Source: Octopus sinensis (lineage: Eukaryota). From it: a stretch of DNA of 64,000 bases. Shown piece after piece: positions 1 to 64,000 of this stretch. The DNA lies in the NCBI RefSeq assembly GCF_006345805.1, contig NC_043010.1, positions 52,328,001 through 52,392,000 on the forward strand, written 5' to 3'. The notes beneath the pieces were generated by a model. The model made no database searches and was not told the DNA's origin. It worked only from the letters and a program-made list of their open reading frames with translations. The position numbers were made by a program, and so were the translations under genes. Every line of letters starts with the position of its first letter. Positions within the stretch are counted from its first letter, which is position 1.

Positions 1-774
1 TCAGATTTAATATAAGAATATATGGACAACAAGAAAATTGCAGGAAGCTGCGTGATAGTGGTGTCTGACGTGGCATATAACTTGTTTGACATGCGCATTA
101 AGTTTCTATTCTTCTCTTCCGTTTTATTTTGACATGCGCATTGCATTTTTATCGTTCTCTTCCGTTTTACGAATCCTTCGTGCACATGCACCTTATTCTT
201 ATTTTACCGGTTCCATCTCAAAACTGTTCACAGATCACAGCCATCTCACGAACCTGCTGTGTTGGTTGTGAAAAAAAAAACCGGTGTAAATTAGTAGAAA
301 TCTGTTTAATTAAAATAATCTGCTGTTTTGATTTTTTGGTTTATGTGCTTTTCGTTTTCGTAGGTTTTATTAAAAACATGGGGAGAATGTGTTTATAAAG
401 CACCATTCGGTAACAGGAGACGCTGAGCTCCAGGAAAAAAAAAACAGAAAATCACTAACAAACAAAAATCACGACAATATTAATGTTACGTGATTGATAA
501 TGATAATTTTTTTCCAATCATTTTAGTCAAGGATACACAAAAAAAGAATTAATATGTTCAAGGGAGATAACTCTTGTTCTTATTCAAGGGAGGTAAATAT
601 TCCCAATAGCTGAGCTACTACTGGTAAAACGTGAAAATATTCTAATTTCAGTGTAGTTTTCGTGCTTATACTTGCTTATTATCAAGAATGTTGAATAATA
701 ACCAAAGGAATACGATAACAAGAAGCTACATAAATGGGGTCCCTTCGAGGATATCTGGTGTAGCTTTATTCAAC

Positions 775-1166
775 GAGTGGCTGTGGTAAGTAGCTTGTTT
801 ACCAACCACATGGTTCCGGGTTCAGTCCCACTGCGTGGCACCTTGGGCAAATGTTTTCTACTATAGCCTCGGGCCGACCAAAGCCTTGTGAGTGGATTTG
901 GTAGACGGAAACTGAAAGAAGCCTGTCGTATATATGTATATATATATATATATAAATGCGTGTGTCTGTGTTTGTCCCCCTAGCATTGCTTGACAACCGA
1001 TGCTGGTGTATTTATGTCCCCGTTACTTAGCGGTTCGGCAAAGAGACCGATAGAATAAGTACTGGGCTTACAAAAGAATAAGTCCCAGGATCGAGTTGCT
1101 CGATTAAAGGCGGTGCTCCAGCATGGCCGCAGTCAAATGACTGAAACAAGTAAAAGAGTAAAAGAG
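775..1166 (+). mobile_element. tRNA-derived SINE, main family of this window (octopus-type), with internal (TA)n
   Basis: Head GAGTGGCTGTGGTAAG...GGTTCAGTCCC (A/B-box-like), body and GTAAAAGAG tail, repeated many times in the window (e.g. 3668, 54335, 61775, 62640). Confidence 0.85.
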
Positions 1167-1296
1167 GGTGCCTAGTTTCCACAGGTCGACTCGCTACTTT
1201 TTTATGGACACGGGAACGAACCGCAAGAATGATTCTTCAAAGCGAGTTAACCGATAAGAGATTTAATGGTATACTAAGAACGAAATAGTCGGATAA

Positions 1297-2118
1297 TCTT
1301 CTACTATAATAATACTCTTGAGTGTTTCTCCGTCACAACACATGAATGAGAAAGGAAGGGGTGATAGATGAATAAGGAAGGAAGGGATGATGGCGAAACG
1401 GTAGTGGGGGCGTTTCAACTGTGTATGTGTGTAAAAGGGAGGTATGTGAATGCGTGCGTGTGTGCGTGCGCGCGCAATGGAAGTGGGATGGTGAACATTC
1501 AACGGTGAAAAGAAAATTCAAACAGCGTTTCAGCTTTGTGTGAGTATATGTGTGTGTGTGTGTTTGCGTATATGTATGTGTTTGTGAATGTGTGTGTGTG
1601 TGTGTCTGTTTGCGCGTGCAATGGAAGTGGGATGGTGAACATTCAACGCTGAAAGGAAAAATCAAACAGCGTTTCAGCTCTGTGTAAGTATATGTGTGTT
1701 TGTGTGTACGTGTGTGTATGCGTATGTGTGTGTGTGTGTGCGTGTGTGTGTGTATGCGTGTGTGTGTGTATGCGTGTGTGTGTGTGTGTACAAGAGAAGT
1801 ATGTGAATGTTTGTATGTGTGAACCAGCATTCTTTCAGTAACAAACGATGATCGATATCACATCTCAAAAACCAACCACTAGATAACATTGACAAGCGTA
1901 TTAATTCGATTTGCCATCCATATTCTATCCCGCATTTAGTCCCGGCCAGCTTTATGTGGCTTCAAGTCGTACAGGAAGAAAGGAAAACAAGCGGCCAAAG
2001 GAGAGATTTTTCACAAAAAAATTTCGTAATAATAGAATTATTAAACTTGGTTTTGTACCTTATTTATGTATAAAATACTACAATTAACCGTCATTTTTGA
2101 GGGCACGGGGTCAGCTAG
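1297..2118 (+). mobile_element. Probable non-autonomous Helitron carrying GT microsatellites and a duplicated ~175-bp unit
   Basis: Starts A^TCTTCTACTATAAT and ends ...GGGCACGGGGTCAGCTAG^T (TC...CTAG in an AT site). The subterminal hairpin is imperfect. Confidence 0.5.
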
Positions 2119-2133
2119 TATAAATATAACATA

Positions 2134-2582
2134 CCGTAAATCCTCGAGTATAATCCGCATTTTTTCCCCAAAATTTAAAGGTCAAAATCCCTAGTGCGTA
2201 CTATATACGAGGTTAAAAATGAAAATTATTTCCTAAGCAATGTCCGAGTCTCTATTCGCTGTCCAGCAATGTTTATTCAGACGCATTTTGTGATGTCGGG
2301 CAGTTAGCAACATTTATTAAACGTTATTACTGTTATTTCTTTATTTTCTTCAAACAAAATGCACAAAAAAGCTACACGCTTGCATAATGTTATATATACA
2401 ATAATAATAAAGGACGTTACCGTATACATTTTTACAAACCAAGGACGTTATATAGACCTCCTTGACTCAAGTTAGAGAAGGGGTGCGTATTATACACAAG
2501 GTTTAAGTTTTTCAGAGGTACAGCCCCCTAAAAGTCCCCTGCGTATTATACTCAAGGGCGGACTATACTCGAGGATTTAGGG
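2134..2582. mobile_element. Tc1/mariner-pogo-type MITE
   Basis: TIRs CCGTAAATCCTCGAGTATAATCCGC / GCGGACTATACTCGAGGATTTAGGG, flanked by TA on both sides. Confidence 0.85.
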
Positions 2583-2854
2583 TAAATATTCTCAGTTTGT
2601 CTCGCTTGGGAGTCCAGCAGGAAAATATAGATAGACCCCTATAGTGGAAGTATCCTAGAATGCTCTCGACGCTCTAATTATGGATGGTTGGATTGTTGCT
2701 ACGTCTTGAAGAACCATCTACTGCTACTGTATATCTAGGAGAAGATTATCATTATACCATTCCTCATCTAAAGCAGTAGTATGGAATTAGAAGGAAATTT
2801 GATTGCTGCGTATATTTTTGATTGCTATATACATGTGTGTGTGTGTGGTTATTC

Positions 2855-2960
2855 CTTTATTCTCTTACTTGCTTCAGCACCGCCTTTAGTCGAACAAATC
2901 GACCTAGTACTTATTCTATCGGTCTCTTTTGTCGAACCGCTAAGTTAAGGGGACGTAAAC
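2855..2960 (-). mobile_element. SINE 3' fragment (main family)
   Basis: Reverse complement of the SINE 3' body. Confidence 0.7.
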
Positions 2961-3415
2961 ATGTATGTATGTATGTATGTATGTATGTATGTATGTATGC
3001 ATGTATGTATGTATGTATGTATGTATGTATGGATGGATGGATGTAGGATGTATGCATGTATGCATGTATGTATGTATGTATGTATGTATGTATGTATGTA
3101 TGTATGGATTTATGTATGTATGGATGTATGTATGGATGGATGGATGTATGTATATACATACATACGTACATACATACGTACATACATATATACATACATA
3201 CACAGACACACGCACACACTGACACACACGCACACACACAAACATATCTATGTATGTATATATATACATGCATACATACATACATACAAACATACATACA
3301 TACATGTGTGTATGTGTGAATGTTTATACATATATATATGTGTGTGTGTGCGCATTTGTATATACATATGTGTATATACACGCACACACACACACACACA
3401 CACATACACACATAT
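2961..3415. repeat. Compound microsatellite (TATG)n/(GATG)n/(CATA)n/(CA)n
   Basis: Seen directly. It accounts for the MYVC/HTHT ORFs in the track. Confidence 0.95.
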
Positions 3416-3667
3416 GCTCAAACAATTCTCCATTGATTTACACAGTATTGATTTACACTTTAACATCACCGTGTTTTTTTCTTACTTTTTTTTTTCGTCT
3501 TGTTTCGTTTTTTGTACTTTGTTTCATGTTTTTTTTTTCTTCGTCTTTTCAACTAGGTAGACAAAGTGATCAATATTGATCTCTGGGCTGGAACCAGTCT
3601 ACGTGGTTGTCAAGGAGTTTGATAAACATTTGAAAGCATGTTGAACATAAAGGATGTTGAATTGTTA

Positions 3668-3846
3668 GCGTAGGAGTGGCCGTGTGGTAAGTTGCTTGCT
3701 TACGAACCACATGGTTCCGGGTTCAGTCCCACTGCGTGACACCTTGGGCAGGTGACTTCTACTATAGGCTCGGGCCAACCAGAGCCTTTTGAGTGGATTT
3801 GGTAGACGGAATCTGAAAGAAGTCCGTCGTATATATATATATATAC

Positions 3847-3889
<43 letters not shown>

Positions 3890-3891
3890 TA

Positions 3892-3957
<66 letters not shown>

Positions 3958-4182
3958 ATATGTTTGTGTGTCTGTGTTTGTCCCCCCAACATCGCTTGAC
4001 AATCGATGCTGGTGTGTTTATGTACCCGTAACTTAACGGTTCGGCAAAACAGACCGATAGAATAAGTACTAGGCTTACAAAGAATAAGTCCTGGGGTCGA
4101 TTTGCTCGACTAAAAGGCGGTGCTCCAGCATGGCCACGGTCACATGACTGAAACAAGTGAAAGAGTAAAAAAAAAAGAGTAA
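3668..4182 (+). mobile_element. Full-length SINE (main family) with expanded (TA)n at ~3830-3945
   Basis: Colinear with 775-1166 and 54335-54697. Confidence 0.88.
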
Positions 4183-4989
4183 ACTTATTTTTCAACGCTA
4201 ATCTCCAGGAAAGAAATAATAACCAGGACGAAATCAAATTTAATATCCTACATGTAACATTGGTAGTCTCGACTCGGCAAGAAGACGCCATTAGTACTAC
4301 ACTATTGAGCTTGAAAAATGATCTTCTGTATAGTAAAATGATACAGTCTGTGGCAATGAATATCCAAAAAGTTATTGAAACTGTACGTGATTTCAAGAAA
4401 AGAAAGAAATATGGCAAGACAAATCACTAAAAAGAGAAGGAATTACATGGCTAATTCGTGCAACAAACTGAGGATGCTGGATGTCGGAAACGCTGGTTGT
4501 GGCTGACAGATAGAAATCTGAAGTGAGAAAGAAAAACATTAATTATAGCCGATCAGCAACTAGTAATTAGAATGTTAGAAGATTGATAAAACTCAGTCAG
4601 AGAGCAAAAGCAGAATTTGTGGAGAAGGAGGGGAAAGTATTAACTGTCTTTTAAATGGATGACTGAGCTAACACGACAAGAGTATAAGTATAGGTATGAA
4701 TGTGTCAGTAAGTGAGTGCATAGGGACGTTAGCTGGGTGAGTGAATTCAAAGTGACAGAAAAGTGGTGAGTAATAATTGAAAGATTTTTCCAGAATGACT
4801 GACCAGACTATTGAAATAAAAAGACCAGATATGACTGGATTTAAAAAAAAAACACACAGTATAAGATCATAGTTTGCAATAATATATGATAATTGTTTGG
4901 GTATCAAAGAAATTGAGAAAAGTGAGAAAAATCAGGATTTAGCCCGTGATATAGAGAGATTTGTAGAAACGTTAGCACTTAGGGCGAAA

Positions 4990-5360
4990 TGTTTAGCATT
5001 ATTTCGTCTGCCGTTACGTTCTGAGTTCAAATTCCACCGAGGCCGACTTTGCCTTTCATCCTTTCGGGGTCGATAAATTAAGTAACAGTTGTGCACTGGG
5101 GTCGATATAATCGACTTAATCCTTTTGTCTGTCCTTTTTTGTCCCCTCTGTGTTTAGCCCCTTGTGGGTAGTAAAGAAATAGGTATTTCGTCTGCCGTTA
5201 CGTTCTGAGTTCAAATTCCGCCGAGGTCGACTTTGCCTTTCATCCTTTCGGGGTCGATAAATTAAGTACCAGTTAGGCACTGGAGTCGATGTAATCGACT
5301 TAATTTCTTTGTCTGTCCCCTCTATATTTAGCCCCTTGTGAACAGTAAGAAATAAAGAAA
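4990..5360 (+). mobile_element. Two tandem copies of a second SINE-like family
   Basis: Unit TTTCGTCTGCCGTTACGTTCTGAGTTCAAATTCC...TTTAGCCCCTTGTG repeated twice. B-box-like GTTCAAATTCC. Same family at 58405-58680. Confidence 0.7.
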
Positions 5361-8169
5361 TGAGTACTAGGGTTGATTTGTTCGATTAAATGCTTCGAGA
5401 TGGAGCCCCAGCATGGCCACAGCCCAATGACTGAAACAAAGATTATAATAAACAACGTTTCGTTTCATTCTAGTTTTTCTTTTTTGGCAACCACTTGCAG
5501 TACCATCGCTGCTACTATAGTATGATATCGACCAAATGTTGGTAGTATGAAATATGTTTAAAATCATTAAAATCATTATTCTACAAAAGGAAAGAAGCAT
5601 ACGGTAGGTCGCAAAAGGCAAGATAGATATTGTAGTAAGAAATATTTAGTCTTCGTTTCAGTATTTCAAGTAAACCTTGGAGCTGTTTTTAAATATTCCC
5701 GATTTCTTCGTAAATATGCTGTAATTCTCCACATTTACCTGTTTGTTTATTTTTAATTCTACTTTTCAATTTGTAAGAAGATCGGATGAGGTGTAACTTA
5801 TAATACATCTATCATTTTCAGTGCGGTAGATTTTGCTGCAAAAACGTCGTTGGTAAACTGAGACAAAAGTGTAAAAAGCAAAATTGTTTTACTGAAAAAC
5901 GAAATGTTTCCGAAGCTAACCTATTACATGTGATTGCGCAATACTATCTCTCCCGCATGTAAACACTGCCTCCTTTGCAATAAGTAACTAGAAAATTGTA
6001 GCATCGTAAGTTCTGCCACTTTTTGCCAAATAATTACTATAAAAACTCAACACACAAATATACTACATTTCAGTTCTCTTTCTGTCTCTTTTTCCCTTTA
6101 CTGTTGTACGGTTGATGAATTATCCTTAAACTTTAAAAAATGGAAAACACCCACCATTTTACGATTTCGTTTTATCTTATATTTTTCACTTTCACTGTAT
6201 TATATTTTTATATTTCCGTCATCATATGTCGTGAATAATATTAAATTTATTTCTTTACTACAATGATTATATATATTTATGTAGATTGCAGTTGTCTTTA
6301 TTTTTGTAATATCAATATTGTTTTTAGAGCAATCTATTGTCACTTTTATTGGTCAAAACTTTATTTTTTTTAAATATCACCTTGCTTACTACTACACTAG
6401 TTAAAAATTTTATTCGTTCCGTTCTATTTTAGTGTATCTGAACCATCTTCGTTTCGTTTCTTTTTTAATCTACCTATTTTCTCCTCTCACCAACTTTCCC
6501 TCGTGGTTATTAATAACCTTCATTCACTCGAGGAAGCTTCATGGAGGAAGTCCTCAATTTCGTCCTTGCTGAATGACGCTTTAAACAGTTAGTATTATAG
6601 ATTTTTATTATTATTATTTCATTTATATTTTTTGCTATATACGTATAATTATTATCGCTTTTACATTTTAGTCGTTTCACTGCGCTTTTTTTGTGATCCC
6701 CAAATTATAATTTAATTCGTGGCTGGACATCAAAATGCAAAATGGGCAGTTTTTAATTTAATACGTTTCTCACGAATTGGATATTGTGTTGTGTGGTCAT
6801 TTACTACTGACGCCTACGTTCTCAATTGAAATCCTCCGAGGTCTACTTTAAATTTCAGACTTTCAGCGCTGATAAAATAAGTACCAGTTTTATGCTAGAA
6901 TCGATATAATCGAACTACTAGCTTTCTTCCCTAAAATTTTAGGCATAGTGCGTGTATAGAAAAGAGTAAAAAAAAAATATTGTGTTGAATGGTATGCTAA
7001 AACACCATTGAATTCTCGATAGTTTTTACATATGAATAGATGGTGCGCAGAGCCCTGCCTTGACTAATTTCAAACAATATTCAGACGGTTACCAATCTAT
7101 TAAAATGTAATATATGCAGTTTTGTAAAATTTTCCGTTACGATGCGGTTTTTTTTTTTATTACTTGCTGCATCGCCTTTATCATTATTACATCTATATGC
7201 GGATGTTTATTGGTGATGGCCTTGAGGTTTAACACAAAAGTAGTCTTCTCATTAATTAGCGCAATTTCTTAAGAGATTTTATGTGTGGAACGAACTATTT
7301 CGAATTTTTTAAAAAACCAGTTAGGGGCCGTTAAAGCGAGAATTCCCTAGGGTATCTCACTTTTGTTCTGCGTGTCCCTTGAAAAACTTGAAAAATATGT
7401 AGCATGGCTACAATTTTTAATTAGGATTATTCATACAGAATCTTAGATAAGGAGTGTCGTCGTTGTGTTCGTAAGTAGTCCAGCAGAAAATACAGATTTC
7501 CCCCGATGTATTTTTAGTTACGGGTTAAGCGATTTTATAAGTGGAGTAGTATACTTGAAATTTTAGTTTTTGTAAAACAATTTAAATCTGCTGCAATTTA
7601 GAACTGTAAAAGCGAGGAATACTTATGGGTGCCCTCGTGTTCTTAGAAGACCGTATCACCCATTATGCTGTGTCAGGCCTTTCTATGTACATTCTCCTTA
7701 ACGGCCCTTCACATAGCTACTCTAGTGCGCGCCACTCCCGCCTCAGGAATTTGTTTTCTTATAATTTTCAGAAAAAGGGTTATTTTTGCAATGAATATTT
7801 TACAAACCCGTTTGAGATGGTTTAGATTACTATTATATTGAAATTCCAAGTAGAAAGAAAAAAAAAATGCATATAATATGGGAGCACTCTTATCTAATTT
7901 ATGCCTTGCTTTTTACACTAAAATATTCCTAACGTAATTTTTTTTTTTTTTTTACAAAAACGATGAATTGGAAACACTTTCAGTGATTAATTGTAATAAA
8001 GTATTATTAAAACAAAAAAAAAAAAGCAACAAGCAAGGGTATTTGCTTCTCAAAATTCAGCCGAACGTTTAAGATGCTTCTAAATGGTTTGTTTTATGAA
8101 AAGATATTTTCGCCTTTTAAAATATGTTTCGTTATCGAAATATTAAAATAAAAGGGGAAAGATTTCCTT

Positions 8170-8480
8170 TTGTACCCCACCATAAATTTTTTTTTTAATA
8201 TTACACATGGTGGAAAATTTGCTTTCCTACGATATCTTATGATGAGAAAGTCATAAAAATTTCTATAAAAAAAAAAAAAACTTCATTTCTGTATTATGTG
8301 TAATTCATGTCCCGACTTGTCTGACATTGGGACCGGAATATACTTAATACAGAAATGAAGTTTTTTAATAGAAATTAAAAAATTTATATGACTTTATTAT
8401 TATTTTTAGACATGGTCGAAATCATTTTCCACCATGTGTAATATTTTAAAAAATTCTAGCGATGTGGTACAAAAGATTTT
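8170..8480. repeat. Degenerate fold-back / palindromic element
   Basis: Inverted arms (CTTCATTTCTGTATTA / TAATACAGAAATGAAG; TATTACACATGGTGGAAAAT / ATTTTCCACCATGTGTAATA) centred near 8325. Confidence 0.55.
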
Positions 8481-9524
8481 TACTACGTTTTCAATAATAA
8501 ATGACCTATATATTTTAAGCGTGTTTCACTATGTATTAAGTTCGGGTCCGAAGTCCCGCTTAAAGTTGATAACACACTGTAAATATAACCACCAACTAAA
8601 GTGAACTACCATTGGCGGAATTCTGGTTTAAAGTACCTTGTGTGAAAACCCGTTATAACTTTTTATATTTTATGGACTTTTTTGATGTTTGCGAAACACT
8701 GGAATTCATACGCTCACGAAAAAAAAAAAAAATTATGAAGTAGATCCTAAAATTTCGACTTATTTTCAAATTTTTTTTTTTTTTTTTTTCCAAAATCAGT
8801 TTTAAATTAACGGACAGTCAAAATTTTTTGCTTGAATCCCAACAATGGGCCGCCGCCACTGGGCGCAATCATCAATCCATTGTGTTTGCAGACAGAAAAA
8901 TATTTAAAAACATCGATACGTGTCTGAGTCACAAAGAAGTGGTCGTGAGAGGTGCTAAAAATAACTGCTAAATAACACGCACCCATTTTTTCTTTTTCTT
9001 TTCTTTTTTTTTTTTTTTTATAATGAATTCTCGTGTGAACACAAATCCCCAAAAAAATATTTAGATTATAGGAGGCGATAGTGTGTATAAAAGCCAGAAT
9101 TTCGTTCGTCGGGACAGTGACACGTCATAACAGGTTCCGATATTTTATTTGCATTCTTAGACTTGGCTTAATCCTGTTTTTCTTTTTTATCTCATTTACA
9201 TACAGTATCGTCTTTTTACCTCAACTTACGTCGGTAATTTGTTGCAGTTAATGCGACTTTATTCGAAAACCGACGTAACATCTGTTTTAATAACTGATTT
9301 GCACATATTTCCACTTTGGGCAGGGCTATCTTTCGTCTCTAGTAGACCTTTCCGTCGATTTTCGTAAAAATCTTTTTTTTTAGATCACCGAACTTTGATA
9401 ATGTTTTTTTTTTATTATTAATTTTTTATGCTTTTAAATATGTTCGAAAAAAGGCCGATGTAAGTCAGACAGGGTGACCGAAGCTGAGGGGTCTCCCTCC
9501 AATTAACCCGTTATTTCTTGGCGC

Positions 9525-10065
9525 AATCCGGATCTTTTCCTTTTGAACGGCAGTTTTCAACACAATTTCTAGTTAACTAAAACTTCGTATACTGGTAGAA
9601 TGTGTTCAAAGTAAAATTCTTTTTTCTCTTGGCCTTCTTGAGAAAATTGTAATTTGTTAGTTTAACGTAGTTTGAATTTTAACCAATGAATCGCCTCTAA
9701 TTGAGCTAAAACCATTTGCTGCGTCTAAAACTGAGACATCCTGTTACTAACCAAAACCCTAAATTTTAGCCTTTCGTTTTTTTTTTTTTTTCTAAATTAT
9801 CCTTAGATTAATTTAACAATTAAAAAAAAAAAACGAAAGGCTAAAATTTAGGGTTTGGGTTAGTGACAGGATGTTGTCTAAGTTTTAGGCGGCGCAGCAA
9901 ATGATTTTAGCTCAATTAGACAAAATGGTTGATTAAAATTCGAAAAATTAAACTACGTTATACAAAAGCGAATTACAAATTTGATACAGTCTACCAGTAT
10001 ACGAAGTTTTAAACTAGAAAATTTGTGTTGACACGTGCCTTTCAAAAGGAAAAGATCCCGAAATC
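9525..10065. mobile_element. Fold-back MITE with ~260-bp imperfect arms
   Basis: GGATCTTTTCCTTTTGAA...AAACTTCGTATACTGGTAG is mirrored by CTACCAGTATACGAAGTTT...TTCAAAAGGAAAAGATCC. Confidence 0.65.
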
Positions 10066-10252
10066 CTTGTTTAGGCACGCACCTCAACTAGAATTCCGTC
10101 AAGGTCTTTAACAAAGGTGGCGGGAGGCAACAAGTCTAAACTCGAACGAACAACGTATGTTGAACTATACATATGCGACTACGCATTCTTTCCTATCAGT
10201 GATATGATAAACAGCTGCAGACACTTGAGTAACCCAAGCTCTTAATAAGTAA

Positions 10253-10535
10253 TTGCTCTCTGGCGAACAGTGGTCCGGTGCGGGCATCCGGGCTAGCTAG
10301 TCGTAAAGTAGTCGATCGTAAGACGACTTGCGCGTATGTTTGTATTTCAAGGCTGAATACATATCAAAAGAAAATTAAATATTTTTCGAACAAAGTAAAT
10401 AATTTTTTAAACTAAGTAAATAAATTGTTTTTATAAACAAACTAAGGTTAGGGTTAAAAAGTCGTTGTAGGATCGGCTGCTTACGACTAGCTAGCGCGTG
10501 TGCGCGGTCCGGGACCACTGTTCGCTAGTAGTACC
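10253..10535. mobile_element. Merlin-type MITE (left end degenerate)
   Basis: GCGAACAGTGGTCCGG ... CCGGGACCACTGTTCGCTAGTAGTACC. Right TIR matches the GGTAC-N-GTGGTCCCGG pattern of the autonomous-type element at 18862. Confidence 0.6.
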
Positions 10536-10893
10536 TCTCAACATTGTAGCTTAAAAATCTGCAAAGCATAATTTTAACGAATAATAATTTCAGACGTTTA
10601 AAACAAATTAGTAAAAAAAAAAAAAAAACTTTTCGTTAGGAACCGTGACAAAAAACTTCAAGTGGCAAACTCGTCTCTAAAAAAAAAAAATTATTTGCAG
10701 ATTCGTAATTTATGATTTACAAAGTGGGTTCGAATGAACGGCAGTTTTTGGGTCATTTGAGAATTTCCGACTCTATTCTACAAGAATGCCTTGTAAAAAG
10801 TAATACGCACATGCCGACTTCTTTCTTCCGTTTATGCCGCACTGCTACTATTAAACCAAGTCCAACAATTCTGGTTCATTCTTATATTGAATA

Positions 10894-11361
10894 CTAGCAG
10901 TATCGCCCGGCGTTGCTCGGGTTTGTAAGGGAAATAACTATATAAGCATTTTTAGAGTTATAGCAAAAAAATGATGGTAAATTTTTTTTTTAAATCGTTG
11001 ACTAGTCGTAGACATTTTTAGAGAGTTACTTCCCTTATATAATAGCGAAAAATATGCATTAAAATGGAAAAAAATGATGGTAAATTTTTTTTTTAAATCG
11101 TTGACTCATCGTAGACATTTTTAGAGAGTTACTTCCCTTATATAATAGCGAAAAATATGCATTAAAATGGAAAAAAATGATGGTAAATTTTTTTAAAAAT
11201 TGTAGACTCATCGTAGATGCGCGCTAATACCCAGAAGGGCTAGATATGAATCACGACTATAAGATACCCGGTTTTGGTTAAACTGCACCGCAAAATGTGG
11301 GAGTAGTTAGGAATCTAAATCGTAGGAGACAGACACACAACTTGACTTTTATATATAAAGA
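10894..11361 (-). mobile_element. Non-autonomous Helitron with internal ~100-bp minisatellite
   Basis: Minus strand reads A^TCTTTATATATAAAAG ... CCCGAGCAACGCCGGGCGATACTGCTAG^T (TC start, GC hairpin, CTAG end, AT target). Confidence 0.85.
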
Positions 11362-11774
11362 TATTTTGGAGAGTTGAAAAAGTCTGCTTACTGGAGTTAT
11401 GAAAAATACTATTGTATTTTGTACTTATTTCTTTATTATTCAACAAATTTTCGCTGGTTACACCCGAATTAAACCTTATTTCGGAAAGACTTTCAGCTTA
11501 GGCTGTGGAATAGGTATTTCTCTGACTTCTGTCAATATATATAATCACAACTGCTTCAGCTATTTTAGCACCGTAGTAACGAATAAATTCAAATGTTGAA
11601 GCAGTCAGTTAATTTCGTCTTTGTATCCTGAATTTTCTCTCCTTTAACGATTTATATTTATGATTGAAATTCAAAATAATCGAATGGATTTCAATTAACG
11701 TCAAGTTAAAAATCTAATTTCCACATTCGACATTGGTAAGATGTTGAAATTAAGAATAACAGAAGAGGAATTCA

Positions 11775-12054
11775 GGTACTACTTAAGAAGAGTGGTCCCG
11801 GTGCGCGCACTCACGTACTCGCGCATCCGCGCTAGCTAGTCGTGATTAGTCGATCCTACGACGACTATCTAGCAGAGTAAATAAAACACAAAATAATTTT
11901 TTTTACACAAAGTAAATAATTTTTTTAAACGAAGTAAATAAGTTTTTAAACAAAGTAAATAGAACAGAAAAAACACCAAGTAAGGATCGACTAGTCACGA
12001 CTAGCTAGCACGGATGCGCGAGTGGGCGCACCGGAACCACTCTTAAGTAATTCC
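11775..12054. mobile_element. Merlin-type MITE
   Basis: TIR GGTACTACTTAAGAAGAGTGGTCCCGG. 9-bp TSD AGGAATTCA at 11766-11774 and 12055-12063. Confidence 0.8.
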
Positions 12055-12960
12055 AGGAATTCATTTATCTCTGTATCTCCTGCACTACATTTTTTAAAAT
12101 TTAATTTAAATGTCATGTACCCGGCAAGGGTAACCTTCTATTGGTAAGGTTTATGATTCTCTTATTTTTTTTAGTAGCATTTCTTTATTCGACTGTTGAG
12201 TGGAAAAATTAATAGATTTAAGTGGGTGCTACGTGTCATTTGTGAATATTAATCGTATTCATATCCGTTCTGCATGTTGGTGTGGGTTGGCTATCATAAA
12301 CTGCCTAGCTGTATTTTTCCTCAAATATTTTTGTCTTAATGTTCATTCTAAATCTTATCTCATTTTCTTGTTCTTTTGTCAACTCTGCTGAGAGACCTAG
12401 TAACCTGAATTATTTTGAATGAGATTGAATGCTTTGAGTTTGTTTAGCTAATCAGCTACTAAGAAATTCGTTTCCATGCATTGACGCTTCAGAATAATTC
12501 ATTAATCTATGCCAGTTAGTGTTCGTAACCAGCGTTTAATCCATTAGCATTCAATTTGTCGAATGGCACTGCCTATTAATTCACATCGTTTTGGATTTAA
12601 TCACACATTTTCGTGGCTTATGTCTTCAATGACGTAATTGCCTATTTTTGGAATGACATTGTAAGGCTGGTTTGAACATGAAACAATATTTGGGCTGGAT
12701 ATGGCCGGTTTAATGGCTAATAGGTTAATTCTGAGAGTATAAAGATTAGAGGAGTCCATTTGGGACTGAGAAAAATCGAAGATTTGACCCTTTAGCATTC
12801 AAATGAGACTGCCAGAAGTAAAGCTTGTATTGTTTTGAATTTGTCTTGTATTGTCTGTCTCTTTTACTTGTTTCAGTCGTTTGACTGTGGCCATGCTGGA
12901 GCACCGCCTTTAGTCGAGCAAATCGACCCCAGGACTTATGCTTTGTAAGCCTAGTACTTA

Positions 12961-13342
12961 TCTCTTCTCTCTATATATAAACGGCAGTTTGTCTGTGTGT
13001 CTGTTTGGTTGTACCCTCACTCTGACCACAGCTTTCAACCGATTCTGATGAAACTTGACACACACATAGCCCAATGTCATATTTCAAAACTAACGCAGCG
13101 AAAATTTTGAAAAGTTCCCCCAGTTCTGAAAAAGATCGATAAATTCGACATGGGGTCGACAATCAGAAACACAAACCACAGATGGTCTAGGGGACGCAAC
13201 TCGACCTTTTTAACTATCAAAAAAAAAAAATTTACCATAATTTTTTCCCCCATTTCTTTGCTATTTTTTGGCCTAAACTCTCTAAAAATGCTTTATAGTT
13301 ATTTCCCTTACAAACCCGAGCAACGCCGGGCGATACTGCTAG
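12961..13342 (+). mobile_element. Non-autonomous Helitron inserted into a minus-strand SINE fragment (~12865-13380)
   Basis: A^TC start and same 3' hairpin + CTAG^T as the 10894 element. The SINE sequence TACTTA|TTCTATC is split at the AT. Confidence 0.85.
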
Positions 13343-13993
13343 TTCTATCTATTTGTCTTTTGCCAAACCACGTACTGCCATAACTTATTTGATATCAGGT
13401 GCTTTCTCCTCTGGCACCATGAATTTTTTTTTTTTTTTTTTTCCCCCCCACACAATTGACAAACTTAGAATCACTACTGCTAAACTTTTAACTTTGTTTC
13501 TCAATTTCAATTAATAAATTATGTCTCTAATTTCTACATGTATGTGTTTGTTTGCTTTTAGTGCCCAAAAGCACTCATGCTTAAAACAAGATCAGTGTCC
13601 AGTCATTCATACCTATTTATCTTATTCTGTCAGCCGTCCTCTAAAACTTCTGCAATAATGTTTTTTCTTTTTTTGTCCTTTTTTCTAGGTGGATTTCGGT
13701 GTCTAACCAACCATGTCAGTACAGAACATTCATTGGCTTTAGAAGACTTCTAAGGAACTGTATGTGACATTTGCAGACTGAGATGGTGGGAGCTGTATAA
13801 GTGCACAGGACAGTTGGTCACTGATATTTTGTAACTTCGTATGTATATAGAGATTTTCTCCTCCGCCATGTTAACTTTGAAGAACTACCGGCTGCGTAGA
13901 CAGAAATTTGTGCTGATGTTGATATAGATATATGGTTAGACAACAGAAGAATCAGTTCGGGACTTTATCTCCAATGAATTAAAAATGGTTTCA

Positions 13994-14060
13994 GAGAAGT
14001 TCCATCACCGTGAAATTTGTGGAAAAACTTTTGCCTTAAGTAACCGTTTCCTCCATGGAA
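13994..14060 (+). pseudogene. Single decayed C2H2 zinc-finger-like remnant
   Basis: Translates EKFHHREICGKTFALS, close to the GEKPxHCEICGKxF linker/finger pattern, with the first Cys lost. Confidence 0.4.
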
Positions 14061-14229
14061 AAGACCAATTCTTTACAAAGTTCAAAGGTTTTGCTCATTA
14101 AAAGCAACAGCAGTGGCAATGTCTTGGACTATTTCTGTGGAACTAACAGCAAAGCAAATCCCTTTGTTCACCAAACTTTTTTCTTTTTTTTTGTCTTGGT
14201 TATTCTCCATAGTTAATGAAGTTTCTTAA

Positions 14230-14442
14230 CCCTTTCGTTAATTTATTTATTTTGAGATGCTCTGTGTTTCTTTCAATTATTTTAAGTATAATAAAGAATT
14301 TAGTAAAATAACTTATCATTAAGCTAGTGTTAGGAACATAAATTGCAACTAAGGTTTGGTGGAAGATTTTAATAAAAAAAACTTATGAAAACAAGACATT
14401 AATACTACAGAGCCGGTTTTGGCCGGGTTGGTAACGAAAGGG
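14230..14442. mobile_element. piggyBac-type MITE
   Basis: TTAA-CCCTTTCGTTA ... TAACGAAAGGG-TTAA. Confidence 0.75.
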
Positions 14443-14491
14443 TTAAGGATCACACCATTAAGTAGTTCATAATTTTTTGTAAGGGTAATTG

Positions 14492-14579
14492 GGTACTTGT
14501 ATCGCAGAGTGGTCCTGGTTTGCACAGACGCGCGTCTGCGTGTGTGCACAAACCGGGACCACTCTTCGATACAAGTACC
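14492..14579. mobile_element. 88-bp Merlin-type mini-MITE
   Basis: TIR GGTACTTGTATCG..GAGTGGTCC(T/C)GGTTTG. Flanking repeat GGGTAATTG / AGGTAATTG (9 bp, 1 mismatch). Confidence 0.8.
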
Positions 14580-15344
14580 AGGTAATTGAATGCTATCTGA
14601 AATGATCAGCAATTTTTTCTAAATGAACATTACAGCCAATTGGCTAGACCATAAAATACTCTTACAACTAATTAACTGTTAATTACTGTAATACAATCCG
14701 TTGTCTGCATTACATATTTCACCACAGGCTATGCTATGTCTGTTACCATAGACTGAATTAAACAGTGCTTTGCCACAATCTGAACTGTATTACAACCAAA
14801 CTGAATGTAACACTCCTGCACTGTTGTATATACTGTGCCTATTACAACCAGCTGAATGTAATGCTCCTATACTGCAATCTATACTATGTGTTACAACTAA
14901 CTGTGCCACTACTGCAATCTGTACTATGTCCATTAGCAACTAACTGGAAACGGTGGTGATAGTGCAACACTATCTGATCTGGTTCTACTGCATCACCACC
15001 AGTAAGTACTATGTACTGCTCACAGCCAAGTCAGGTCAGTGCATTACCAACATAGCTTTCTACAAGAGCCGTTACAAAAGCTGGCAGGTTTCCGCATCAT
15101 TTATGGTTGAAGAGACTAACGCAAACAAATTCGCAAGATGTCAAGCTGTTATCCTGCCCATCAGTACGAGGTCAGACAGCTGCACAACCAACTATACAGA
15201 TTGTCGGAATTGTTATACGTCTTGGGCAACCAGTGTCGAACTGTGAATAAACCAGTGGGAGATCCCGTTTGGTAGTTTCCGAAATAGCTGTCAGATCTCA
15301 TTTTATTATTGTAGGATTTGAAGAATTAAAATTGAAAGGCTACA

Positions 15345-15610
15345 TCATCATCATCATTTAGAGTCCGTTTTCCATGCTAGCATGGGTTGGACAGTTCAAC
15401 TGGGGTCTGTGTAGCCGGAAGGCTGCATCAGGCCCAGTCAGATCTGGCAGTGTTTCTACGACTGGATGCCCTTCCTAACGCCAACCACTCCGTGAGTGTA
15501 GTGGGTGCTTTTTACGTGCCAGACGGAGCTGGCAAACGGCCACGAACGGATGGTGCCTTTACGTGCCACCGGCACGGGGGTCGGGCGAGGCTGGCAACGG
15601 ACACGAACGG
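15345..15610 (-). mobile_element. Retroposon 3' end with (ATG)n tail (RTE-tail-like SINE/LINE)
   Basis: Minus strand ends CCCATGCTAGCATGGAAAACGGACTCTAAATGATGATGATG. Related tails near 54230-54315 and 61660-61750. Confidence 0.55.
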
Positions 15611-17141
15611 ATGGTGCTAAATGTAATCCTAGATGAACACTGTCTGAAGATCTGAAAATTAATGGGTTGGATGGACACAATTTGAACACTTGATTATATG
15701 CCTTGTATGCTGGATACAGGACTGACTTCGGGGGTTGAAGAGTCACAATGATCTTCAAACTGGCAAATTGACTACAAAGAAAAATCTGTCAACAAAAGAC
15801 AGAAGTTCTTAACTTTGAATTATAAAAAGAAAAGAAAAGAAAAAAACACAAACAAAAAGAACACCCTCCACCCCTGAGAAAATGATTGGAAGGTAAGTCA
15901 ATTTGCTGGTTAGCCAATGATATTGGCCTGTCTATCAGCTACGTTATCAACTGTAGATACTAGTACATTCGCTATGTACTGTGCTGAGAAATTTGGAACA
16001 ATGACCTGTGTTTTTCTTTTTACTGTTTTCACTCACCTGATTGTACCATCTTTAAGTTTGTTTGTTTTTTTGTCTATTGTATTAATGCTGTGTTTAAATG
16101 TGGTATCACTTATATTTTTATCTCTATTATTGACATATGACTTTTTAAATTTTTAATCTGATGATAGGTAGAATCAATGTAGTGATAGGCAAAATATTAC
16201 CTTGTAAGCATTTAGTTGCATCTGTTAAGATATGAAATAAGTACCTATCAAGTACTTAAAGCACTGGGCCAGCTTTTTTTTTTTTTTTTTTTTTTTTCTC
16301 CAATCCACTGCCCTTAACTCTAAACTGTCTTTTCTGCTTCTCTGCATCCTACCTCCAGCTATTTTGAGGACATCCACTCTTGGAGGTTCCAAGTCAGGAC
16401 TTGGTGTAAAATGCAAGATGTTGGTTTCTTTAGGGTGCTACCTGTCCATCCCTTTTCACATTTTGCTGTACCATAACTTGTTTCCCTGGGGAAAGCACTT
16501 TTGAACTACCATCAATACTTCAGCATTGCTGTTTTTTTTTTTTTTGTATTTTTTTGCGGGCAGGGGTGGGGGCATTGGTATTCCACACAATCCCTATTTT
16601 ACCTTTGGGAAGTGGTGATCCACATTTGTCCTTTGACCTCTCTGGCATGGCAATCTCTACCAGGTGCTTGTTGCCCTGCTGGTGGCATAATTCTCTGGGT
16701 CATCAAGGCACATAAGCCACCACTCTGCAAGAAAGAATCGCCTTTTTGGTGGAGCAGTAAAATTCCCAAGATGGAATTAAGCAACTACATCTTTTCCCAG
16801 GAATAACTAATAACCTGCTAAATGTTAGAAATCATAACTATTAATCTTAGAAGGGGGGGGGGGATATACTCTTGAACTAGATTTTTGATTCGGGCTGAAA
16901 AATCTGTTAAATTATACTATACTGTATGGTTATTTTCTTTATTATTCTACTAACAATGTTAACATTTTTTTTTTTTTTTTTTTTTTACCTTAGATCAAAC
17001 CAAATATTTCCTGATTCGTATTTTTGTAATTTTGAAAACGTTTGTACAGCTTTTTTTTTTTTTTTTAAGCAATTGTCTGGCTCTCACCACTCTTAAACCC
17101 TTATAATTGTAATATTTAACTGTGGCTTCTGTTTACGTTGC

Positions 17142-17380
17142 ATGGAGGCACGTGGCCTAGTGGTCAGGGTATTGCTGTCATGTTTACAAGATAGTGGTTT
17201 CAATTCCCAGGCTGGGCAATGCGTTGTTCTTGAGCAAAACACTTTGTTTTACGCTGCTCCAGTCCCTCAGCTGCAGATGGGTAACCTTGCTTAAGGCTGG
17301 CCACCTGTTCAGTAGGGACTTTTTGATCTTGGTTATTTATGCCATAGAAATGGGATAACCAGCACTATGAATCATGGGAC
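17142..17380 (+). mobile_element. Old tRNA-derived SINE
   Basis: A box TGGCCTAGTGG and B box GTTTCAATTCC. Head resembles the 60170 element. Confidence 0.5.
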
Positions 17381-17694
17381 TTAAGAATAATTTCTATTAA
17401 TATTCTAAATTTTCCTCTACATCATCACCACCACTGCTTGGTTTCCTGGTTATCAATGCAGTTTCCTTAGTTTCAATTTATGTATGTTTGCGTATCTGTG
17501 TACGTGATTTAAGGCTTATTTAGCTGGTATTTTTTAGCACACATCACAACCACATCAATGAGAAAATAGTGAGTAAACATATTTTGTAGGTTTAAGCATT
17601 TAATATGCATTTAATTCAATAAACAGCACATCACAAATTAGATTTTTCTAAAAGAAAACAGCATTTTGTCTACTAGTTTGTTGAAAACAGTTAA

Positions 17695-17890
17695 AACTGC
17701 ATTTGAGCAATTTCTCGAACAAATAATTTTCATGTCTCCTGTACCACATAAACTCTGAGATATGAGTCAACCATACAATGGTGAGTGTCCCTGTCATTTA
17801 TTACCTCACTTTATAGAGGCTCATGCACTCTACACTTTTTGAGTCTGGCTTCAACAAACCCCAATTTTGTGGTTCACTGTTCTAAGCTTA
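17695..17890 (-). pseudogene. Merlin transposase C-terminal fragment
   Basis: Frameshifted translation TVNHK...MVDSYL/SEFMWYRRHENYLFEKLLKC, matching the Merlin C-terminus of other copies here. Confidence 0.6.
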
Positions 17891-18029
17891 AAATTGTAAC
17901 CGTGGTTATCTTTCAGCACCTTTGTAAAGAAGTAAATAAAAATTAAAAGGGGAGATAAATAAGTCAACTTGCTGTTAAACTATGTAGATGTTGGCTATAG
18001 CCATCAATAAAAAAAGAGCTGCCTAATAA

Positions 18030-18290
18030 TTTGACATGCAGAACTTCTGATGCACAACCACTTTGTGAGTATACACGCTGTCATTTAGGCTTCCAATATT
18101 GCTGTAGGATCACCAGCCGTGACTCTATGGGAGAATCCAGCATTGAATTAGATCAGATGATGTCTGTTCAGTACGCTCAGACACATCGACTAGTAAGCAT
18201 TTTTTGCAAATTCTTTCAATGCCACCGAAAAGCCAACGGCCAGGATGCCACTCACTGCGATATTACTTTTAATGGAGAAATTTACTTTCA
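18030..18290 (-). pseudogene. Merlin transposase fragment (lineage E)
   Basis: RWLFGGIERICKKCLLVDVSERTEQT...YTHKVVVHQ, DDE_Tnp_IS1595-type core. Confidence 0.7.
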
Positions 18291-18349
18291 GTGAGAATTT
18301 AATTATCTCTGCTAATTGTTATTTCCCCTTTAATATCATCATGCACTAA

Positions 18350-18760
18350 AGAATTACCTGTAACCGTCAATTTCAGTAATGTGAGAGTATGCCGTCCACA
18401 AATCACTGAAAACTTTTGGTTCCTGGAAGAATTGAGTGTTGTATGCATTCCTCCAATGTGTCATGATTCCAACATGGTGCCACAAAGAAAAAAATGGTCT
18501 CATTTCTTGACACTCCTCCAAAAGCCCACTGCTTGGGTAGGACCCTTCAGTTGTACTTGTCTTGAGAATACTATTTTGCCAATCTCGACAATCTTCCTAG
18601 GATCACCAACCTTAACTGGATGGCGGAGCGGGACCTCTTTGAATACTTTCCTGACATAGCTGTTATTATCAACAGCTGTGCAATGCAAGTACAAAACCGC
18701 ATCCTCTACTCTCCGTGTCTCCATGACAGACTCGAGGTTACAGGAGCTTGCTGCTATAAT
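18350..18760 (-). pseudogene. Merlin transposase fragment (lineage D, decayed)
   Basis: TAVDNNSYVR..GDPRKIVEIGK / LPKQWAFGGVSR..NHDTLEECI / IFSDLWTAYSHI, homologous to 43276-44210. Confidence 0.75.
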
Positions 18761-18861
18761 GAAACAGATGGGTAAAATATGGACACAAGCAGGGGAACAC
18801 AGCGTCCACACATGGTTTTACGTAGAATATTTTTTATCAACATGGGGGTAGAATATATTCC

Positions 18862-21800
18862 GGTACTTGTTAATAATCGTGGTCCCGGTTTTGCACACGC
18901 GAATTCGCGCGCGCGCGCGCGCCAGACGTAGGTACTCGATACTCGAGATCCTACGAGGTGACTTGCGCATGCGCAGTGCAGAATTCGCGCGTGCGCGTTA
19001 AACCCCCCCCCCCCCCCCGGAAAAAAAAAGGATTTTTTTTAAAGATACCTTTCTGCTTTTTAACACAAAAAGGTGTTGGATTTAACTAAAAATATATATA
19101 TGTGTGTGTGTGTGTGTATATATAACATATTCAATTTTACACAAAAAAATTACATAGTCGCTTTCCTCGCGGATTTACAGATAAATGAATTAATTACTAT
19201 TTTACAGAATAAAATTAATGAATTAATTATATAAATTAAATAATTCTTGAAAATTAATTATTATTAATACTCGAGATCCTACGAGGTGACTTGCGCATGC
19301 GCAGTGCGCGATTCGCGCATGCGGGTTAACCCCCCCCCCCCCCCGGAAAAAAAAAGGATTTTTTTTAAAGATACCTTGGTCGCTTTCCTCGCGGATTTAC
19401 AGATAAATGAATTAATTACTATTTTACAGAATAAAATTAATGAATTAATTATATAAATTAAATAATTCTTGAAAATTAATTATTATTAATAATATTTTTT
19501 GAACAAAGTAAAAAGTAATTACTTTTTTTTTACAGAAACGCGAACGGGGAATTTTCAGTTTAAAGTTTATAAATAAATACATTTCATGTGTAATGTAAAA
19601 TAGTAGTCAATTAAATACCTTCTTTTTCTGGGGTATTATTCGTTCAAACTCGTCACGTATTTGTAACTTTTCGATGTAAGTCTTAAAAAGTTGCAGCAGC
19701 TTAGCAGAAATGTCACGTTATAATTTCTACAATGCAATGGTTTCAATACACGCGGAAGATCATACCCATTCAAACTTTATATCATTCTGAAACATCTTTC
19801 AGAATATTCATCACACGACCGTTTTCATTTTGTCCAAATATTTTTTTTCACAGAAATTCATCAAAATTGTGGAGATTTTATGACAGTGTAGCAAATTAGT
19901 AATCAACTAATTAAATACCTTCTTTTTCTGGGGTATTATTCGTTCAAACTCGTCACGTATTTGTAACTTTTCGATGTAAGTCTTAAAAAGTTGCAGCAGC
20001 TTAGCAGAAATGTCACGTTATAATTTCTACCATGCAATGGTTTCAATACACGCGGAAGATCATACCCATTCAAACTTTATATCATTCTGAAACATCTTTC
20101 AGAATATTCATCACACGACCGTTTTCATTTTGTCCAAAAATACATTCGGGAGATCATACCCCTTCAAACTCTATACCATTCGGAAAGATGTTTCAGAATA
20201 TTCATCAAGCAATCGTGTGCAGTTTGCCCATATTGTTCCTTCCACAGAAACTCATCAAGGTACGAGTCCACCATGGTGGAATGTACCCCCATCATCGTTT
20301 TAAATTTTCTTTTGGCATTCTTCCAGTAACATTCCACAGAATTTGTGTGTACACCTGTTAGCGGATCCACAAAATTCTGGGAATGGTTTACTGTGAAATG
20401 GATGTATTTTGGTGTCACATCCATTTCTGCAATACCATTATAGGCGGGCCAGCAATCCAATGAATTGTTGTGCCCGGTCTAATAAATTTTTTGATGATGG
20501 GTAGCAGAGTTTCCGAGGAACGGTCAGCTACGAACAGTATGAAGCCTTTTTTGTCTTCTCTGTCGTACCCTCCAAAGACCCATCTCTCTTGTGGCGTTCT
20601 TCCTCTATTGTATTTTCTCTTACACATCAGACTTTCATCTACTTCAACAATGTGTCCGACACCACCAATTTGGTATGGATTCTTCATTAGATTATTGCTA
20701 CAGATATCTCGCATGTATTGATACCATTGAATAACGCTAGGTTTTGACAATCCAGTCATTGCTATTGCTCCTGTTATTGTTAGGTTACTGCCCCAACAAT
20801 ATATAACATGAATGAAATCGTGCAGTTTCAACTTGCTATTTTCGAGATACGATTTCTTTCTAATCGACTCTTTTTCCCCTTTGTGAGTTGGGCAGCGAAA
20901 AATTTTTTCCTGGTTGTGTTTTATAAGAGTCATCTCTCTATGGCATTTTGAGCAAATTGGAGTTGAGGAACTCAACACTTTTTTGTCCTTTAGGAATGAA
21001 TAGATACTGTCAAAATCTTTTACGATGCTTTCTATCTCATACAACATTTTTTCTTAATTTAACTCAGTTCAACTGATGAAGATAAACTGAAAATAAAGTT
21101 ATTTTCAGTATCAGTTAGCTGACTATCATTCAGTTAGCTCTGATTGGTTAGATTTTAGAACTTTCTCTGTCCCCTCTTTCAAACTAATTTTTGTTGTGGG
21201 GGGGGGGGAGAAAGATGAACGATTTAAAATAAATATATCTTAATTGTAGTGTGAGAAAAGTATATATATTCTGATGATAAAATATATTCTTTCAAAAACA
21301 TTTGTAGTCCTACTATGAAAGATTGTTTTGGGCTGAAACCCAAGTTAACGAAAGTACATGAATAAGGATTTGACTGTCATGATGTTGAGTCTTATTAGAT
21401 TCTTGTCCGATTCAGTATATTTGTCATGTGCTTTCTGAAGTAGGCAATAAAAACCTTATAAACAAACTGTTATCTACATAATACTGTGGTAATTAGACAA
21501 ACATTAACTGAAATTAATTATGCCTTTCCTAACAGAAAATGACATAATATGTATTTATTATGTGAACATGTAAAGGAAACTGAAAATTGTGATATGTTCC
21601 TCTCATTACTGGCACTTATTAACTTGAGAAAAATAAAAAGGCCACATATAGAATGAGATATTCGAAAATAAAAAAATGTTAAAAGATACTCCTCGGAATT
21701 AAAATCATGACAAAGATTTTCAAAATCCCTTTTTTGCGATAGATGGAGATTGCCTGAAGTAAATAAGGAGAAGGAGAGAGAAGACAGCAGAAGGAACAGC

Positions 21801-22797
21801 ATTGATGAATTTCTGTGAAAAAAAATATTTGGACAAAATGAAAACGGTCGTGTGATGAATATTCTGAAAGATGTTTCAGAATGATATAAAGTTTGAATGG
21901 GTATGATCTTCCGCGTGTATTGAAACCATTGCATTGTAGAAATTATAACGTGACATTTCTGCTAAGCTGCTGCAACTTTTTAAGACTTACATCGAAAAGT
22001 TACAAATACGTGACGAGTTTGAACGAATAATACCCCAGAAAAAGAAGGTATTTAATTAATTGACTACTATTTTACATTACACATGAAATGTATTTATTTA
22101 TAAACTTTAAACTGAAAATTCCCCGTTCGCGTTTCTGTAAAAAAAAAGTAATTACTTTTTACTTTGTTCAAAAAATATTATTAATAATAATTAATTTTCA
22201 AGAATTATTTAATTTATATAATTAATTCATTAATTTTATTCTGTAAAATAGTAATTAATTCATTTATCTGTAAATCCGCGAGGAAAGCGACCAAGGTATC
22301 TTTAAAAAAATCCTTTTTTTTTTCCGGGGGGGGGGGTTAACCCGCATGCGCGAATCGCGCACTGCGCATGCGCAAGTCACCTCGTAGCATCTCGAGTATT
22401 AATAATAATTAATTTTCAAGAATTATTTAATTTATATAATTAATTCATTAATTTTATTCTGTAAAATAGTAATTAATTCATTTATCTGTAAATCCGCGAG
22501 GAAAGCGACTATGTAATTTTTTTGTGTAAAATTGAATATGTTATATATACACACACACACACACATATATATATTTTTAGTTAAATCCAACACCTTTTTG
22601 TGTTAAAAAGCAGAAAGGTATCTTAAAAAAAATCCTTTTTTTTTTCCGGGGGGGGGGGGGTTTAACGCGCACGCGCGAATTCTGCACTGCGCATGCGCAA
22701 GTCACCTCGTAGGATCTCGAGTATCGAGTACCTACGTCTGGCGCGCGCGCGCGAATTCGCGTGTGCAAAACCGGGACCACGATTATTAACAAGTACC
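18862..22797 (-). mobile_element. Merlin DNA transposon (lineage A) with ~1-kb terminal inverted repeats
   Basis: 8-bp TSD TATATTCC (18854-18861 / 22798-22805). Arms 18862-19864 and 21802-22797 are near-identical inverted repeats starting GGTACTTGTTAATAATCGTGGTCCCGG. Confidence 0.93.
20164..21047 (-). pseudogene. Merlin (ISXO2/IS1595-like) DDE transposase, one 1-bp frameshift near 20460
   Basis: N-terminal CxxC...C-H, VEVDESLMCKRKYNRGR, IH(S)DCW, HTNSVECYW. ORFs 20415-21047 and 20164-20460 join. Confidence 0.92.
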
Positions 22798-23399
22798 TAT
22801 ATTCCTTACAGTCGCAGACATGGCTCATGATTGGCTAAAGTTACCTCAAATTTTCAAAATTCAGAAGCTAATAGTTCTCTATTTATGGCGAAAATGTTGT
22901 GGGGTGGGGTGCAAAGCCTTCCTATGTTTGGTCGGTGACAGCAACCTTATTTTGTCAATGTACATTTTTCTGGTTGGTTGATTCATCTTTGTCGTAACAC
23001 AAATTTTGTTTTAGTAGGATGTGTTGTCAGACATGTACACACATACACTAGACAGGCTTCTGCACGGTTTTCTTCCATAAGACGTTGGTCGACCTGAGAC
23101 TATAGACTCTTGCCCCTGTGTGTTGTGTAGTGGGATTGAACTTGATTCTGCGTGTTTGCAAAGTAAATTTCTTAATCATACATCCATGCCTGTAGTGATA
23201 AGAAACCGCTTTTTGTGCAACAAATAATTCTTTTAAATACTTCAAAATCAAAATTGAAGAATCTTTAAACAATCACACATTCACACAGCCTTAAAGATAA
23301 TCATTTGATCAGTGCATATCTCCACTAGGACCACATGTGGTTGGGTAAGGGAAAATCATTTACTAACGAAAATTTGTGTTAAAATAAAAATTGTCTGTA

Positions 23400-23520
23400 G
23401 AATTAATGGCTGTCCATTGGCATTCAAATCGTCGATTTCAATGGAATTTGTTGGAGCCAAACATCACATACTTTACGACAGAAATTGCACCAATCCACAA
23501 CTGTAGTTTGACCTCCTTTT
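23400..23520 (-). pseudogene. Merlin transposase fragment (lineage E, upstream part)
   Basis: GQTTVVDWCNFCRKVCDVWLQQ, a helix motif shared with Merlin transposases. Confidence 0.65.
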
Positions 23521-23769
23521 TTAATCTAACCAAACTGAACAAGGTGTATACAAGGTAAAGGTGAATGAAATAATATGGTGAGAGATGCTGGGACCCCACA
23601 AGCCACACCCCATCACTTATCTTTCTTTGTTTATCTTTTGATGTTCAACCTCAAGTTAGCTCATTCATCAAGCGCTCGACTATAGGCAGTGCTCCAGCTT
23701 GGCCACAGTCAGAATGACAAACAAATACAAGGGAATATTCCTATGGTGGTGGTGTTAGTAGTGTTCAAA

Positions 23770-24450
23770 CTGTCAGGTTCAGCATCTGGTTGCAAGGAAT
23801 CTTGCTCTTTTGTCTCTGCGTCACGCTTGATTTGCACTTCAGCCTTTCTTTGATACTAGTGTCGTATCGGTTCGGCTTCGGCTTCAAGTATAAGAGTGGA
23901 TGTTGTTGCACAACTTTTAGACACAAAATATTTGTCAATATACACTTTTGAACGTATAAAAATACCAACTCACGTGGAGCCCATTTGACTTGCGTCTGTC
24001 TGTCCGCGAGATAGATAGAAAGTATAATGAAGGTGCAGCGGCATTACTTGCATGCCTTCATCTTTTTCTTTTTCTTTTATACAATCTTTATTTAATTCTG
24101 AGAGTTCGGTGGTGTCACAGGTTCCTCTTTTTTTTGGGGGGGGGGGTGAGTTCGGTACTGCTGTCAACTGCATCTGTATCGTTGTCGCTGCTTTGGTTTT
24201 TATTTTCCATCATGTCCATTACTTTAAGTACGTTTTCTTCATCGGACGGAACTGCGTGATCCAATTTGTAATTCAGTAGCATGATTATCAAAAAGTATTT
24301 CCCATATGGCTGGGTTGAGCTTAAGTTTAGATTTTTACAAGAAAGTATGCTGGATTCGGTAACTTGTATTTAATATATCTTTGTTTGAAAGCCTCTTTTT
24401 CTTCTGACGGAGCTAAAGTGTCGAATGCGTAGCACAAATATTTTATTTTT
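23770..24450 (-). pseudogene. Decayed coding-like sequence of unknown family
   Basis: Protein-like stretches across frameshifts (KYLCYAFDTLAPSEEKEAFKQRYIKYKLP / KLNPAIWEILFDNHATELQIG / acidic-basic tail). No family recognised. Confidence 0.3.
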
Positions 24451-24534
24451 AATCCGTAGAAGTTACGAGGTAATTAAGCAATTCAACGCCCGTAAGTTCC
24501 ATGCATGCGTGTTATATACCCATACATATGTGCG

Positions 24535-24539
<5 letters not shown>

Positions 24540-24630
<91 letters not shown>

Positions 24631-24866
24631 CTCTCTCTCTCTCCTCTCTCTCTCTCCTCTCTCTCTCTCCTCTCTCTCCTCTCTCCTCTCTCTCTCTCTC
24701 CTCTCTCTCTCTCTCCTCTCTCCTCTCTCTCCTCTCTCTCTCTCTCTCCTCTCTCTCTCTTCTCTCCTCTCTCTCTCTCCTCCTCCTCTCTCCTCTCCTC
24801 TCTCTCCTCTCTCTCTCTCCTCTCTCTCCTCCTCTCTCTCTCTCTCTCCTCTCTCTCCTCTCTCAG
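24540..24866. repeat. (CA)n followed by ~290-bp CT-only (polypyrimidine) tract
   Basis: Seen directly. Confidence 0.95.
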
Positions 24867-24959
24867 AGATTCTTTTTTATTAGAAATCGTCATAACTGTA
24901 ATGATGTATACATACATCTGTTTGCACACACATACAGAAGTGCATAAAGTTATGTAATT

Positions 24960-25315
24960 TCAATTTACTATTTTCAAGATAGGATTTCTTCCTAATTGAT
25001 ACTTTTTCCCCTTTGTGTGTTGGGCACCGAAATATCTTTTCTTTATGTTTTATCAGTCATTTCTCTCTGGCATTTTGCACAAAGCGGAGAAACGCTGCTC
25101 AAAATTTTTCTCCTTTAGGAAGGAATATATGGTATCGAAGTCTTTGACGATACTTTCTATCTCATATAACATATTTAATAATATTTAACAGACGTAATTA
25201 ATTTTATCTCACAGTTCATCTGGTGAAAATAAAGTATACAAGAGCACATGGTAAGAAGTCAGTTAGCTCTGATTGGTTAGATTTTAGAACTCTCTCTCTG
25301 TCCCCTCTTTCAAAC
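24960..25315 (-). pseudogene. 5' part and upstream region of a third, diverged Merlin lineage A copy
   Basis: Aligns with 42640-42985 and 20845-21185 (e.g. GATACTTTCTATCTCAT; CTCTGATTGGTTAGATTTTAGAAC). Confidence 0.75.
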
Positions 25316-25319
25316 TGTC

Positions 25320-25741
25320 GAATTTGCTCCAATAACTTTCCGAATATTTCGTCCTTAAATTCATAACGCCACATGAATTCGATGAGATGGGTCTGAAGTA
25401 AATTTCGGGCTGTTCCATTTTCTCTTTTGTTGCGATTCTTCACATGCTTCCATAAACATTCTATATGGTGGGTTGTGGCAAATCTTACCGGATCAACAAA
25501 ATTTATTGAATGATTCAAGGTCAAATGCCTGTATCCTAGCTGATTGAGCGTGTTATACGAACGCCAAAGGTCGGAAATTATGGTTGTACAAGGCAATATA
25601 TGCTCTTGTATAATTTGTAAAAGGGTGTCGGCTGTCCGATCTTCCACTGCCACTAAAAAATATCTTCTGGTATCACATCGCCGTGGCGATGGCAATATCG
25701 CGGTGATTAATTCCTTTTAGACTTGGATATGCAGAAGCCAT
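25320..25741 (-). pseudogene. Internally deleted Merlin transposase (lineage C)
   Basis: YFLVAVEDRTADTLLQIIQEHILPCTTIISDLWRSY...NHSINFVDP...HIECLW...EFMWR, fused to a short N-terminus MASAYPSLKGINHRD. Confidence 0.85.
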
Positions 25742-26034
25742 ATTGAAAATTTTTTCGCACGTGTTGATATCAAAGTGAAGAACATTCAAACTTTGAATTA
25801 CGCGCGGTTTCGGTGGTGGTCAGTGGTCATGCTGATTGGTGGATGTGATCGCGGTGGTGGTCATTTGTGCAGATTTGGTGTGATTTCTTTTTTAAAAACA
25901 ACAATAATGAATAAATAATGCAAGAATATATTTATTTATAATTAAAATTACACAAAGAAAAAGAAAAACGAAGTAATTTTGAAAATATTTATAAAATCAA
26001 ATCACACATATATACAAATCAAACAATATTCATA

Positions 26035-26990
26035 TCGTGAAAATTTGTTAAGCACCCTGCTCTACATAATGCAACCTTGCAGAATGCACATTGGAAAGTT
26101 GTTTCAACAGCCCTTCCACTAGGAGCTTTCCTTGTTTGATGAAGGCATTCACGACACTGCCTTTTGCGACCCTCCATTTTTTTCTAATTTATGGAGATCG
26201 GCTGAATTCAGAAGGATATCCCTCTGGCAGGCATTGCTTTTTCTCCCTACGGTTATTTTTTTTTTTTAGGAATAACCAGCTCTTAGTTGCGTTACTACAT
26301 CTGCTCGGAACTGTAGATGGTCGCATCGCTTCCGAGCCGGTCCTGATTTGGCATATAGTATAAACACATTAGTAATACTCATGTTTACTATATACCAAAC
26401 CAGTTATCGTGACCATTTATTCCCCGGTCTGCCAACTGGATAGTAAGACATCATCTGATTCAGCCGATCTACTCCACCCATCTACTTGTTATAATCAAGG
26501 TTCACAAACGGCGTGCCATTTTCATCCACATGTGGCCGTGCACAGGTAGACAGACAATTGATCGCGGTCGCTAGCAAATTTCCTTTCTGCCGTTGATGGC
26601 AATATCGCGGTGATTAATTCCTTTTAGACTTGGATATGCAGAAGCCATTTCACCTTTTTTTTTATATCCAACGGCAGTCCTTTTCTACTAGCGATCACTG
26701 TAGCACATGTATGTGTTGCCACAGTATCTAAATTCTCTGCAAGTTTGATCGAACTGAAAAATCGGTCAATAAAATAATATACGGCCCTGGTTATGGTATG
26801 GAAGTGATAAATTCCAGACCACATCGTACCCTAGGCCATGCTGACTTACATGATTGTCTCTTTTGCCTGTATAAAATTCGAATCCTGAGCAGCACCCAGT
26901 ATTTGATTCGCAAATCTTCCAAACTTTGATCCCCCATTTTGTGGGCTTTCGGGGCATATACTGTCAGAAACGTACCCGGCCTTTATAGCC
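26035..26990 (-). pseudogene. piggyBac transposase, 3' half including cysteine-rich domain
   Basis: YMPRKPTKWGIKVW, DRFFSS, DYNK.MGGVDRLNQ, and CRECLH...CAFCKVALCRAGCLTNFH. Confidence 0.9.
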
Positions 26991-27120
26991 CACCATCATT
27001 CTATATGCATGTGTAATAAATACATACACGTATAAATTTCTTATTAGAGTACTGAACTCCTTGTTTCATTATTTGACTCCCATACTTTGGGACCATTTTT
27101 GAAAGTCTTTTTGAACTAAG

Positions 27121-27163
27121 GTTAAAGTTCCTCCACAAATTTCACTGTGGTGTGGTTTCTCTC
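27121..27163 (-). pseudogene. Decayed C2H2-like remnant
   Basis: EKPHHSEICGG. Confidence 0.3.
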
Positions 27164-27259
27164 AGGCCGACCTCATATTCACTTTGAATAAGGTTTAAAA
27201 AAGGAAAAAGGTTTTTATTTACAAGCATTTCATTAATCACATTACACAAAATACTTCCA

Positions 27260-27552
27260 CCTTGATTCTGGTTGTTTTTCTTCCCAGATATGAGTGTGAA
27301 AGAATTACTTTGTCTGTTTTTACAGTTCTTGCTGCCATCCTCCAAGCAGTTTCTTCAGTTCTAAGCTATACTACCACAGTGCCGTACCTATTTCCTCCTC
27401 TGTCTTCCTGAGTCAATGAGGGGTGTTATTTGGTTCTTCACGTACTGGTGTACTGCTCAGGTCTCTTATACGTAAATGCTGTGACCTGACGTCATTTAGG
27501 AAGCGCCCTTGCTTCCAGTTCGACGACAGGCTACGCACATTTATGCAGCCCA
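27260..27552 (-). mobile_element. L1/Tx1-like LINE pieces (ORF1 fragment + APE N-terminus), chimeric module copy
   Basis: GTVVV.LRTEETAWRMAARTVKTDKVIL..GRKTTRIKVE and VGCINVRSLSSNWKQGRFLNDVRSQHL. Confidence 0.65.
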
Positions 27553-28040
27553 CACTCAGATGAAAGGTATCAAAATTTTTTTTTTGGCTACTCGCTCTAT
27601 CCCACCGAAAAGCCGGATAGTTTTTGGGAGTCTTCCACAATTATACTTTCTTCTTACAATAACTGTTTCATTAATCTCTACTTCAACTCCTGGTCCACCG
27701 ATTTGGTCCTGGTAATTTTCAGCCCCAATGCTGACAAACCTCCAAGCAGAAGGATCGCCAATCAATCGAGGTCGGATATGAAATGTTTAAATTTTCCATG
27801 ACTAATGCATGCGACCAACAGTCTGTAAGGAAGTAATTTACAAATAACAGGATTTTACAGGGTGGTATCTGACTCCCCTCGAAAAAAAGTGTTGTTGTAT
27901 AGCGATATAGAATATCCACATTGCGTTGGCCTTTGTCTTCGGCGGCGAACAGTCCTTCCACATCAGAAGATGCTTGTATTTTCGTGGAGTGTACATTGTA
28001 AATGGCATCTAGGGCAGTCAACTGTGCAAAATATTTCCAC
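27552..28040 (-). pseudogene. Merlin transposase (lineage B), truncated copy
   Basis: CPRC..., SIDWRSFCLEVC, IGGPGVEVEINETVIVRRKYNCGR. Confidence 0.85.
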
Positions 28041-28250
28041 CTTGATTCTGGTTGTTATTCTTCCCAGATATGAGTGTGGGTGTACTGCTCAGGTCTCTTA
28101 TACGTAAATGCTGTGACCTGACGTCATTTAGGAAGCGCCCTTGCTTCCAGTTCAACGACAGGCTACGCACATTTATGCAGCCTACCTGAATGCGAGACAT
28201 CACCTACCTTAAATGGTCATCTTTGTTTTTTCGGCTGTTCGTGGGATGAA
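28040..28250 (-). mobile_element. LINE APE N-terminus, chimeric module copy
   Basis: IQVGCINVRSLSLNWKQGRFLND (ORF 28018-28203). Confidence 0.65.
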
Positions 28251-28251
28251 A

Positions 28252-29100
28252 TTATCTCGGGCCAGGATAAAGACTTGCTGCTGCCAATAAGAATACGTGT
28301 ATTCTCTTGGCTGTAGGTTTGATGCTTTCTGTAAATAGGAACTTGGCGGGGTATTGCTTTAAGCAACAGGCACGAATCCCTGGGCGAACAACTGATCTCT
28401 TAACTGACCCCCACAATCTCTCTATCGTCTGTGTGTGCACCGATGCGTTTGTGGGATCAACAAAATTTTCATTGTGGTTGATGCGGAAGTGGGTATAGCC
28501 GAGATTTCTAAAAGAGTTATATGCAGCCCAAGAATCGCTATATACTATGGACCCTTGGCGTATATATCTGGTAATTAAGGGGATCAGTGTGGCGGCATCT
28601 CGCCTTTCCTCTTCACCACACTCAGATGAAAGGGGTATCAAAACTTTTTTTTGGGCTACTCGCTCTGCCGCACCGAAAAGCCAGATAGTTTTTGGGAGTC
28701 TTCCACGATTGTACTTTCTTCTTACAATAACCGTCTCATCGATCTCTACTTCAACTCCTGGTCCACCGATTTGGTCCTGGTAATTTTCAACCCAATGCTG
28801 ACAAACCTCCAAGCAGAAGGATCGCCAATCAATCGAGGTCGGATATGAAATGTTTAAATTTTCCATGACTAATGCATGCGACCAACAGTCTATAAGGAAT
28901 TTATAAATAACAGGACTTTACAGGGTGGTATCTGACTCCCCTCGAAAAAAAGTGTTGTTGTATAGCGATATAGAATATCCACATTGCATTGGCCTTTGTC
29001 TTCGACGGCGAACAGTCCTTCCACATCAGAAGATGCTTGTATTTTCTCGGAGTGTACATTGTAAATGGCATCTAGAGCAGTCAACTGTGCAAAATATTTC
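28252..29100 (-). pseudogene. Merlin transposase (lineage B), near-complete
   Basis: VEIDETVIVRRKYNRGR, YSDSWAAY, HTQTIERLW (DDE triad). Frameshifts in the 5' part. Confidence 0.9.
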
Positions 29101-29129
29101 CAATTTGGTTTTTCACATACTGGTAAAGT

Positions 29130-30010
29130 TCATGTCACGTATTTGCAAATGGTTTGACCTAACGTCATTTAGGAAGCGCCCTTGCTTCCAGTTCGACAAC
29201 AGGCCACGCACATTTATGCAGCCAGCCTGAATGCAAGACACCACCTACCTTAAATGGTCGTCTTTGTTTTTTCGGCTGTTCGTGGGATGAAATTTCGATA
29301 TATGTCCTCGAACAACGACTCGTGTAAGTTGTGTCAAGGACCGTAAATGTCAGCTTTATATTTAGAGCGTATAGTTTCCCAGTTTAACTGATCGATTTAG
29401 TAGATTTCCGTATGTTTGAGTAATACCCTGTGTGTTCGAACCCGTTCCGCTGATAGGGTGTTATCAATGTCATGCAATAGACTGTCCTTCTATTTATTGA
29501 TAGCTTTGTATACCATCTCTAGAGTAATTTTTTTCTTTTCCTGGACATTGTGGGGGTGATAGGGTGGAGTCTGGGTGGGGAGGAAATTGTTCAGCACTGA
29601 GGGGTAGGGGTGGTTGTCTAGAGTTGGATGCAGGGGGGGGGGGGCGGTTCTTGTGGTGGGGTGGGGTATTTTTTTTCTTGTTTGTGCTTGGGGTTTTTGT
29701 GCTTCTTTTAGGAGTTTTTCTGTCTCACTGGAGTGAAATCGTTTTCTTCTGTCGGCGTCCTGTTGTTTTTTCCCTACTTTATCCTTTCGCCTTTCAACAC
29801 ATCACCGCTTCCTTCTTCCTTTTTTGCGGGTGGGGCAGTCCACTCAAATGTGGCCCATTTGTAGCACCGGGGTTTTTGCCCCTCTACCACCACTCGCAAA
29901 GTGATCTCTTCACTGAAGTTGATGTTCTCTACAATTTCTTCTAGCATTTCTGGTGCTGCCTGGATGGTAACTTTAAGGCTCTGGCTCTGCTCGGTCGGTC
30001 AACCATTTCT
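29130..30010 (-). mobile_element. L1/Tx1-like LINE: ORF1 3' part (broken zinc knuckle) and start of ORF2 APE
   Basis: LRVVVEGQKPRCYK..GHI.VDCP, ORF1 tail, then CINVRGL..WKQGRFLND. Confidence 0.6.
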
Positions 30011-30019
30011 ATCAATAAT

Positions 30020-30400
30020 GGAGTTATACCACTCTAGAACATCATCAGTATTGATCCATAAATTGAGTGGAATGTGAGGTTTAATCCATGGAATCACTGT
30101 CCAGAATGGTTTTGCTAAGTCTTCCTATATCTGACTTAGTTGGGCATATTAGTCTTACTCCTGTTTTCCGGGAGTCCTTTTTTATGGTCCTTGATGTTAG
30201 TCCTTGGCTCCTGAGGTTTGAGAGGTTCAGTCTTACCTAGTAGATCCAGTTTGGTCATTACTTTTATTTTTCGGTTAATATCCTTCAGGTTTTCTATAGA
30301 TGTGATCTTATATTTTTTTTGTAGTTCCTTCATAATTAGCGATTTGTAATTATTATAGTCTAATCGATACCAATCGCCGGTTTTTTTACATTTAAATAAC
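30020..30400 (-). pseudogene. Penelope-like element, region upstream of the RT core
   Basis: KTGDWYRLDYNNY...IKDHKKG...SDIGRLSKTILD / NLWINTDDVLEWY, resembling the KDHK..SEIGKISK.ILD..QW.NT motifs of Penelope-type ORFs. Confidence 0.6.
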
Positions 30401-30429
30401 AATAGGTTCTCTTGGCCGGGTTAGTGATG

Positions 30430-31040
30430 AAAGGGTTAAGTAGGGACAGTCACTCCCAACTTCCTCACAACATCCTTCCATCTTTTCTTGTATATCCCCT
30501 GTGACAGTTGTCTTCTCTTCAGCCCTATCTTGCTCTTCAGATGGTATCTGAAGAAATTCAGCAAGCCTGTGCCAGAGATATAGGTTCTTGTTTGCAACTC
30601 CTTTCATTCTGGTCCTCCAAGTACACTCTTTCATAACGGTAACTCCCTTTTTCTTTCTCTTTCTCAGGTTTTTTTTTCCCCCCATTTTTTTCGCCTCCTT
30701 GTTAGTTTCCATACTTTTTCTCTTTTGCGGGAGGAACATCTACCTTCTTTGCCATTTTTTACTTTTCCACATTCTGGCATTACATATCCCTTCTCTCCAA
30801 CACTTGAAACACCTCGGTCTTCTTCCTTCTACTGACACACGAGCACTCAGTCCCTCTCAGCTGAATGCGGATTATTTCATCATTCCTCAATGTCTGCGTA
30901 GATATTTGCTTTGTCGTTTCGGCATCTGTGAAATGCACCTCAACTGTAGCACTTCTTACTCTCTTTCCTGTATATACAATTTTGTCCCAAATGGGCGCCA
31001 GACACTTTTCCACGGTTTCATTTTTTGCAGGCATTGGCTG
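30430..31040 (-). pseudogene. LINE ORF1-like fragment with CCHC-knuckle remnant
   Basis: GKRVRSATVEVHFTDAETTKQISTQTLR and RRPRCFKC/GEKGYVMPEC. Confidence 0.55.
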
Positions 31041-31199
31041 AATTTGGCCAGCTTGAACATAAAACGAGTGATGGGGCCAGATGTAGCCTGTTTAAATGCT
31101 AAAGGATTAATTCTCTTACTCACCACCACTTTTTGGACATGACCTTATAGCTTGTATTTAAAGGATTTGAAATTATGTGGATTATATTGAAAATCCATC

Positions 31200-31253
31200 C
31201 CAGACCAAGGAACAAGTTTTTCCACAAATTTCACCGTGGCATGGCTTCTCCTG
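31200..31253 (-). pseudogene. Decayed C2H2-like remnant
   Basis: EKPCHGEICGKTCS. Confidence 0.3.
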
Positions 31254-31289
31254 ATTATTACACACAGTTGCAGGTTGACTTTTCATGGC

Positions 31290-31540
31290 TCTTCTCAAAG
31301 CATGTTACAAAGGCTGTGTAAGGCAGCTTCTTCTTGAGCGGAAGCCATGCTGGGTGTCAGGGAGCAAGTCATTATTTACAAGGAATGCAAGGAGTTTCTT
31401 CCTGACAATGTATTCCATGACTTTGCTGACAGGTGAAGTTAGAGAGACAGGTTTATAATTTTTAACAATTACTCTACTACCTCCATTATAGAAATGACAT
31501 ATGCAGACCTCCCAGTTGCAAGGAAGACTCTGGAAGAGAA
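31290..31540 (-). pseudogene. CR1/Jockey-group LINE reverse transcriptase fragment
   Basis: NYKPVSLTSPVSKVMEYIVRKKLLAFLVNNDLLPDTQHGFRSRRSCLTQ. Confidence 0.85.
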
Positions 31541-31569
31541 TCTAAAGTAGTCTTGTTAGAGCCCCTTTA

Positions 31570-31910
31570 GAAGGATTGCTGGGACCCGTCGGAGCTTGTG
31601 GCTTCACACCATAACCCCACCAGTTGATATCTCTTGACTTTTCTACTTTGAGAATTTCCACCACATCTTTGCAATTGTATATTATGGCTGCTACCAGCCT
31701 TTATACGTTCTTTTCTGGTGGCTCTTTTCCAATCCTTACTCTCGCGGCTCGTCTTCTGCAATAGGTAGGTAAGAGTACCCACCTAGTTGTTTTCAAGACC
31801 ATAGTGGCGTGTCTCATTGCTTCTTCTTCACTTGTAAACCCCACCTCTACAGTAGCGTACTTCCTTCCTCTTGTGTAGAAGGTGGTCCAGTCTTTTATCT
31901 CCTAACATCG
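31570..31910 (-). pseudogene. LINE ORF1-like fragment
   Basis: RGRKYATVEVGFTSEEEAMRHATMVLKTTRWVLLPTYCRRRAARVRIG, homologous to the 30780-31034 and 27260 pieces. Confidence 0.55.
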
Positions 31911-32149
31911 GTTCAGCAGACATGCTTTTGCCTGCAGCTTGCATACCCAACAGTGGGTAGCAACAAAACAATTTTTCGAATGTGCAACAAAGATGTTACA
32001 AATTATACAGACTAGAATATGAAGATAAACGTTTACATTATCCGTTCGATATTACAAATTATATAAAAGAAAGTAAATTAAGAAATAAGAGAAAAAAATT
32101 ATGTGTAACCCTAAAGATATTTTATGTAGTTAAAGAGCTTCATTGATTT

Positions 32150-32480
32150 CCCTGAAATGTTGTTGGAAAGAGACTGATGGTTTATTAGGTGAAGTTTGTC
32201 TGTTGGTTTCCATGTAGTCTTCATGACACCAATCATTAAGTTGCTGAATTGTTTCATCTGTTGTAGTTAATAAGAATTGCCTAGGGGGTTTGCAAAAGTA
32301 ATTAGCTTATGCAGATGGAAATTTTACACGCTGTGCGTTTGGTATCTTATGCTTTTACCCTGTAGCCTTCCAGTATTCCTGGATAGTTTTCTGCCAAGTG
32401 CTGTCATTTGATGGACAACGTTGAGAACTACATTTCCACATTATGTGAAAATGATTGTGTTCCAATATTTGTTTGTGTCC
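32150..32480 (-). pseudogene. Putative parvovirus-like NS1 N-terminal HUH endonuclease fragment
   Basis: ILEHNHFHIMWKCS (HUH-like) and downstream AQRVKFPSA*ANYFCKPPRQF (Y..K-like). No full domain. Confidence 0.45.
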
Positions 32481-32483
32481 ATT

Positions 32484-33640
32484 TGGTTTCCATAAGTAGG
32501 AACTTGGCGAGGTATTGCTTTAAATAACAGGCACGAATCCCTGGGCAAACAACTGATCTCTTAACTGACCCCCACAATCTCTCTATCGTCTGTGTGTGCA
32601 CCGATGCGTTTGTGGGATCAACAAAATTTTCATTGTGGTTGATGCGGAATTTCTAAATTTCCCCTTCAATAGTCTCTCCTTTGGTGAAGTAATCTCCTTC
32701 TTTCTGACAGTAATCTATATTCTGTTTTTCTGATCCTTTTGCCATCTCGACATGTGCTCTCGGAGAAATCCTTTTTTTCATAGCCTTAAGGCTAACTCTA
32801 ACAACAGTGTGAATATATCCCTGAAGATGTATAGTTCCAGTGGTGGATATTTCCTTTCCCACAACCATGTAACGTATATGGTCCAAATTATTAATTCTAT
32901 GTACATCTTCCTCATTGTAGTTGTTCAGTGTGAAACAGAAGCGATGGTATCTTTGTGTGAGGCATTATAGCTAGTAGTCTTCTAATTATATTGAAAGTTG
33001 CATTGAAATGATATTTATATACATTCAGCCTCCCTCCCCCCCCTACCCTGACGCACTTCCAAGAATCACTATATACTATGGACCCTTGGCGTATATATCG
33101 GGTAATTAAGGGGATCAGTGTGGCGGCATCTCGCCTTTCCTCTTCACCACACTCAGATGAAAGAGATATCAAAACTTTTGTTTTGGCTACTCGCTCTACC
33201 GCACCGAAAAGCCAGATAGTTTTTGGGAGTCTTCCACGATTGTACTTTCTTCTTACAATAACCGTCTCATCGATCTCTACTTCAACTCCTGGTCCACCGA
33301 TTTGGTCCTGGTAATTTTCAACCCAATGCTGACAAACCTCCAAGCAGAAGGATCGCCAATCAATTGAGGTTGGATATGAAATGTTTAAATTTTCCATGAC
33401 TAATGCATGCGACCAACAGTCTGTAAGGAAGTAATTTATAAATAACAGGACTTTACAGAGTGGTATCTGACTCCGCTCCAAAAAAAGTGTTGTTGTATAG
33501 CGATATAGAATATCCACATTGCGTTGGCCTTTGTCTTCGACGGCGAACAGTCCTTCTACATCGGAAGATGCTTGTATTTTTTCGGAGTGTACATTGTAAA
33601 TGGCATCTAGGGCAGTCAACTGTGCAAAATATTTCCACCT
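32484..33640 (-). pseudogene. Merlin transposase (lineage B) copy interrupted by a CRESS Rep insert
   Basis: Colinear with 28340-29095 on both sides of 32658-33058. Confidence 0.88.
32658..33058 (-). pseudogene. rep: Endogenous CRESS-DNA virus (circovirus-like) Rep, HUH endonuclease domain plus upstream TATA region
   Basis: One frame reads RFCFTLNNY (motif I, ~32920-32940), TIHLQGY (motif II, ~32820) and HVEMAKGSEKQNIDYCQKEG (motif III, ~32700). ATG at 32965 is one base out of frame. TATATAAA at 33014-33021. Confidence 0.9.
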
Positions 33641-34262
33641 TGATTCTGGTTGTTTTTCTTCCTATATATGAGTGGAAAAGAATTACTTTGTCTGTTTTTA
33701 CAGTTCTTGCTGCCATCCTCCAAGCAGTTCCTTCAGTTCTAAACTACACTACCACAGTGCCGTACCTATTTCCTCATGCGAGAAAAATTATTTCTTCCTG
33801 AGTCAATGAGGGGGTCTTATTTGGTTCTTCACGTACTGGTGTAACGCTCATGTCACGTATTTGCAAATGGTGTGACCTGACGTCATTTAGGAAGCGCCCT
33901 TGCTTCCAGTTCGACGACAGGCCACACACATTTATGCAGCCTACCTGAATGCAAGACACCACCTACCTTAAATGGTCGTCTTTGTTTTTTCGGCTGTTTG
34001 TGGGATGAAATTTCGACATATGTCCTCGAACGACTCATGTAAGATTTGTCGAGGACCGTAAATGTCAGCTTTATATTTAGAGCGTATAGTTTCCAAGTTT
34101 AACTGATCGATTTAGTAGATTTCCGTATGTTTGGGTAATACCCTGTGTGTTCGAACCCGTTCTGCTGATGGGGTGTTATCAATGTCATGCAATAGACTGT
34201 CATTCTATTTATTGATAGCTATGTATACCATCTCTAGAGTCATTTTTTTCTTTTCCTGGACA
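33640..34262 (-). mobile_element. LINE ORF1/APE chimeric module, longest copy
   Basis: Near-identical to 27260-27552 plus 29130-29540. Confidence 0.7.
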
Positions 34263-34270
34263 TATAACTT

Positions 34271-34770
34271 TTATGAGTTCTGTTTAATTTGATCTTGCTT
34301 GAATTTAACTAACACTTCCGTATCAGTTCCCTCGGCTAATTTTTTAAATGTTTGTAATGTTTTGAGGGTGAAGTTTGGCTCTTCAATTAGACCAATTTCT
34401 ACGTTTATCAGATTCTGAAACGGAAAGCTGCTGGTACCTTGAATGGTGCTGACGTGTGTGCTATCATGGATTTGCCGGTGTTTGGTAATCCTCTCAGAAC
34501 TGAAAGGTTTCTTTTGGGTTTTTTCTTTGTTAAAGTTTCCCAAACGTTTTGTACGAATAGCGCTTCGCAAATGTCTTGTGTCATTAAAATACTTTTGAAG
34601 ACTTTCAGTGACATATCTTTGTCCATATATTCATTTTTGTTATTATCAAAAAGTTCCCAGTTCATGCTCTTTAAATGGCACAAGTGTTTTTAATTTTATG
34701 CATTCTAATACTTTTTTCATTGCTGTATCGTACATTGGGTGGCTTATAGCCCTCATAAAGTTTTAGTTGT
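34271..34770 (-). pseudogene. NS1: Endogenous parvovirus-like NS1 fragment (SF3 helicase)
   Basis: NFMRAISHPMYD...NLSVLRGLPNTGKS (Walker A) / IQGTSSFPFQNLINVEIGLIEEP (Walker B) ...FKKLAEG. Internal deletion and frameshifts. Confidence 0.8.
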
Positions 34771-34819
34771 TAAGCCAGTGCGACTTCATTTCTTGCTCAC
34801 TTCGAAATTTTTTACTTAT

Positions 34820-34821
34820 AC

Positions 34822-34863
<42 letters not shown>
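34820..34863. repeat. (TA)n
   Basis: Seen directly. Confidence 0.95.
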
Positions 34864-34867
<4 letters not shown>

Positions 34868-35849
34868 TCAAATAATTAAACCAAGTTAACATTGTTCCAC
34901 TTTTGGATTTGAATGACGGTTCCACATCAACCAGTCACTGAATTCTTCATTGACACGTCAGCATAAAAAAAAATGCTTGTCCCTGATTGGATAAAATTTC
35001 TGCACTATGCACTGCCCTTTTGGCAAGGGAGACAAGCCGGTCGGGAGGGAGGTGAAGGAATTCTAAGAATTTAGCGGAGAGGCGATCGTTCAACAATAAC
35101 AAAGTTTCAATAACTCACAATATCATCACCACCAACTCAGAAAAACCGACACTCAACTCGAAAAGCACACTACCCTGTCAGTCAACCAGTTTTGTATAGA
35201 CATTTCTTTCTCTTTACTTTTGTTGTACTGCACCAGATTTTATTTTTGCTTCTGGTGTCTTCTGCCTTTCTATAAGAACCATTTATCTGGGTATTTACTT
35301 AAAGTAGGGGAAAAATCTTATACAACAGATAGGTTGTCTTAACATGTATTTGTGTACCAGACAGCTGTTGTTTTCTGGTGGGGGCTTCCTTTACCATCAT
35401 TGCCTGTTGCTTGAATAGAAATCTACAGATGCACAAAGTGGAGAAAATGTAACAAATATGGATTAATTGTTCCGAAATAACCTTGAGAAGGAAACTATTC
35501 TAAAAAAAAATAACCCCCAATTGTCTCCCCCCCCCCCCCCCCGAAATTCCTATATGCTCGGAAACTATGTAGTCCAGGGTCTATTTGTAGATAATTTCAT
35601 TAAAAAATATCCATTTTCCTGAAAGTTGAGGTGGACTCGGGTGGATTTTCCGAAACGCCTCCCCCACCACTCCTAAAACAATTTTCTGGGAAAATTTTGT
35701 ATATTTGGAATCTACATGGTATAAGACATATTCATAGAAAATTTCATCATAAAAATGTCGGTTTTTCTGAAAGTTATGACGATCCGCAGTATGCCCTCCC
35801 TAGGTGTTCAAAACGACAGTTACACCGTTGGTACATGAGGCAGTTCACA

Positions 35850-36830
35850 AAAGCCATTGGCACTCGTGTCCACTCCCACATACATCTGTATGTATGCATA
35901 CACAACAGGAACTAGAAAAGAAAAAGGTAAAAATAGCAAAGAAATTTTGTGTTAACCACTGGAATTCAGTAGAGATAAATCTTGGTAATAGTTCTGAGAG
36001 AGTGATGTAGAAATTCTGGAAGCTTTTCTTCGCCAGATGGTCAACCACATTAACAGGTTAAGTTCGACTTTGCCCCAGTCCTTTAGCTATGGCATGCTGC
36101 GACTTGTTTCGTAAATGAAAAGTCTATTTTTGAGAGCCTGTTCTTCCTGTAGAACAACACGCCATGGGTCTTGAATGGAAGTTGATAATGACGAAGTTCT
36201 TTTTAATATTCTTTCCACCTGATGCTTAATGCTTATGTATGTATCTGTGCCTTCTAGAATACATTTCGCTTCTTCAACGTTGTTTGTTGTGAACCACATT
36301 TTGTCGGTGTATATTAATGTTTTGTCGATGCACGTGCCGAACGTGAAATTTTCGCTGGCTTGGCATCTCATTCTGCCGCAGTTCATCAATCCGTTCCTGA
36401 TGCTTCTTAAGACGTAGCTTTTACCCGAGTTACTTGCTCCTGTAATATGCAAGCCGTTAATTTGGGGATTAAGTTTATGACAGACTTCGAATGTGTGTCT
36501 ACCGAATTTTTCTGTGTCTATGTTGTGGTGGTGTAGCCACTCGTCGTATATATCCAGCGATGTTTGAACGTTATGGTAGTTGTTTGTGTTATATGAGAAG
36601 AATTGTTTCTTGTCTCTGATTTGTTCCCATATGGGCATGCTCAATGTTTCAATATTTGTTTCTGTGGCTGCGGCCGTAATTATTGTTAATGTTTGGAGTG
36701 TTTCTGTAGATGTTCCTCCAGTTATTTTGGTATTGTAGTTTCGGCGTGTTTTTGCAGAATCTTATGTCCCCCATGTCTGTGCTGTTGCATTTCTTCATAA
36801 TTTTCTTAATGAAGTCGTATTTGTGGCATC
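35850..36830 (-). pseudogene. NS1: Endogenous parvovirus-like NS1, second lineage (~1 kb)
   Basis: QINGLHITGASNSGKS (Walker A), TLIYTDKMW (B), EEAKCILEG, SLSTSIQDPW..EQALKNRLFIY (C / Arg finger region). Confidence 0.82.
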
Positions 36831-37265
36831 TCAACAATCTTGCCAGACCTACCTTTCAGTGTGCCAACGTTGAGGGTGTGGGAGGTATGGGCCCTAGAGA
36901 CCGTGGGACGGTCAACAGTAGCTTCATGATCCTGGTTCAGCATCGTACACACCGCATTATACCTTCGCTCCTGAACTGCCTCAATTACCTTATCTACCCA
37001 TTTTTCAGCGAGAAGTATACCCATGCTCCCAGCCCCGTCAGTGTTCCTTGACCAGAAAATCTTATACCTGTGTTCTTTGCCTGTGAGGAACCTAGCAGAA
37101 GCCTCTCCACCTCACTTCTTGGATGCAACATATATCAACACATCTCCATTCGGGCTTCTCAACAATCTCACCAGACTTACCTTTCGGTGTTCCAACGTTG
37201 AGGGTGTGAGAGGTATGGGCCCTAGAGACCCTGGGACGGTGAACAGTAGCTTCATGATCCTGGTT
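36830..37265 (-). mobile_element. Two tandem RTE-type LINE APE N-terminal fragments, each fused to an ankyrin tail
   Basis: TLNVGTLKGRSGKIVEM and TLNVGTPKGKSGEIVE...VDICCIQEVRWRG. Confidence 0.75.
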
Positions 37266-37269
37266 CAGC

Positions 37270-38740
37270 ATTAGAGACACCATATCATACCTTCGCTCCT
37301 GAACTACCTCAGTAGTGTGTTACCACCTTTGTCCACCACATTGACATCGATGCCATTTTACTCAACATGCCAACTGTGTTTGTGTATCCACTTGAACAGG
37401 CACAGTATAGAGGTGTGTGACCATTCTTATCTCGTGCATTCACCTCAACAGCGCTATGTTTTATTAATGCTGCCACAACATCTGTCCATTCCTTCTCACA
37501 TGACCCTGCTGCCAAACAGAGAGGTGTCTGGCCATATTTGTTTTTCACGTTGACATTGCTGCCCCGAGATAGTAAGATCTTCATTTTCAAGTTATATATA
37601 TGTATATTGTTTCCAGAGAGTTTCTTATCTCGTAGATTCTCCTGAACGGTACTCTGTTGTATTAATGCTGCCACGACATCTGTCCATTCCCTCTTACATG
37701 ACCCTGCTGCCAAACGGAGAGGAGTCTGGTTCTTCACGTTTATCTCGCTGCTCCGAGATCGTAAGATCTTCATTTTCAAGTTATCTATATGTACATTGTT
37801 TCCAGAGAGTTTCTTATCTCGTGGATTCTCCTGAACGGTACTCTGTTGTATTAATGCTGCCACGACATCTGTCCATTCCCTCTTACATGACCCTGCTGCC
37901 AAACGGAGAGGAGTCTGGTTCTTCACGTTTATCTCGCTGCTCCGAGATCGTAAGATCTTCATTTTCAAGTTATATATATGTACATTGTTTCCAGAGAGTT
38001 TCTTATCTCGTGGATTCTCCTGAACGGTACTCTGTTGTATTAATGCTGCCACGACATCTGTCCATTCCCTCTTACATGACCCTGCTGCCAAACAGAGAGG
38101 AGTCTGGCCATATTTGTTCTTCACGTTTATCTTGCTTCTCCGAGATCGTAAGATCTTCATTTTCAAGTTATATATATGTATATTGTTTCCAGAGAGTTTC
38201 TTATCTCGTGGATTCTCCTGAACAGTATTCTGTTGTATTGATGCTGCCACGACATCTGTCCATTCCTTCTTACATGACCCTGCTGCCAAACGGAGAGGAG
38301 TCTGGCCATATTTGTTCTTCACATTCACGTCGCTACCCCGAGATCGTAAGATCTTCAGATTCAAGTTATATGTATGTATGTTGTTTCCAGAGGAGTCTGG
38401 ACATATTAGTTATTAGTTCTTTACATTCACCTCGATGCTCCGAGATATTAAGATTTTCACGGCTTCAAGATGACGTCTATACACAGCATTATGTAGAGCT
38501 GTCCAACCACAGAGGTGTCTTGCATCTATAAACATCTCAATTATTCTTGTGTTGTCCCTTACATGGGAATACATTAATGGAATTCGTCCCCTTACATCAT
38601 GGTGGTTAATTTTAACTGGGTGCTTCTCTATTAAGGTTTTCACACCTTCAGCGTCACCATCTTCAATTTTATCAAAGATTGTATAATACATCATGTCTTC
38701 AAATTCGATTATTGGGTTTTGATTCCGGGTTGATGTCTTT
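37270..38740 (-). pseudogene. Intronless ankyrin-repeat gene, disrupted, with internal ~200-bp tandem expansion (open 351-aa ORF 37309-38364)
   Basis: Repeated VNVKNKYGQTPL.LAAG, VNARDKNGHTPLYCAC, GWTALHNAV...EAVKILI. Confidence 0.8.
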
Positions 38741-38802
38741 CTATCTGAGAAAAATTAAGTGTCTGCTTGTTCAAACGATGATGAAAGTATATACACACAC
38801 AC

Positions 38803-38804
<2 letters not shown>

Positions 38805-38861
<57 letters not shown>
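38805..38861. repeat. (TA)n
   Basis: Seen directly. Confidence 0.95.
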
Positions 38862-38863
<2 letters not shown>

Positions 38864-39503
38864 CCAAAAAGAAGCAACAAGAATAGATCCGGGAATTTAG
38901 TACAATTGTTTCATACTATAACAATTTATTAAAGCTGCAAATATTACAGCAGATATAAAATGTCAAGTAATCCTCAGCTAATCTAGTACCGAAAGGATTA
39001 ACAATAATTGGAGAAATTTCTAATGTTTGCCAGCAATTCCTCCCAAAGGTCACATTTCTCGTGTCTGCGCCACCTCATGAATTCGCCGAGATATGTCAAT
39101 CAGGTACTTGTCTATTGTAGTGGTCCCTGTTGCACGGGCGCGCGCGCCAGACGTAGGTTCTCTACTCGAGATCCAACGAGGTGACTTGCGCATGCGCAGT
39201 GTGCAATGCGCGTTAAAACCCCCCCCCCCCCCCCCCGGGGATTTTTTCAGATACCTTTCTGCTTTTTTAAGACAAAAAGGTGTTGGATTTCACAAAAAAT
39301 GTGTTTGTGTGTGTGTGTATATAACATTTTCAATTTTACACAAAAAAATTACATAGTCGCTTTCCTCGCGGATTTACAGATAAATGAATTAATTACTATT
39401 TTACAGAATAAAATTAATGAATTATATAAATTAAATAATTCTTGAAAATTAATTAATATTAATATTTTTTGAACAAAGTAAATAATTTTTAAAAGTGTAT
39501 ATA

Positions 39504-41157
39504 CAGTATCTACAATAAGTTAGTACACACAACGATTTTTTAAAAATTTTTACTTCTTACAACTATATTTTTTCGTAGGATTTAAATGAAACTCGATGTG
39601 AACATAGCCATGTAGTGGTTTAATAACTTTATAAACTATGAAGGAACAAATATCTTTTCAATGTAGAATAATTAAACAAAAACATTTAGAACAAGTAACA
39701 AAAAGTAAGTACACAGGAGCGCTTTAAACAAATAAGCCTATTTTTAATACTTTGTATGGCCTCCATTGTTATCAATAACAGCAGACAACCTCCTAGGCAT
39801 TGATTCCACTAGTTTGCGACATGTCTCCGCCGGAATTGCGTTCCATTCACATTTGATGACCTCCTTGTTTTCGTTTATTTCTCGGATTTTTCCCTGCAAT
39901 TTTCCGTTTTAGATGCTCCCACAGATGCTCTATTGGGTTCAAATCAGGTGACATACTCGGCCATGGTAAGGTATTCACTCGCTTACTTTCTAAGAACGCC
40001 TTCGTAGGCCGCGACGTGTGCTTAGGGTTGTTATCCTGCTGGAAAACTCCACGTCTGCCAACACTTGTTAAACTTGGTAACATGTTTTCCTCCAATATCT
40101 GGCAATAGTTTTGAATTCATTTTTCCTTCGATGAAAGCAAGTCGTCCAACTCCTTTGGCACTCATACACCCCCAAATCATCAAGCTCCCGCCTCCATGCT
40201 TGACAGTTGGCACGACACACTTATCCTTGTAAGCCTCCCCTTTTCGTCGCCACACACGCTTAACGCCATCTGAGCCGAATAGATTTATTTTCGTCTCGTC
40301 AGACCAAAGGATTTTGTCCCAAAACTGCATATCTTTGTCTTTATGATTATTAGCAAATTCACAATGCTTCTTTTTGTGGGAAGTTTTCAGCAGAGGCTTC
40401 ATTCGGGGCATGCAGCCGTTAAACCCGTCTTCGTGGAGAATGTTGCGCACTGTCTGAGCACTCAGTTACGTTTAAACTGTGTGAAATTTCTTCTGCGACA
40501 CTAGCAGCACTCCGACGTCTGTTTCCCTCTATAAGTTGTTTCATGCGCCTCTTAGTTCGATCACAAAACTTATTTGGTCGACCGGGACGGCGGCCATTTG
40601 TGACGGTTCCAGCTTTTTTGTACCGTTGAACAACTTTTGTTACCGTATTTCGGCTGATATTTACATTGCCACTTATTTCCGTATATGAATGACCACTCTT
40701 GAATAAATTAACAATAGTTTCACGAGTTTTTTCATGTAATTCATTGCCACGAGGAGCCATTTCCAAGAATAATATGAGAGAAACTTTGGTAGCAATAGAT
40801 CCAAGCAATAGCAGCGTAATGTAAACAAACAGCCAATGAAATGCCTTTGGTTATTTATTAGGGTACAATAAAAAGGTGCCAACAGAAAGTTCTGCAATTT
40901 ATAGCTATTTAAGTAAATATTTATTCATGATTAGTGACTTCCATAGCTGTGTACTAATTTATTGTACTGTGACTATGGATTTTCTCCTATAATTTGTAAT
41001 AAACAACAAATTTGAACCCTAACGTTTATGCATATTTAAATTTACATATATGGCTAGGTTCACATCGAGTTTCATTTAAATCCTACGAAAAAATAAAGTT
41101 CTAAGAAGTAAAAATTTTTAAAAAATCGTTGTGTGTACTAACTTATTGTAGATACTG
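39504..41157 (-). mobile_element. Full-length Tc1 (DD34E) transposon, 1654 bp, frameshifted transposase (ATG at 40760)
   Basis: ~110-bp TIRs CAGTATCTACAATAAGTTAGTACACAC, TA TSD. Motifs GRPNK, WSDETK, FQQDN-34aa-[11 protein letters not shown]. Confidence 0.95.
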
Positions 41158-41379
41158 TATATATGTATACAATAATATATGTTGTACATACCTTAATTTT
41201 TTCATGATATTGTAGCGATTTTATGACAGTGTAGCAAAATAGTAGTCAATTAGATAAATACATTTTTTTTCTGGGGTATTTTTTTTCAACCTCGTCACAT
41301 ATTTGCACCTTTCAATTTAAGTCTTAATTAAGCAATTGCGGCAGCTTAGCAGAAATGTCACGTTCTAATTTCTGTTATT

Positions 41380-42062
41380 CAATGGTTTCAATACACTCGT
41401 GACATCATACCCCTTCAAATTTTATACCATTCTGAAAGATGTTTCAGAATATTCATCTCACAATCGTTTTCATTTTGTCCATACTGTTCCTTCCACAGAA
41501 ACTCAAGGTACGAGTCCACCATGGTGGAATGTATCCTCATCATCGTTTTAAATTTTCTTTTCAATGGTTTCAATACACGCGTGACATCATACCCCTTCAA
41601 ATTTTATACCATTCTGAAAGATGTTTCAGAATATCATCACACAATCGTTTTCATTTTGTCCATACTGTTCCTTCCACAGAAACTCAAGGTACGAGTCCAC
41701 CATGGTGGAATGTATCCTCATCATCGTTTTAAATTTTCTTTTCAATGGTTTCAATACACGCGTGACATCATACCCCTTCAAATTTTATACCATTCTGAAA
41801 GATGTTTCAGAATATTCATCACACAATCGTTTTCATTTTGTCCATACTGTTCCTTCCACAGAAACTCAAGGTACGAGTCCACCATGGTGGAATGTATCCT
41901 CATCATCGTTTTAAATTTTCTTTTCAATGGTTTCAATACACGCGTGACATCATACCCCTTCAAATTTTATACCATTCTGAAAGATGTTTCAGAATATTCA
42001 TCACACAATCGTTTTCATTTTGTCCATACTGTTCCTTCCACAGAAACTCAAGGTACGAGTCC
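41380..42062. repeat. ~182-bp tandem repeat (about 3.7 units) of the Merlin A 3' coding end
   Basis: Unit starts CAATGGTTTCAATACAC at ~41380, 41563, 41744, 41926. Confidence 0.9.
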
Positions 42063-42840
42063 ACCATGGTGGAATGTACCCCCATCATCGTTTTAAATTT
42101 TCTTTTTGCATTTTTCCAGTAACATTCCACAGAATTTGTGTGTACACCTGTTAGCGGATCCACAAAATTCTGGGAATAGTTTACTGTGAAATGGATGTAT
42201 TTTGGTGTCACATCCATTTCTGCAATCCCATTATAGGCGGCCCAGCAATCCGAATGAATTGTTGTGCCCTGTCTAATATATTTTTTGATGATGGGTAGCA
42301 GAGTTTCCGAGGAACGGTCACCTACGAAGAGTAGGAAGCCTTTTTTCTCTTCTCTATCATAACCTCCAAAGACCCATCTCTCTTGTGGTGTTCTCCCTCT
42401 ATTGTACTTCCTCTTGCACATCAGACTTTCATCTATTTCAACAACTTTTCCGACACCACCAATTTGGTATGGATTGTTGACCAGATTGTTACTACAGATA
42501 TCTCGCATGTATTGGAACCATTGAATAACGGTACATTTTGACAATCCAGTCATTGCTATTGTTGCTGTTATTGTTAGGTTATTGCCCCAACAATATATTA
42601 TATGTATGAAATCATGTAGTTTCAATCTGCTATTTTCGAGATAGGAGTTCCTTCTAATTGATTCTTTTTCCCCTTTGTGAGTTGGGCAGCGAAATACTTT
42701 TTCTTGATTGTGTTTTATCAGTCATCTCTCTCTGGCATCTCGAACAATTTGGCGAAGAGCAACTTAAAGACCTTTTTGTCCTTGAGGAAGGAATAAATAC
42801 TATCAAAGTCTTTCACGATACTTTCTATCTCATACAACAT
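41960..42840 (-). pseudogene. Merlin lineage A transposase, frameshift near the 5' end
   Basis: MLYEIESIVKDF.. start, VEIDESLMCKRKYNRGR, IHSDCWAAY, HTNSVECYW. Confidence 0.92.
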
Positions 42841-43639
42841 TATTTTTTAATTTTATCTCACAGTTCAACTGGTGAAGATAAAGTGAAAATAACTAATAAA
42901 GTTATTTTCACTATCGTGGTAAGAAGTCAGTTAGCTCTGATTGGTTAGATTTTAGAACTTTCTCTGTCCCCTCTTTCAAACTAATTTTTGTTGTGGGGGG
43001 GGGGGGAGATGAACGATTTAAAATAAATATATCTTAATTGTAGTGTGAGAAAAGTATATATATTCTGATGATAAAATGTTTTTGAAAGAATATATTTTTA
43101 TAAAAATCTAGAATATATATACTTTTCTCACACTACAATTAAGATATATTTATATGTCAATCATAGAACGATATGTACCACAAAGTCGCTTGTTACCCCA
43201 TTTCAAACACGCCCAAGTACTCTCTATTTGTTGGGTGTGTGTTATCAACGGAGTCAACAAACTCGATGCTGTGGTTCACCATTCTGTCAAATTGTATCCC
43301 TCGATCTCTGGAATATGTGAATAAGCCCTCCACAGGTCACTAAATATTGTGGTACCTGGGAGGATTGAGCGACGGATGCATTCTTCGAGTGTGTCGCAAT
43401 TCCGACAAGGTACTGCATAAAGGAAAACTTCTCTGGTCTCACGACACACCCCACCGAATACCCATTGCTGAGGTAAACACCCTTCCTCGATTAAACTTCC
43501 TCCTACAGAAGACTGTCTTGACAATCTTCCCAGGACCACCTATTACAATTGGGTTCATTAGCAAGTCATGCGCGCATATTTCTCGCACATAATTGTTGTA
43601 GTCCACAGCTGAACCGTGGCTCATCCCCAGTTCGAATGT

Positions 43640-43800
43640 AGCTGTTGTGTACATGAAGCATGTTTTGCAGTCTGAGCAGCGTGTCCCTGTCGAAATTGTC
43701 AGCGTCAGTGTTTGCAGGTTGTGGAATTACGCCCAAAAGGCACATCAAGTTTCCTATTGTAATTTGAAATGAAATAAATTTGAAGGAACGAAGGTTTGCA
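43640..43800 (-). pseudogene. Helitron Rep/helicase-like fragment between duplicated Merlin D segments
   Basis: NFDRDTLLRLQNMLHVHNSYIR resembles the LQ.MLH..N.Y motif of Helitron RepHel N-terminal regions. Confidence 0.55.
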
Positions 43801-44419
43801 ATTTTGTACAAGGTACTGCATAAAGGAGAACTTCTCTGGTCTCACGACACACCCCACCGTATACCCATTGCTGAGGTAACACCCTTCCTCGATTAAACTT
43901 CCTCCTAGAGAAGACTCTCGTCTATCTCGACAATCTTCCCAGGACCACCTATTACAATTGGGTTCATTAGCAAGTCATGCGCGCATATTTCTCGCACATA
44001 ATTGTTGTAATCCACAACTGAACCGTGGCTCATCCCCAGTTCTTCTACACAATAACGCACTGTAGTCAGTTCCTTGACCCAAGAGTACAAAAAAAGGACT
44101 ACGGTCTGCAGAGGGAGCGTGCAGCCTTCAAGCCATGTTCCCTTCCGGACAGACAACTCCTGATTGCAGCCTTTGCGATTACACCGCCAGCAAACATTAT
44201 TCGCTACCAATTTATCATGCGGTGCCCTTTTTTACACTTCTTATTGCTAGGTGTAATAACCTTTGCTGCCAAGAAAGATGCATCTTCCGATTTCATGGTA
44301 ACAAACAACTCACCTAGACTAGCCTATATATATGTCTTTATTACCCATAAAGGGCTAAACAGAGGGGACATAAAACATCACAATTACATAAATATGGAAA
44401 TTGAAATACGAAAATGATA

Positions 44420-44890
44420 AATGAAAAATATCCCATTCTGGTATTCTCAGTCAATTGTTCTAATATTTCAGGCTCCGCATGCATGTTCAATTCCAAAACT
44501 GCACCCCCCCCAGCCTTCATATCTCGTGCACTCACCTCAAGAGCGCTATGGTTCATTATTGCTTTCACAAAATCTGTCCATTTCTTCTCACATGACCCTA
44601 CTGTCAAATGGAGGAGAGTCTGGCCTTATTAGTTCTTCACATTCATCTCGCTGCTCCGAGATATTAAGAGCGTCACAGCATCCGTTTTATGGCTATTCAC
44701 AGTATCATGTAAGGCTGTCCAACCACGGAAGTGTCTTTGCATCTATAAACATCTCAATTATTCTTCTGTTGCCGTTTACACAGGCAAACATTAAAGGAGT
44801 TTGGTTTTGAATTTTACGGATACTGCAGTGTCTACTCCTTCAGCCAACTTTATGAAGGTTTGAAGCGTTTCTAACGTCATGTTAGGTTCC
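44420..44890 (-). pseudogene. Ankyrin-repeat gene fragment
   Basis: GSCEKKWTDFVKAIMNHSALEVSARD, same family as 37270 and 45360. Confidence 0.7.
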
Positions 44891-45360
44891 TAAAAGAGGC
44901 AAATTTCGGTCTGGTACATATCTTGGAAAGGGAAAGAAGATGTACCTTGTATTGTTTCTGAATATCGAAAGAGTTGTGCAATACTGCGACAAATATATGA
45001 TTTTCCACTACTTGGGACTCCTTTAAGTACGAAAGTGTTTGTTTTTGGAAGTTTTTGATTTAGAAGATTCCATACGTCTGTTACAAATTCATCTATAAGA
45101 ATGTTTTGTACTTTCAATATATTTTGAAATATACGTAGTGATGTAGCTACAGTGTGATATTCACGAACATGGAATTTATTCCATTTCATGTTTTGGAATT
45201 TAGTGGCGAGTATTTCCATTTTGCATGAATCGGCCACATTTCTGGCTATTGAATCAAACATAGGATGAGCTAAAGCTCCTAAGAAATTTTCATTGTTTTG
45301 CTTCTGGCACCACTCTTGCTTCATCTTAATGAGTGCATATTCTTTGAGTCCGGATAACTA
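44890..45360 (-). pseudogene. NS1: Endogenous parvovirus-like NS1 fragment embedded in the ankyrin array
   Basis: ENFLGALAHPMFD...KTNTFVLKGVPSSGKSY...IQGTSSFPFQDMYQTEICLF. Open 144 aa, related to 34271-34770. Confidence 0.83.
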
Positions 45361-48300
45361 TTTAATATAGTTGAACAATTTCATTGATCTACCTGCAGTG
45401 TTTATCTTGTGGATTCACCAGAACTGCGCACTGTTGCAATGATACTGCCTCCACATCTGTCCATTCCTTCTCACATGACCCTGCAGCCAAATGGAGGGGA
45501 GTCTGGCCATATTAGTTCTTTACATTCACCTCGATCCTCTGAGATATTAAGATTTTCACGGCTTCAAGCTGACGCCTTTACACAGCATCATGTAGAGCTG
45601 TCCAACCACAGAAGTGTCTTGCATCTATAAACATCTCAATTATTCTTGTGTTGCCCCTTACATGGGAATACATTAAAGGAGTTTGTCCCCTTACATTACG
45701 TTTGTGAATTTGATCTGGATTCTTCTCTGTTAAGGTTTTCACACCTTCAGCGTCATCATCATTGATTTTATCAAAGATTGTATAATACGCTCCTGAACTG
45801 CCTCTGGTGTGTTACCACCTTTGTCCACCACATTGACATCGATGCCATTTTACTCAACATGCCAACTGTGTTTGTGTATCCACTTGAACAGGCACAGTAT
45901 AGATGTGTGTGACCCTTATCTCGTGCATTCACCTCCAGAGCGCTATGTTTTATTAATGCTGCCACGACATCTGTCCATTCCTTCTCACATGACCCTGCTG
46001 CCAGATGGAGAGGAGTCTGGCCGTATTAGTTCTTCACATTCACCGCGCTGCTCCGAGATATTAAGAGCTTCACAGCATCCGTTTTATGGCTATTCACAGT
46101 ATCATGTAAGTCTATCCAACCACGGAATTGTCTTGCATCTATAAACATCTCAATTATTCTTCTGTTGCCATTTACACAGGCAAACATTAAAGGAGTTTGT
46201 CCCTTTAATTTGATCTGGCTTCTTCTCTATTAAAGTTTTCACACCTTCAGCATCATCATATCTGGATTCATTCTTCACATTCACCTCGCTGCTCCGAGAT
46301 ATTAAGAGCGTCACAGCATCAGTTTTATGGTTATTCACAGTATCATGTAAGTCTTTCCAACCACGGAATTGTCTTGCATCTATAAACATTTCAATTATTC
46401 TTCTGTTGCCGTTTACACAGGCAAACATTAAAGGAGTTTGTCCCCTTACATTAGGTTTGTGAATTTGACCTGGCTTCTTCTCTATTAAGGTTTTCAAACC
46501 TTTAGTGTCACCATCTTTGATTTTATCAAAGATTGTATAATACGCCATGTCTTCAGATTCGATTATTGGGTTTTTATTCTGGGTTATGTATATGTTTTTG
46601 TGTATCCACTTGAACAGGCACAGAGTAGAGGTATGCGACCATTCTTATCTCTTGCATTCACCAGAACACCGCTCTGTTGCAATAATACTGCCATCCCATC
46701 TGTCTATTCCTTCTCACATGACCCTGCGGCCAAATGGAGGGGAGTCTGGCCATATTAGTTCTTTACATTCACCTCGATGCTCCGAGATATTAAGAGCTTC
46801 ACTGCTTGATGTTGATGCCTATTCTCAGCATCATGTAAAGATGTCCAACCACGGAAGTGTCTTGCATCTATAAACATCTCAATTATTCTTGTGTTGACCC
46901 TTACATGGGAATACATTAAAGGAGTTTGTCCCCTTACATTACGCTTGTGAATTTGATCTGGATTCTTCTCTATTAAGGTTTTCACACCTTCAGCGTCATC
47001 ATCATTGATTTTATCAAAGATTGTATAATACGCTCCTGAACTGCCTCTGGTGTGTTACCACCTTTGTCAACCGCATTGACATCGAGCCATTTTACTCAAC
47101 ATCGCAACTGTGTTTGTGTATCCACTTGAACAGCACAGTATAAGAGGTGCGACCTATCTCGTGCATTCACCTCAAGAGCGCTATGTTTTATTAATGCTGA
47201 CACAACATCTGTCCATTCCTTCTCACATGACCCTGCTGCCAGATGGAGAGGAGTCTGGCCGTATTAGTTCTTCACATTCACAGCGCTGCTCCGAGATATT
47301 AAGAGCTTCACAGCATCCGTTTTATGGCTATTCACAGTATCATGTAAGGCTATCCAACCACGGAATTGTCTTGCATCTATAAACATCTCAATTATTCTTC
47401 TGTTGCCATTTACTCAGGCAAACATTAAAGGAGTTTGTCCCCTTAATTTGATCTGGCTTCTTCTCTATTAAAGTTTTCACACCTTCAGCATCATCATATC
47501 TAGATTCATTCTTCACATTCACTGCGCTGCTCCGAGATATTAAGAGCGTCACAACATCCGTTTTATGGTTATTCACAGTATCATGTAAGGCTATCCAACC
47601 ACGGAATTGTCTTGCATCTATAAACATCTCAATTATTCTTCTGTTGCCATTTACTCAGGCAAACATTAAAGGAGTTTGTCCCCTTAATTTGATCTGGCTT
47701 CTTCTCTATTAAAGTTTTCACACCTTCAGCATCATCATATCTAGATTCATTCTTCACATTCACTGCGCTGCTCCGAGATATTAGGAGCGTCACAACATCC
47801 GTTTTATGGTTATTCACAGTATCATGTAAGGCTATCCAACCACGGAATTGTCTTGCATCTATAAACATCTCAATTATTTTTCTGTTGCCGTTTACACAGG
47901 CAAACATTAAAGGAGTTTGTCCTCTTAATTTGATCTGGCTTCTTCTCTATTAAAGTTTTCAAACCTTCAGTGTCACCATCTTTGATTTTATCAAAGATTG
48001 TATAATACGCCATGTCTTCAGATTCGATTATTGGGTTTTTATTCTGGGTTATGTATATGTTTTTGTGTATCCACTTGAACAGGCACAGAGTAGAGGTATG
48101 CGACCATTCTTATCTCTTGCATTCACCAGAACACCGCTCTGTTGCAATAATACTGCCATCCCATCTGTCTATTCCTTCTCACATGACCCTGCGGCCAAAT
48201 GGAGGGGAGTCTGGCCATATTAGTTCTTTACATTCACCTCGATGCTCTGAGATATTAAGAGCTTCACTGCTTGATGTTGATGCCTATTCTCAGCATCATG

Positions 48301-50370
48301 TAAAGATTAACCACGGAAGTGTCTTGCATCTATAAACATCTCAATTATTCTTGTGTTGACCTTACATGGGAATACATTAAAGGAGTTTGTCCCCTTACAT
48401 TACGCTTGTGAATTGATCTGGATTCTTCTCTATTAAGTTTTCACACCTTCAGCGTCATCATCATTGATTTTATCAAAGATTGTATAATACGCTCCTGAAT
48501 GCCTCTGGTGGTTACCACCTTTGTCAACCACATTGACATCGCTGCCATTTTACTCAACATGCCAACTGTGTTTGTGTATCCACTTGAACAGGCACAGTAT
48601 AGATGTGTGCGACCCTTATCTCGTGCATTCACCTCAAGAGCGCTATGTTGTATTAATGCTGCCACAACATTCTGTCATTCCTTTCACATGACCCTGCTGC
48701 CAGATGTGGAGAGGAGTCTGGCCGTATTAGTTCTTCACATTCACAGCGCTGCTCCGAGATATAAGAGCTTCACAGCATCCGTTTTATGGTATTCACAGTA
48801 TCATGTAAGTCTATCCAACCACGGAATTGTCTTGCATCTATAACATGTCAATTATTCTTCTGTTGCCGTTTACACAGGCAAACATTAAAGGAGTTTGTCC
48901 TCTTAATTTGATCTGGCCTCTTCTATTAAAGTTTTCACACCTTCAGCATCATCATATCTGGATTCATTCTTCACATTCACCTCGCTCCTCCGAGATATTA
49001 AGAGCGTCACAACATCCGTTTTATGGTTATTCACAGTATCATGTAAGGCTATCCAACCACGGAATTGTCTTGCATCTATAAACATCTCAATTATTCTTTT
49101 GTTGCCGTTTACACAGGCAAACATTAAAGGAGTTTGTCCCCTTACATTACGTTTGTGAATTTGATCTGGATTCTTCTCTATTAAGGTTTTCACACCTTCA
49201 GCGTCATCATCATTGATTTTATCAAAGATTGTATAATACGCTCCTGAACTGCCTCTGGTGTGTTACCACCTTTGTCAACCACATTGACATCGCTGCCATT
49301 TTACTCAACATGCCAACTGTGTTTGTGTATCCACTTGAACAGGCACAGTATAGATGTGTGCGACCCTTATCTCGTGCATTCACCTCAAGAGCGCTATGTT
49401 TTATTAATGCTGCCACAACATCTGTCCATTCCTTTTCACATGACCCTGCTGCCAGATGGAGAGGAGTCTGGCCGTATTAGTTCTTCACATTCACAGCGCT
49501 GCTCCGAGATATTAAGAGCTTCACAGCATCCGTTTTATGGCTATTCACAGTATCATGTAAGTCTATCCAACCACGGAATTGTCTTGCATCTATAAACATG
49601 TCAATTATTCTTCTGTTGCCGTTTACACAGGCAAACATTAAAGGAGTTTGTCCTCTTAATTTGATCTGGCCTCTTCTCTATTAAAGTTTTCACACCTTCA
49701 GCATCATCATATCTGGATTCATTCTTCACATTCACCTCGCTCCTCCGAGATATTAAGAGCGTCACAACATCCGTTTTATGGTTATTCACAGTATCATGTA
49801 AGGCTATCCAACCACGGAATTGTCTTGCATCTATAAACATCTCAATTATTCTTTTGTTGCCGTTTACACAGGCAAACATTAAAGGAGTTTGTCCCCTTAC
49901 ATTACGTTTGTGAATTTGATCTGGATTCTTCTCTATTAAGGTTTTCACACTTTCAGCGTCATCATCATTGATTTTATCAAAGATTGTATAATACGCTCCT
50001 GAACTGCCTCTGGTGTGTTACCACCTTTGTCTACCACATTGACATCGATGCCATTTTACTCAACATGGCAACTGTGTTTGTGTATCCACTTGAACAGGCA
50101 CAGTATAGATGTGTGCGACCCTTCTTAATCTCGTGCATTCACCTCAAGAGCGCTAAGTTTTATTAATGCTGCCACAACATCTGTCCATTCCTTCTCACGT
50201 GACCCTGCTGCCAAATGGAGAGGTGTCTGGCCATATTTGTTCTTCCAGTTTATCTCGCTTCTCTGAGTTATTAAGAGCTTCACAGCTTCAGTTTGATGGT
50301 TATTCACAGCATCATGCAAAGCTGTCCAACCACGGAAGTCTCTTGCTTCTATGTACGCTGCCGCTAGCAG
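45360..50370 (-). repeat. ~5-kb tandem array of rearranged, decayed intronless ankyrin-repeat gene copies
   Basis: Marker TGATTTTATCAAAGATTGTATAATACG recurs at ~45765, 46520, 47010, 47985, 48470, 49215, 49970. GQTPLMFACVNG, VNARDKG repeated. Confidence 0.85.
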
Positions 50371-50574
50371 ATTTCCTGTCTGCTGTTGGGTTATTTACAG
50401 TACTGGGAATAATATTGTTTGCGAAAGAAATCTAGTCCCTCACTGTCATTATTAAATTGGCGAATTCCATCTTGTAATGTCAGGTCACAAGAATTGTGAA
50501 GTGCCATTCTGTTGTTGAAGACCAAGTGTATCATACAACTTAACGCTTGTGTACTATTTATTACTTGATAAATC

Positions 50575-50650
50575 ATCTGGTTCATCCGATGTACACTGTG
50601 CCTATGTACCTGTTATGATTGAGGTTCACAAACAGGGTGCCATTTTATCT
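50575..50650 (-). pseudogene. Short piggyBac fragment
   Basis: NGTLFVNLNHNRYIG..RMNQM, similar to NGTPFVNLDYNK.MGGVDRLNQM at ~26450-26520. Confidence 0.5.
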
Positions 50651-50654
50651 GCCT

Positions 50655-50760
50655 CTTATCTCTTTAAGTTTAATACATTCAAGGACCTTCTTCATTATGG
50701 TATCATACATTGGATGGCTTATAGCTCTCATGAAATTTTCTTTGTGTTTATTTAGCCAAT
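50655..50760 (-). pseudogene. NS1: Short NS1 fragment (same lineage as 34271-34770)
   Basis: KENFMRAISHPMYDTIMKKVLECIKLK versus NFMRAISHPMYDTAMKKVLECIKLK. Confidence 0.75.
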
Positions 50761-51200
50761 GAGATTTCATTTCTTACTGGTGAAAATATACGTGGTGAGG
50801 GAATGGGTGGGGTTGTCAATGGTAAGAGAGATGTCAAGGAAGTTAACAGAGGTGTCAGAGATAGAAGTGAATTGAAGAGAAGGGTGGAAGCTAGAAGAAA
50901 GAGATGAAGTGGCAGTTGTTCATGGGAGAGGGAGGTGGCACCTATAGTCATCTATGTAGCGACCATATAGCTCTGGGGCCAGCCTGGAGAATTGAGAGAA
51001 TGCTTGGGGCTCATTCTCATCCCCATCATGACTCCAGACTCCTGTTGGTAGGTTTCCCCAGCGAACGTAAAGCAGTTGAGGGTGAGGATGAGCTCTGCCA
51101 GGTGGAGAAGGGTGGGGGTGCTGAGTGTGGGGTCAGGGTGACGATCGAGGAAGTATTGGAGGGCTAAGAGACCATCGTTGTGTGGAATTACCGTGTATAG
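50760..51200 (-). pseudogene. Penelope-like element reverse transcriptase fragment
   Basis: TLLHLAELILTLNCFSFAGETYQQ.SGV.MG, GRYIDD (50947-50958), FHPSLQFT, VNFLDISLTI. Confidence 0.85.
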
Positions 51201-51339
51201 GGATTTTACGTCTAAGGTGAAGAAGAGTTGTGAGGGCCCGGGAGGGAAGGAAAAGGAATTGAAGAGACGTGGTTAGTGTCATATATGTGGGATGAAAGGG
51301 CAGCAACTAAAGGGGACAGGATGCGGTCATTGAATACTA

Positions 51340-51625
51340 TTAATTTACCACAGAAGTGCTGGCGTGGCTGTGTACTCAGAAGTTTTCTCTTCAACCACAT
51401 GACTGTGACATCTTGAGCAAATATAGTACCCCAAAGTGGATTTAGTAGACAAACTGAAAGAAGCCTTTTGTGTGTGTCTTGTTTGTTTACATCCCCTTGT
51501 TTTGGCAAAGAGGAACCAATAGAATAAGTATCAGATACTAATATAATTAAAAAGAAAAAAAAGTACTAGGGTTGATTTGTTCAACTAAACTCTGCAGTCT
51601 AGTGACTGAAACCAACCAGTAAAAG
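51340..51625 (+). mobile_element. Degenerate SINE (main family)
   Basis: GGCTGTGT.CTCAGAAG head; GTGGATTTAGTAGACAAACTGAAAGAAGCC. Confidence 0.6.
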
Positions 51626-52341
51626 ATAAAAATAGAATTATAAGTATTCAAAATTATTATCAGAGACAGTTTTGAAACCTCAAAAAAAGCCCTTTCGGGG
51701 AATGTTAAAAGGGATTCATAATCTGAGGTGCAAATATTCCAGAAATATTCAATGGTCTGAACTTTCTTGCAGTAGCAAGGTAATGGCTGGGCCCAGGCTG
51801 CAGTACCCTGAGACACCTGCCAGGCCAGACCCTTTCACTATCCATTCCACAGCCCTTATTGCCATTACCCTGTAAATTATTGTGATTTTTAATGAGTATT
51901 TTTCACTTTTTGTTAATAGCCAGCCATAGCATGCATCACATAATAGAGATGGTATATATACTCACATGCAACAGGCTTCATATAGTTTCCATCAAACAAT
52001 TCCACATAAAATGCATTGGTTGGTCCCTGCCTATAAGTTGAAGACACTTGCCCAAGGTACCACAGAGTAGGACTGAACCCAGAACCATGGTGTTGTGACA
52101 TGAGCATTTTAGGCTTTTAAACATATACAACTAAGAGAAATTGTTCAATATATACACAGAGACAGATGTTAAATTTATTAAATTTATTAATAGCTCAAGT
52201 TAAATAATAGAAAAGTTAATAAATTTAAAAGAAATTACTGTACTCACTTGTGAATAATAGCACTGAGTTACTTGTTTGGTAAAATCCACATTTATAAAGA
52301 ACAGTTCAGGCAAGAAGTATTTTCTTGGCCTTCCTGGGCAC

Positions 52342-52372
<31 letters not shown>

Positions 52373-53569
52373 ATATGGTGAGTGTAGTAGATTTTTTTTT
52401 TTTTTTTTTTTTTCCTTAAATGATCACTGCAGTATTTTTTTTCTTTTTTTCCTATAAGGTCACTGCAGTAATTTTTTTTTTATATGGTCACTGCAGCAAA
52501 ATTGTTATTTTTTTATATGGTCACTGCAGTAGAATTTTTTTTTCTTATATGTTCATTGCAGTAGGTTTTTTTTTTTTTTTTTCTTTTGTAGACTATGGTA
52601 TTGTGTCTGAAAAAATATCAAAAATATTTTGTCACAAATCTTGAATTTGGTTAATTATTTATGTTTGTCAAAATATTTGGCTTTACTGATTGATCATTTG
52701 TTGTCCATTGTTTTATGAATCATTTTTATATGGTATATGAATATAAACACAGTTGATCATTTTTAACCCTTTAGCATTCAGATCACTCTGTGAATTGTGA
52801 TGCCTGTTTAACTACATTGTTTTGAATTAATCATACATTAACATTTTGAAAATTTCAATGATCATTTAGTTTTAAAATGACACTGTAGGGTACGTGTGAG
52901 AGGCCAGATCTGCTTGGTTAATAAAACAGGTACCATACAGATGTTAATAAAACAGGTACCACATTTTCCAGCTTACAAGTGAAAATTTTCAGGCTAAAGC
53001 TAGGTTAACTTTTTGCAAGACCAAAAGTTCCCTCTGAAATACAGCAGGATTTGGAAATATAGATATTTGGATGTTTACACTATATACTGTGTTGGCTTGT
53101 ATGGTGAAACGTCTGGGTCAGTTCAAATAATAAAGGACTAAATTACATATATGTAATATTTTCCCAATGCTTGTTGATGTCACCATTCTTTACTCTCCAT
53201 TGTAAGTTGTCATGTCAATGTACTTGCCAAAATATTGGTGAAATAAACTCTATTTTTACACTTGAATTCTTGTTTTCCTTATTTTTTCTTTCTTCAGTTT
53301 CATATTTCTTGTCCTTTAAAACTATCACACAATGTCAAGACTAAGAAACAAAAGAAAGCACAGTGGGACTGAACCAAGAACCATATATGGCTAGGAAGCA
53401 AACTTCTTGCCTCAGAGCCACGTCTATGCCTATTTAAGTTGACCTGAAACTCACTCAACCACAAGGAATTGCCCTTATTGCATTACCAAGATCGACAAGT
53501 AACTCTCAGTAACTTGCTTCAGTAAAACATAGTGTTTGTGATGGCATTCCCGATAAATCCAGAAAATAA

Positions 53570-54100
53570 ATAGTATGGCTAAGAAGTTTGCCTCCCAACC
53601 ACGTGGTTCCAGGTTCAGTCTCATTGTGTTCCACCTTGGGTAAGTGACTTCTATAGCTATGCGCCAACCAAAATCTTTTAAGTGGATTTGGTAGACAGAA
53701 ACTTTGTTGCTGTGTTTAAGTATTGGAGGCGATTCGTTCGACTAAAATTCCATGAAGCATTGCCCCAGCAAGGCCACAGTCTAATGAGTGAAACGTGTTT
53801 GCATTTGTGCTGCTTCTCCGAAGATTACTCAACCATGGGCATTAAAAATATAATTTTCCTTGTTCATGGGTCATGAAGGTTTTGTGCCTATAAAAATACA
53901 TAGAATAATATACCCCTTCCCTGAAAAATATATGGGTTATCAGTAGAAAAGGCATTCAGCTGGTAAGGAGATTCCTTGATTGTATGATCTCAGGTTCTGT
54001 CCCACTGTGTGCCGCTTTTGGCAAGTGTCCTCTATAGGACCCATGCCAACCAAAGCCTCAGGAGTGAATTTGGTAAATGGAAATTGAAACCAACTCGTCG
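53570..54100 (+). mobile_element. Two degenerate SINE copies
   Basis: GGTTCCAGGTTCAGTC..CACCTTGGG and GGTTCTGTCCCACTG..GGCAAGTGTC. Confidence 0.6.
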
Positions 54101-54334
54101 TGTGTGTGTGTCGTTGTCTTCTTGCTTTGAGTTTTTGTGTCATAAACGAAATTACCGTCACACATTTCTGATCTTCTGGACCTCGGAAATATTACCTTAC
54201 TTGGAAACAGGTGAGTGTTGGCTCAGCAAGGGCATCTGGCTGTAGAAAAAAAAATACGCTTGTACAAATTCTGTCTGACCCATGCAAGCATGGAAAAGTC
54301 GACGTTAAAACAATGCTGTTAACATAGAAAGTAG

Positions 54335-54697
54335 GAATGGCTGTGTGGTAAGTAGCTTGCTTACCAAACCACATGGTTCCGAGTTCAGTCCCACTGCGTG
54401 GCACCTTGGGCAAGTGTCTTCTACTATAGCCTCGGGCCGACCAAAGCCTTGTGAGTGGATTTGATAGACGGAAACTGAAAGAAGCCCGTCTTGTATATAT
54501 GTATGTGTTTGTCCCCGCCGACATGCTTGACAACTGATGCTGGTGTGTTTACATCCCCTTAACTTAGCGGTTCGGCAAAAGACCTATAGAATAAGTACTA
54601 GGCTTACAAAGAATAAGTCCTGGGGTCGATTTGCTCGAGTTAAGGCGGTGCTCCAGCATGGCCGCAGTCAAATGACTGAAACAAGTAAAAGAGTAAA
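54335..54697 (+). mobile_element. Full-length SINE (main family)
   Basis: Colinear with 775-1166. Confidence 0.88.
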
Positions 54698-54729
54698 CAA
54701 AAGTGATTCCTCATTGTATCTCAGTAACA

Positions 54730-57700
54730 AGTAACAAGCCTATCGGTACTAAGAGAGAGAATTCGCCGGAGGAACCTGATATCCGAGCTAAAGATGAGGA
54801 AACAAATGGGAGAGAAGGGTTTACGAATCCAAGATGGACAGATAATCAAGTCCTACCTCTGGTCCCATGCTGTAGTGCTGACAGGGAAAGTGATGTGAGG
54901 GCAAATCGAAGTGAAGTTGATACCCCCGTCAACGATGCTATCTCTGATGCCCTTTATTCTGCTTGTTCCCCAACTCCCGCCCCTCAGACTTCACAGCTCA
55001 GCATCGTCTACACCAACTCGTGCTCCTTATTCCCGAAGTTCAGTGAACTATTTACACTGGCCACACGCGACTCCCCTGATGTGATAGCTATCACCGAGAC
55101 TTGGCTGACTCCAGCAGTAAAGGACTCAGAAATCCACCTGCAGGGCTACGTCCTTTTCAGATGTGACAGGAAAAAGGCGAGGTGGAGGTGTTGCTGTGTA
55201 TGTTAAGTCTGAGCACAAACCGTCCTGCGGTATTCTACCCACAAATGCTCAACCTACAACCAAATTCGATGCCGTCTATTGCAAGCTGAGCCTATCTGAG
55301 TTTTACCTGCCCGTGTTGGCTGTCTACAGGCCGCCTCTAGCCGACCCCCAGGACGATGCTCATCTACTCGAAGCGATAAGATTCGTTTCAGCTTCGCATG
55401 ACTGCTTGGTACTAGGCGCCTTCAACGCTCCCACGATCGATTGGCCCGCATCAATTTGTACATCTTCCCGGTTCGGCCAGGCCCTTCTTGACGTGGCTGA
55501 AGATTGTTTTCTATCGCAACATGTTGAATATCCGACAAAGCATCGGTCTGGGCAGCAGCCATCTATGCTAGATCTGGTATATTCCCGCTATCCAAGATCA
55601 GTGTCAGACGTATCTGTGTGCGCCCCTCTTGCCAAGAGTGATCATGCGGTCCTGAAGTTCGTCATGCACATAACTTTTTCCACGCCCACGATTACTTCGC
55701 TGCCACGTAGTCTTCTCTGCAACTAATACTGAAATTCTAACCGAGGCTTCCACGCTTCTGGACTGGCGTTCCTTGATGACGTTGTCCTCAGTTGACGAAC
55801 TATGGTCATCCCTCAAAGCATATGTAATCTGTTTGACTGACCAGGCAGTTCCCGTTAGGCTTCCCAAGAGGAAGAAACACAAGCCATGGGTGACGAAGAA
55901 GGTTAAACGAGAACGTCGACTCAGAGATATTGCTTGGGCTGAATTCAAAAATCTGGATTCGACTGCAGCTTTTGAGGTGTACAAAACTCAACGAGACCGA
56001 GCCGTGAAAATTGAAAAGAAAGAACGCTTCAGTTATGAATACAAAATCGCGGCAAATGCCTGTAGCAATCCAAAAACCTTCTTTGCCCATGTCCAGCGGA
56101 ATTCCCGCTTGAACAACCAGATTGCAACGTTGGTAGACTCAACAGGCGTATCGATTGAGGACCCTTATCAACAGTCAATTATTTGCCGAGGCTTTTTCAA
56201 CTATTTTCAAACAAGATGATGGTCGTGAAACCCCTCCATTTGATAGATCGGTACCTCCAATGCTTCGATTGATCATCACGCGGGACGAAGTCAAACGTGT
56301 TATTCAAGGCCTCGATGTCAACAAGGGTCACGGCCCTGACGGCATACACCCACGGGTTATCAAAGCGTTGGCTCCGGTCATCTGCGAGCCCTTAACACGA
56401 CTATTCAATATGTCATTGGCGACGGGTGTTATACCTGCAGACTGGAGAACAGCGATAATCTGCCCAATTTTCAAGAAAGGGAGCCGCGAAGACCCGCTTA
56501 ACTACCGACCGGTTTCCCTTACATCAATAATCAGCAAGATGTTCGAAACCATCCTTAAGAAAAGTATGATGCTCCACCTCCTAAACACAGCCTCGATCAC
56601 TGATTCCCAACACGGCTTCGTGCCGAAGAGATCATGCTTGACCAACTTACTAGTAATGGAAGAATTGGTGACGCGCATCCTCGATGATAGTGATGCTGTT
56701 GACATCGTTTTATTGGACTTTGCCAAAGCTTTTGACTCGGTAAACCACCGCCTACTACTTGTCAAGCTTCAAGCATATAGTTTCCATCCGGATATTGTAC
56801 GATGGGTTGGTGCCTTCCTCTCAGATCGCTCCTTCCAAGTTCAAGTTAATGGTTCGCGGTCCGACGTCTCCAGTGCGAGCAGTGGCGTGCCTCAAGGTTC
56901 AGTGCTTGGGCCCTTGTTCTTAATCTTCATAAATGACTTGCCCGACGACCTCACGCAACACACCCTTCTATTTGCCGACGATATCAAACTGGTCGCTCCT
57001 CGCGGTAGTATAGAGGATCTTCGTCGATGCCTCCACCAAATTTGGAAGTGGTCTAACGATTGGGACCTGTGTCTGAACGTGTCAAAGTGCTGTCATCTGC
57101 CTGTCGGCTCTACTCCTGCAACTCAACTTGATTTCGAGCCGGGTCGTCTGCTGCTGGAGAGGACCGATCAGGTAAAGGACCTGGGTATCTTGGTGGATTC
57201 CTCCTTTTCGCCTTCGGCCCAGTGCGTCCATGCTGCCAACAAAGCGCGCGGATTCTGTTTTTGATTCGACGGTCATTCGGAATGCTCACAGCAGCCATAT
57301 TCCTGCCACTCTATGTCACGCTGGTGAGACCCATATTGGAGTATGGGATTCAAGCCTCTTCTCCTTATCTCCTCAAAGACATACAGCACCTCGAAAGAGT
57401 CCAGAGGCTGGCTACCCGCATGGTTCATGGTCTCAAAAATTTGTCCTACGAAGAAAGGCTGAGGACGCTCGACCTTTATTCTCTTGAAAAACGCCGCCGC
57501 CGTGGTGATCTCATTCTCGCCCACAACATCATAAGCGGGAAGTGTAACCTCTCCAAAGAGCTGTTCTTCACTCCTGCTCCGGAGCGTCGGCTGCGGGGTC
57601 ATTCCGAAAAGCTCTACCTGCGACGATTTCATCAATCGAAGGAGAGGAGCTTTCTCCGTCCGAGTTGCGGATCCGTGGAACAAGCTGCCAGACGAGATGG

Positions 57701-57840
57701 TGAAGATGCCGACGACCGCTTTGTTCAAAGCCTCCCTAGACCTCAAGTGGCCTGAACTCTTTACATGAACACCACCCTGTACTTAACTACATGGCCTTGC
57801 TATTTGCTTTTGAGCCAAATTAACTAACTAACTAACTAAC
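54730..57840 (+). mobile_element. 5'-truncated CR1-type LINE (APE + RT, several frameshifts/stops) with (TAAC)n tail
   Basis: YTNSCSL, ITETWL, VYRPP, LDLV, SDH (APE). GPDGIHP, NYRPVSLTS, QHGF, LDFAKAFD, GVPQGSVLGP, LFADD (RT). Tail AACTAACTAACTAAC. Confidence 0.93.
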
Positions 57841-57849
57841 TTAATCTAT

Positions 57850-57970
57850 CGCTAAGTTACGGGGATGTAAACACACCAACATCGGTTATCAAGCGATGTT
57901 GGACGGGACAAACAGGCACACAAATATATACGACGGGTTTCTTTCAGTTTCCGTCTACCAAATCCACTCG
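57850..57970 (-). mobile_element. SINE fragment
   Basis: Reverse complement of the main SINE mid-section. Confidence 0.7.
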
Positions 57971-58404
57971 TAGTGCTGCTTTGGTTGTGCCCTGTAAAAT
58001 GACATACCTGAAAACAGGTGTCTCACACCTACGTGGGTGCTCAGAATATAATGCCCGAGAACAAATACTGCAAAGTATTCCTGTCCAGTACTTTCGTTAA
58101 TGTTTTTTAATGGACATGTTAGGAAATGTGATGATTATTTTGATGCATATAGAATCTATGATGTGGAAAATGAAGAGTAATCTTCGAGTTTTTGAGTTGG
58201 TAATGATATAACCAGTGAGCGGCTGCTTGGTTTTCTATTGTTCAGGCAAACACACAAGCCACATAGACTCAACGGTTCTGAAAATCCAGCTCCTTGGATT
58301 GGTACAATAAATATTAGTGTGTTTTTTTTCCCTTTCTTTTTATCCTAAAGTTCCTGTGAACACTGGCATCTAACAACCTTAAATTTTATTGAACAGCAAT
58401 TTCT

Positions 58405-58680
58405 TATTTCTTTATTGCCCACAAGGGGCTAAACATAGACGGGACAAACAAAGACAAAGGGACTAAGTCGGTTACATCGATCCCAGTGCGTAACTGGTAT
58501 TTAATTTATCGTCTGCCTCTACGTTCTGAGTTCAAATTCCGCCGAGGTCGACATTGCCTTTCAACCTTTCGGGGTTGATTAAATAAGTACCAGTTACGCA
58601 CTGGGGGTCGATATAATCGACTTAATCCGTTTGTTTGTCCCCTCTGTGTTTAGCCTCTTGTGGGTAGTAAAGAAAAAGGT
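58405..58680. mobile_element. Head-to-head inverted pair of the second SINE-like family
   Basis: 58405-58510 is the reverse complement of the 3' part of 58510-58680. Confidence 0.7.
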
Positions 58681-59186
58681 ATTTAATTTATCGACCTCGA
58701 TGACTCCGAGAGGTGTGCTGGTGATGCACAAGTTCCTGGTAGAGACTTCTGTGCTCGACGTATCAAAGGATCGAAGCTAGATTAATATGGACCATCTCTT
58801 ACCAGAGGGGGAAATGTATTTGCATAGGGCCAACACTGCTACTTAGAAAGAAAAAAAAGACAAAGCAAATTTAAAGAAGCTTCGATGATTATTCAAAACC
58901 AACAAGACATAGGAAAGGAAGGCCTTCCTTCACGAAATACCCACAAGGAAAACGGAAGAGAAGACACCTTAAAAATAGAGGTGAGATATTGAGGTAGACC
59001 TGAAAAAGTAGGGATCCAGGCAGAAAAGGCAGCGCTTGTGTCTAGAACACTCCAGAATATTCGTTGATGGCTCTCTGCTTCATATAGAGCAAAGGGCTTT
59101 AAGTAGAATACTTGGTGAGGTCAACCATGGCGTGATTTGAAACCGGAATGTTAATGGAAAGATAGCAAAAAGATTCTAGCAAGATA

Positions 59187-59731
59187 TTGGGTTGTCCGAA
59201 AAGTTCGTGCCGATTTTTAGAAAAGGATCAATAAATACTTGCCATTACCCAAGCTTTACCAGATGCTCATGAACGACGGATTTTGATAGGTTGAGGCTTT
59301 CTGCCAATTCTCGGGTTGTGCAATGTGTGTTATTCTCAATGAATGACTTGATTTGGTCATCATCTGTAGCGGATGGTCTGTCTGATCGCTCTCTATCAAT
59401 AAGGCTACAATCTCCAGCTCGAAACCTTACGAACCACTTCCGTACAGTTCTTTCGGATAAAGAAACATCACCGTAAACTGCGCATATCTCTTTGGTTATT
59501 TGTGAGGCTTTTTTCCCTTTACGGAAAAAGAAAAGCATCAAGTGCCGAAAATGAACTTTCTTATCTTCCATTTTAAAGGTTTACAGAATTAACACAGGTT
59601 ATAGGAACATAAACCTTCTTCCACGAAAAGATAGCTTAAACTGTGTTCTAAATGAAGGTGTAGTCAAATCCTATTTCATGGACTCAATCATGTTCTAAAA
59701 TAAATCGGCACGAACTTTCCGGACAACCCAA
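59187..59731 (-). mobile_element. Internally deleted mariner element retaining the HTH N-terminus (ORF 59245-59571)
   Basis: TIR TTGGGTTGTCCGAAAAGTTCGTGCCGATTT, TA TSD. FRHLMLFFF..GKKASQ..ICAVYGD..LSERTVRKWF.RFRAG. Confidence 0.92.
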
Positions 59732-60169
59732 TAATTTTGTCAAATACTATGTCCTACCTTTTCTTATGAGTTCAAAATTATCGATTTATATCTGTCCATT
59801 AACAGTAGTGTTTTAGTTTCAAAATATTGATGCATTTTATCAATTTGTTGGTATTAAAATTGTTCGTTATACTAGTAAGTCATAGTGACAGAATGGTGAC
59901 CAAATGAATCAAAGGTATCACAGGCACAAACAATTTTATCATCACCACCACCATCTAACCAATGATATCAGTGCATCTTGATAAAGTGTATCCGCACACT
60001 TCTCAAAATGCTAGACTGGTTGATGTTTGGCTGGATGCATGAAGTGTATTTCAAAGTAATCGATAAAATACAGTTTTATATGAAAATATTTTGATGGTAA
60101 ATTGTAGAATTTGATGCATGAATTATAGTAACTAAGTACACATACAAATACGCATGTGTGTGTGTGTGT

Positions 60170-60455
60170 GTGGAGGCGCAATGGCCCAGTGGTTAGGGCA
60201 GCGGACTCGCAGTTTCGATTCCCAGGCCGGACGTTGTGAGTGTTTATTGAGCGAAAACACCTAAAGCTCCACAAGGCTCCGGCAGGGGGTGGTGGTGATC
60301 CCTGCTGTACTCTTTCACCACAACTTTCTCTCTTTCTTCTGTTGGCCTGCTCGCTTAGCCAGTGGGATGGCGTCATTTGAAGGCTAAAACAATGCGAAGC
60401 GCATTGTGACCAGCGATGTGTAGCAACATCTGATAGCCTGGTCGGTCACGGTGAT
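60170..60455 (+). mobile_element. tRNA-derived SINE, third family, ending in (TA)n
   Basis: A box TGGCCCAGTGG, B box GTTTCGATTCCC. Confidence 0.7.
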
Positions 60456-60489
60456 ATATATATATATATATATATATATCATTTCCCTT

Positions 60490-61861
60490 TTGTGTTTCAG
60501 TCATTTGACTGCGGTCATGCTGGAGCACCACCTTTAGTTGAACAAATCGACCTCAGGACTTCGGTCTGTTTTGCGTAAACACACCAAAATCGGTTGTCAA
60601 GCGATGGTGGGGGCACAAACACGGACACGCACGCACACACACATATACGACGGGTCCTTTCAGTTTCCGTCTACCAAATTCACTCACAAGGCTTTGGTCG
60701 GGCCGAGGCTATAGTAGAAGACACTTGCCCAAGGTGCCACGCCGTGGGACTAAACCTAGAACCGTGTGGTTGGTAAGCAAGCTGCTTACCACACAGCCAC
60801 TCCTGCGCCCATATATATATATATATATACTCTTTGTTTCAGTCATTTGACTGTGACCATGCTGGAACACTGCCTTTAATCGAACAAATCAACCCCATCG
60901 CTAAGTTACGGAGATGTAAACACGCCATCATCGGTTATCAAGCGATGTTGGACGGGACAAACAGGCACACAAATATATACGACGGGCTTCTTTCAGTTTC
61001 CGTCTACCAAATCCACTCAGTGCTTTGGTCGGCCCGAGGCTATGGCAGAAGACACTTGCTCAAGGTGCCTCGCAATGTAACTGAACCCGGGACCATGTGG
61101 TTGGTAAGCAAGCTACTCACCACACAGCCACTCTTGCGCCTGATTTTGTGAGATATATATATATATATATATATATAATCCTTTATAATATACCTTGTAT
61201 TTAGATCTTGTAGACGGAAAGAAACCTTTTATATACATACATGTCTTCCGTTGGTTTGCGGTCACGCTGGGGCGCCGCTTTGGAGGGTTTCAGTCGAATA
61301 AATGGACCCCAGTACTTCTTGTAAACTTTGGTACTTATTCTATCGGTTTCTTTTTTTCGAACAGCAGTTTATGGGGACGCAAATAAACCAACGCCGTTTG
61401 TCAAACCCAAAGACACAATATATACATATACATGCACATCCAGTCCGGGGGCATAGTAGAAGACACTTGCTCAAGGTGTCACCCAGTGGTACTGAACCCG
61501 TGACGATGAAGTCGGGAAGAAAACATTCTACCACGCAGCCATGTGGGTTTGTTTGTAATCTTGTCTAGACATCACGTGATGATTGTAAATGGACATCGGC
61601 ATCATACAAACGAGGCTGTTCCAATCATCTGTGGAAAACAAATCTAACCAAGTGAGGGTTGTCGACAGAAAAGGCATCCGACTACAGAAAAATCTGCATT
61701 AAATTCCGTCTGACCTATGCAAGCATGGAAAAGTGGATGTTAAATAATGACGAAAGTATATATAAACGTATGCATGGGCAAGTGTCTTCTACTATAGCCT
61801 CAAGCAGACCAAAGCCTTGTGAGTGGATTTGGTAGACGGAAACTGAAAGAAGCCCGTCGTA

Positions 61862-61901
<40 letters not shown>

Positions 61902-63015
61902 TGTGTTTGTCCCCCTAGCATTGCTTGACAACCGATGCTGGTGTGTTTATGTCCCCGTTACTTAGCGGTTCGGCAAAAGAGACCGATAGAATAAGTACTG
62001 GGCTTACAAAAGAATAAGTCCTGGGGTCGAGTTGCTCGATTAAAGGTGGTGCTCCAGCATGGCCGCAGTCAAATGACTGAAACAAGTAAAAGAGAGTAAA
62101 GAGTATGCGTGTATATATATATGTGGCTAAATGGTAACAAGTCTGCTTACCAACCACATGGTTCCAAGCTAAAGTTCCACCCACTCGAACATCGCTTGAC
62201 AACCGGTGCTGGTGAGTTTACGTCCCCATAACTTAGCCTATCAGCACGAGAGACCGATAGAATAAGTACTAGACTTACAAAAGAATAAGTTTTGGTGTCG
62301 ATTTGCTCGACTAAAGGCGGTGTTCCAGCATGGCCGCAGTCATATGAATGAAACTAGTAGAAGAGTAAATAACAATGTGCTCACTATAATAGATCTCTTT
62401 TCAATCGAAGATAAACATGCTATCTATCCAACGCTATGAATGTCTTTCGGCAGTAGTGTCTTGTAGTAAGCACCTACCATAATTATTTACTTCTCGAAAA
62501 TTCCTTCGTCAGATATTAAGATTGCGCAAAAATATTCTCAAAATTTCGATTATAAAAAAAGAGTTTTCAGGAAAGGGTGTTATAGTCCTCAAAGGTAATT
62601 TCTTTTTCAACATGACTTCTTTCCCCATTTCATACTCTTTTACTTGTTTCAGTCATTTGACTGCGGCCATGCTAGAGCACCGCCTTTAGTCGAACAAATC
62701 GACCCCGGGACTTATTCTTTTTGTAAGCCCAGTACTTATTCTATAGATCTTTTGCCGAACCGCTAAGTGACGGGGACGTAAACACACCAGCATCGGTTAT
62801 CAAGCAATGCTAGGGGGACAAACACAGACACACAAACACACACATACATATATACGACAGGCTTCTTTCAGTTTCCGTCTACCAAATCCACTCACAAGGC
62901 ATTGGTCGGCCCGGGGCTATAGCAGAAGACACTTTGCCCAAGATTCCACGCAGTGGGACTGAACCGGAACCATGTGGTTGGTTAGCAAGCTACTTACCAC
63001 ACAGCCACTCCTGCG
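60490..63015. mobile_element. Dense cluster of main-family SINE copies: minus at ~60490-60810, 60830-61140, 61250-61535, 62640-63015; plus at ~61775-62105, 62185-62370
   Basis: Repeated SINE blocks in both orientations. Confidence 0.8.
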
Positions 63016-63329
63016 TCGAGATTCATGAAATATCGCACACTCCGTATTTTTTTCACATAAAATTTCGATGTGATCGTAATTTATAGCATCTGAAAAGTAT
63101 GTTTAGAACATAACATTTAAAGAAAATTCGTTTCCTTGAAAGTTATGCGGAGGTAATATCGTGGAGTTGGGTGGAGATGTATATGTAGTTATGCCAAACT
63201 GACGTAAATTAAAGCCATTTTCTTATTCAGCTTTCTATTTCTTCTACAAAACCCAACAAATATGAAAGGATATAGGAATCAACTTAAACTCGGTTGATAC
63301 TGGATTGAGCTTATAATCTGTAGAAAGTA

Positions 63330-63731
63330 GCGCTGCAAATGTTAGAGCAACTTTTATATTTCCAACAATATAAACTACCACGCAGTAAACTGAAATGTCG
63401 CATTGAATATGATTTGTAACAGAAGCGTAATAAAGAAGTTTCAAAACTGCATTTTGATAAAAACATATTAAAACTGGACTTTATAAATAATTTTCCAGAC
63501 AATCTAACCGTTTATAGTTATAGTTATCTAACCGTTTATTTGCGCTGCAAATGTTAGAGCAACTTTTATATTTCCAACAATATAAACTACCACGCAGTAA
63601 ACTGAAATGTCGCATTGAATATGATTTGTAACAGAAGCGTAATAAAGAAGTTTCAAAACTGCATTTTGATAAAAACATATTAAAACTGGACTTTATAAAT
63701 AATTTTCCAGACAATCTAACCGTTTATAGTT
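63330..63731. repeat. Tandem duplication of ~190 bp (period ~212) with a short templated junction
   Basis: GCGCTGCAAATGTTAGAGC...CTAACCGTTTATAGTT at 63330 and 63542. Confidence 0.9.
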
Positions 63732-64000
63732 GCTTTCTTTCAATAAAAGTTACATAATAACAACTTATTAATAAGTAGCTTTCTTCAGTATGGAGTAGAT
63801 TATTAACATTATTATCATTATTTAAAGGGATAAAAATGTGACAAGTCAGTCAGTCGCCCGCTGACACTCGTTGACGCTACATCGAAGAGGCCAGGGAACA
63901 GAAGAAAGAAGACATGCCCCAACACCAGAGATGAAGATACCTCCGAAAGGGGGGACCTCTCCACGTCAAAACGGTATAGGTGTAGGGGCTGAAACCGGAC

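What the first reader, a model, noticed from the sequence alone, without database searches (positions are those of the whole stretch)
17695..51200. Candidate uni-strand (flamenco-like) piRNA cluster: a 33-kb archive of transposon and virus fragments, all on one strand
Seen: more than 30 coding fragments from Merlin (5 lineages), piggyBac, Tc1, Helitron, Penelope, CR1, RTE, L1/Tx1-like LINEs, CRESS Rep, parvovirus NS1 and ankyrin genes are packed almost end to end. All read on the minus strand, except the ~150-bp inverted copy inside a Merlin TIR. Even counting only ~20 independent events, chance is about 2 x 0.5^20. Outside the block, orientations are mixed (plus-strand CR1 at 54.7 kb, SINEs both ways). 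Known: Drosophila flamenco and mosquito EVE-rich piRNA clusters show this antisense bias relative to a single long precursor. Inference: a plus-strand transcript through this block would give piRNAs antisense to every captured element, making it a cephalopod anti-transposon and antiviral memory locus. I know of no description of such a locus in octopus, but I cannot check the literature here.
Basis: partly seen in the sequence, partly recalled or inferred. Interest (0 to 1): 0.92.

Follow-up and report, generated by a model that had tools for sequence, protein, structure and literature searches.

The report
One-strand transposon and virus-fragment cluster
A 33-kb stretch of a probable cephalopod genome holds about 15 broken transposon and virus gene fragments that all read on one strand, the layout of a small-RNA (piRNA) defence locus, but no RNA data were available to show that it works as one.

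Summary
The core observation holds. In 17.7-51.3 kb, every coding remnant that Pfam or BLAST detects lies on the minus strand. These are Merlin (4-5 lineages), piggyBac, Tc1, one LINE RT piece, one unclassified RT piece, a CRESS Rep fragment, three mutually divergent NS1-type helicase fragments, and ankyrin-derived repeats. The same screens on the plus strand found nothing, apart from the inverted copy in a Merlin terminal repeat.

The count is inflated. The 15 ankyrin segments come from one tandem array, and some Merlin copies are local duplicates. That leaves about 15 events, or 10 on a conservative count, with none opposite (two-sided p about 6e-5 to 2e-3). Helitron, Penelope, RTE and L1/Tx1 were not reproduced.

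The flanks are mixed and poor in coding remnants: a LINE on plus, a mariner on minus, and SINE-like copies both ways. Those SINE-like copies are almost absent from the block.

A cuttlefish locus, fetched only because it holds an NS1 homolog, shows the same packing. About seven elements sit on one strand and none on the other.

A uni-strand piRNA-cluster-like trap is the best reading (about 0.45). It is untested: there are no small-RNA or transcript data, and the direction of transcription is unknown. If true, it is a new member of a known kind.

The parts
18128..18817 (-). Merlin-like transposase remnant (related to Merlin-D), left of the Merlin-A1 element
   Evidence: tblastn and blastp similarity to the window's other Merlin segments; no Pfam hit of its own
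18851..22804 (-). Merlin-A1 element. It has about 1-kb terminal inverted repeats at 18851-19864 and 21802-22804 (97.5% identical). Broken transposase remnants lie at 20073-21053. The only plus-strand hit in the block (21795-21893) is the inverted repeat copy.
   Evidence: self-blastn; DDE_Tnp_IS1595 E 3.8e-5; tblastn. No clear target-site duplication seen.
24883..25716 (-). Merlin-B transposase fragment
   Evidence: DDE_Tnp_IS1595 E 3e-12; 73-77% DNA identity to Merlin-A
26034..26999 (-). piggyBac transposase fragment (DDE core in two frames plus C-terminal zinc finger)
   Evidence: DDE_Tnp_1_7 E 6e-14 and 1e-5, zf-Tnp_2 E 5e-5
27247..29548 (-). Merlin-C copies A (27247-28253) and B (28323-29548), adjacent direct copies
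   Evidence: DDE_Tnp_IS1595 E 5.6e-14; 88-96% DNA identity to copy C
31284..31559 (-). LINE reverse-transcriptase fragment
   Evidence: tblastn E 1e-14 with the flank LINE ORF as probe; weak RVT_1 E 5e-3
32484..34263 (-). Merlin-C copy C, with the Rep fragment lying inside its transposase region
   Evidence: collinear with copy B except for about 410 extra bases; DDE_Tnp_IS1595 E 1e-3; tblastn
32656..32964 (-). CRESS-DNA-virus Rep fragment. Only the N-terminal endonuclease domain is present, as a stop-free stretch of 103 aa. The helicase part is absent.
   Evidence: Viral_Rep E 4.9e-23, profile 3-82 of 82
34286..34689 (-). NS1-type SF3 helicase fragment c, truncated at both ends. No break within the 68-aa aligned stretch.
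   Evidence: Parvo_NS1 E 7.6e-6; tblastn; 26-39% identical to fragments a and b
35940..36852 (-). NS1-type helicase fragment a, from the multi-copy cephalopod parvovirus-like family. It is truncated at both ends and has one frameshift and one in-frame stop.
   Evidence: Parvo_NS1 E 1.3e-13; 42 homolog clusters at 48-80% identity, the top ones 62-68%; break counts
37294..38754 (-). Solo ankyrin-derived unit with a 189-bp x 5 internal minisatellite (366-aa stop-free stretch)
   Evidence: Ank E 1e-25; TRF; translation; only distant generic Ank relatives
39102..43077 (-). Merlin-A2 element: terminal-repeat piece at 39102-39494 and body at 41209-43077, with a 182-bp x 4 tandem repeat. It is split by the nested Tc1.
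   Evidence: 89% DNA identity to Merlin-A1; DDE_Tnp_IS1595 E 7.8e-17; TRF
39889..40748 (-). Tc1-type transposase remnant nested in Merlin-A2, spread over three frames (at least two frameshifts)
   Evidence: HTH_SB, HTH_Tnp_Tc3_2 and DDE_3 in three different frames
43156..44231 (-). Merlin-D transposase remnant
   Evidence: blastp and tblastn similarity to other Merlin segments; no Pfam hit of its own
44344..50394 (-). Ankyrin-derived tandem array of about 750-bp monomers with higher-order periods of 1.24-2.7 kb. Counts as one orientation event.
   Evidence: self-blastn; Ank hits in 15 segments; tblastn; TRF
44794..45357 (-). NS1/E1-type SF3 helicase fragment b, inserted between ankyrin units. 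It is truncated and has one in-frame stop.
   Evidence: PPV_E1_C E 1.7e-7, Parvo_NS1 E 3.9e-5; break count
50848..51296 (-). Reverse-transcriptase fragment of an unclassified retroelement. It marks the right edge of the one-strand block.
   Evidence: homologs carry RVT_1; tblastn; no Pfam or PDB hit of its own
54697..57752 (+). Flank control: LINE with endonuclease and RT on the plus strand
   Evidence: RVT_1 E 3.4e-30, Exo_endo_phos_2 E 4.8e-10; tblastn
59248..59580 (-). Flank control: mariner N-terminal DNA-binding domain on the minus strand
   Evidence: HTH_48 E 5e-22; SETMAR and Mos1 in PDB, E 2e-24

Best explanation
The block is a transposon and virus-fragment trap in which successive, often nested insertions have been kept in one orientation only. 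The most likely reason is that it is a single long non-coding transcription unit processed into piRNAs, that is, a uni-strand piRNA cluster.

Shown: about 15 separate insertions of unrelated families lie on one strand. They were laid down over time, some inside others. The same layout recurs in a second cephalopod.

Inferred: the plus strand is transcribed, so the RNA is antisense to every captured element. Insertions in the other orientation gave no benefit or truncated the precursor, and were lost. The resulting small RNAs silence Merlin, piggyBac, Tc1 and retroelements, and possibly parvovirus-like and CRESS-like viruses.
For: - All credible Pfam hits on stop-free segments lie on minus (about 35 of 128 minus segments against 0 of 148 plus segments), and the frames with X at stops agree.
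- tblastn puts all hits on minus except the terminal-repeat copy.
- Nesting shows separate events in time: Tc1 inside Merlin-A2, Rep inside Merlin-C, helicase fragment b and Merlin-A2/D inside the ankyrin array.
- The three NS1-type fragments are only 26-39% identical to each other, so they are separate integrations.
- The flanks are not biased.
- AT skew is coherent across the block.
- Cuttlefish locus L001, chosen only for an NS1 homolog, has Ty3/Gypsy, mariner, Tc1, piggyBac, Merlin and two NS1 pieces all on one strand and nothing on the other. No annotated gene spans it.
- Literature: strand bias found flamenco-like clusters in Drosophila, and small-RNA sequencing confirmed those tested (PMC10643416). 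Mosquito core clusters hold co-oriented antisense EVEs (10.1101/2022.08.22.504762). Mollusc clusters are enriched in DNA transposons (PMC6128900). Octopus has abundant piRNA-producing loci (PMC12479628).
Against: - There are no small-RNA, transcript or chromatin data, so the defining features are untested and the direction of transcription is a guess.
- The block has no LTR or Gypsy content, and at about 33.6 kb it is far smaller than flamenco-like loci (227-1085 kb).
- The abundant SINE-like family of the flanks is nearly absent, which is odd for a trap of active elements.
- Most fragments look old, whereas mollusc clusters were reported to hold young elements (PMC6128900).
- About 7.5 kb is an ankyrin-derived tandem repeat that the model does not explain.
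- The genome-wide frequency of such bias is unknown, and the window was picked after the fact.
Confidence: 0.45

Rival explanations
1. The block lies inside a long host transcription unit, such as an intron of a plus-strand gene or a long non-coding RNA not linked to piRNAs. Insertions in the sense orientation carried polyadenylation or splice signals and were removed by selection, leaving only antisense ones.
For: Cephalopod genes have very long introns (general knowledge). No Pfam-detectable host exon was found in the window, so the window could be intronic. An antisense bias of intronic TEs is well established in vertebrates (general knowledge).
Against: The known intronic bias is modest and weakest for DNA transposons, whereas here it is complete and dominated by DNA transposons. 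The flanks of the same window are not biased. For L001, the assembly's own annotation lists no gene spanning the locus.
Confidence: 0.17
2. Chance plus local duplication. The region is a TE-dense, possibly heterochromatic graveyard. Direct tandem and segmental duplications copied a few founders, so the real number of orientation events is small.
For: The ankyrin array, the three Merlin-C copies and the two Merlin-A copies are direct repeats. The 15 Ank segments collapse to one or two events. The window was selected after the fact from a scan.
Against: After collapsing every duplicate, at least 10 unrelated families remain, with none opposite (p about 2e-3). The three helicase fragments are mutually divergent. 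Nesting shows separate insertions. An independently chosen cuttlefish locus repeats the pattern with about 7 of 7 elements on one strand.
Confidence: 0.15
3. An orientation-biased insertion or repair mechanism that does not involve small RNAs. For example, integration could be coupled to the direction of replication or transcription at a fragile or open site, so that incoming DNA is captured in one polarity.
For: The Rep and NS1-type proteins belong to single-strand DNA replicons, for which strand-specific integration is conceivable (inference). The SINE-like family avoids the block, which hints at unusual chromatin or accessibility.
Against: No such bias is known for cut-and-paste DDE transposons (Merlin, piggyBac, Tc1), which make up most of the block (general knowledge). 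Retroelement pieces share the orientation too.
Confidence: 0.08
4. The block is one giant composite mobile or virus-like element, such as a gene-capturing Helitron-type element, whose cargo is co-oriented by construction.
For: Gene fragments captured by rolling-circle elements are often co-oriented (general knowledge).
Against: No Helitron_like_N or PIF1 signal on either strand. No terminal repeats join the block's two edges. The contents are themselves nested elements, one with its own terminal repeats. The cuttlefish locus shares the families but not the DNA.
Confidence: 0.03

Closest known systems
Drosophila flamenco and flamenco-like uni-strand piRNA clusters (PMC10643416)
   Same: Dense, nested, truncated transposon fragments almost all in one orientation. 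The locus can be found from TE strand bias alone. It has discrete edges against unbiased flanks.
   Different: Flamenco-type loci are 227-1085 kb and their bias is carried by Gypsy-type endogenous retroviruses. This block is about 33.6 kb and is made of DNA transposons, single-strand DNA virus fragments and an ankyrin-derived repeat, with no LTR element. piRNA output and a promoter have not been shown here.
Aedes core piRNA clusters rich in endogenous viral elements (10.1101/2022.08.22.504762; PMC6797480)
   Same: Several independent virus-derived fragments sit among transposon fragments and share their orientation.
   Different: The mosquito EVEs derive mostly from non-retroviral RNA viruses and are tied to LTR retrotransposons. 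Here the fragments come from parvovirus-like and CRESS-like DNA viruses. No virus-matching small RNAs have been shown.
Mollusc piRNA clusters in Lymnaea stagnalis and Crassostrea gigas (PMC6128900)
   Same: Same phylum. Those clusters are strongly enriched in DNA transposons, and piRNAs are expressed in soma and germline.
   Different: Those clusters were defined from small-RNA reads and were reported to hold young elements. TE orientation was not described in the passages read. The fragments here are mostly degenerate.
Antisense bias of transposons in introns of vertebrate genes
   Same: One-orientation enrichment of transposons relative to a transcription unit.
   Different: That bias is partial and weakest for DNA transposons. 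Here it is complete.

Membership tests
Uni-strand (flamenco-like) piRNA cluster | Region dense in nested, truncated transposon fragments | tested here: met
   About 15 remnants in 33.6 kb against 2 in 30 kb of flank. Tc1 lies in Merlin-A2, Rep in Merlin-C, and a helicase fragment in the ankyrin array.
Uni-strand (flamenco-like) piRNA cluster | Strong strand bias of the transposon fragments | tested here: met
   All credible coding hits lie on minus and none on plus, apart from a terminal-repeat copy. AT skew is coherent.
Uni-strand (flamenco-like) piRNA cluster | Abundant 24-31 nt 1U small RNAs from one strand, antisense to the elements | not testable with these tools
   No read data could be reached. 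Public octopus small-RNA libraries exist (PMC12479628).
Uni-strand (flamenco-like) piRNA cluster | One long precursor transcript from a promoter at one end | not testable with these tools
   No transcript data. No Rfam family or tRNA in the window. Window ORFs are not on record in the contig index.
Uni-strand (flamenco-like) piRNA cluster | Enrichment of Gypsy-type LTR retroviruses carrying the bias | tested here: not met
   No RT_RNaseH, integrase or other LTR-element domain in the block on either strand. The cuttlefish locus does hold one Ty3/Gypsy element.
Uni-strand (flamenco-like) piRNA cluster | Size of hundreds of kilobases | tested here: not met
   Biased coding remnants span 18128-51296. 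The right flank is mixed. The left flank has no coding remnants, so the left edge is soft.
EVE-bearing piRNA cluster of the Aedes type | Independent virus-derived fragments embedded among transposons and co-oriented with them | tested here: met
   Three mutually divergent NS1-type fragments and one Rep fragment, all on minus. The same holds in L001.
EVE-bearing piRNA cluster of the Aedes type | Small RNAs antisense to the cognate viruses | not testable with these tools
   No read data.
Intronic antisense transposon bias | The block lies within a spliced host transcription unit on the opposite strand | tested here: inconclusive
   No Pfam-detectable host exon anywhere in the window, but short exons would be missed. 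For L001 no annotated gene spans the locus.
Tandem or segmental duplication array | The co-oriented pieces are DNA-level copies of one another | tested here: not met
   True for the ankyrin array, Merlin-C x3 and Merlin-A x2. Not true for piggyBac, Tc1, Rep, the three helicase fragments, the two RT pieces, or Merlin-B and Merlin-D.
Helitron-type gene-capturing element | Rep/helicase gene remnants of the Helitron type, or defined termini bounding the block | tested here: not met
   No Helitron_like_N or PIF1 hit on either strand. No repeat links the two edges.

The most novel reading that the evidence does not exclude
Cephalopods keep heritable, one-stranded archives of DNA transposons and single-strand DNA viruses (parvovirus-like and CRESS-like). 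These archives would be transcribed into antisense piRNAs, and the architecture would be shared by octopus-like and cuttlefish lineages. That would extend EVE-based, piRNA-mediated antiviral memory from arthropods to lophotrochozoans, and from RNA viruses to DNA viruses.
Probability: 0.3. Interest if true: 0.8.

Novelty: new member of a known kind. Interest (0 to 1): 0.6.

Why it matters
Uni-strand piRNA clusters with co-oriented transposons and viral fragments are well described in flies and mosquitoes. I found no description of one in a cephalopod in the held literature.

If the locus makes one-strand piRNAs, it would show that the trap architecture exists outside arthropods, that it can be built mainly from DNA transposons, and that it records DNA viruses. 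The cuttlefish replicate suggests a general feature of the clade rather than a single odd locus.

The claim can be tested directly with public small-RNA and RNA-seq data and a genome-wide strand-bias scan. If those tests are negative, the locus still poses a question: what keeps about 15 unrelated insertions in one orientation?

Tried and rejected
I used stop-free segments and typed frames with X at stops instead.
- Searching the 366-aa ankyrin stretch returned only generic 25%-identical ankyrin proteins and no informative relative.
- Looking up three window ORFs in the contig index, to find the source contig and its gene models, found nothing on record.
- The Pfam scan of ten long flank segments was empty. 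The mariner was then located through PDB.
- The RT-like piece at 51 kb has no Pfam or PDB match of its own. Its RT nature rests on homologs that carry RVT_1. A Penelope assignment could not be tested.
- No Helitron, RTE or L1 signal was found.
- Rfam and tRNA scans of the window were empty.
- No clear target-site duplication was seen at the ends of Merlin-A1.
- PDB searches of three long plus-strand segments of L001 were empty.
- ENA loci L004-L006, anchored on RT homologs, come from unidentified animals.
- Considered and rejected: a giant composite element (no linking termini), and a functional ankyrin gene (high-identity tandem units broken by many stops).
Full report
**Observation.** These were 128 stretches of at least 50 aa on the minus strand and 148 of at least 53 aa on the plus strand.
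- The minus strand gave Ank in 15 segments, the Merlin/IS1595 DDE domain in 6, Parvo_NS1 in 3, the piggyBac DDE in 2, the papillomavirus-type helicase in 2, the CRESS Viral_Rep domain in 1, and Tc1 domains in 2-3.
- The plus strand gave two marginal, unrelated hits at about 1e-4.
- Degenerate fragments can be missed by a stop-free screen. I therefore also scanned whole frames with X at stops for the parts of the block that had no annotation. On the minus strand this added a weak RVT_1 hit, a third NS1 piece and the positions of piggyBac and Tc1. On the plus strand it added nothing at E 0.01 or better.
- A local tblastn used the window's own transposon segments, the flank LINE ORFs and 42 fetched NS1 homologs. 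It put every hit in the block on the minus strand except 21795-21893. That hit is the copy of a Merlin-A sequence inside the right arm of a 1-kb inverted repeat (18851-19864 and 21802-22804, 97.5% identical).
- Base composition agrees without any annotation. AT skew on the plus strand is -0.114 in the block, -0.056 in the left flank and 0.000 in the right flank.

**What is in the block.** Reading along the minus strand's features in window coordinates:
- a Merlin-like remnant (18128-18817);
- a Merlin-A element with both long terminal repeats (18851-22804);
- Merlin-B (24883-25716);
- a piggyBac transposase fragment with its zinc finger (26034-26999);
- two adjacent Merlin-C copies (27247-29548);
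- a LINE RT piece (31284-31559);
- a third Merlin-C copy (32484-34263), which carries a CRESS Rep endonuclease-domain fragment inside its transposase region (32656-32964, E 4.9e-23);
- two NS1-type helicase fragments (34286-34689 and 35940-36852);
- a solo ankyrin-derived unit with a 189-bp minisatellite (37294-38754);
- a second Merlin-A element (39102-43077) split by a nested Tc1, whose transposase is spread over three frames (39889-40748);
- Merlin-D (43156-44231);
- an ankyrin-derived tandem array of about 750-bp monomers (44344-50394), with a third helicase fragment inserted between units (44794-45357);
- an RT fragment (50848-51296) whose homologs carry RVT_1.

These placements rest.

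The viral genes are all truncated.
- Helicase fragment a has one frameshift and one in-frame stop.
- Fragment b has one in-frame stop.
- Fragment c has no break in its short aligned stretch.
- The Rep piece is a stop-free N-terminal domain without the helicase part.

- The fifteen ankyrin segments are not independent. They belong to one tandem array plus a solo unit, which probably formed one array later split by the Merlin insertions at 39-44 kb.
- The ankyrin sequence has only distant, generic relatives. With its high-identity repeats and many stops, it looks like an amplified pseudogene rather than a working gene.
- Merlin-C occurs as three neighbouring copies and Merlin-A as two copies 89% identical.
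- No Helitron, Penelope, RTE or L1/Tx1 signal was found on either strand. The retroelement content I can support is one LINE RT piece and one unclassified RT piece.
- Counting each family copy that is not an obvious local duplicate gives about 15 orientation events. Collapsing every family to one event gives 10. With none opposite, the two-sided binomial probability is 6e-5 to 2e-3. This does not allow for the number of windows the scan examined.

**Independence of the events.** Several facts argue that these are separate events in time and not one duplication.
- Tc1 lies inside Merlin-A2.
- Rep lies inside Merlin-C copy C and is absent from the collinear copy B.
- Helicase fragment b lies between ankyrin units.
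- The three helicase fragments are only 26-39% identical to each other in overlapping regions of the protein.
- Merlin-A1 still has 97.5%-identical terminal repeats, whereas other Merlin remnants are far more decayed.

**Flanks.** The same Pfam screen on the 30.5 kb outside the block found only one LINE on the plus strand (54697-57752; RVT_1 3.4e-30 with its endonuclease) and one mariner DNA-binding domain on the minus strand. I placed the mariner at 59248-59580 through its match to SETMAR and Mos1 structures. A SINE-like family of about 390 bp has some 18 copies or pieces in the flanks in both orientations, but only one 58-bp piece inside the block. Its right edge is near 51.3 kb. Its left edge is soft, because the left flank has no coding remnants at all.

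**A second locus.** Helicase fragment a belongs to a multi-copy family. It has 42 clusters of homologs at 48-80% identity (the best-scoring ones 62-68%). Almost all come from short assembled contigs of public read sets, plus one annotated protein of the cuttlefish Acanthosepion pharaonis. One short contig carries a parvovirus capsid phospholipase domain on the same strand as NS1, so the family is parvovirus-like. I did not print or join those contigs.

I fetched 20.8 kb around the cuttlefish gene (L001) and ran the identical screen.
- On the NS1 strand there are RVT_1, two RNase H families, four integrase-related families (a Ty3/Gypsy element), mariner (HTH_48 and Transposase_1), Tc1 (DDE_3), piggyBac and Parvo_NS1.
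- On the other strand there is nothing credible.
- tblastn adds a Merlin piece, a second NS1 piece and a longer parvovirus-like stretch with capsid-like and NS1-like parts (7057-10819), all on the same strand. The mariner catalytic domain is at 19264-19707 on that strand.
- AT skew is +0.106 on that strand.
- Only the NS1 region is similar to the window at the DNA level (67%), so this is not the same locus.
- The assembly's annotation lists no gene spanning it.

That makes about seven elements with none opposite, in a locus chosen only because it holds an NS1 homolog.

**Interpretation.** One-orientation packing of unrelated, nested elements together with viral fragments is the structural signature of uni-strand piRNA clusters.
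- In Drosophila, a sliding-window search for one-strand LTR enrichment found new flamenco-like loci, and small-RNA sequencing confirmed those for which data were available (PMC10643416).
- Mosquito core clusters are enriched for viral fragments in antisense orientation (10.1101/2022.08.22.504762).
- Mollusc clusters are strongly enriched in DNA transposons (PMC6128900).
- Octopus bimaculoides has thousands of small-RNA loci with piRNA signatures (PMC12479628).

I therefore take a uni-strand piRNA-cluster-like trap as the best explanation, at about 0.45. The steps that would make it so were not testable here: plus-strand transcription, processing into piRNAs, and selection for antisense insertions. 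The direction of transcription is assumed by analogy.

Points against are the lack of any LTR or Gypsy element in the block, its small size, the near absence of the local SINE-like family, the old look of most fragments, and the unexplained ankyrin array.

**Rivals.**
- A long host transcription unit with selection against sense insertions (0.17) would give a bias in the same direction. The known intronic bias is partial and weakest for DNA transposons, and the flanks of the same window are unbiased.
- Chance plus duplication (0.15) is weakened by the ten unrelated families, the nesting and the cuttlefish replicate. It cannot be dismissed without a genome-wide null.
- A small-RNA-independent polarity of insertion or repair (0.08) has no precedent for cut-and-paste transposons.
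- A single composite element (0.03) lacks termini and Helitron genes.

**Novelty and verdict.** I found no description of a cephalopod piRNA cluster, uni-strand or otherwise, in the held literature. Parvovirus-related sequences in molluscs are known (PMC5013282, listed). If confirmed, this would be a new member of a known kind. Its composition would be unusual (DNA transposons plus DNA-virus fragments), and it would be the first hint that the architecture is shared across cephalopods. Interest: 0.6.

Noticed in passing
L001 1-20822 (Acanthosepion pharaonis CAHIKZ030000499.1:821841-842662): A cuttlefish locus fetched only for its NS1 homolog shows the same one-strand packing. Ty3/Gypsy, mariner, Tc1, piggyBac, Merlin and two NS1 pieces are all on the NS1 strand, and nothing is on the other. 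It includes a longer parvovirus-like stretch with capsid-like and NS1-like parts at 7057-10819. Its breaks were not counted and its sequence was not printed.
   Followed up: partly
window 775-1163 (reference copy); copies at 0.7-5.4 kb, 12.9 kb and 51.9-63.0 kb: A SINE-like family of about 390 bp has roughly 18 copies or pieces in the flanks in both orientations, but only one 58-bp piece (23674-23731) inside the 33-kb block. The block seems closed to this family, or to differ from it in age.
   Followed up: partly
window 37294-38754 and 44344-50394: An ankyrin-repeat coding sequence has been amplified into a satellite-like array. It has monomers of about 750 bp, higher-order periods of 1.24-2.7 kb, a 241-bp sub-repeat, and a 189-bp x 5 minisatellite in the solo unit. 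It has no close protein relative. Its origin (host gene or large DNA virus) is unknown.
   Followed up: partly
window 32484-34263: A CRESS-virus Rep endonuclease-domain fragment lies inside the transposase region of one Merlin-C copy. It is missing from the otherwise collinear copy at 28323-29548.
   Followed up: partly
L007-L016 (Logan contigs from runs ERR12921337/41, ERR12945500, ERR14857108, SRR9969973/4, SRR29271461-78): Contigs of 1.5-3.7 kb carrying identical NS1-family proteins recur in many separate sequencing runs, most of them nearly the same in gene layout. All their called ORFs are on one strand, including a 444-559 aa ORF upstream with no Pfam hit. I did not determine whether these runs are DNA or RNA, or which species they come from.
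   Followed up: no
window 41378-42106 and 24576-24864: A 182-bp x 4 tandem repeat (98% matches) lies inside Merlin-A2 where Merlin-A1 has a single unit. A 290-bp (TC)n tract gives spurious long ORFs on both strands.
   Followed up: no
window 1-17694: The whole left flank has no Pfam-detectable coding remnant on either strand, so the left limit of the one-strand block cannot be fixed from coding evidence.
   Followed up: partly

What the first reader, a model, noticed from the sequence alone, without database searches (positions are those of the whole stretch)
34271..34770. Parvovirus-like NS1 EVE lineage 1, present as three separated pieces in the block
Seen: this fragment, 44890-45360 and 50655-50760 share ENF..A..HPM(Y/F)D, and the two longer ones share Walker A G.P..GKS and IQGTSSFPFQ. 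The pieces at 34.7 and 50.7 kb are close (NFMRAISHPMYDT.MKKVLECIKLK), while the 45 kb piece is much more diverged. Inference: at least two related but distinct parvoviruses were captured independently, suggesting repeated infection of the germline by an uncharacterised cephalopod parvovirus clade.
Basis: partly seen in the sequence, partly recalled or inferred. Interest (0 to 1): 0.7.

Follow-up and report, generated by a model that had tools for sequence, protein, structure and literature searches.

The report
Broken parvovirus-like NS1 fossils in octopus DNA
The flagged stretch is one of six broken, same-strand remnants of parvovirus-like replication (NS1) genes buried among transposons in an octopus-like genome; they come from several long-diverged viruses rather than from local copying, but this kind of viral fossil has been reported in octopus since 2016.

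Summary
Minus-strand pieces at 34280-34816, 44806-45402 and 50654-50788 are parvovirus-type NS1 helicase remnants: Pfam Parvo_NS1 scores above its cut-off and family-profile E-values reach 1e-59.

Two belong to the same lineage: the HUH nuclease part (32112-32487) and the C-terminal part (24079-24431). Both go with the 45-kb piece. The third is a distinct second lineage at 35955-36855.

Relatives in a tubeworm genome and a third host's genome sit next to capsid genes carrying the parvoviral PLA2 domain. The origin is therefore viral, not a transposon helicase.

The pieces are not local duplicates. The two "close" pieces are about 90% identical in protein, yet their synonymous sites are saturated. 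True local duplicates in the same window (ankyrin units) give pN/pS near 1 with pS of 0.13 or less.

At least three source genomes contributed to lineage 1. All pieces lie on one strand within 27 kb, with no capsid remnant. Five of the six carry stops or frameshifts. Same-strand arrays of deeply diverged units recur in two other hosts, and that is unexplained.

The clade was already reported (François et al. 2016), so this is a new member of a known kind.

The parts
50654..50788 (-). Piece A: short NS1 fragment of about 40-45 codons, just upstream of the helicase core, sublineage 1a. It has no stop or frameshift inside the homologous span.
   Evidence: tblastn and profile hits (E = 5e-11). It is 86-91% identical in protein to D but about 74% in DNA, with pS near saturation. 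Its 3' flank, 50572-50646, repeats 26450-26522.
44806..45402 (-). Piece B: NS1 linker plus helicase core (Walker A, Walker B, B' region), sublineage 1b. It lacks motif C and everything after it. It reads in one frame, with 2 in-frame stops and no frameshift.
   Evidence: Pfam Parvo_NS1 22.8 bits and PPV_E1_C 31.7 bits. Family profile 6e-59. It is 73-84% identical to O. bimaculoides P0001 and Logan P0004, and colinear with L005 1114-1711. Ankyrin units flank it on both sides, ending at 44803 and starting at 45402.
34280..34816 (-). Piece D (the flagged fragment): the same gene segment as B, sublineage 1a. It is broken by 2 frameshifts and at least 1 stop, and lacks motif C and everything after it.
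   Evidence: Pfam Parvo_NS1 29.6 bits. Profile 1e-34 and 1e-28. It is 58-91% identical to O. vulgaris P0008, O. bimaculoides P0009 and P0010. A (TA)n tract at 34812-34865 abuts one end; the repeat 33819-34263, a copy of 29103-29548, abuts the other.
32112..32487 (-). Piece E: NS1 N-terminal nuclease region carrying the HUH motif and the active-site tyrosine motif, sublineage 1b. It has 1 frameshift and 2 stops.
   Evidence: tblastn to P0005 residues 83-199. It is 76% identical in DNA and 75% in protein to L005 773-1166, against 46% to the O. vulgaris copy. The motifs are visible in the translations.
24079..24431 (-). Piece F: NS1 C-terminal region after motif C, sublineage 1b. It has at least 2 frameshifts and at least 1 stop.
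   Evidence: tblastn to P0004 residues 54-171. It is 74% identical in DNA to L005 1753-2105. Simple repeats at 24466-24950 abut its 5' end.
35955..36855 (-). Piece C: a second, distinct NS1 lineage covering the helicase and part of the upstream region. It is at most 28% identical to lineage 1. It has at least 1 frameshift and at least 1 stop.
   Evidence: Pfam Parvo_NS1 1e-13. Its own family profile gives 2e-122. 42 homologue clusters at 48-80% identity, including Acanthosepion pharaonis, and 66% protein identity to L012.
32656..32964 (-). Neighbouring fragment of a different virus type: the N-terminal nuclease domain of a CRESS-DNA-virus Rep, as an open 103-codon stretch.
   Evidence: Pfam Viral_Rep PF02407, E = 4.9e-23, 81.6 bits against a cut-off of 26.
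45402..50394 (-). Tandem array of ankyrin-repeat-coding units that separates A from B. Further units lie at 44344-44803 and 37294-38754. The units are decaying neutrally.
   Evidence: Self-blastn, TRF, Pfam Ank_2. pN/pS is 0.9-1.4 with pS 0.04-0.13.
33059..34263 (-). Truncated Merlin/IS1595-like transposon copy that abuts the 3' end of piece D.
   Evidence: 94-96% identical to 27247-29548. Its DDE_Tnp_IS1595 match is below the Pfam cut-off (19.6 bits against 27); the copy at 28255-28917 passes it.

Best explanation
The flagged fragment is one of six non-functional, endogenised remnants of parvovirus-type NS1 (replication initiator and helicase) genes. They lie in a transposon-rich stretch of an octopus-like genome.

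Five pieces belong to one lophotrochozoan-associated parvovirus clade, in two sublineages:
- 1a: pieces A and D.
- 1b: pieces B, E and F, which together tile one NS1.
The sixth piece, C, belongs to a second clade.

The pieces diverged from one another while under purifying selection, that is, as replicating viruses, before they were fixed here. Lineage 1 alone therefore needs at least three source genomes (A, D, and B/E/F).

Inferred history: double-stranded replicative forms or head-to-tail concatemers of such viruses were joined into germline DNA by host break repair. Later arrivals probably went into or next to the resident copies, which would explain the single orientation. The insert was then eroded and spread over 27 kb by Merlin and Tc1 transposon insertions, microsatellite growth, tandem amplification of ankyrin-coding units, and deletions that removed the capsid gene.

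None of the pieces can make a working helicase. B and D lack motif C and everything after it, and five of the six carry stops or frameshifts.

Shown: identity, viral kinship, brokenness, non-duplicate status, orientation, flanking repeats.
Inferred: the integration route, the order of events, and the absence of any present function.
For: Identity:
- Pfam Parvo_NS1 scores above its cut-off for B, D and C.
- A family profile matched against PDB puts AAV Rep40/68 (4.5e-11) and parvovirus NS1 (4e-10) ahead of papillomavirus E1 (8e-9).
- The HUH and tyrosine motifs are present in piece E and are invariant in long relatives.

Viral kinship:
- NS1 relatives are followed on the same strand by capsid genes with the parvoviral PLA2 domain PF08398. 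This is seen in L011, L008 and Lamellibrachia L013.
- A named relative is the NS protein of 'Turdus hortulorum parvoviridae sp.' (6e-45). Many unnamed relatives sit on contigs of about 4 kb.

Not duplicates:
- A vs D: pN 0.08, pS about 1.
- B vs D: pN 0.31, pS 0.75.
- D vs the O. vulgaris copy: pN 0.07, pS about 1.
- B vs L005: dN/dS 0.07.
- By the same method the ankyrin units, which are true local duplicates, give pN/pS 0.9-1.4 with pS of 0.13 or less.
- Each sublineage has its own nearest relatives in other octopus species.

Tiling: L005 is colinear with E, B and F.

Endogenous and eroded: break counts and host repeats at the piece ends.

Completeness: profile scans of all six frames find only these six pieces.
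Against: - No capsid remnant and no terminal hairpin were found in the window, so the viral context rests on relatives.
- Low dN/dS cannot tell evolution in a virus from evolution as a selected host gene family.
- The tblastx-based counts favour conserved stretches, and A vs D rests on only 35 codons.
- The ends of the pieces cluster at two places in the gene (post hoc p of about 0.01-0.04). E, B and F tile one gene almost exactly yet lie out of order. Plain independent insertions do not predict either fact.
- The host species is inferred only from best hits.
- Mis-assembly of this repeat-rich region cannot be excluded.
Confidence: 0.75

Rival explanations
1. There was one integration event of a mixed concatemer. 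Several co-infecting, already diverged parvovirus genomes were joined head-to-tail and inserted once. Later insertions and deletions scattered the parts.
For: - All six pieces share one strand within 27 kb.
- Compact head-to-tail arrays of NS1-VP units exist in L011 and L013.
- E, B and F tile one gene.
Against: - Units within the L011 array differ by saturated synonymous divergence. Co-packaging of such distant genomes in one event, three times over in three hosts, is less likely than stepwise accretion.
- The E and B overlap of about 46 nt is only about 80% identical.
- Decay differs between pieces, from no break to at least three.
Confidence: 0.15
2. The pieces are pseudogenised members of a host gene family that descends from one ancient NS1 capture. 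That family then duplicated and evolved under selection in cephalopod genomes.
For: - dN/dS is low between copies.
- Open NS1-like reading frames of 170-290 residues are annotated in O. vulgaris and O. bimaculoides.
- The second lineage is multicopy in cephalopods.
Against: - Relatives keep the whole viral gene pair, NS1 plus PLA2-bearing VP, in three hosts, and a VP-like stretch lies beside the cuttlefish copy.
- Copies are intronless and contiguous where intact.
- Close uncultured relatives sit on genome-sized contigs of about 4 kb.
- No synteny was seen between the window and the O. vulgaris copy.
Confidence: 0.1
3. The block is a uni-strand small-RNA (piRNA-cluster-like) locus. The viral and transposon remnants are retained in one orientation because their antisense transcripts feed a defence pathway. 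This is an addition to the main explanation, not an alternative origin.
For: Every coding remnant seen from about 18.5 to 51.3 kb is on the minus strand: seven or more Merlin pieces, Tc1, an RT piece, the ankyrin arrays, a CRESS Rep and six NS1 pieces. The next LINE, at 54.7-57.7 kb, is on the plus strand.
Against: - No small-RNA or expression data are available here.
- Part of the strand bias comes from direct local duplications.
- The compact arrays in L011 and L013 are equally one-stranded without any visible transposon trap.
Confidence: 0.2
4. The pieces are local duplicates of one insertion, or they are non-viral SF3 or transposon helicases. These are the reader's own refutation cases.
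For: - The ends of B and D fall within a few codons of each other, and A and D start within a few codons of each other.
- The papillomavirus E1 helicase model also passes its cut-off for B.
Against: - Synonymous sites are saturated while pN is low, against neutral ankyrin controls.
- The flanks are not homologous.
- HUH nuclease motifs are present, capsid genes with PLA2 lie beside relatives, and the PDB profile ranking favours parvoviral Rep/NS1.
- The D5-like model DUF5906 scores below its cut-off.
Confidence: 0.03

Closest known systems
Parvovirus-related sequences of Octopus bimaculoides (KOF81493) and Lamellibrachia sp., reported by François et al. 2016, Sci Rep 6:30880 (PMC5013282)
   Same: Same clade. 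KOF81493 appears to be P0009: the letters shown in the paper's alignment excerpt match it by eye; no alignment was run. P0009 is 62-85% identical to piece D. Lamellibrachia proteins are family members. The paper reports that the marine mollusc sequences branch outside all known parvovirus genera.
   Different: The paper lists single short sequences. Here there is a 27-kb locus with six pieces from two clades and at least four sources, all on one strand. There is also evidence on selection and on the linked PLA2-bearing capsid genes of relatives.
Endogenous parvoviral elements (EPVs) of animal genomes in general (e.g. PMC9707805, PMC6631224)
   Same: Fragmentary germline copies of parvovirus genes carrying stops and frameshifts.
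   Different: Most described invertebrate EPVs are reported as ambidensovirus-derived (PMC6631224). This clade has same-strand NS-then-VP order and a PLA2-bearing VP in relatives.
Hamaparvovirinae (chapparvoviruses, penstyl-, hepan- and brevihamaparvoviruses)
   Same: Short monosense genomes. Many nearest unnamed relatives sit on contigs of about 4 kb.
   Different: Their VP proteins lack the PLA2 domain (PMC6631224). The VPs next to this family's NS1 carry PF08398 above its cut-off. The clade is therefore not filed there.
Scattered fragments of the shrimp virus IHHNV (Penstylhamaparvovirus) in Penaeus monodon genomes
   Same: Multiple partial pieces of a parvovirus genome fixed in a marine invertebrate genome. 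[quoted passage not shown]
   Different: The shrimp fragments derive from one known, still circulating virus. Here the sources are several deeply diverged, unsampled viruses, and only NS1 parts remain.
Mosquito non-retroviral EVEs in piRNA clusters (e.g. PMC7522710)
   Same: Viral remnants sit among transposon remnants with a uniform orientation.
   Different: Those EVEs are from RNA viruses, and small-RNA production and antiviral effect have been shown for them. Nothing of that kind was tested here.

Membership tests
Parvoviridae NS1/Rep-derived sequence | SF3 helicase domain matching the Parvo_NS1 model (PF01057) above its gathering score | tested here: met
   D 29.6 bits, B 22.8 bits and C 51 bits against a cut-off of 20. 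Relatives score 60-62 bits.
Parvoviridae NS1/Rep-derived sequence | Complete set of helicase motifs (Walker A, Walker B, B', motif C) | tested here: not met
   Walker A, Walker B and the B' region are present in B and D. Motif C and all later residues are missing from both, because the pieces end before them. They are remnants, not genes.
Parvoviridae NS1/Rep-derived sequence | N-terminal HUH nuclease with an HUH motif and an active-site tyrosine motif | tested here: met
   Both motifs are present in piece E and invariant in three long relatives. This is motif-level evidence only: no Pfam N-terminal model hit, and the AF2 model was too poor (pLDDT 37.6) for a fold search.
Parvoviridae NS1/Rep-derived sequence | Linked capsid gene, with a VP1 PLA2 domain in most lineages | tested here: inconclusive
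   Met for relatives: PF08398 at 29-46 bits against a cut-off of 23.9 in L011 and L008, and also in Lamellibrachia L013. Not found in the window by tblastn, tblastx or a VP profile.
Parvoviridae NS1/Rep-derived sequence | Terminal hairpins or inverted terminal repeats | not tested
   The pieces are internal gene fragments bounded by host repeats, so no termini are expected. The termini of relatives were not examined.
Endogenous viral element | Embedded in host sequence, with disrupted reading frames | tested here: met
   Ankyrin units, a Merlin copy, microsatellites and other window repeats abut the pieces. Five of six pieces carry stops or frameshifts.
Hamaparvovirinae | VP without a PLA2 domain (PMC6631224) | tested here: not met
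   VPs adjacent to family members carry PF08398.
Papillomavirus E1 helicase | PPV_E1_C helicase together with E1-type N-terminal domains, and no HUH nuclease | tested here: not met
   PPV_E1_C passes its cut-off for B (31.7 against 26.5). However, the family has HUH nuclease motifs, PLA2-bearing VP neighbours, and a PDB profile ranking of Rep/NS1 ahead of E1.
D5-like or transposon SF3/AAA+ helicases | Match to D5/primase-helicase or transposon helicase models above their cut-offs | tested here: not met
   DUF5906 scores 19.5 against a cut-off of 27.6. AAA, NACHT and the like are all below their cut-offs.
Uni-strand piRNA cluster | Strand-biased small RNAs from a locus of same-oriented mobile-element remnants | not testable with these tools
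   Only the orientation bias is seen. No small-RNA data are available.

The most novel reading that the evidence does not exclude
Resident copies of this parvovirus clade may act as landing sites for later, already diverged relatives, for instance by homology-guided joining. Alternatively they may be kept as same-strand arrays by selection, for instance as a small-RNA source. Either way, lophotrochozoan genomes would build one-stranded 'archives' of successive infections at single loci. The octopus window would be an old, transposon-eroded example. The compact NS1-VP arrays in Lamellibrachia satsuma and in the ENA host would be younger ones. The clustering of piece ends at two conserved places in NS1 would then mark preferred recombination joints.
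Probability: 0.25. Interest if true: 0.65.

Novelty: new member of a known kind. Interest (0 to 1): 0.4.

Why it matters
- The result adds a well-resolved locus to the sparse record of DNA-virus fossils in cephalopods.
- It shows that at least three lineage-1 parvoviruses, one virus of a second clade and a CRESS-DNA virus left traces within 27 kb.
- It ties the octopus sequences to a clade whose relatives keep a PLA2-bearing capsid gene. This helps to place an unclassified branch of Parvoviridae.
- If the same-strand accretion seen in three hosts is real, it bears on how non-retroviral DNA viruses enter germlines, and on whether such loci serve defence.
- As it stands, the fragments themselves are ordinary dead remnants.

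Tried and rejected
I used open stretches and local profiles instead.
- Capsid search in the window: VP proteins of relatives, a VP profile, and tblastx with the cuttlefish locus all found nothing.
- Exon hypothesis for the shared piece ends: rejected. The same stretch is contiguous in L005 and in the O. vulgaris copy.
- A shared NS1/ankyrin junction in B and D (a 'DQI' stretch): rejected. Those residues are native to sublineage 1a NS1.
- Synteny with the O. vulgaris copy: none outside the NS1 homology.
- Host and sample identity through SRA run numbers in the literature: no hits. No protein of the window is in the protein collection, so the species stays inferred.
- AlphaFold model of the nuclease domain from a three-sequence alignment: pLDDT 37.6, so no fold search was run.
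- Subfamily placement: no named reference set could be brought in. Only one named relative came back from the look-ups.

Full report
**1. What is at the coordinates**

On the minus strand, 34280-34816 (piece D) translates in three frames as a broken stretch of an NS1-type protein. 44806-45402 (piece B) gives the same protein segment in one frame. 50654-50788 (piece A) gives only its first 40-45 codons.

- Pfam calls Parvo_NS1 above its gathering score for D (29.6 bits) and B (22.8 bits). The papillomavirus E1 helicase model scores about as well.
- Within the window, A and D are 82-91% identical in protein and 75% in DNA.
- B is 38-48% identical to A and D overall, and 65-72% in the C-terminal part.

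**2. There are six pieces, not three**

Homologues from the large protein collection were used as tblastn queries and as a family profile against all six frames of the window. Besides A, B and D, three more pieces turned up:

- E (32112-32487): the N-terminal nuclease region.
- F (24079-24431): the C-terminal region.
- C (35955-36855): a distinct NS1 lineage, at most 28% identical to the others.

All six are on the minus strand, and nothing else in the window matches.

A 2.2-kb Logan contig, L005, is colinear with E (76% DNA identity), then B (69%), then F (74%). E and F are far closer to L005 than to the O. vulgaris copy of the other sublineage. Lineage 1 therefore splits in two:

- 1a: A and D. 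Nearest relatives are O. vulgaris 'nonstructural' P0008, O. bimaculoides P0009, and P0010.
- 1b: B, E and F. Nearest relatives are O. bimaculoides P0001, P0004 and L005.

In the genome the order along the minus strand is A, B, C, D, E, F. The 1b parts are therefore out of gene order.

**3. Viral or not**

- Long relatives carry an invariant HUH motif and a tyrosine motif ahead of the helicase. Piece E has both.
- A family profile searched against solved structures ranks AAV Rep40/68 (4.5e-11) and parvovirus NS1 (4e-10) ahead of papillomavirus E1 (8e-9).
- The genes next to relatives are the strongest evidence. In an 835-kb ENA contig (L011), in Lamellibrachia satsuma (L013) and on Logan contig L008, NS1 is followed on the same strand by a capsid gene. 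Its N-terminus matches the parvoviral PLA2 domain PF08398 above the cut-off.
- An exhaustive profile search finds 1826 representative clusters with E of 0.001 or better. Among those looked up are 'Turdus hortulorum parvoviridae sp.' NS protein, germline copies in a clam and a spider, and many unnamed proteins on contigs of about 4 kb.
- D5-like and other ATPase models stay below their cut-offs.

Because the neighbouring VPs carry PLA2, the clade does not fit Hamaparvovirinae, whose VPs lack it (PMC6631224). I could not place it further.

**4. Local duplicates or separate sources**

I counted synonymous and non-synonymous differences (Nei-Gojobori) over ungapped translated matches, without joining any frames.

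| Comparison | pN | pS | Note |
|---|---|---|---|
| A vs D | 0.08 | about 1 | 35 codons; checked by eye in alignment A1 |
| D vs the O. vulgaris copy | 0.07 | about 1 | |
| B vs D | 0.31 | 0.75 | |
| B vs L005 | | | dN/dS 0.07 |
| E vs L005 | | | dN/dS 0.16 |
| F vs L005 | | | dN/dS 0.21 |
| Ankyrin units (control; true local duplicates) | | 0.04-0.13 | pN/pS 0.9-1.4 |

The NS1 pieces therefore diverged under purifying selection over a long time, not by neutral decay after local copying. The flanks of A and D share nothing.

The E and B overlap of about 46 nt is only about 80% identical. B has no frameshift over about 200 codons. Together these lean towards E and B coming from different copies, but the sample is small.

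Lineage 1 alone needs at least three sources (A, D, and B/E/F), and C adds a fourth.

Caveats: translated-match selection favours conserved stretches, and low dN/dS cannot separate evolution in a virus from evolution as a selected host gene.

**5. State of the pieces**

| Piece | Frameshifts | In-frame stops |
|---|---|---|
| A | 0 | 0 |
| B | 0 | 2 |
| C | at least 1 | at least 1 |
| D | 2 | at least 1 |
| E | 1 | 2 |
| F | at least 2 | at least 1 |

Counts come and the translations above. B and D both stop short of helicase motif C. No capsid remnant was found.

**6. Surroundings**

- B fills the gap between two ankyrin-coding units of a tandem array (45402-50394 and 44344-44803). A lies 250-300 bp beyond the far end of that array. 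C lies about 440 bp from another such array (37294-38754).
- D is bounded by a (TA)n tract and by a truncated Merlin/IS1595-like transposon copy (33059-34263), whose sister copy is at 27247-29548.
- Between D and E lies an open 103-codon fragment of a CRESS-DNA-virus Rep (32656-32964; Viral_Rep 4.9e-23).
- From about 18.5 to 51.3 kb every coding remnant I saw is on the minus strand: seven or more Merlin pieces, Tc1, an RT piece, ankyrin arrays, the CRESS Rep and six NS1 pieces. The LINE at 54.7-57.7 kb is on the plus strand.

**7. Two things I cannot explain**

- The piece ends cluster at two places in the gene. The starts of A, B and D and the end of E fall within about 23 residues. The ends of B and D and the start of F fall within about 16 residues. 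A simulation gives p of about 0.01-0.04, chosen post hoc. An exon explanation fails, because the stretch is contiguous in L005 and in O. vulgaris.
- Same-strand arrays recur elsewhere. L011 holds five NS1 and four VP genes, and L013 at least four of each, all on one strand. L011 neighbours differ by saturated synonymous change with low pN: NS1 0.09 against 0.70, and VP 0.11 against 0.59. Diverged genomes sitting head-to-tail at one locus in three hosts suggests non-random integration or retention.

**8. Most likely account**

Shown:
- The pieces are endogenous, broken, parvovirus-type NS1 remnants from several long-diverged sources, embedded in host repeats, on one strand.

Inferred:
- Replicative double-stranded forms or concatemers were joined into germline DNA by host repair.
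- Later arrivals entered at or beside resident copies.
- Transposon insertion, microsatellite and ankyrin-array growth, and deletions then scattered the parts and removed the capsid gene.
- There is no present protein function.

A role as a small-RNA source is possible but untested.

**9. Comparison with what is known**

François et al. 2016 (PMC5013282) list a parvovirus-related sequence of O. bimaculoides, KOF81493. By eye, the letters shown in their alignment excerpt match P0009; I ran no alignment on this. They also list several sequences from Lamellibrachia. They note that the marine mollusc sequences branch outside all known genera.

My literature searches found no study of cephalopod parvoviral fossils beyond that.

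The finding is thus a new member of a known kind. What is new is the locus architecture.

**10. Handling note**

The context look-ups returned 21-kb host loci that happen to contain tandem provirus-like units. I printed none of their sequence and compared them gene by gene only.

Noticed in passing
window 32656-32964 (-): An open 103-codon fragment of a CRESS-DNA-virus (circovirus-like) Rep nuclease domain (Pfam Viral_Rep, 4.9e-23). It lies 170 bp from NS1 piece E. A second kind of ssDNA virus therefore left a trace in the same block.
   Followed up: partly
window 35955-36855 (-): A second NS1 lineage (piece C), at most 28% identical to lineage 1. Its family is multicopy in cephalopod data: 42 clusters at 48-80% identity, including the cuttlefish Acanthosepion pharaonis. 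A weak VP/PLA2-like stretch lies upstream of the cuttlefish copy on the same strand.
   Followed up: partly
window about 18500-51300: Every coding remnant seen in this interval is on the minus strand: Merlin/IS1595-like transposases, Tc1, an RT piece, ankyrin arrays, the CRESS Rep and six NS1 pieces. The LINE at 54697-57752 is on the plus strand. This resembles a uni-strand cluster, or it may be a product of direct duplications.
   Followed up: partly
L011 (ENA ERZ21939214, contig ctg11576l) and L013 (Lamellibrachia satsuma GCA_022478865.1): Compact head-to-tail arrays of NS1 and PLA2-bearing VP genes, all on one strand. Neighbouring units in L011 differ by saturated synonymous change with low pN, so they are not recent tandem copies.
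   Followed up: partly
window 45402-50394, 44344-44803, 37294-38754: Tandem arrays of ankyrin-repeat-coding units with higher-order periods of 189, 241, about 750, about 1240 and about 1480 bp. They are decaying neutrally (pN/pS of about 1). NS1 pieces A, B and C each lie in or beside such an array.
   Followed up: partly
window 18851-22804: A Merlin/IS1595-like element with inverted repeats of about 1 kb (18851-19864 against 21802-22804, 97.5% identical) around a transposase remnant at 20167-21053. A related copy lies at 41935-43077, with a 182-bp tandem array at 41378-42106.
   Followed up: no
NS1 gene coordinates of pieces A, B, D, E and F: The fragment ends cluster at two places in the gene, and E, B and F tile one NS1 with an overlap of about 46 nt and a gap of about 42 nt. 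The post hoc p is about 0.01-0.04. No mechanism has been established.
   Followed up: partly
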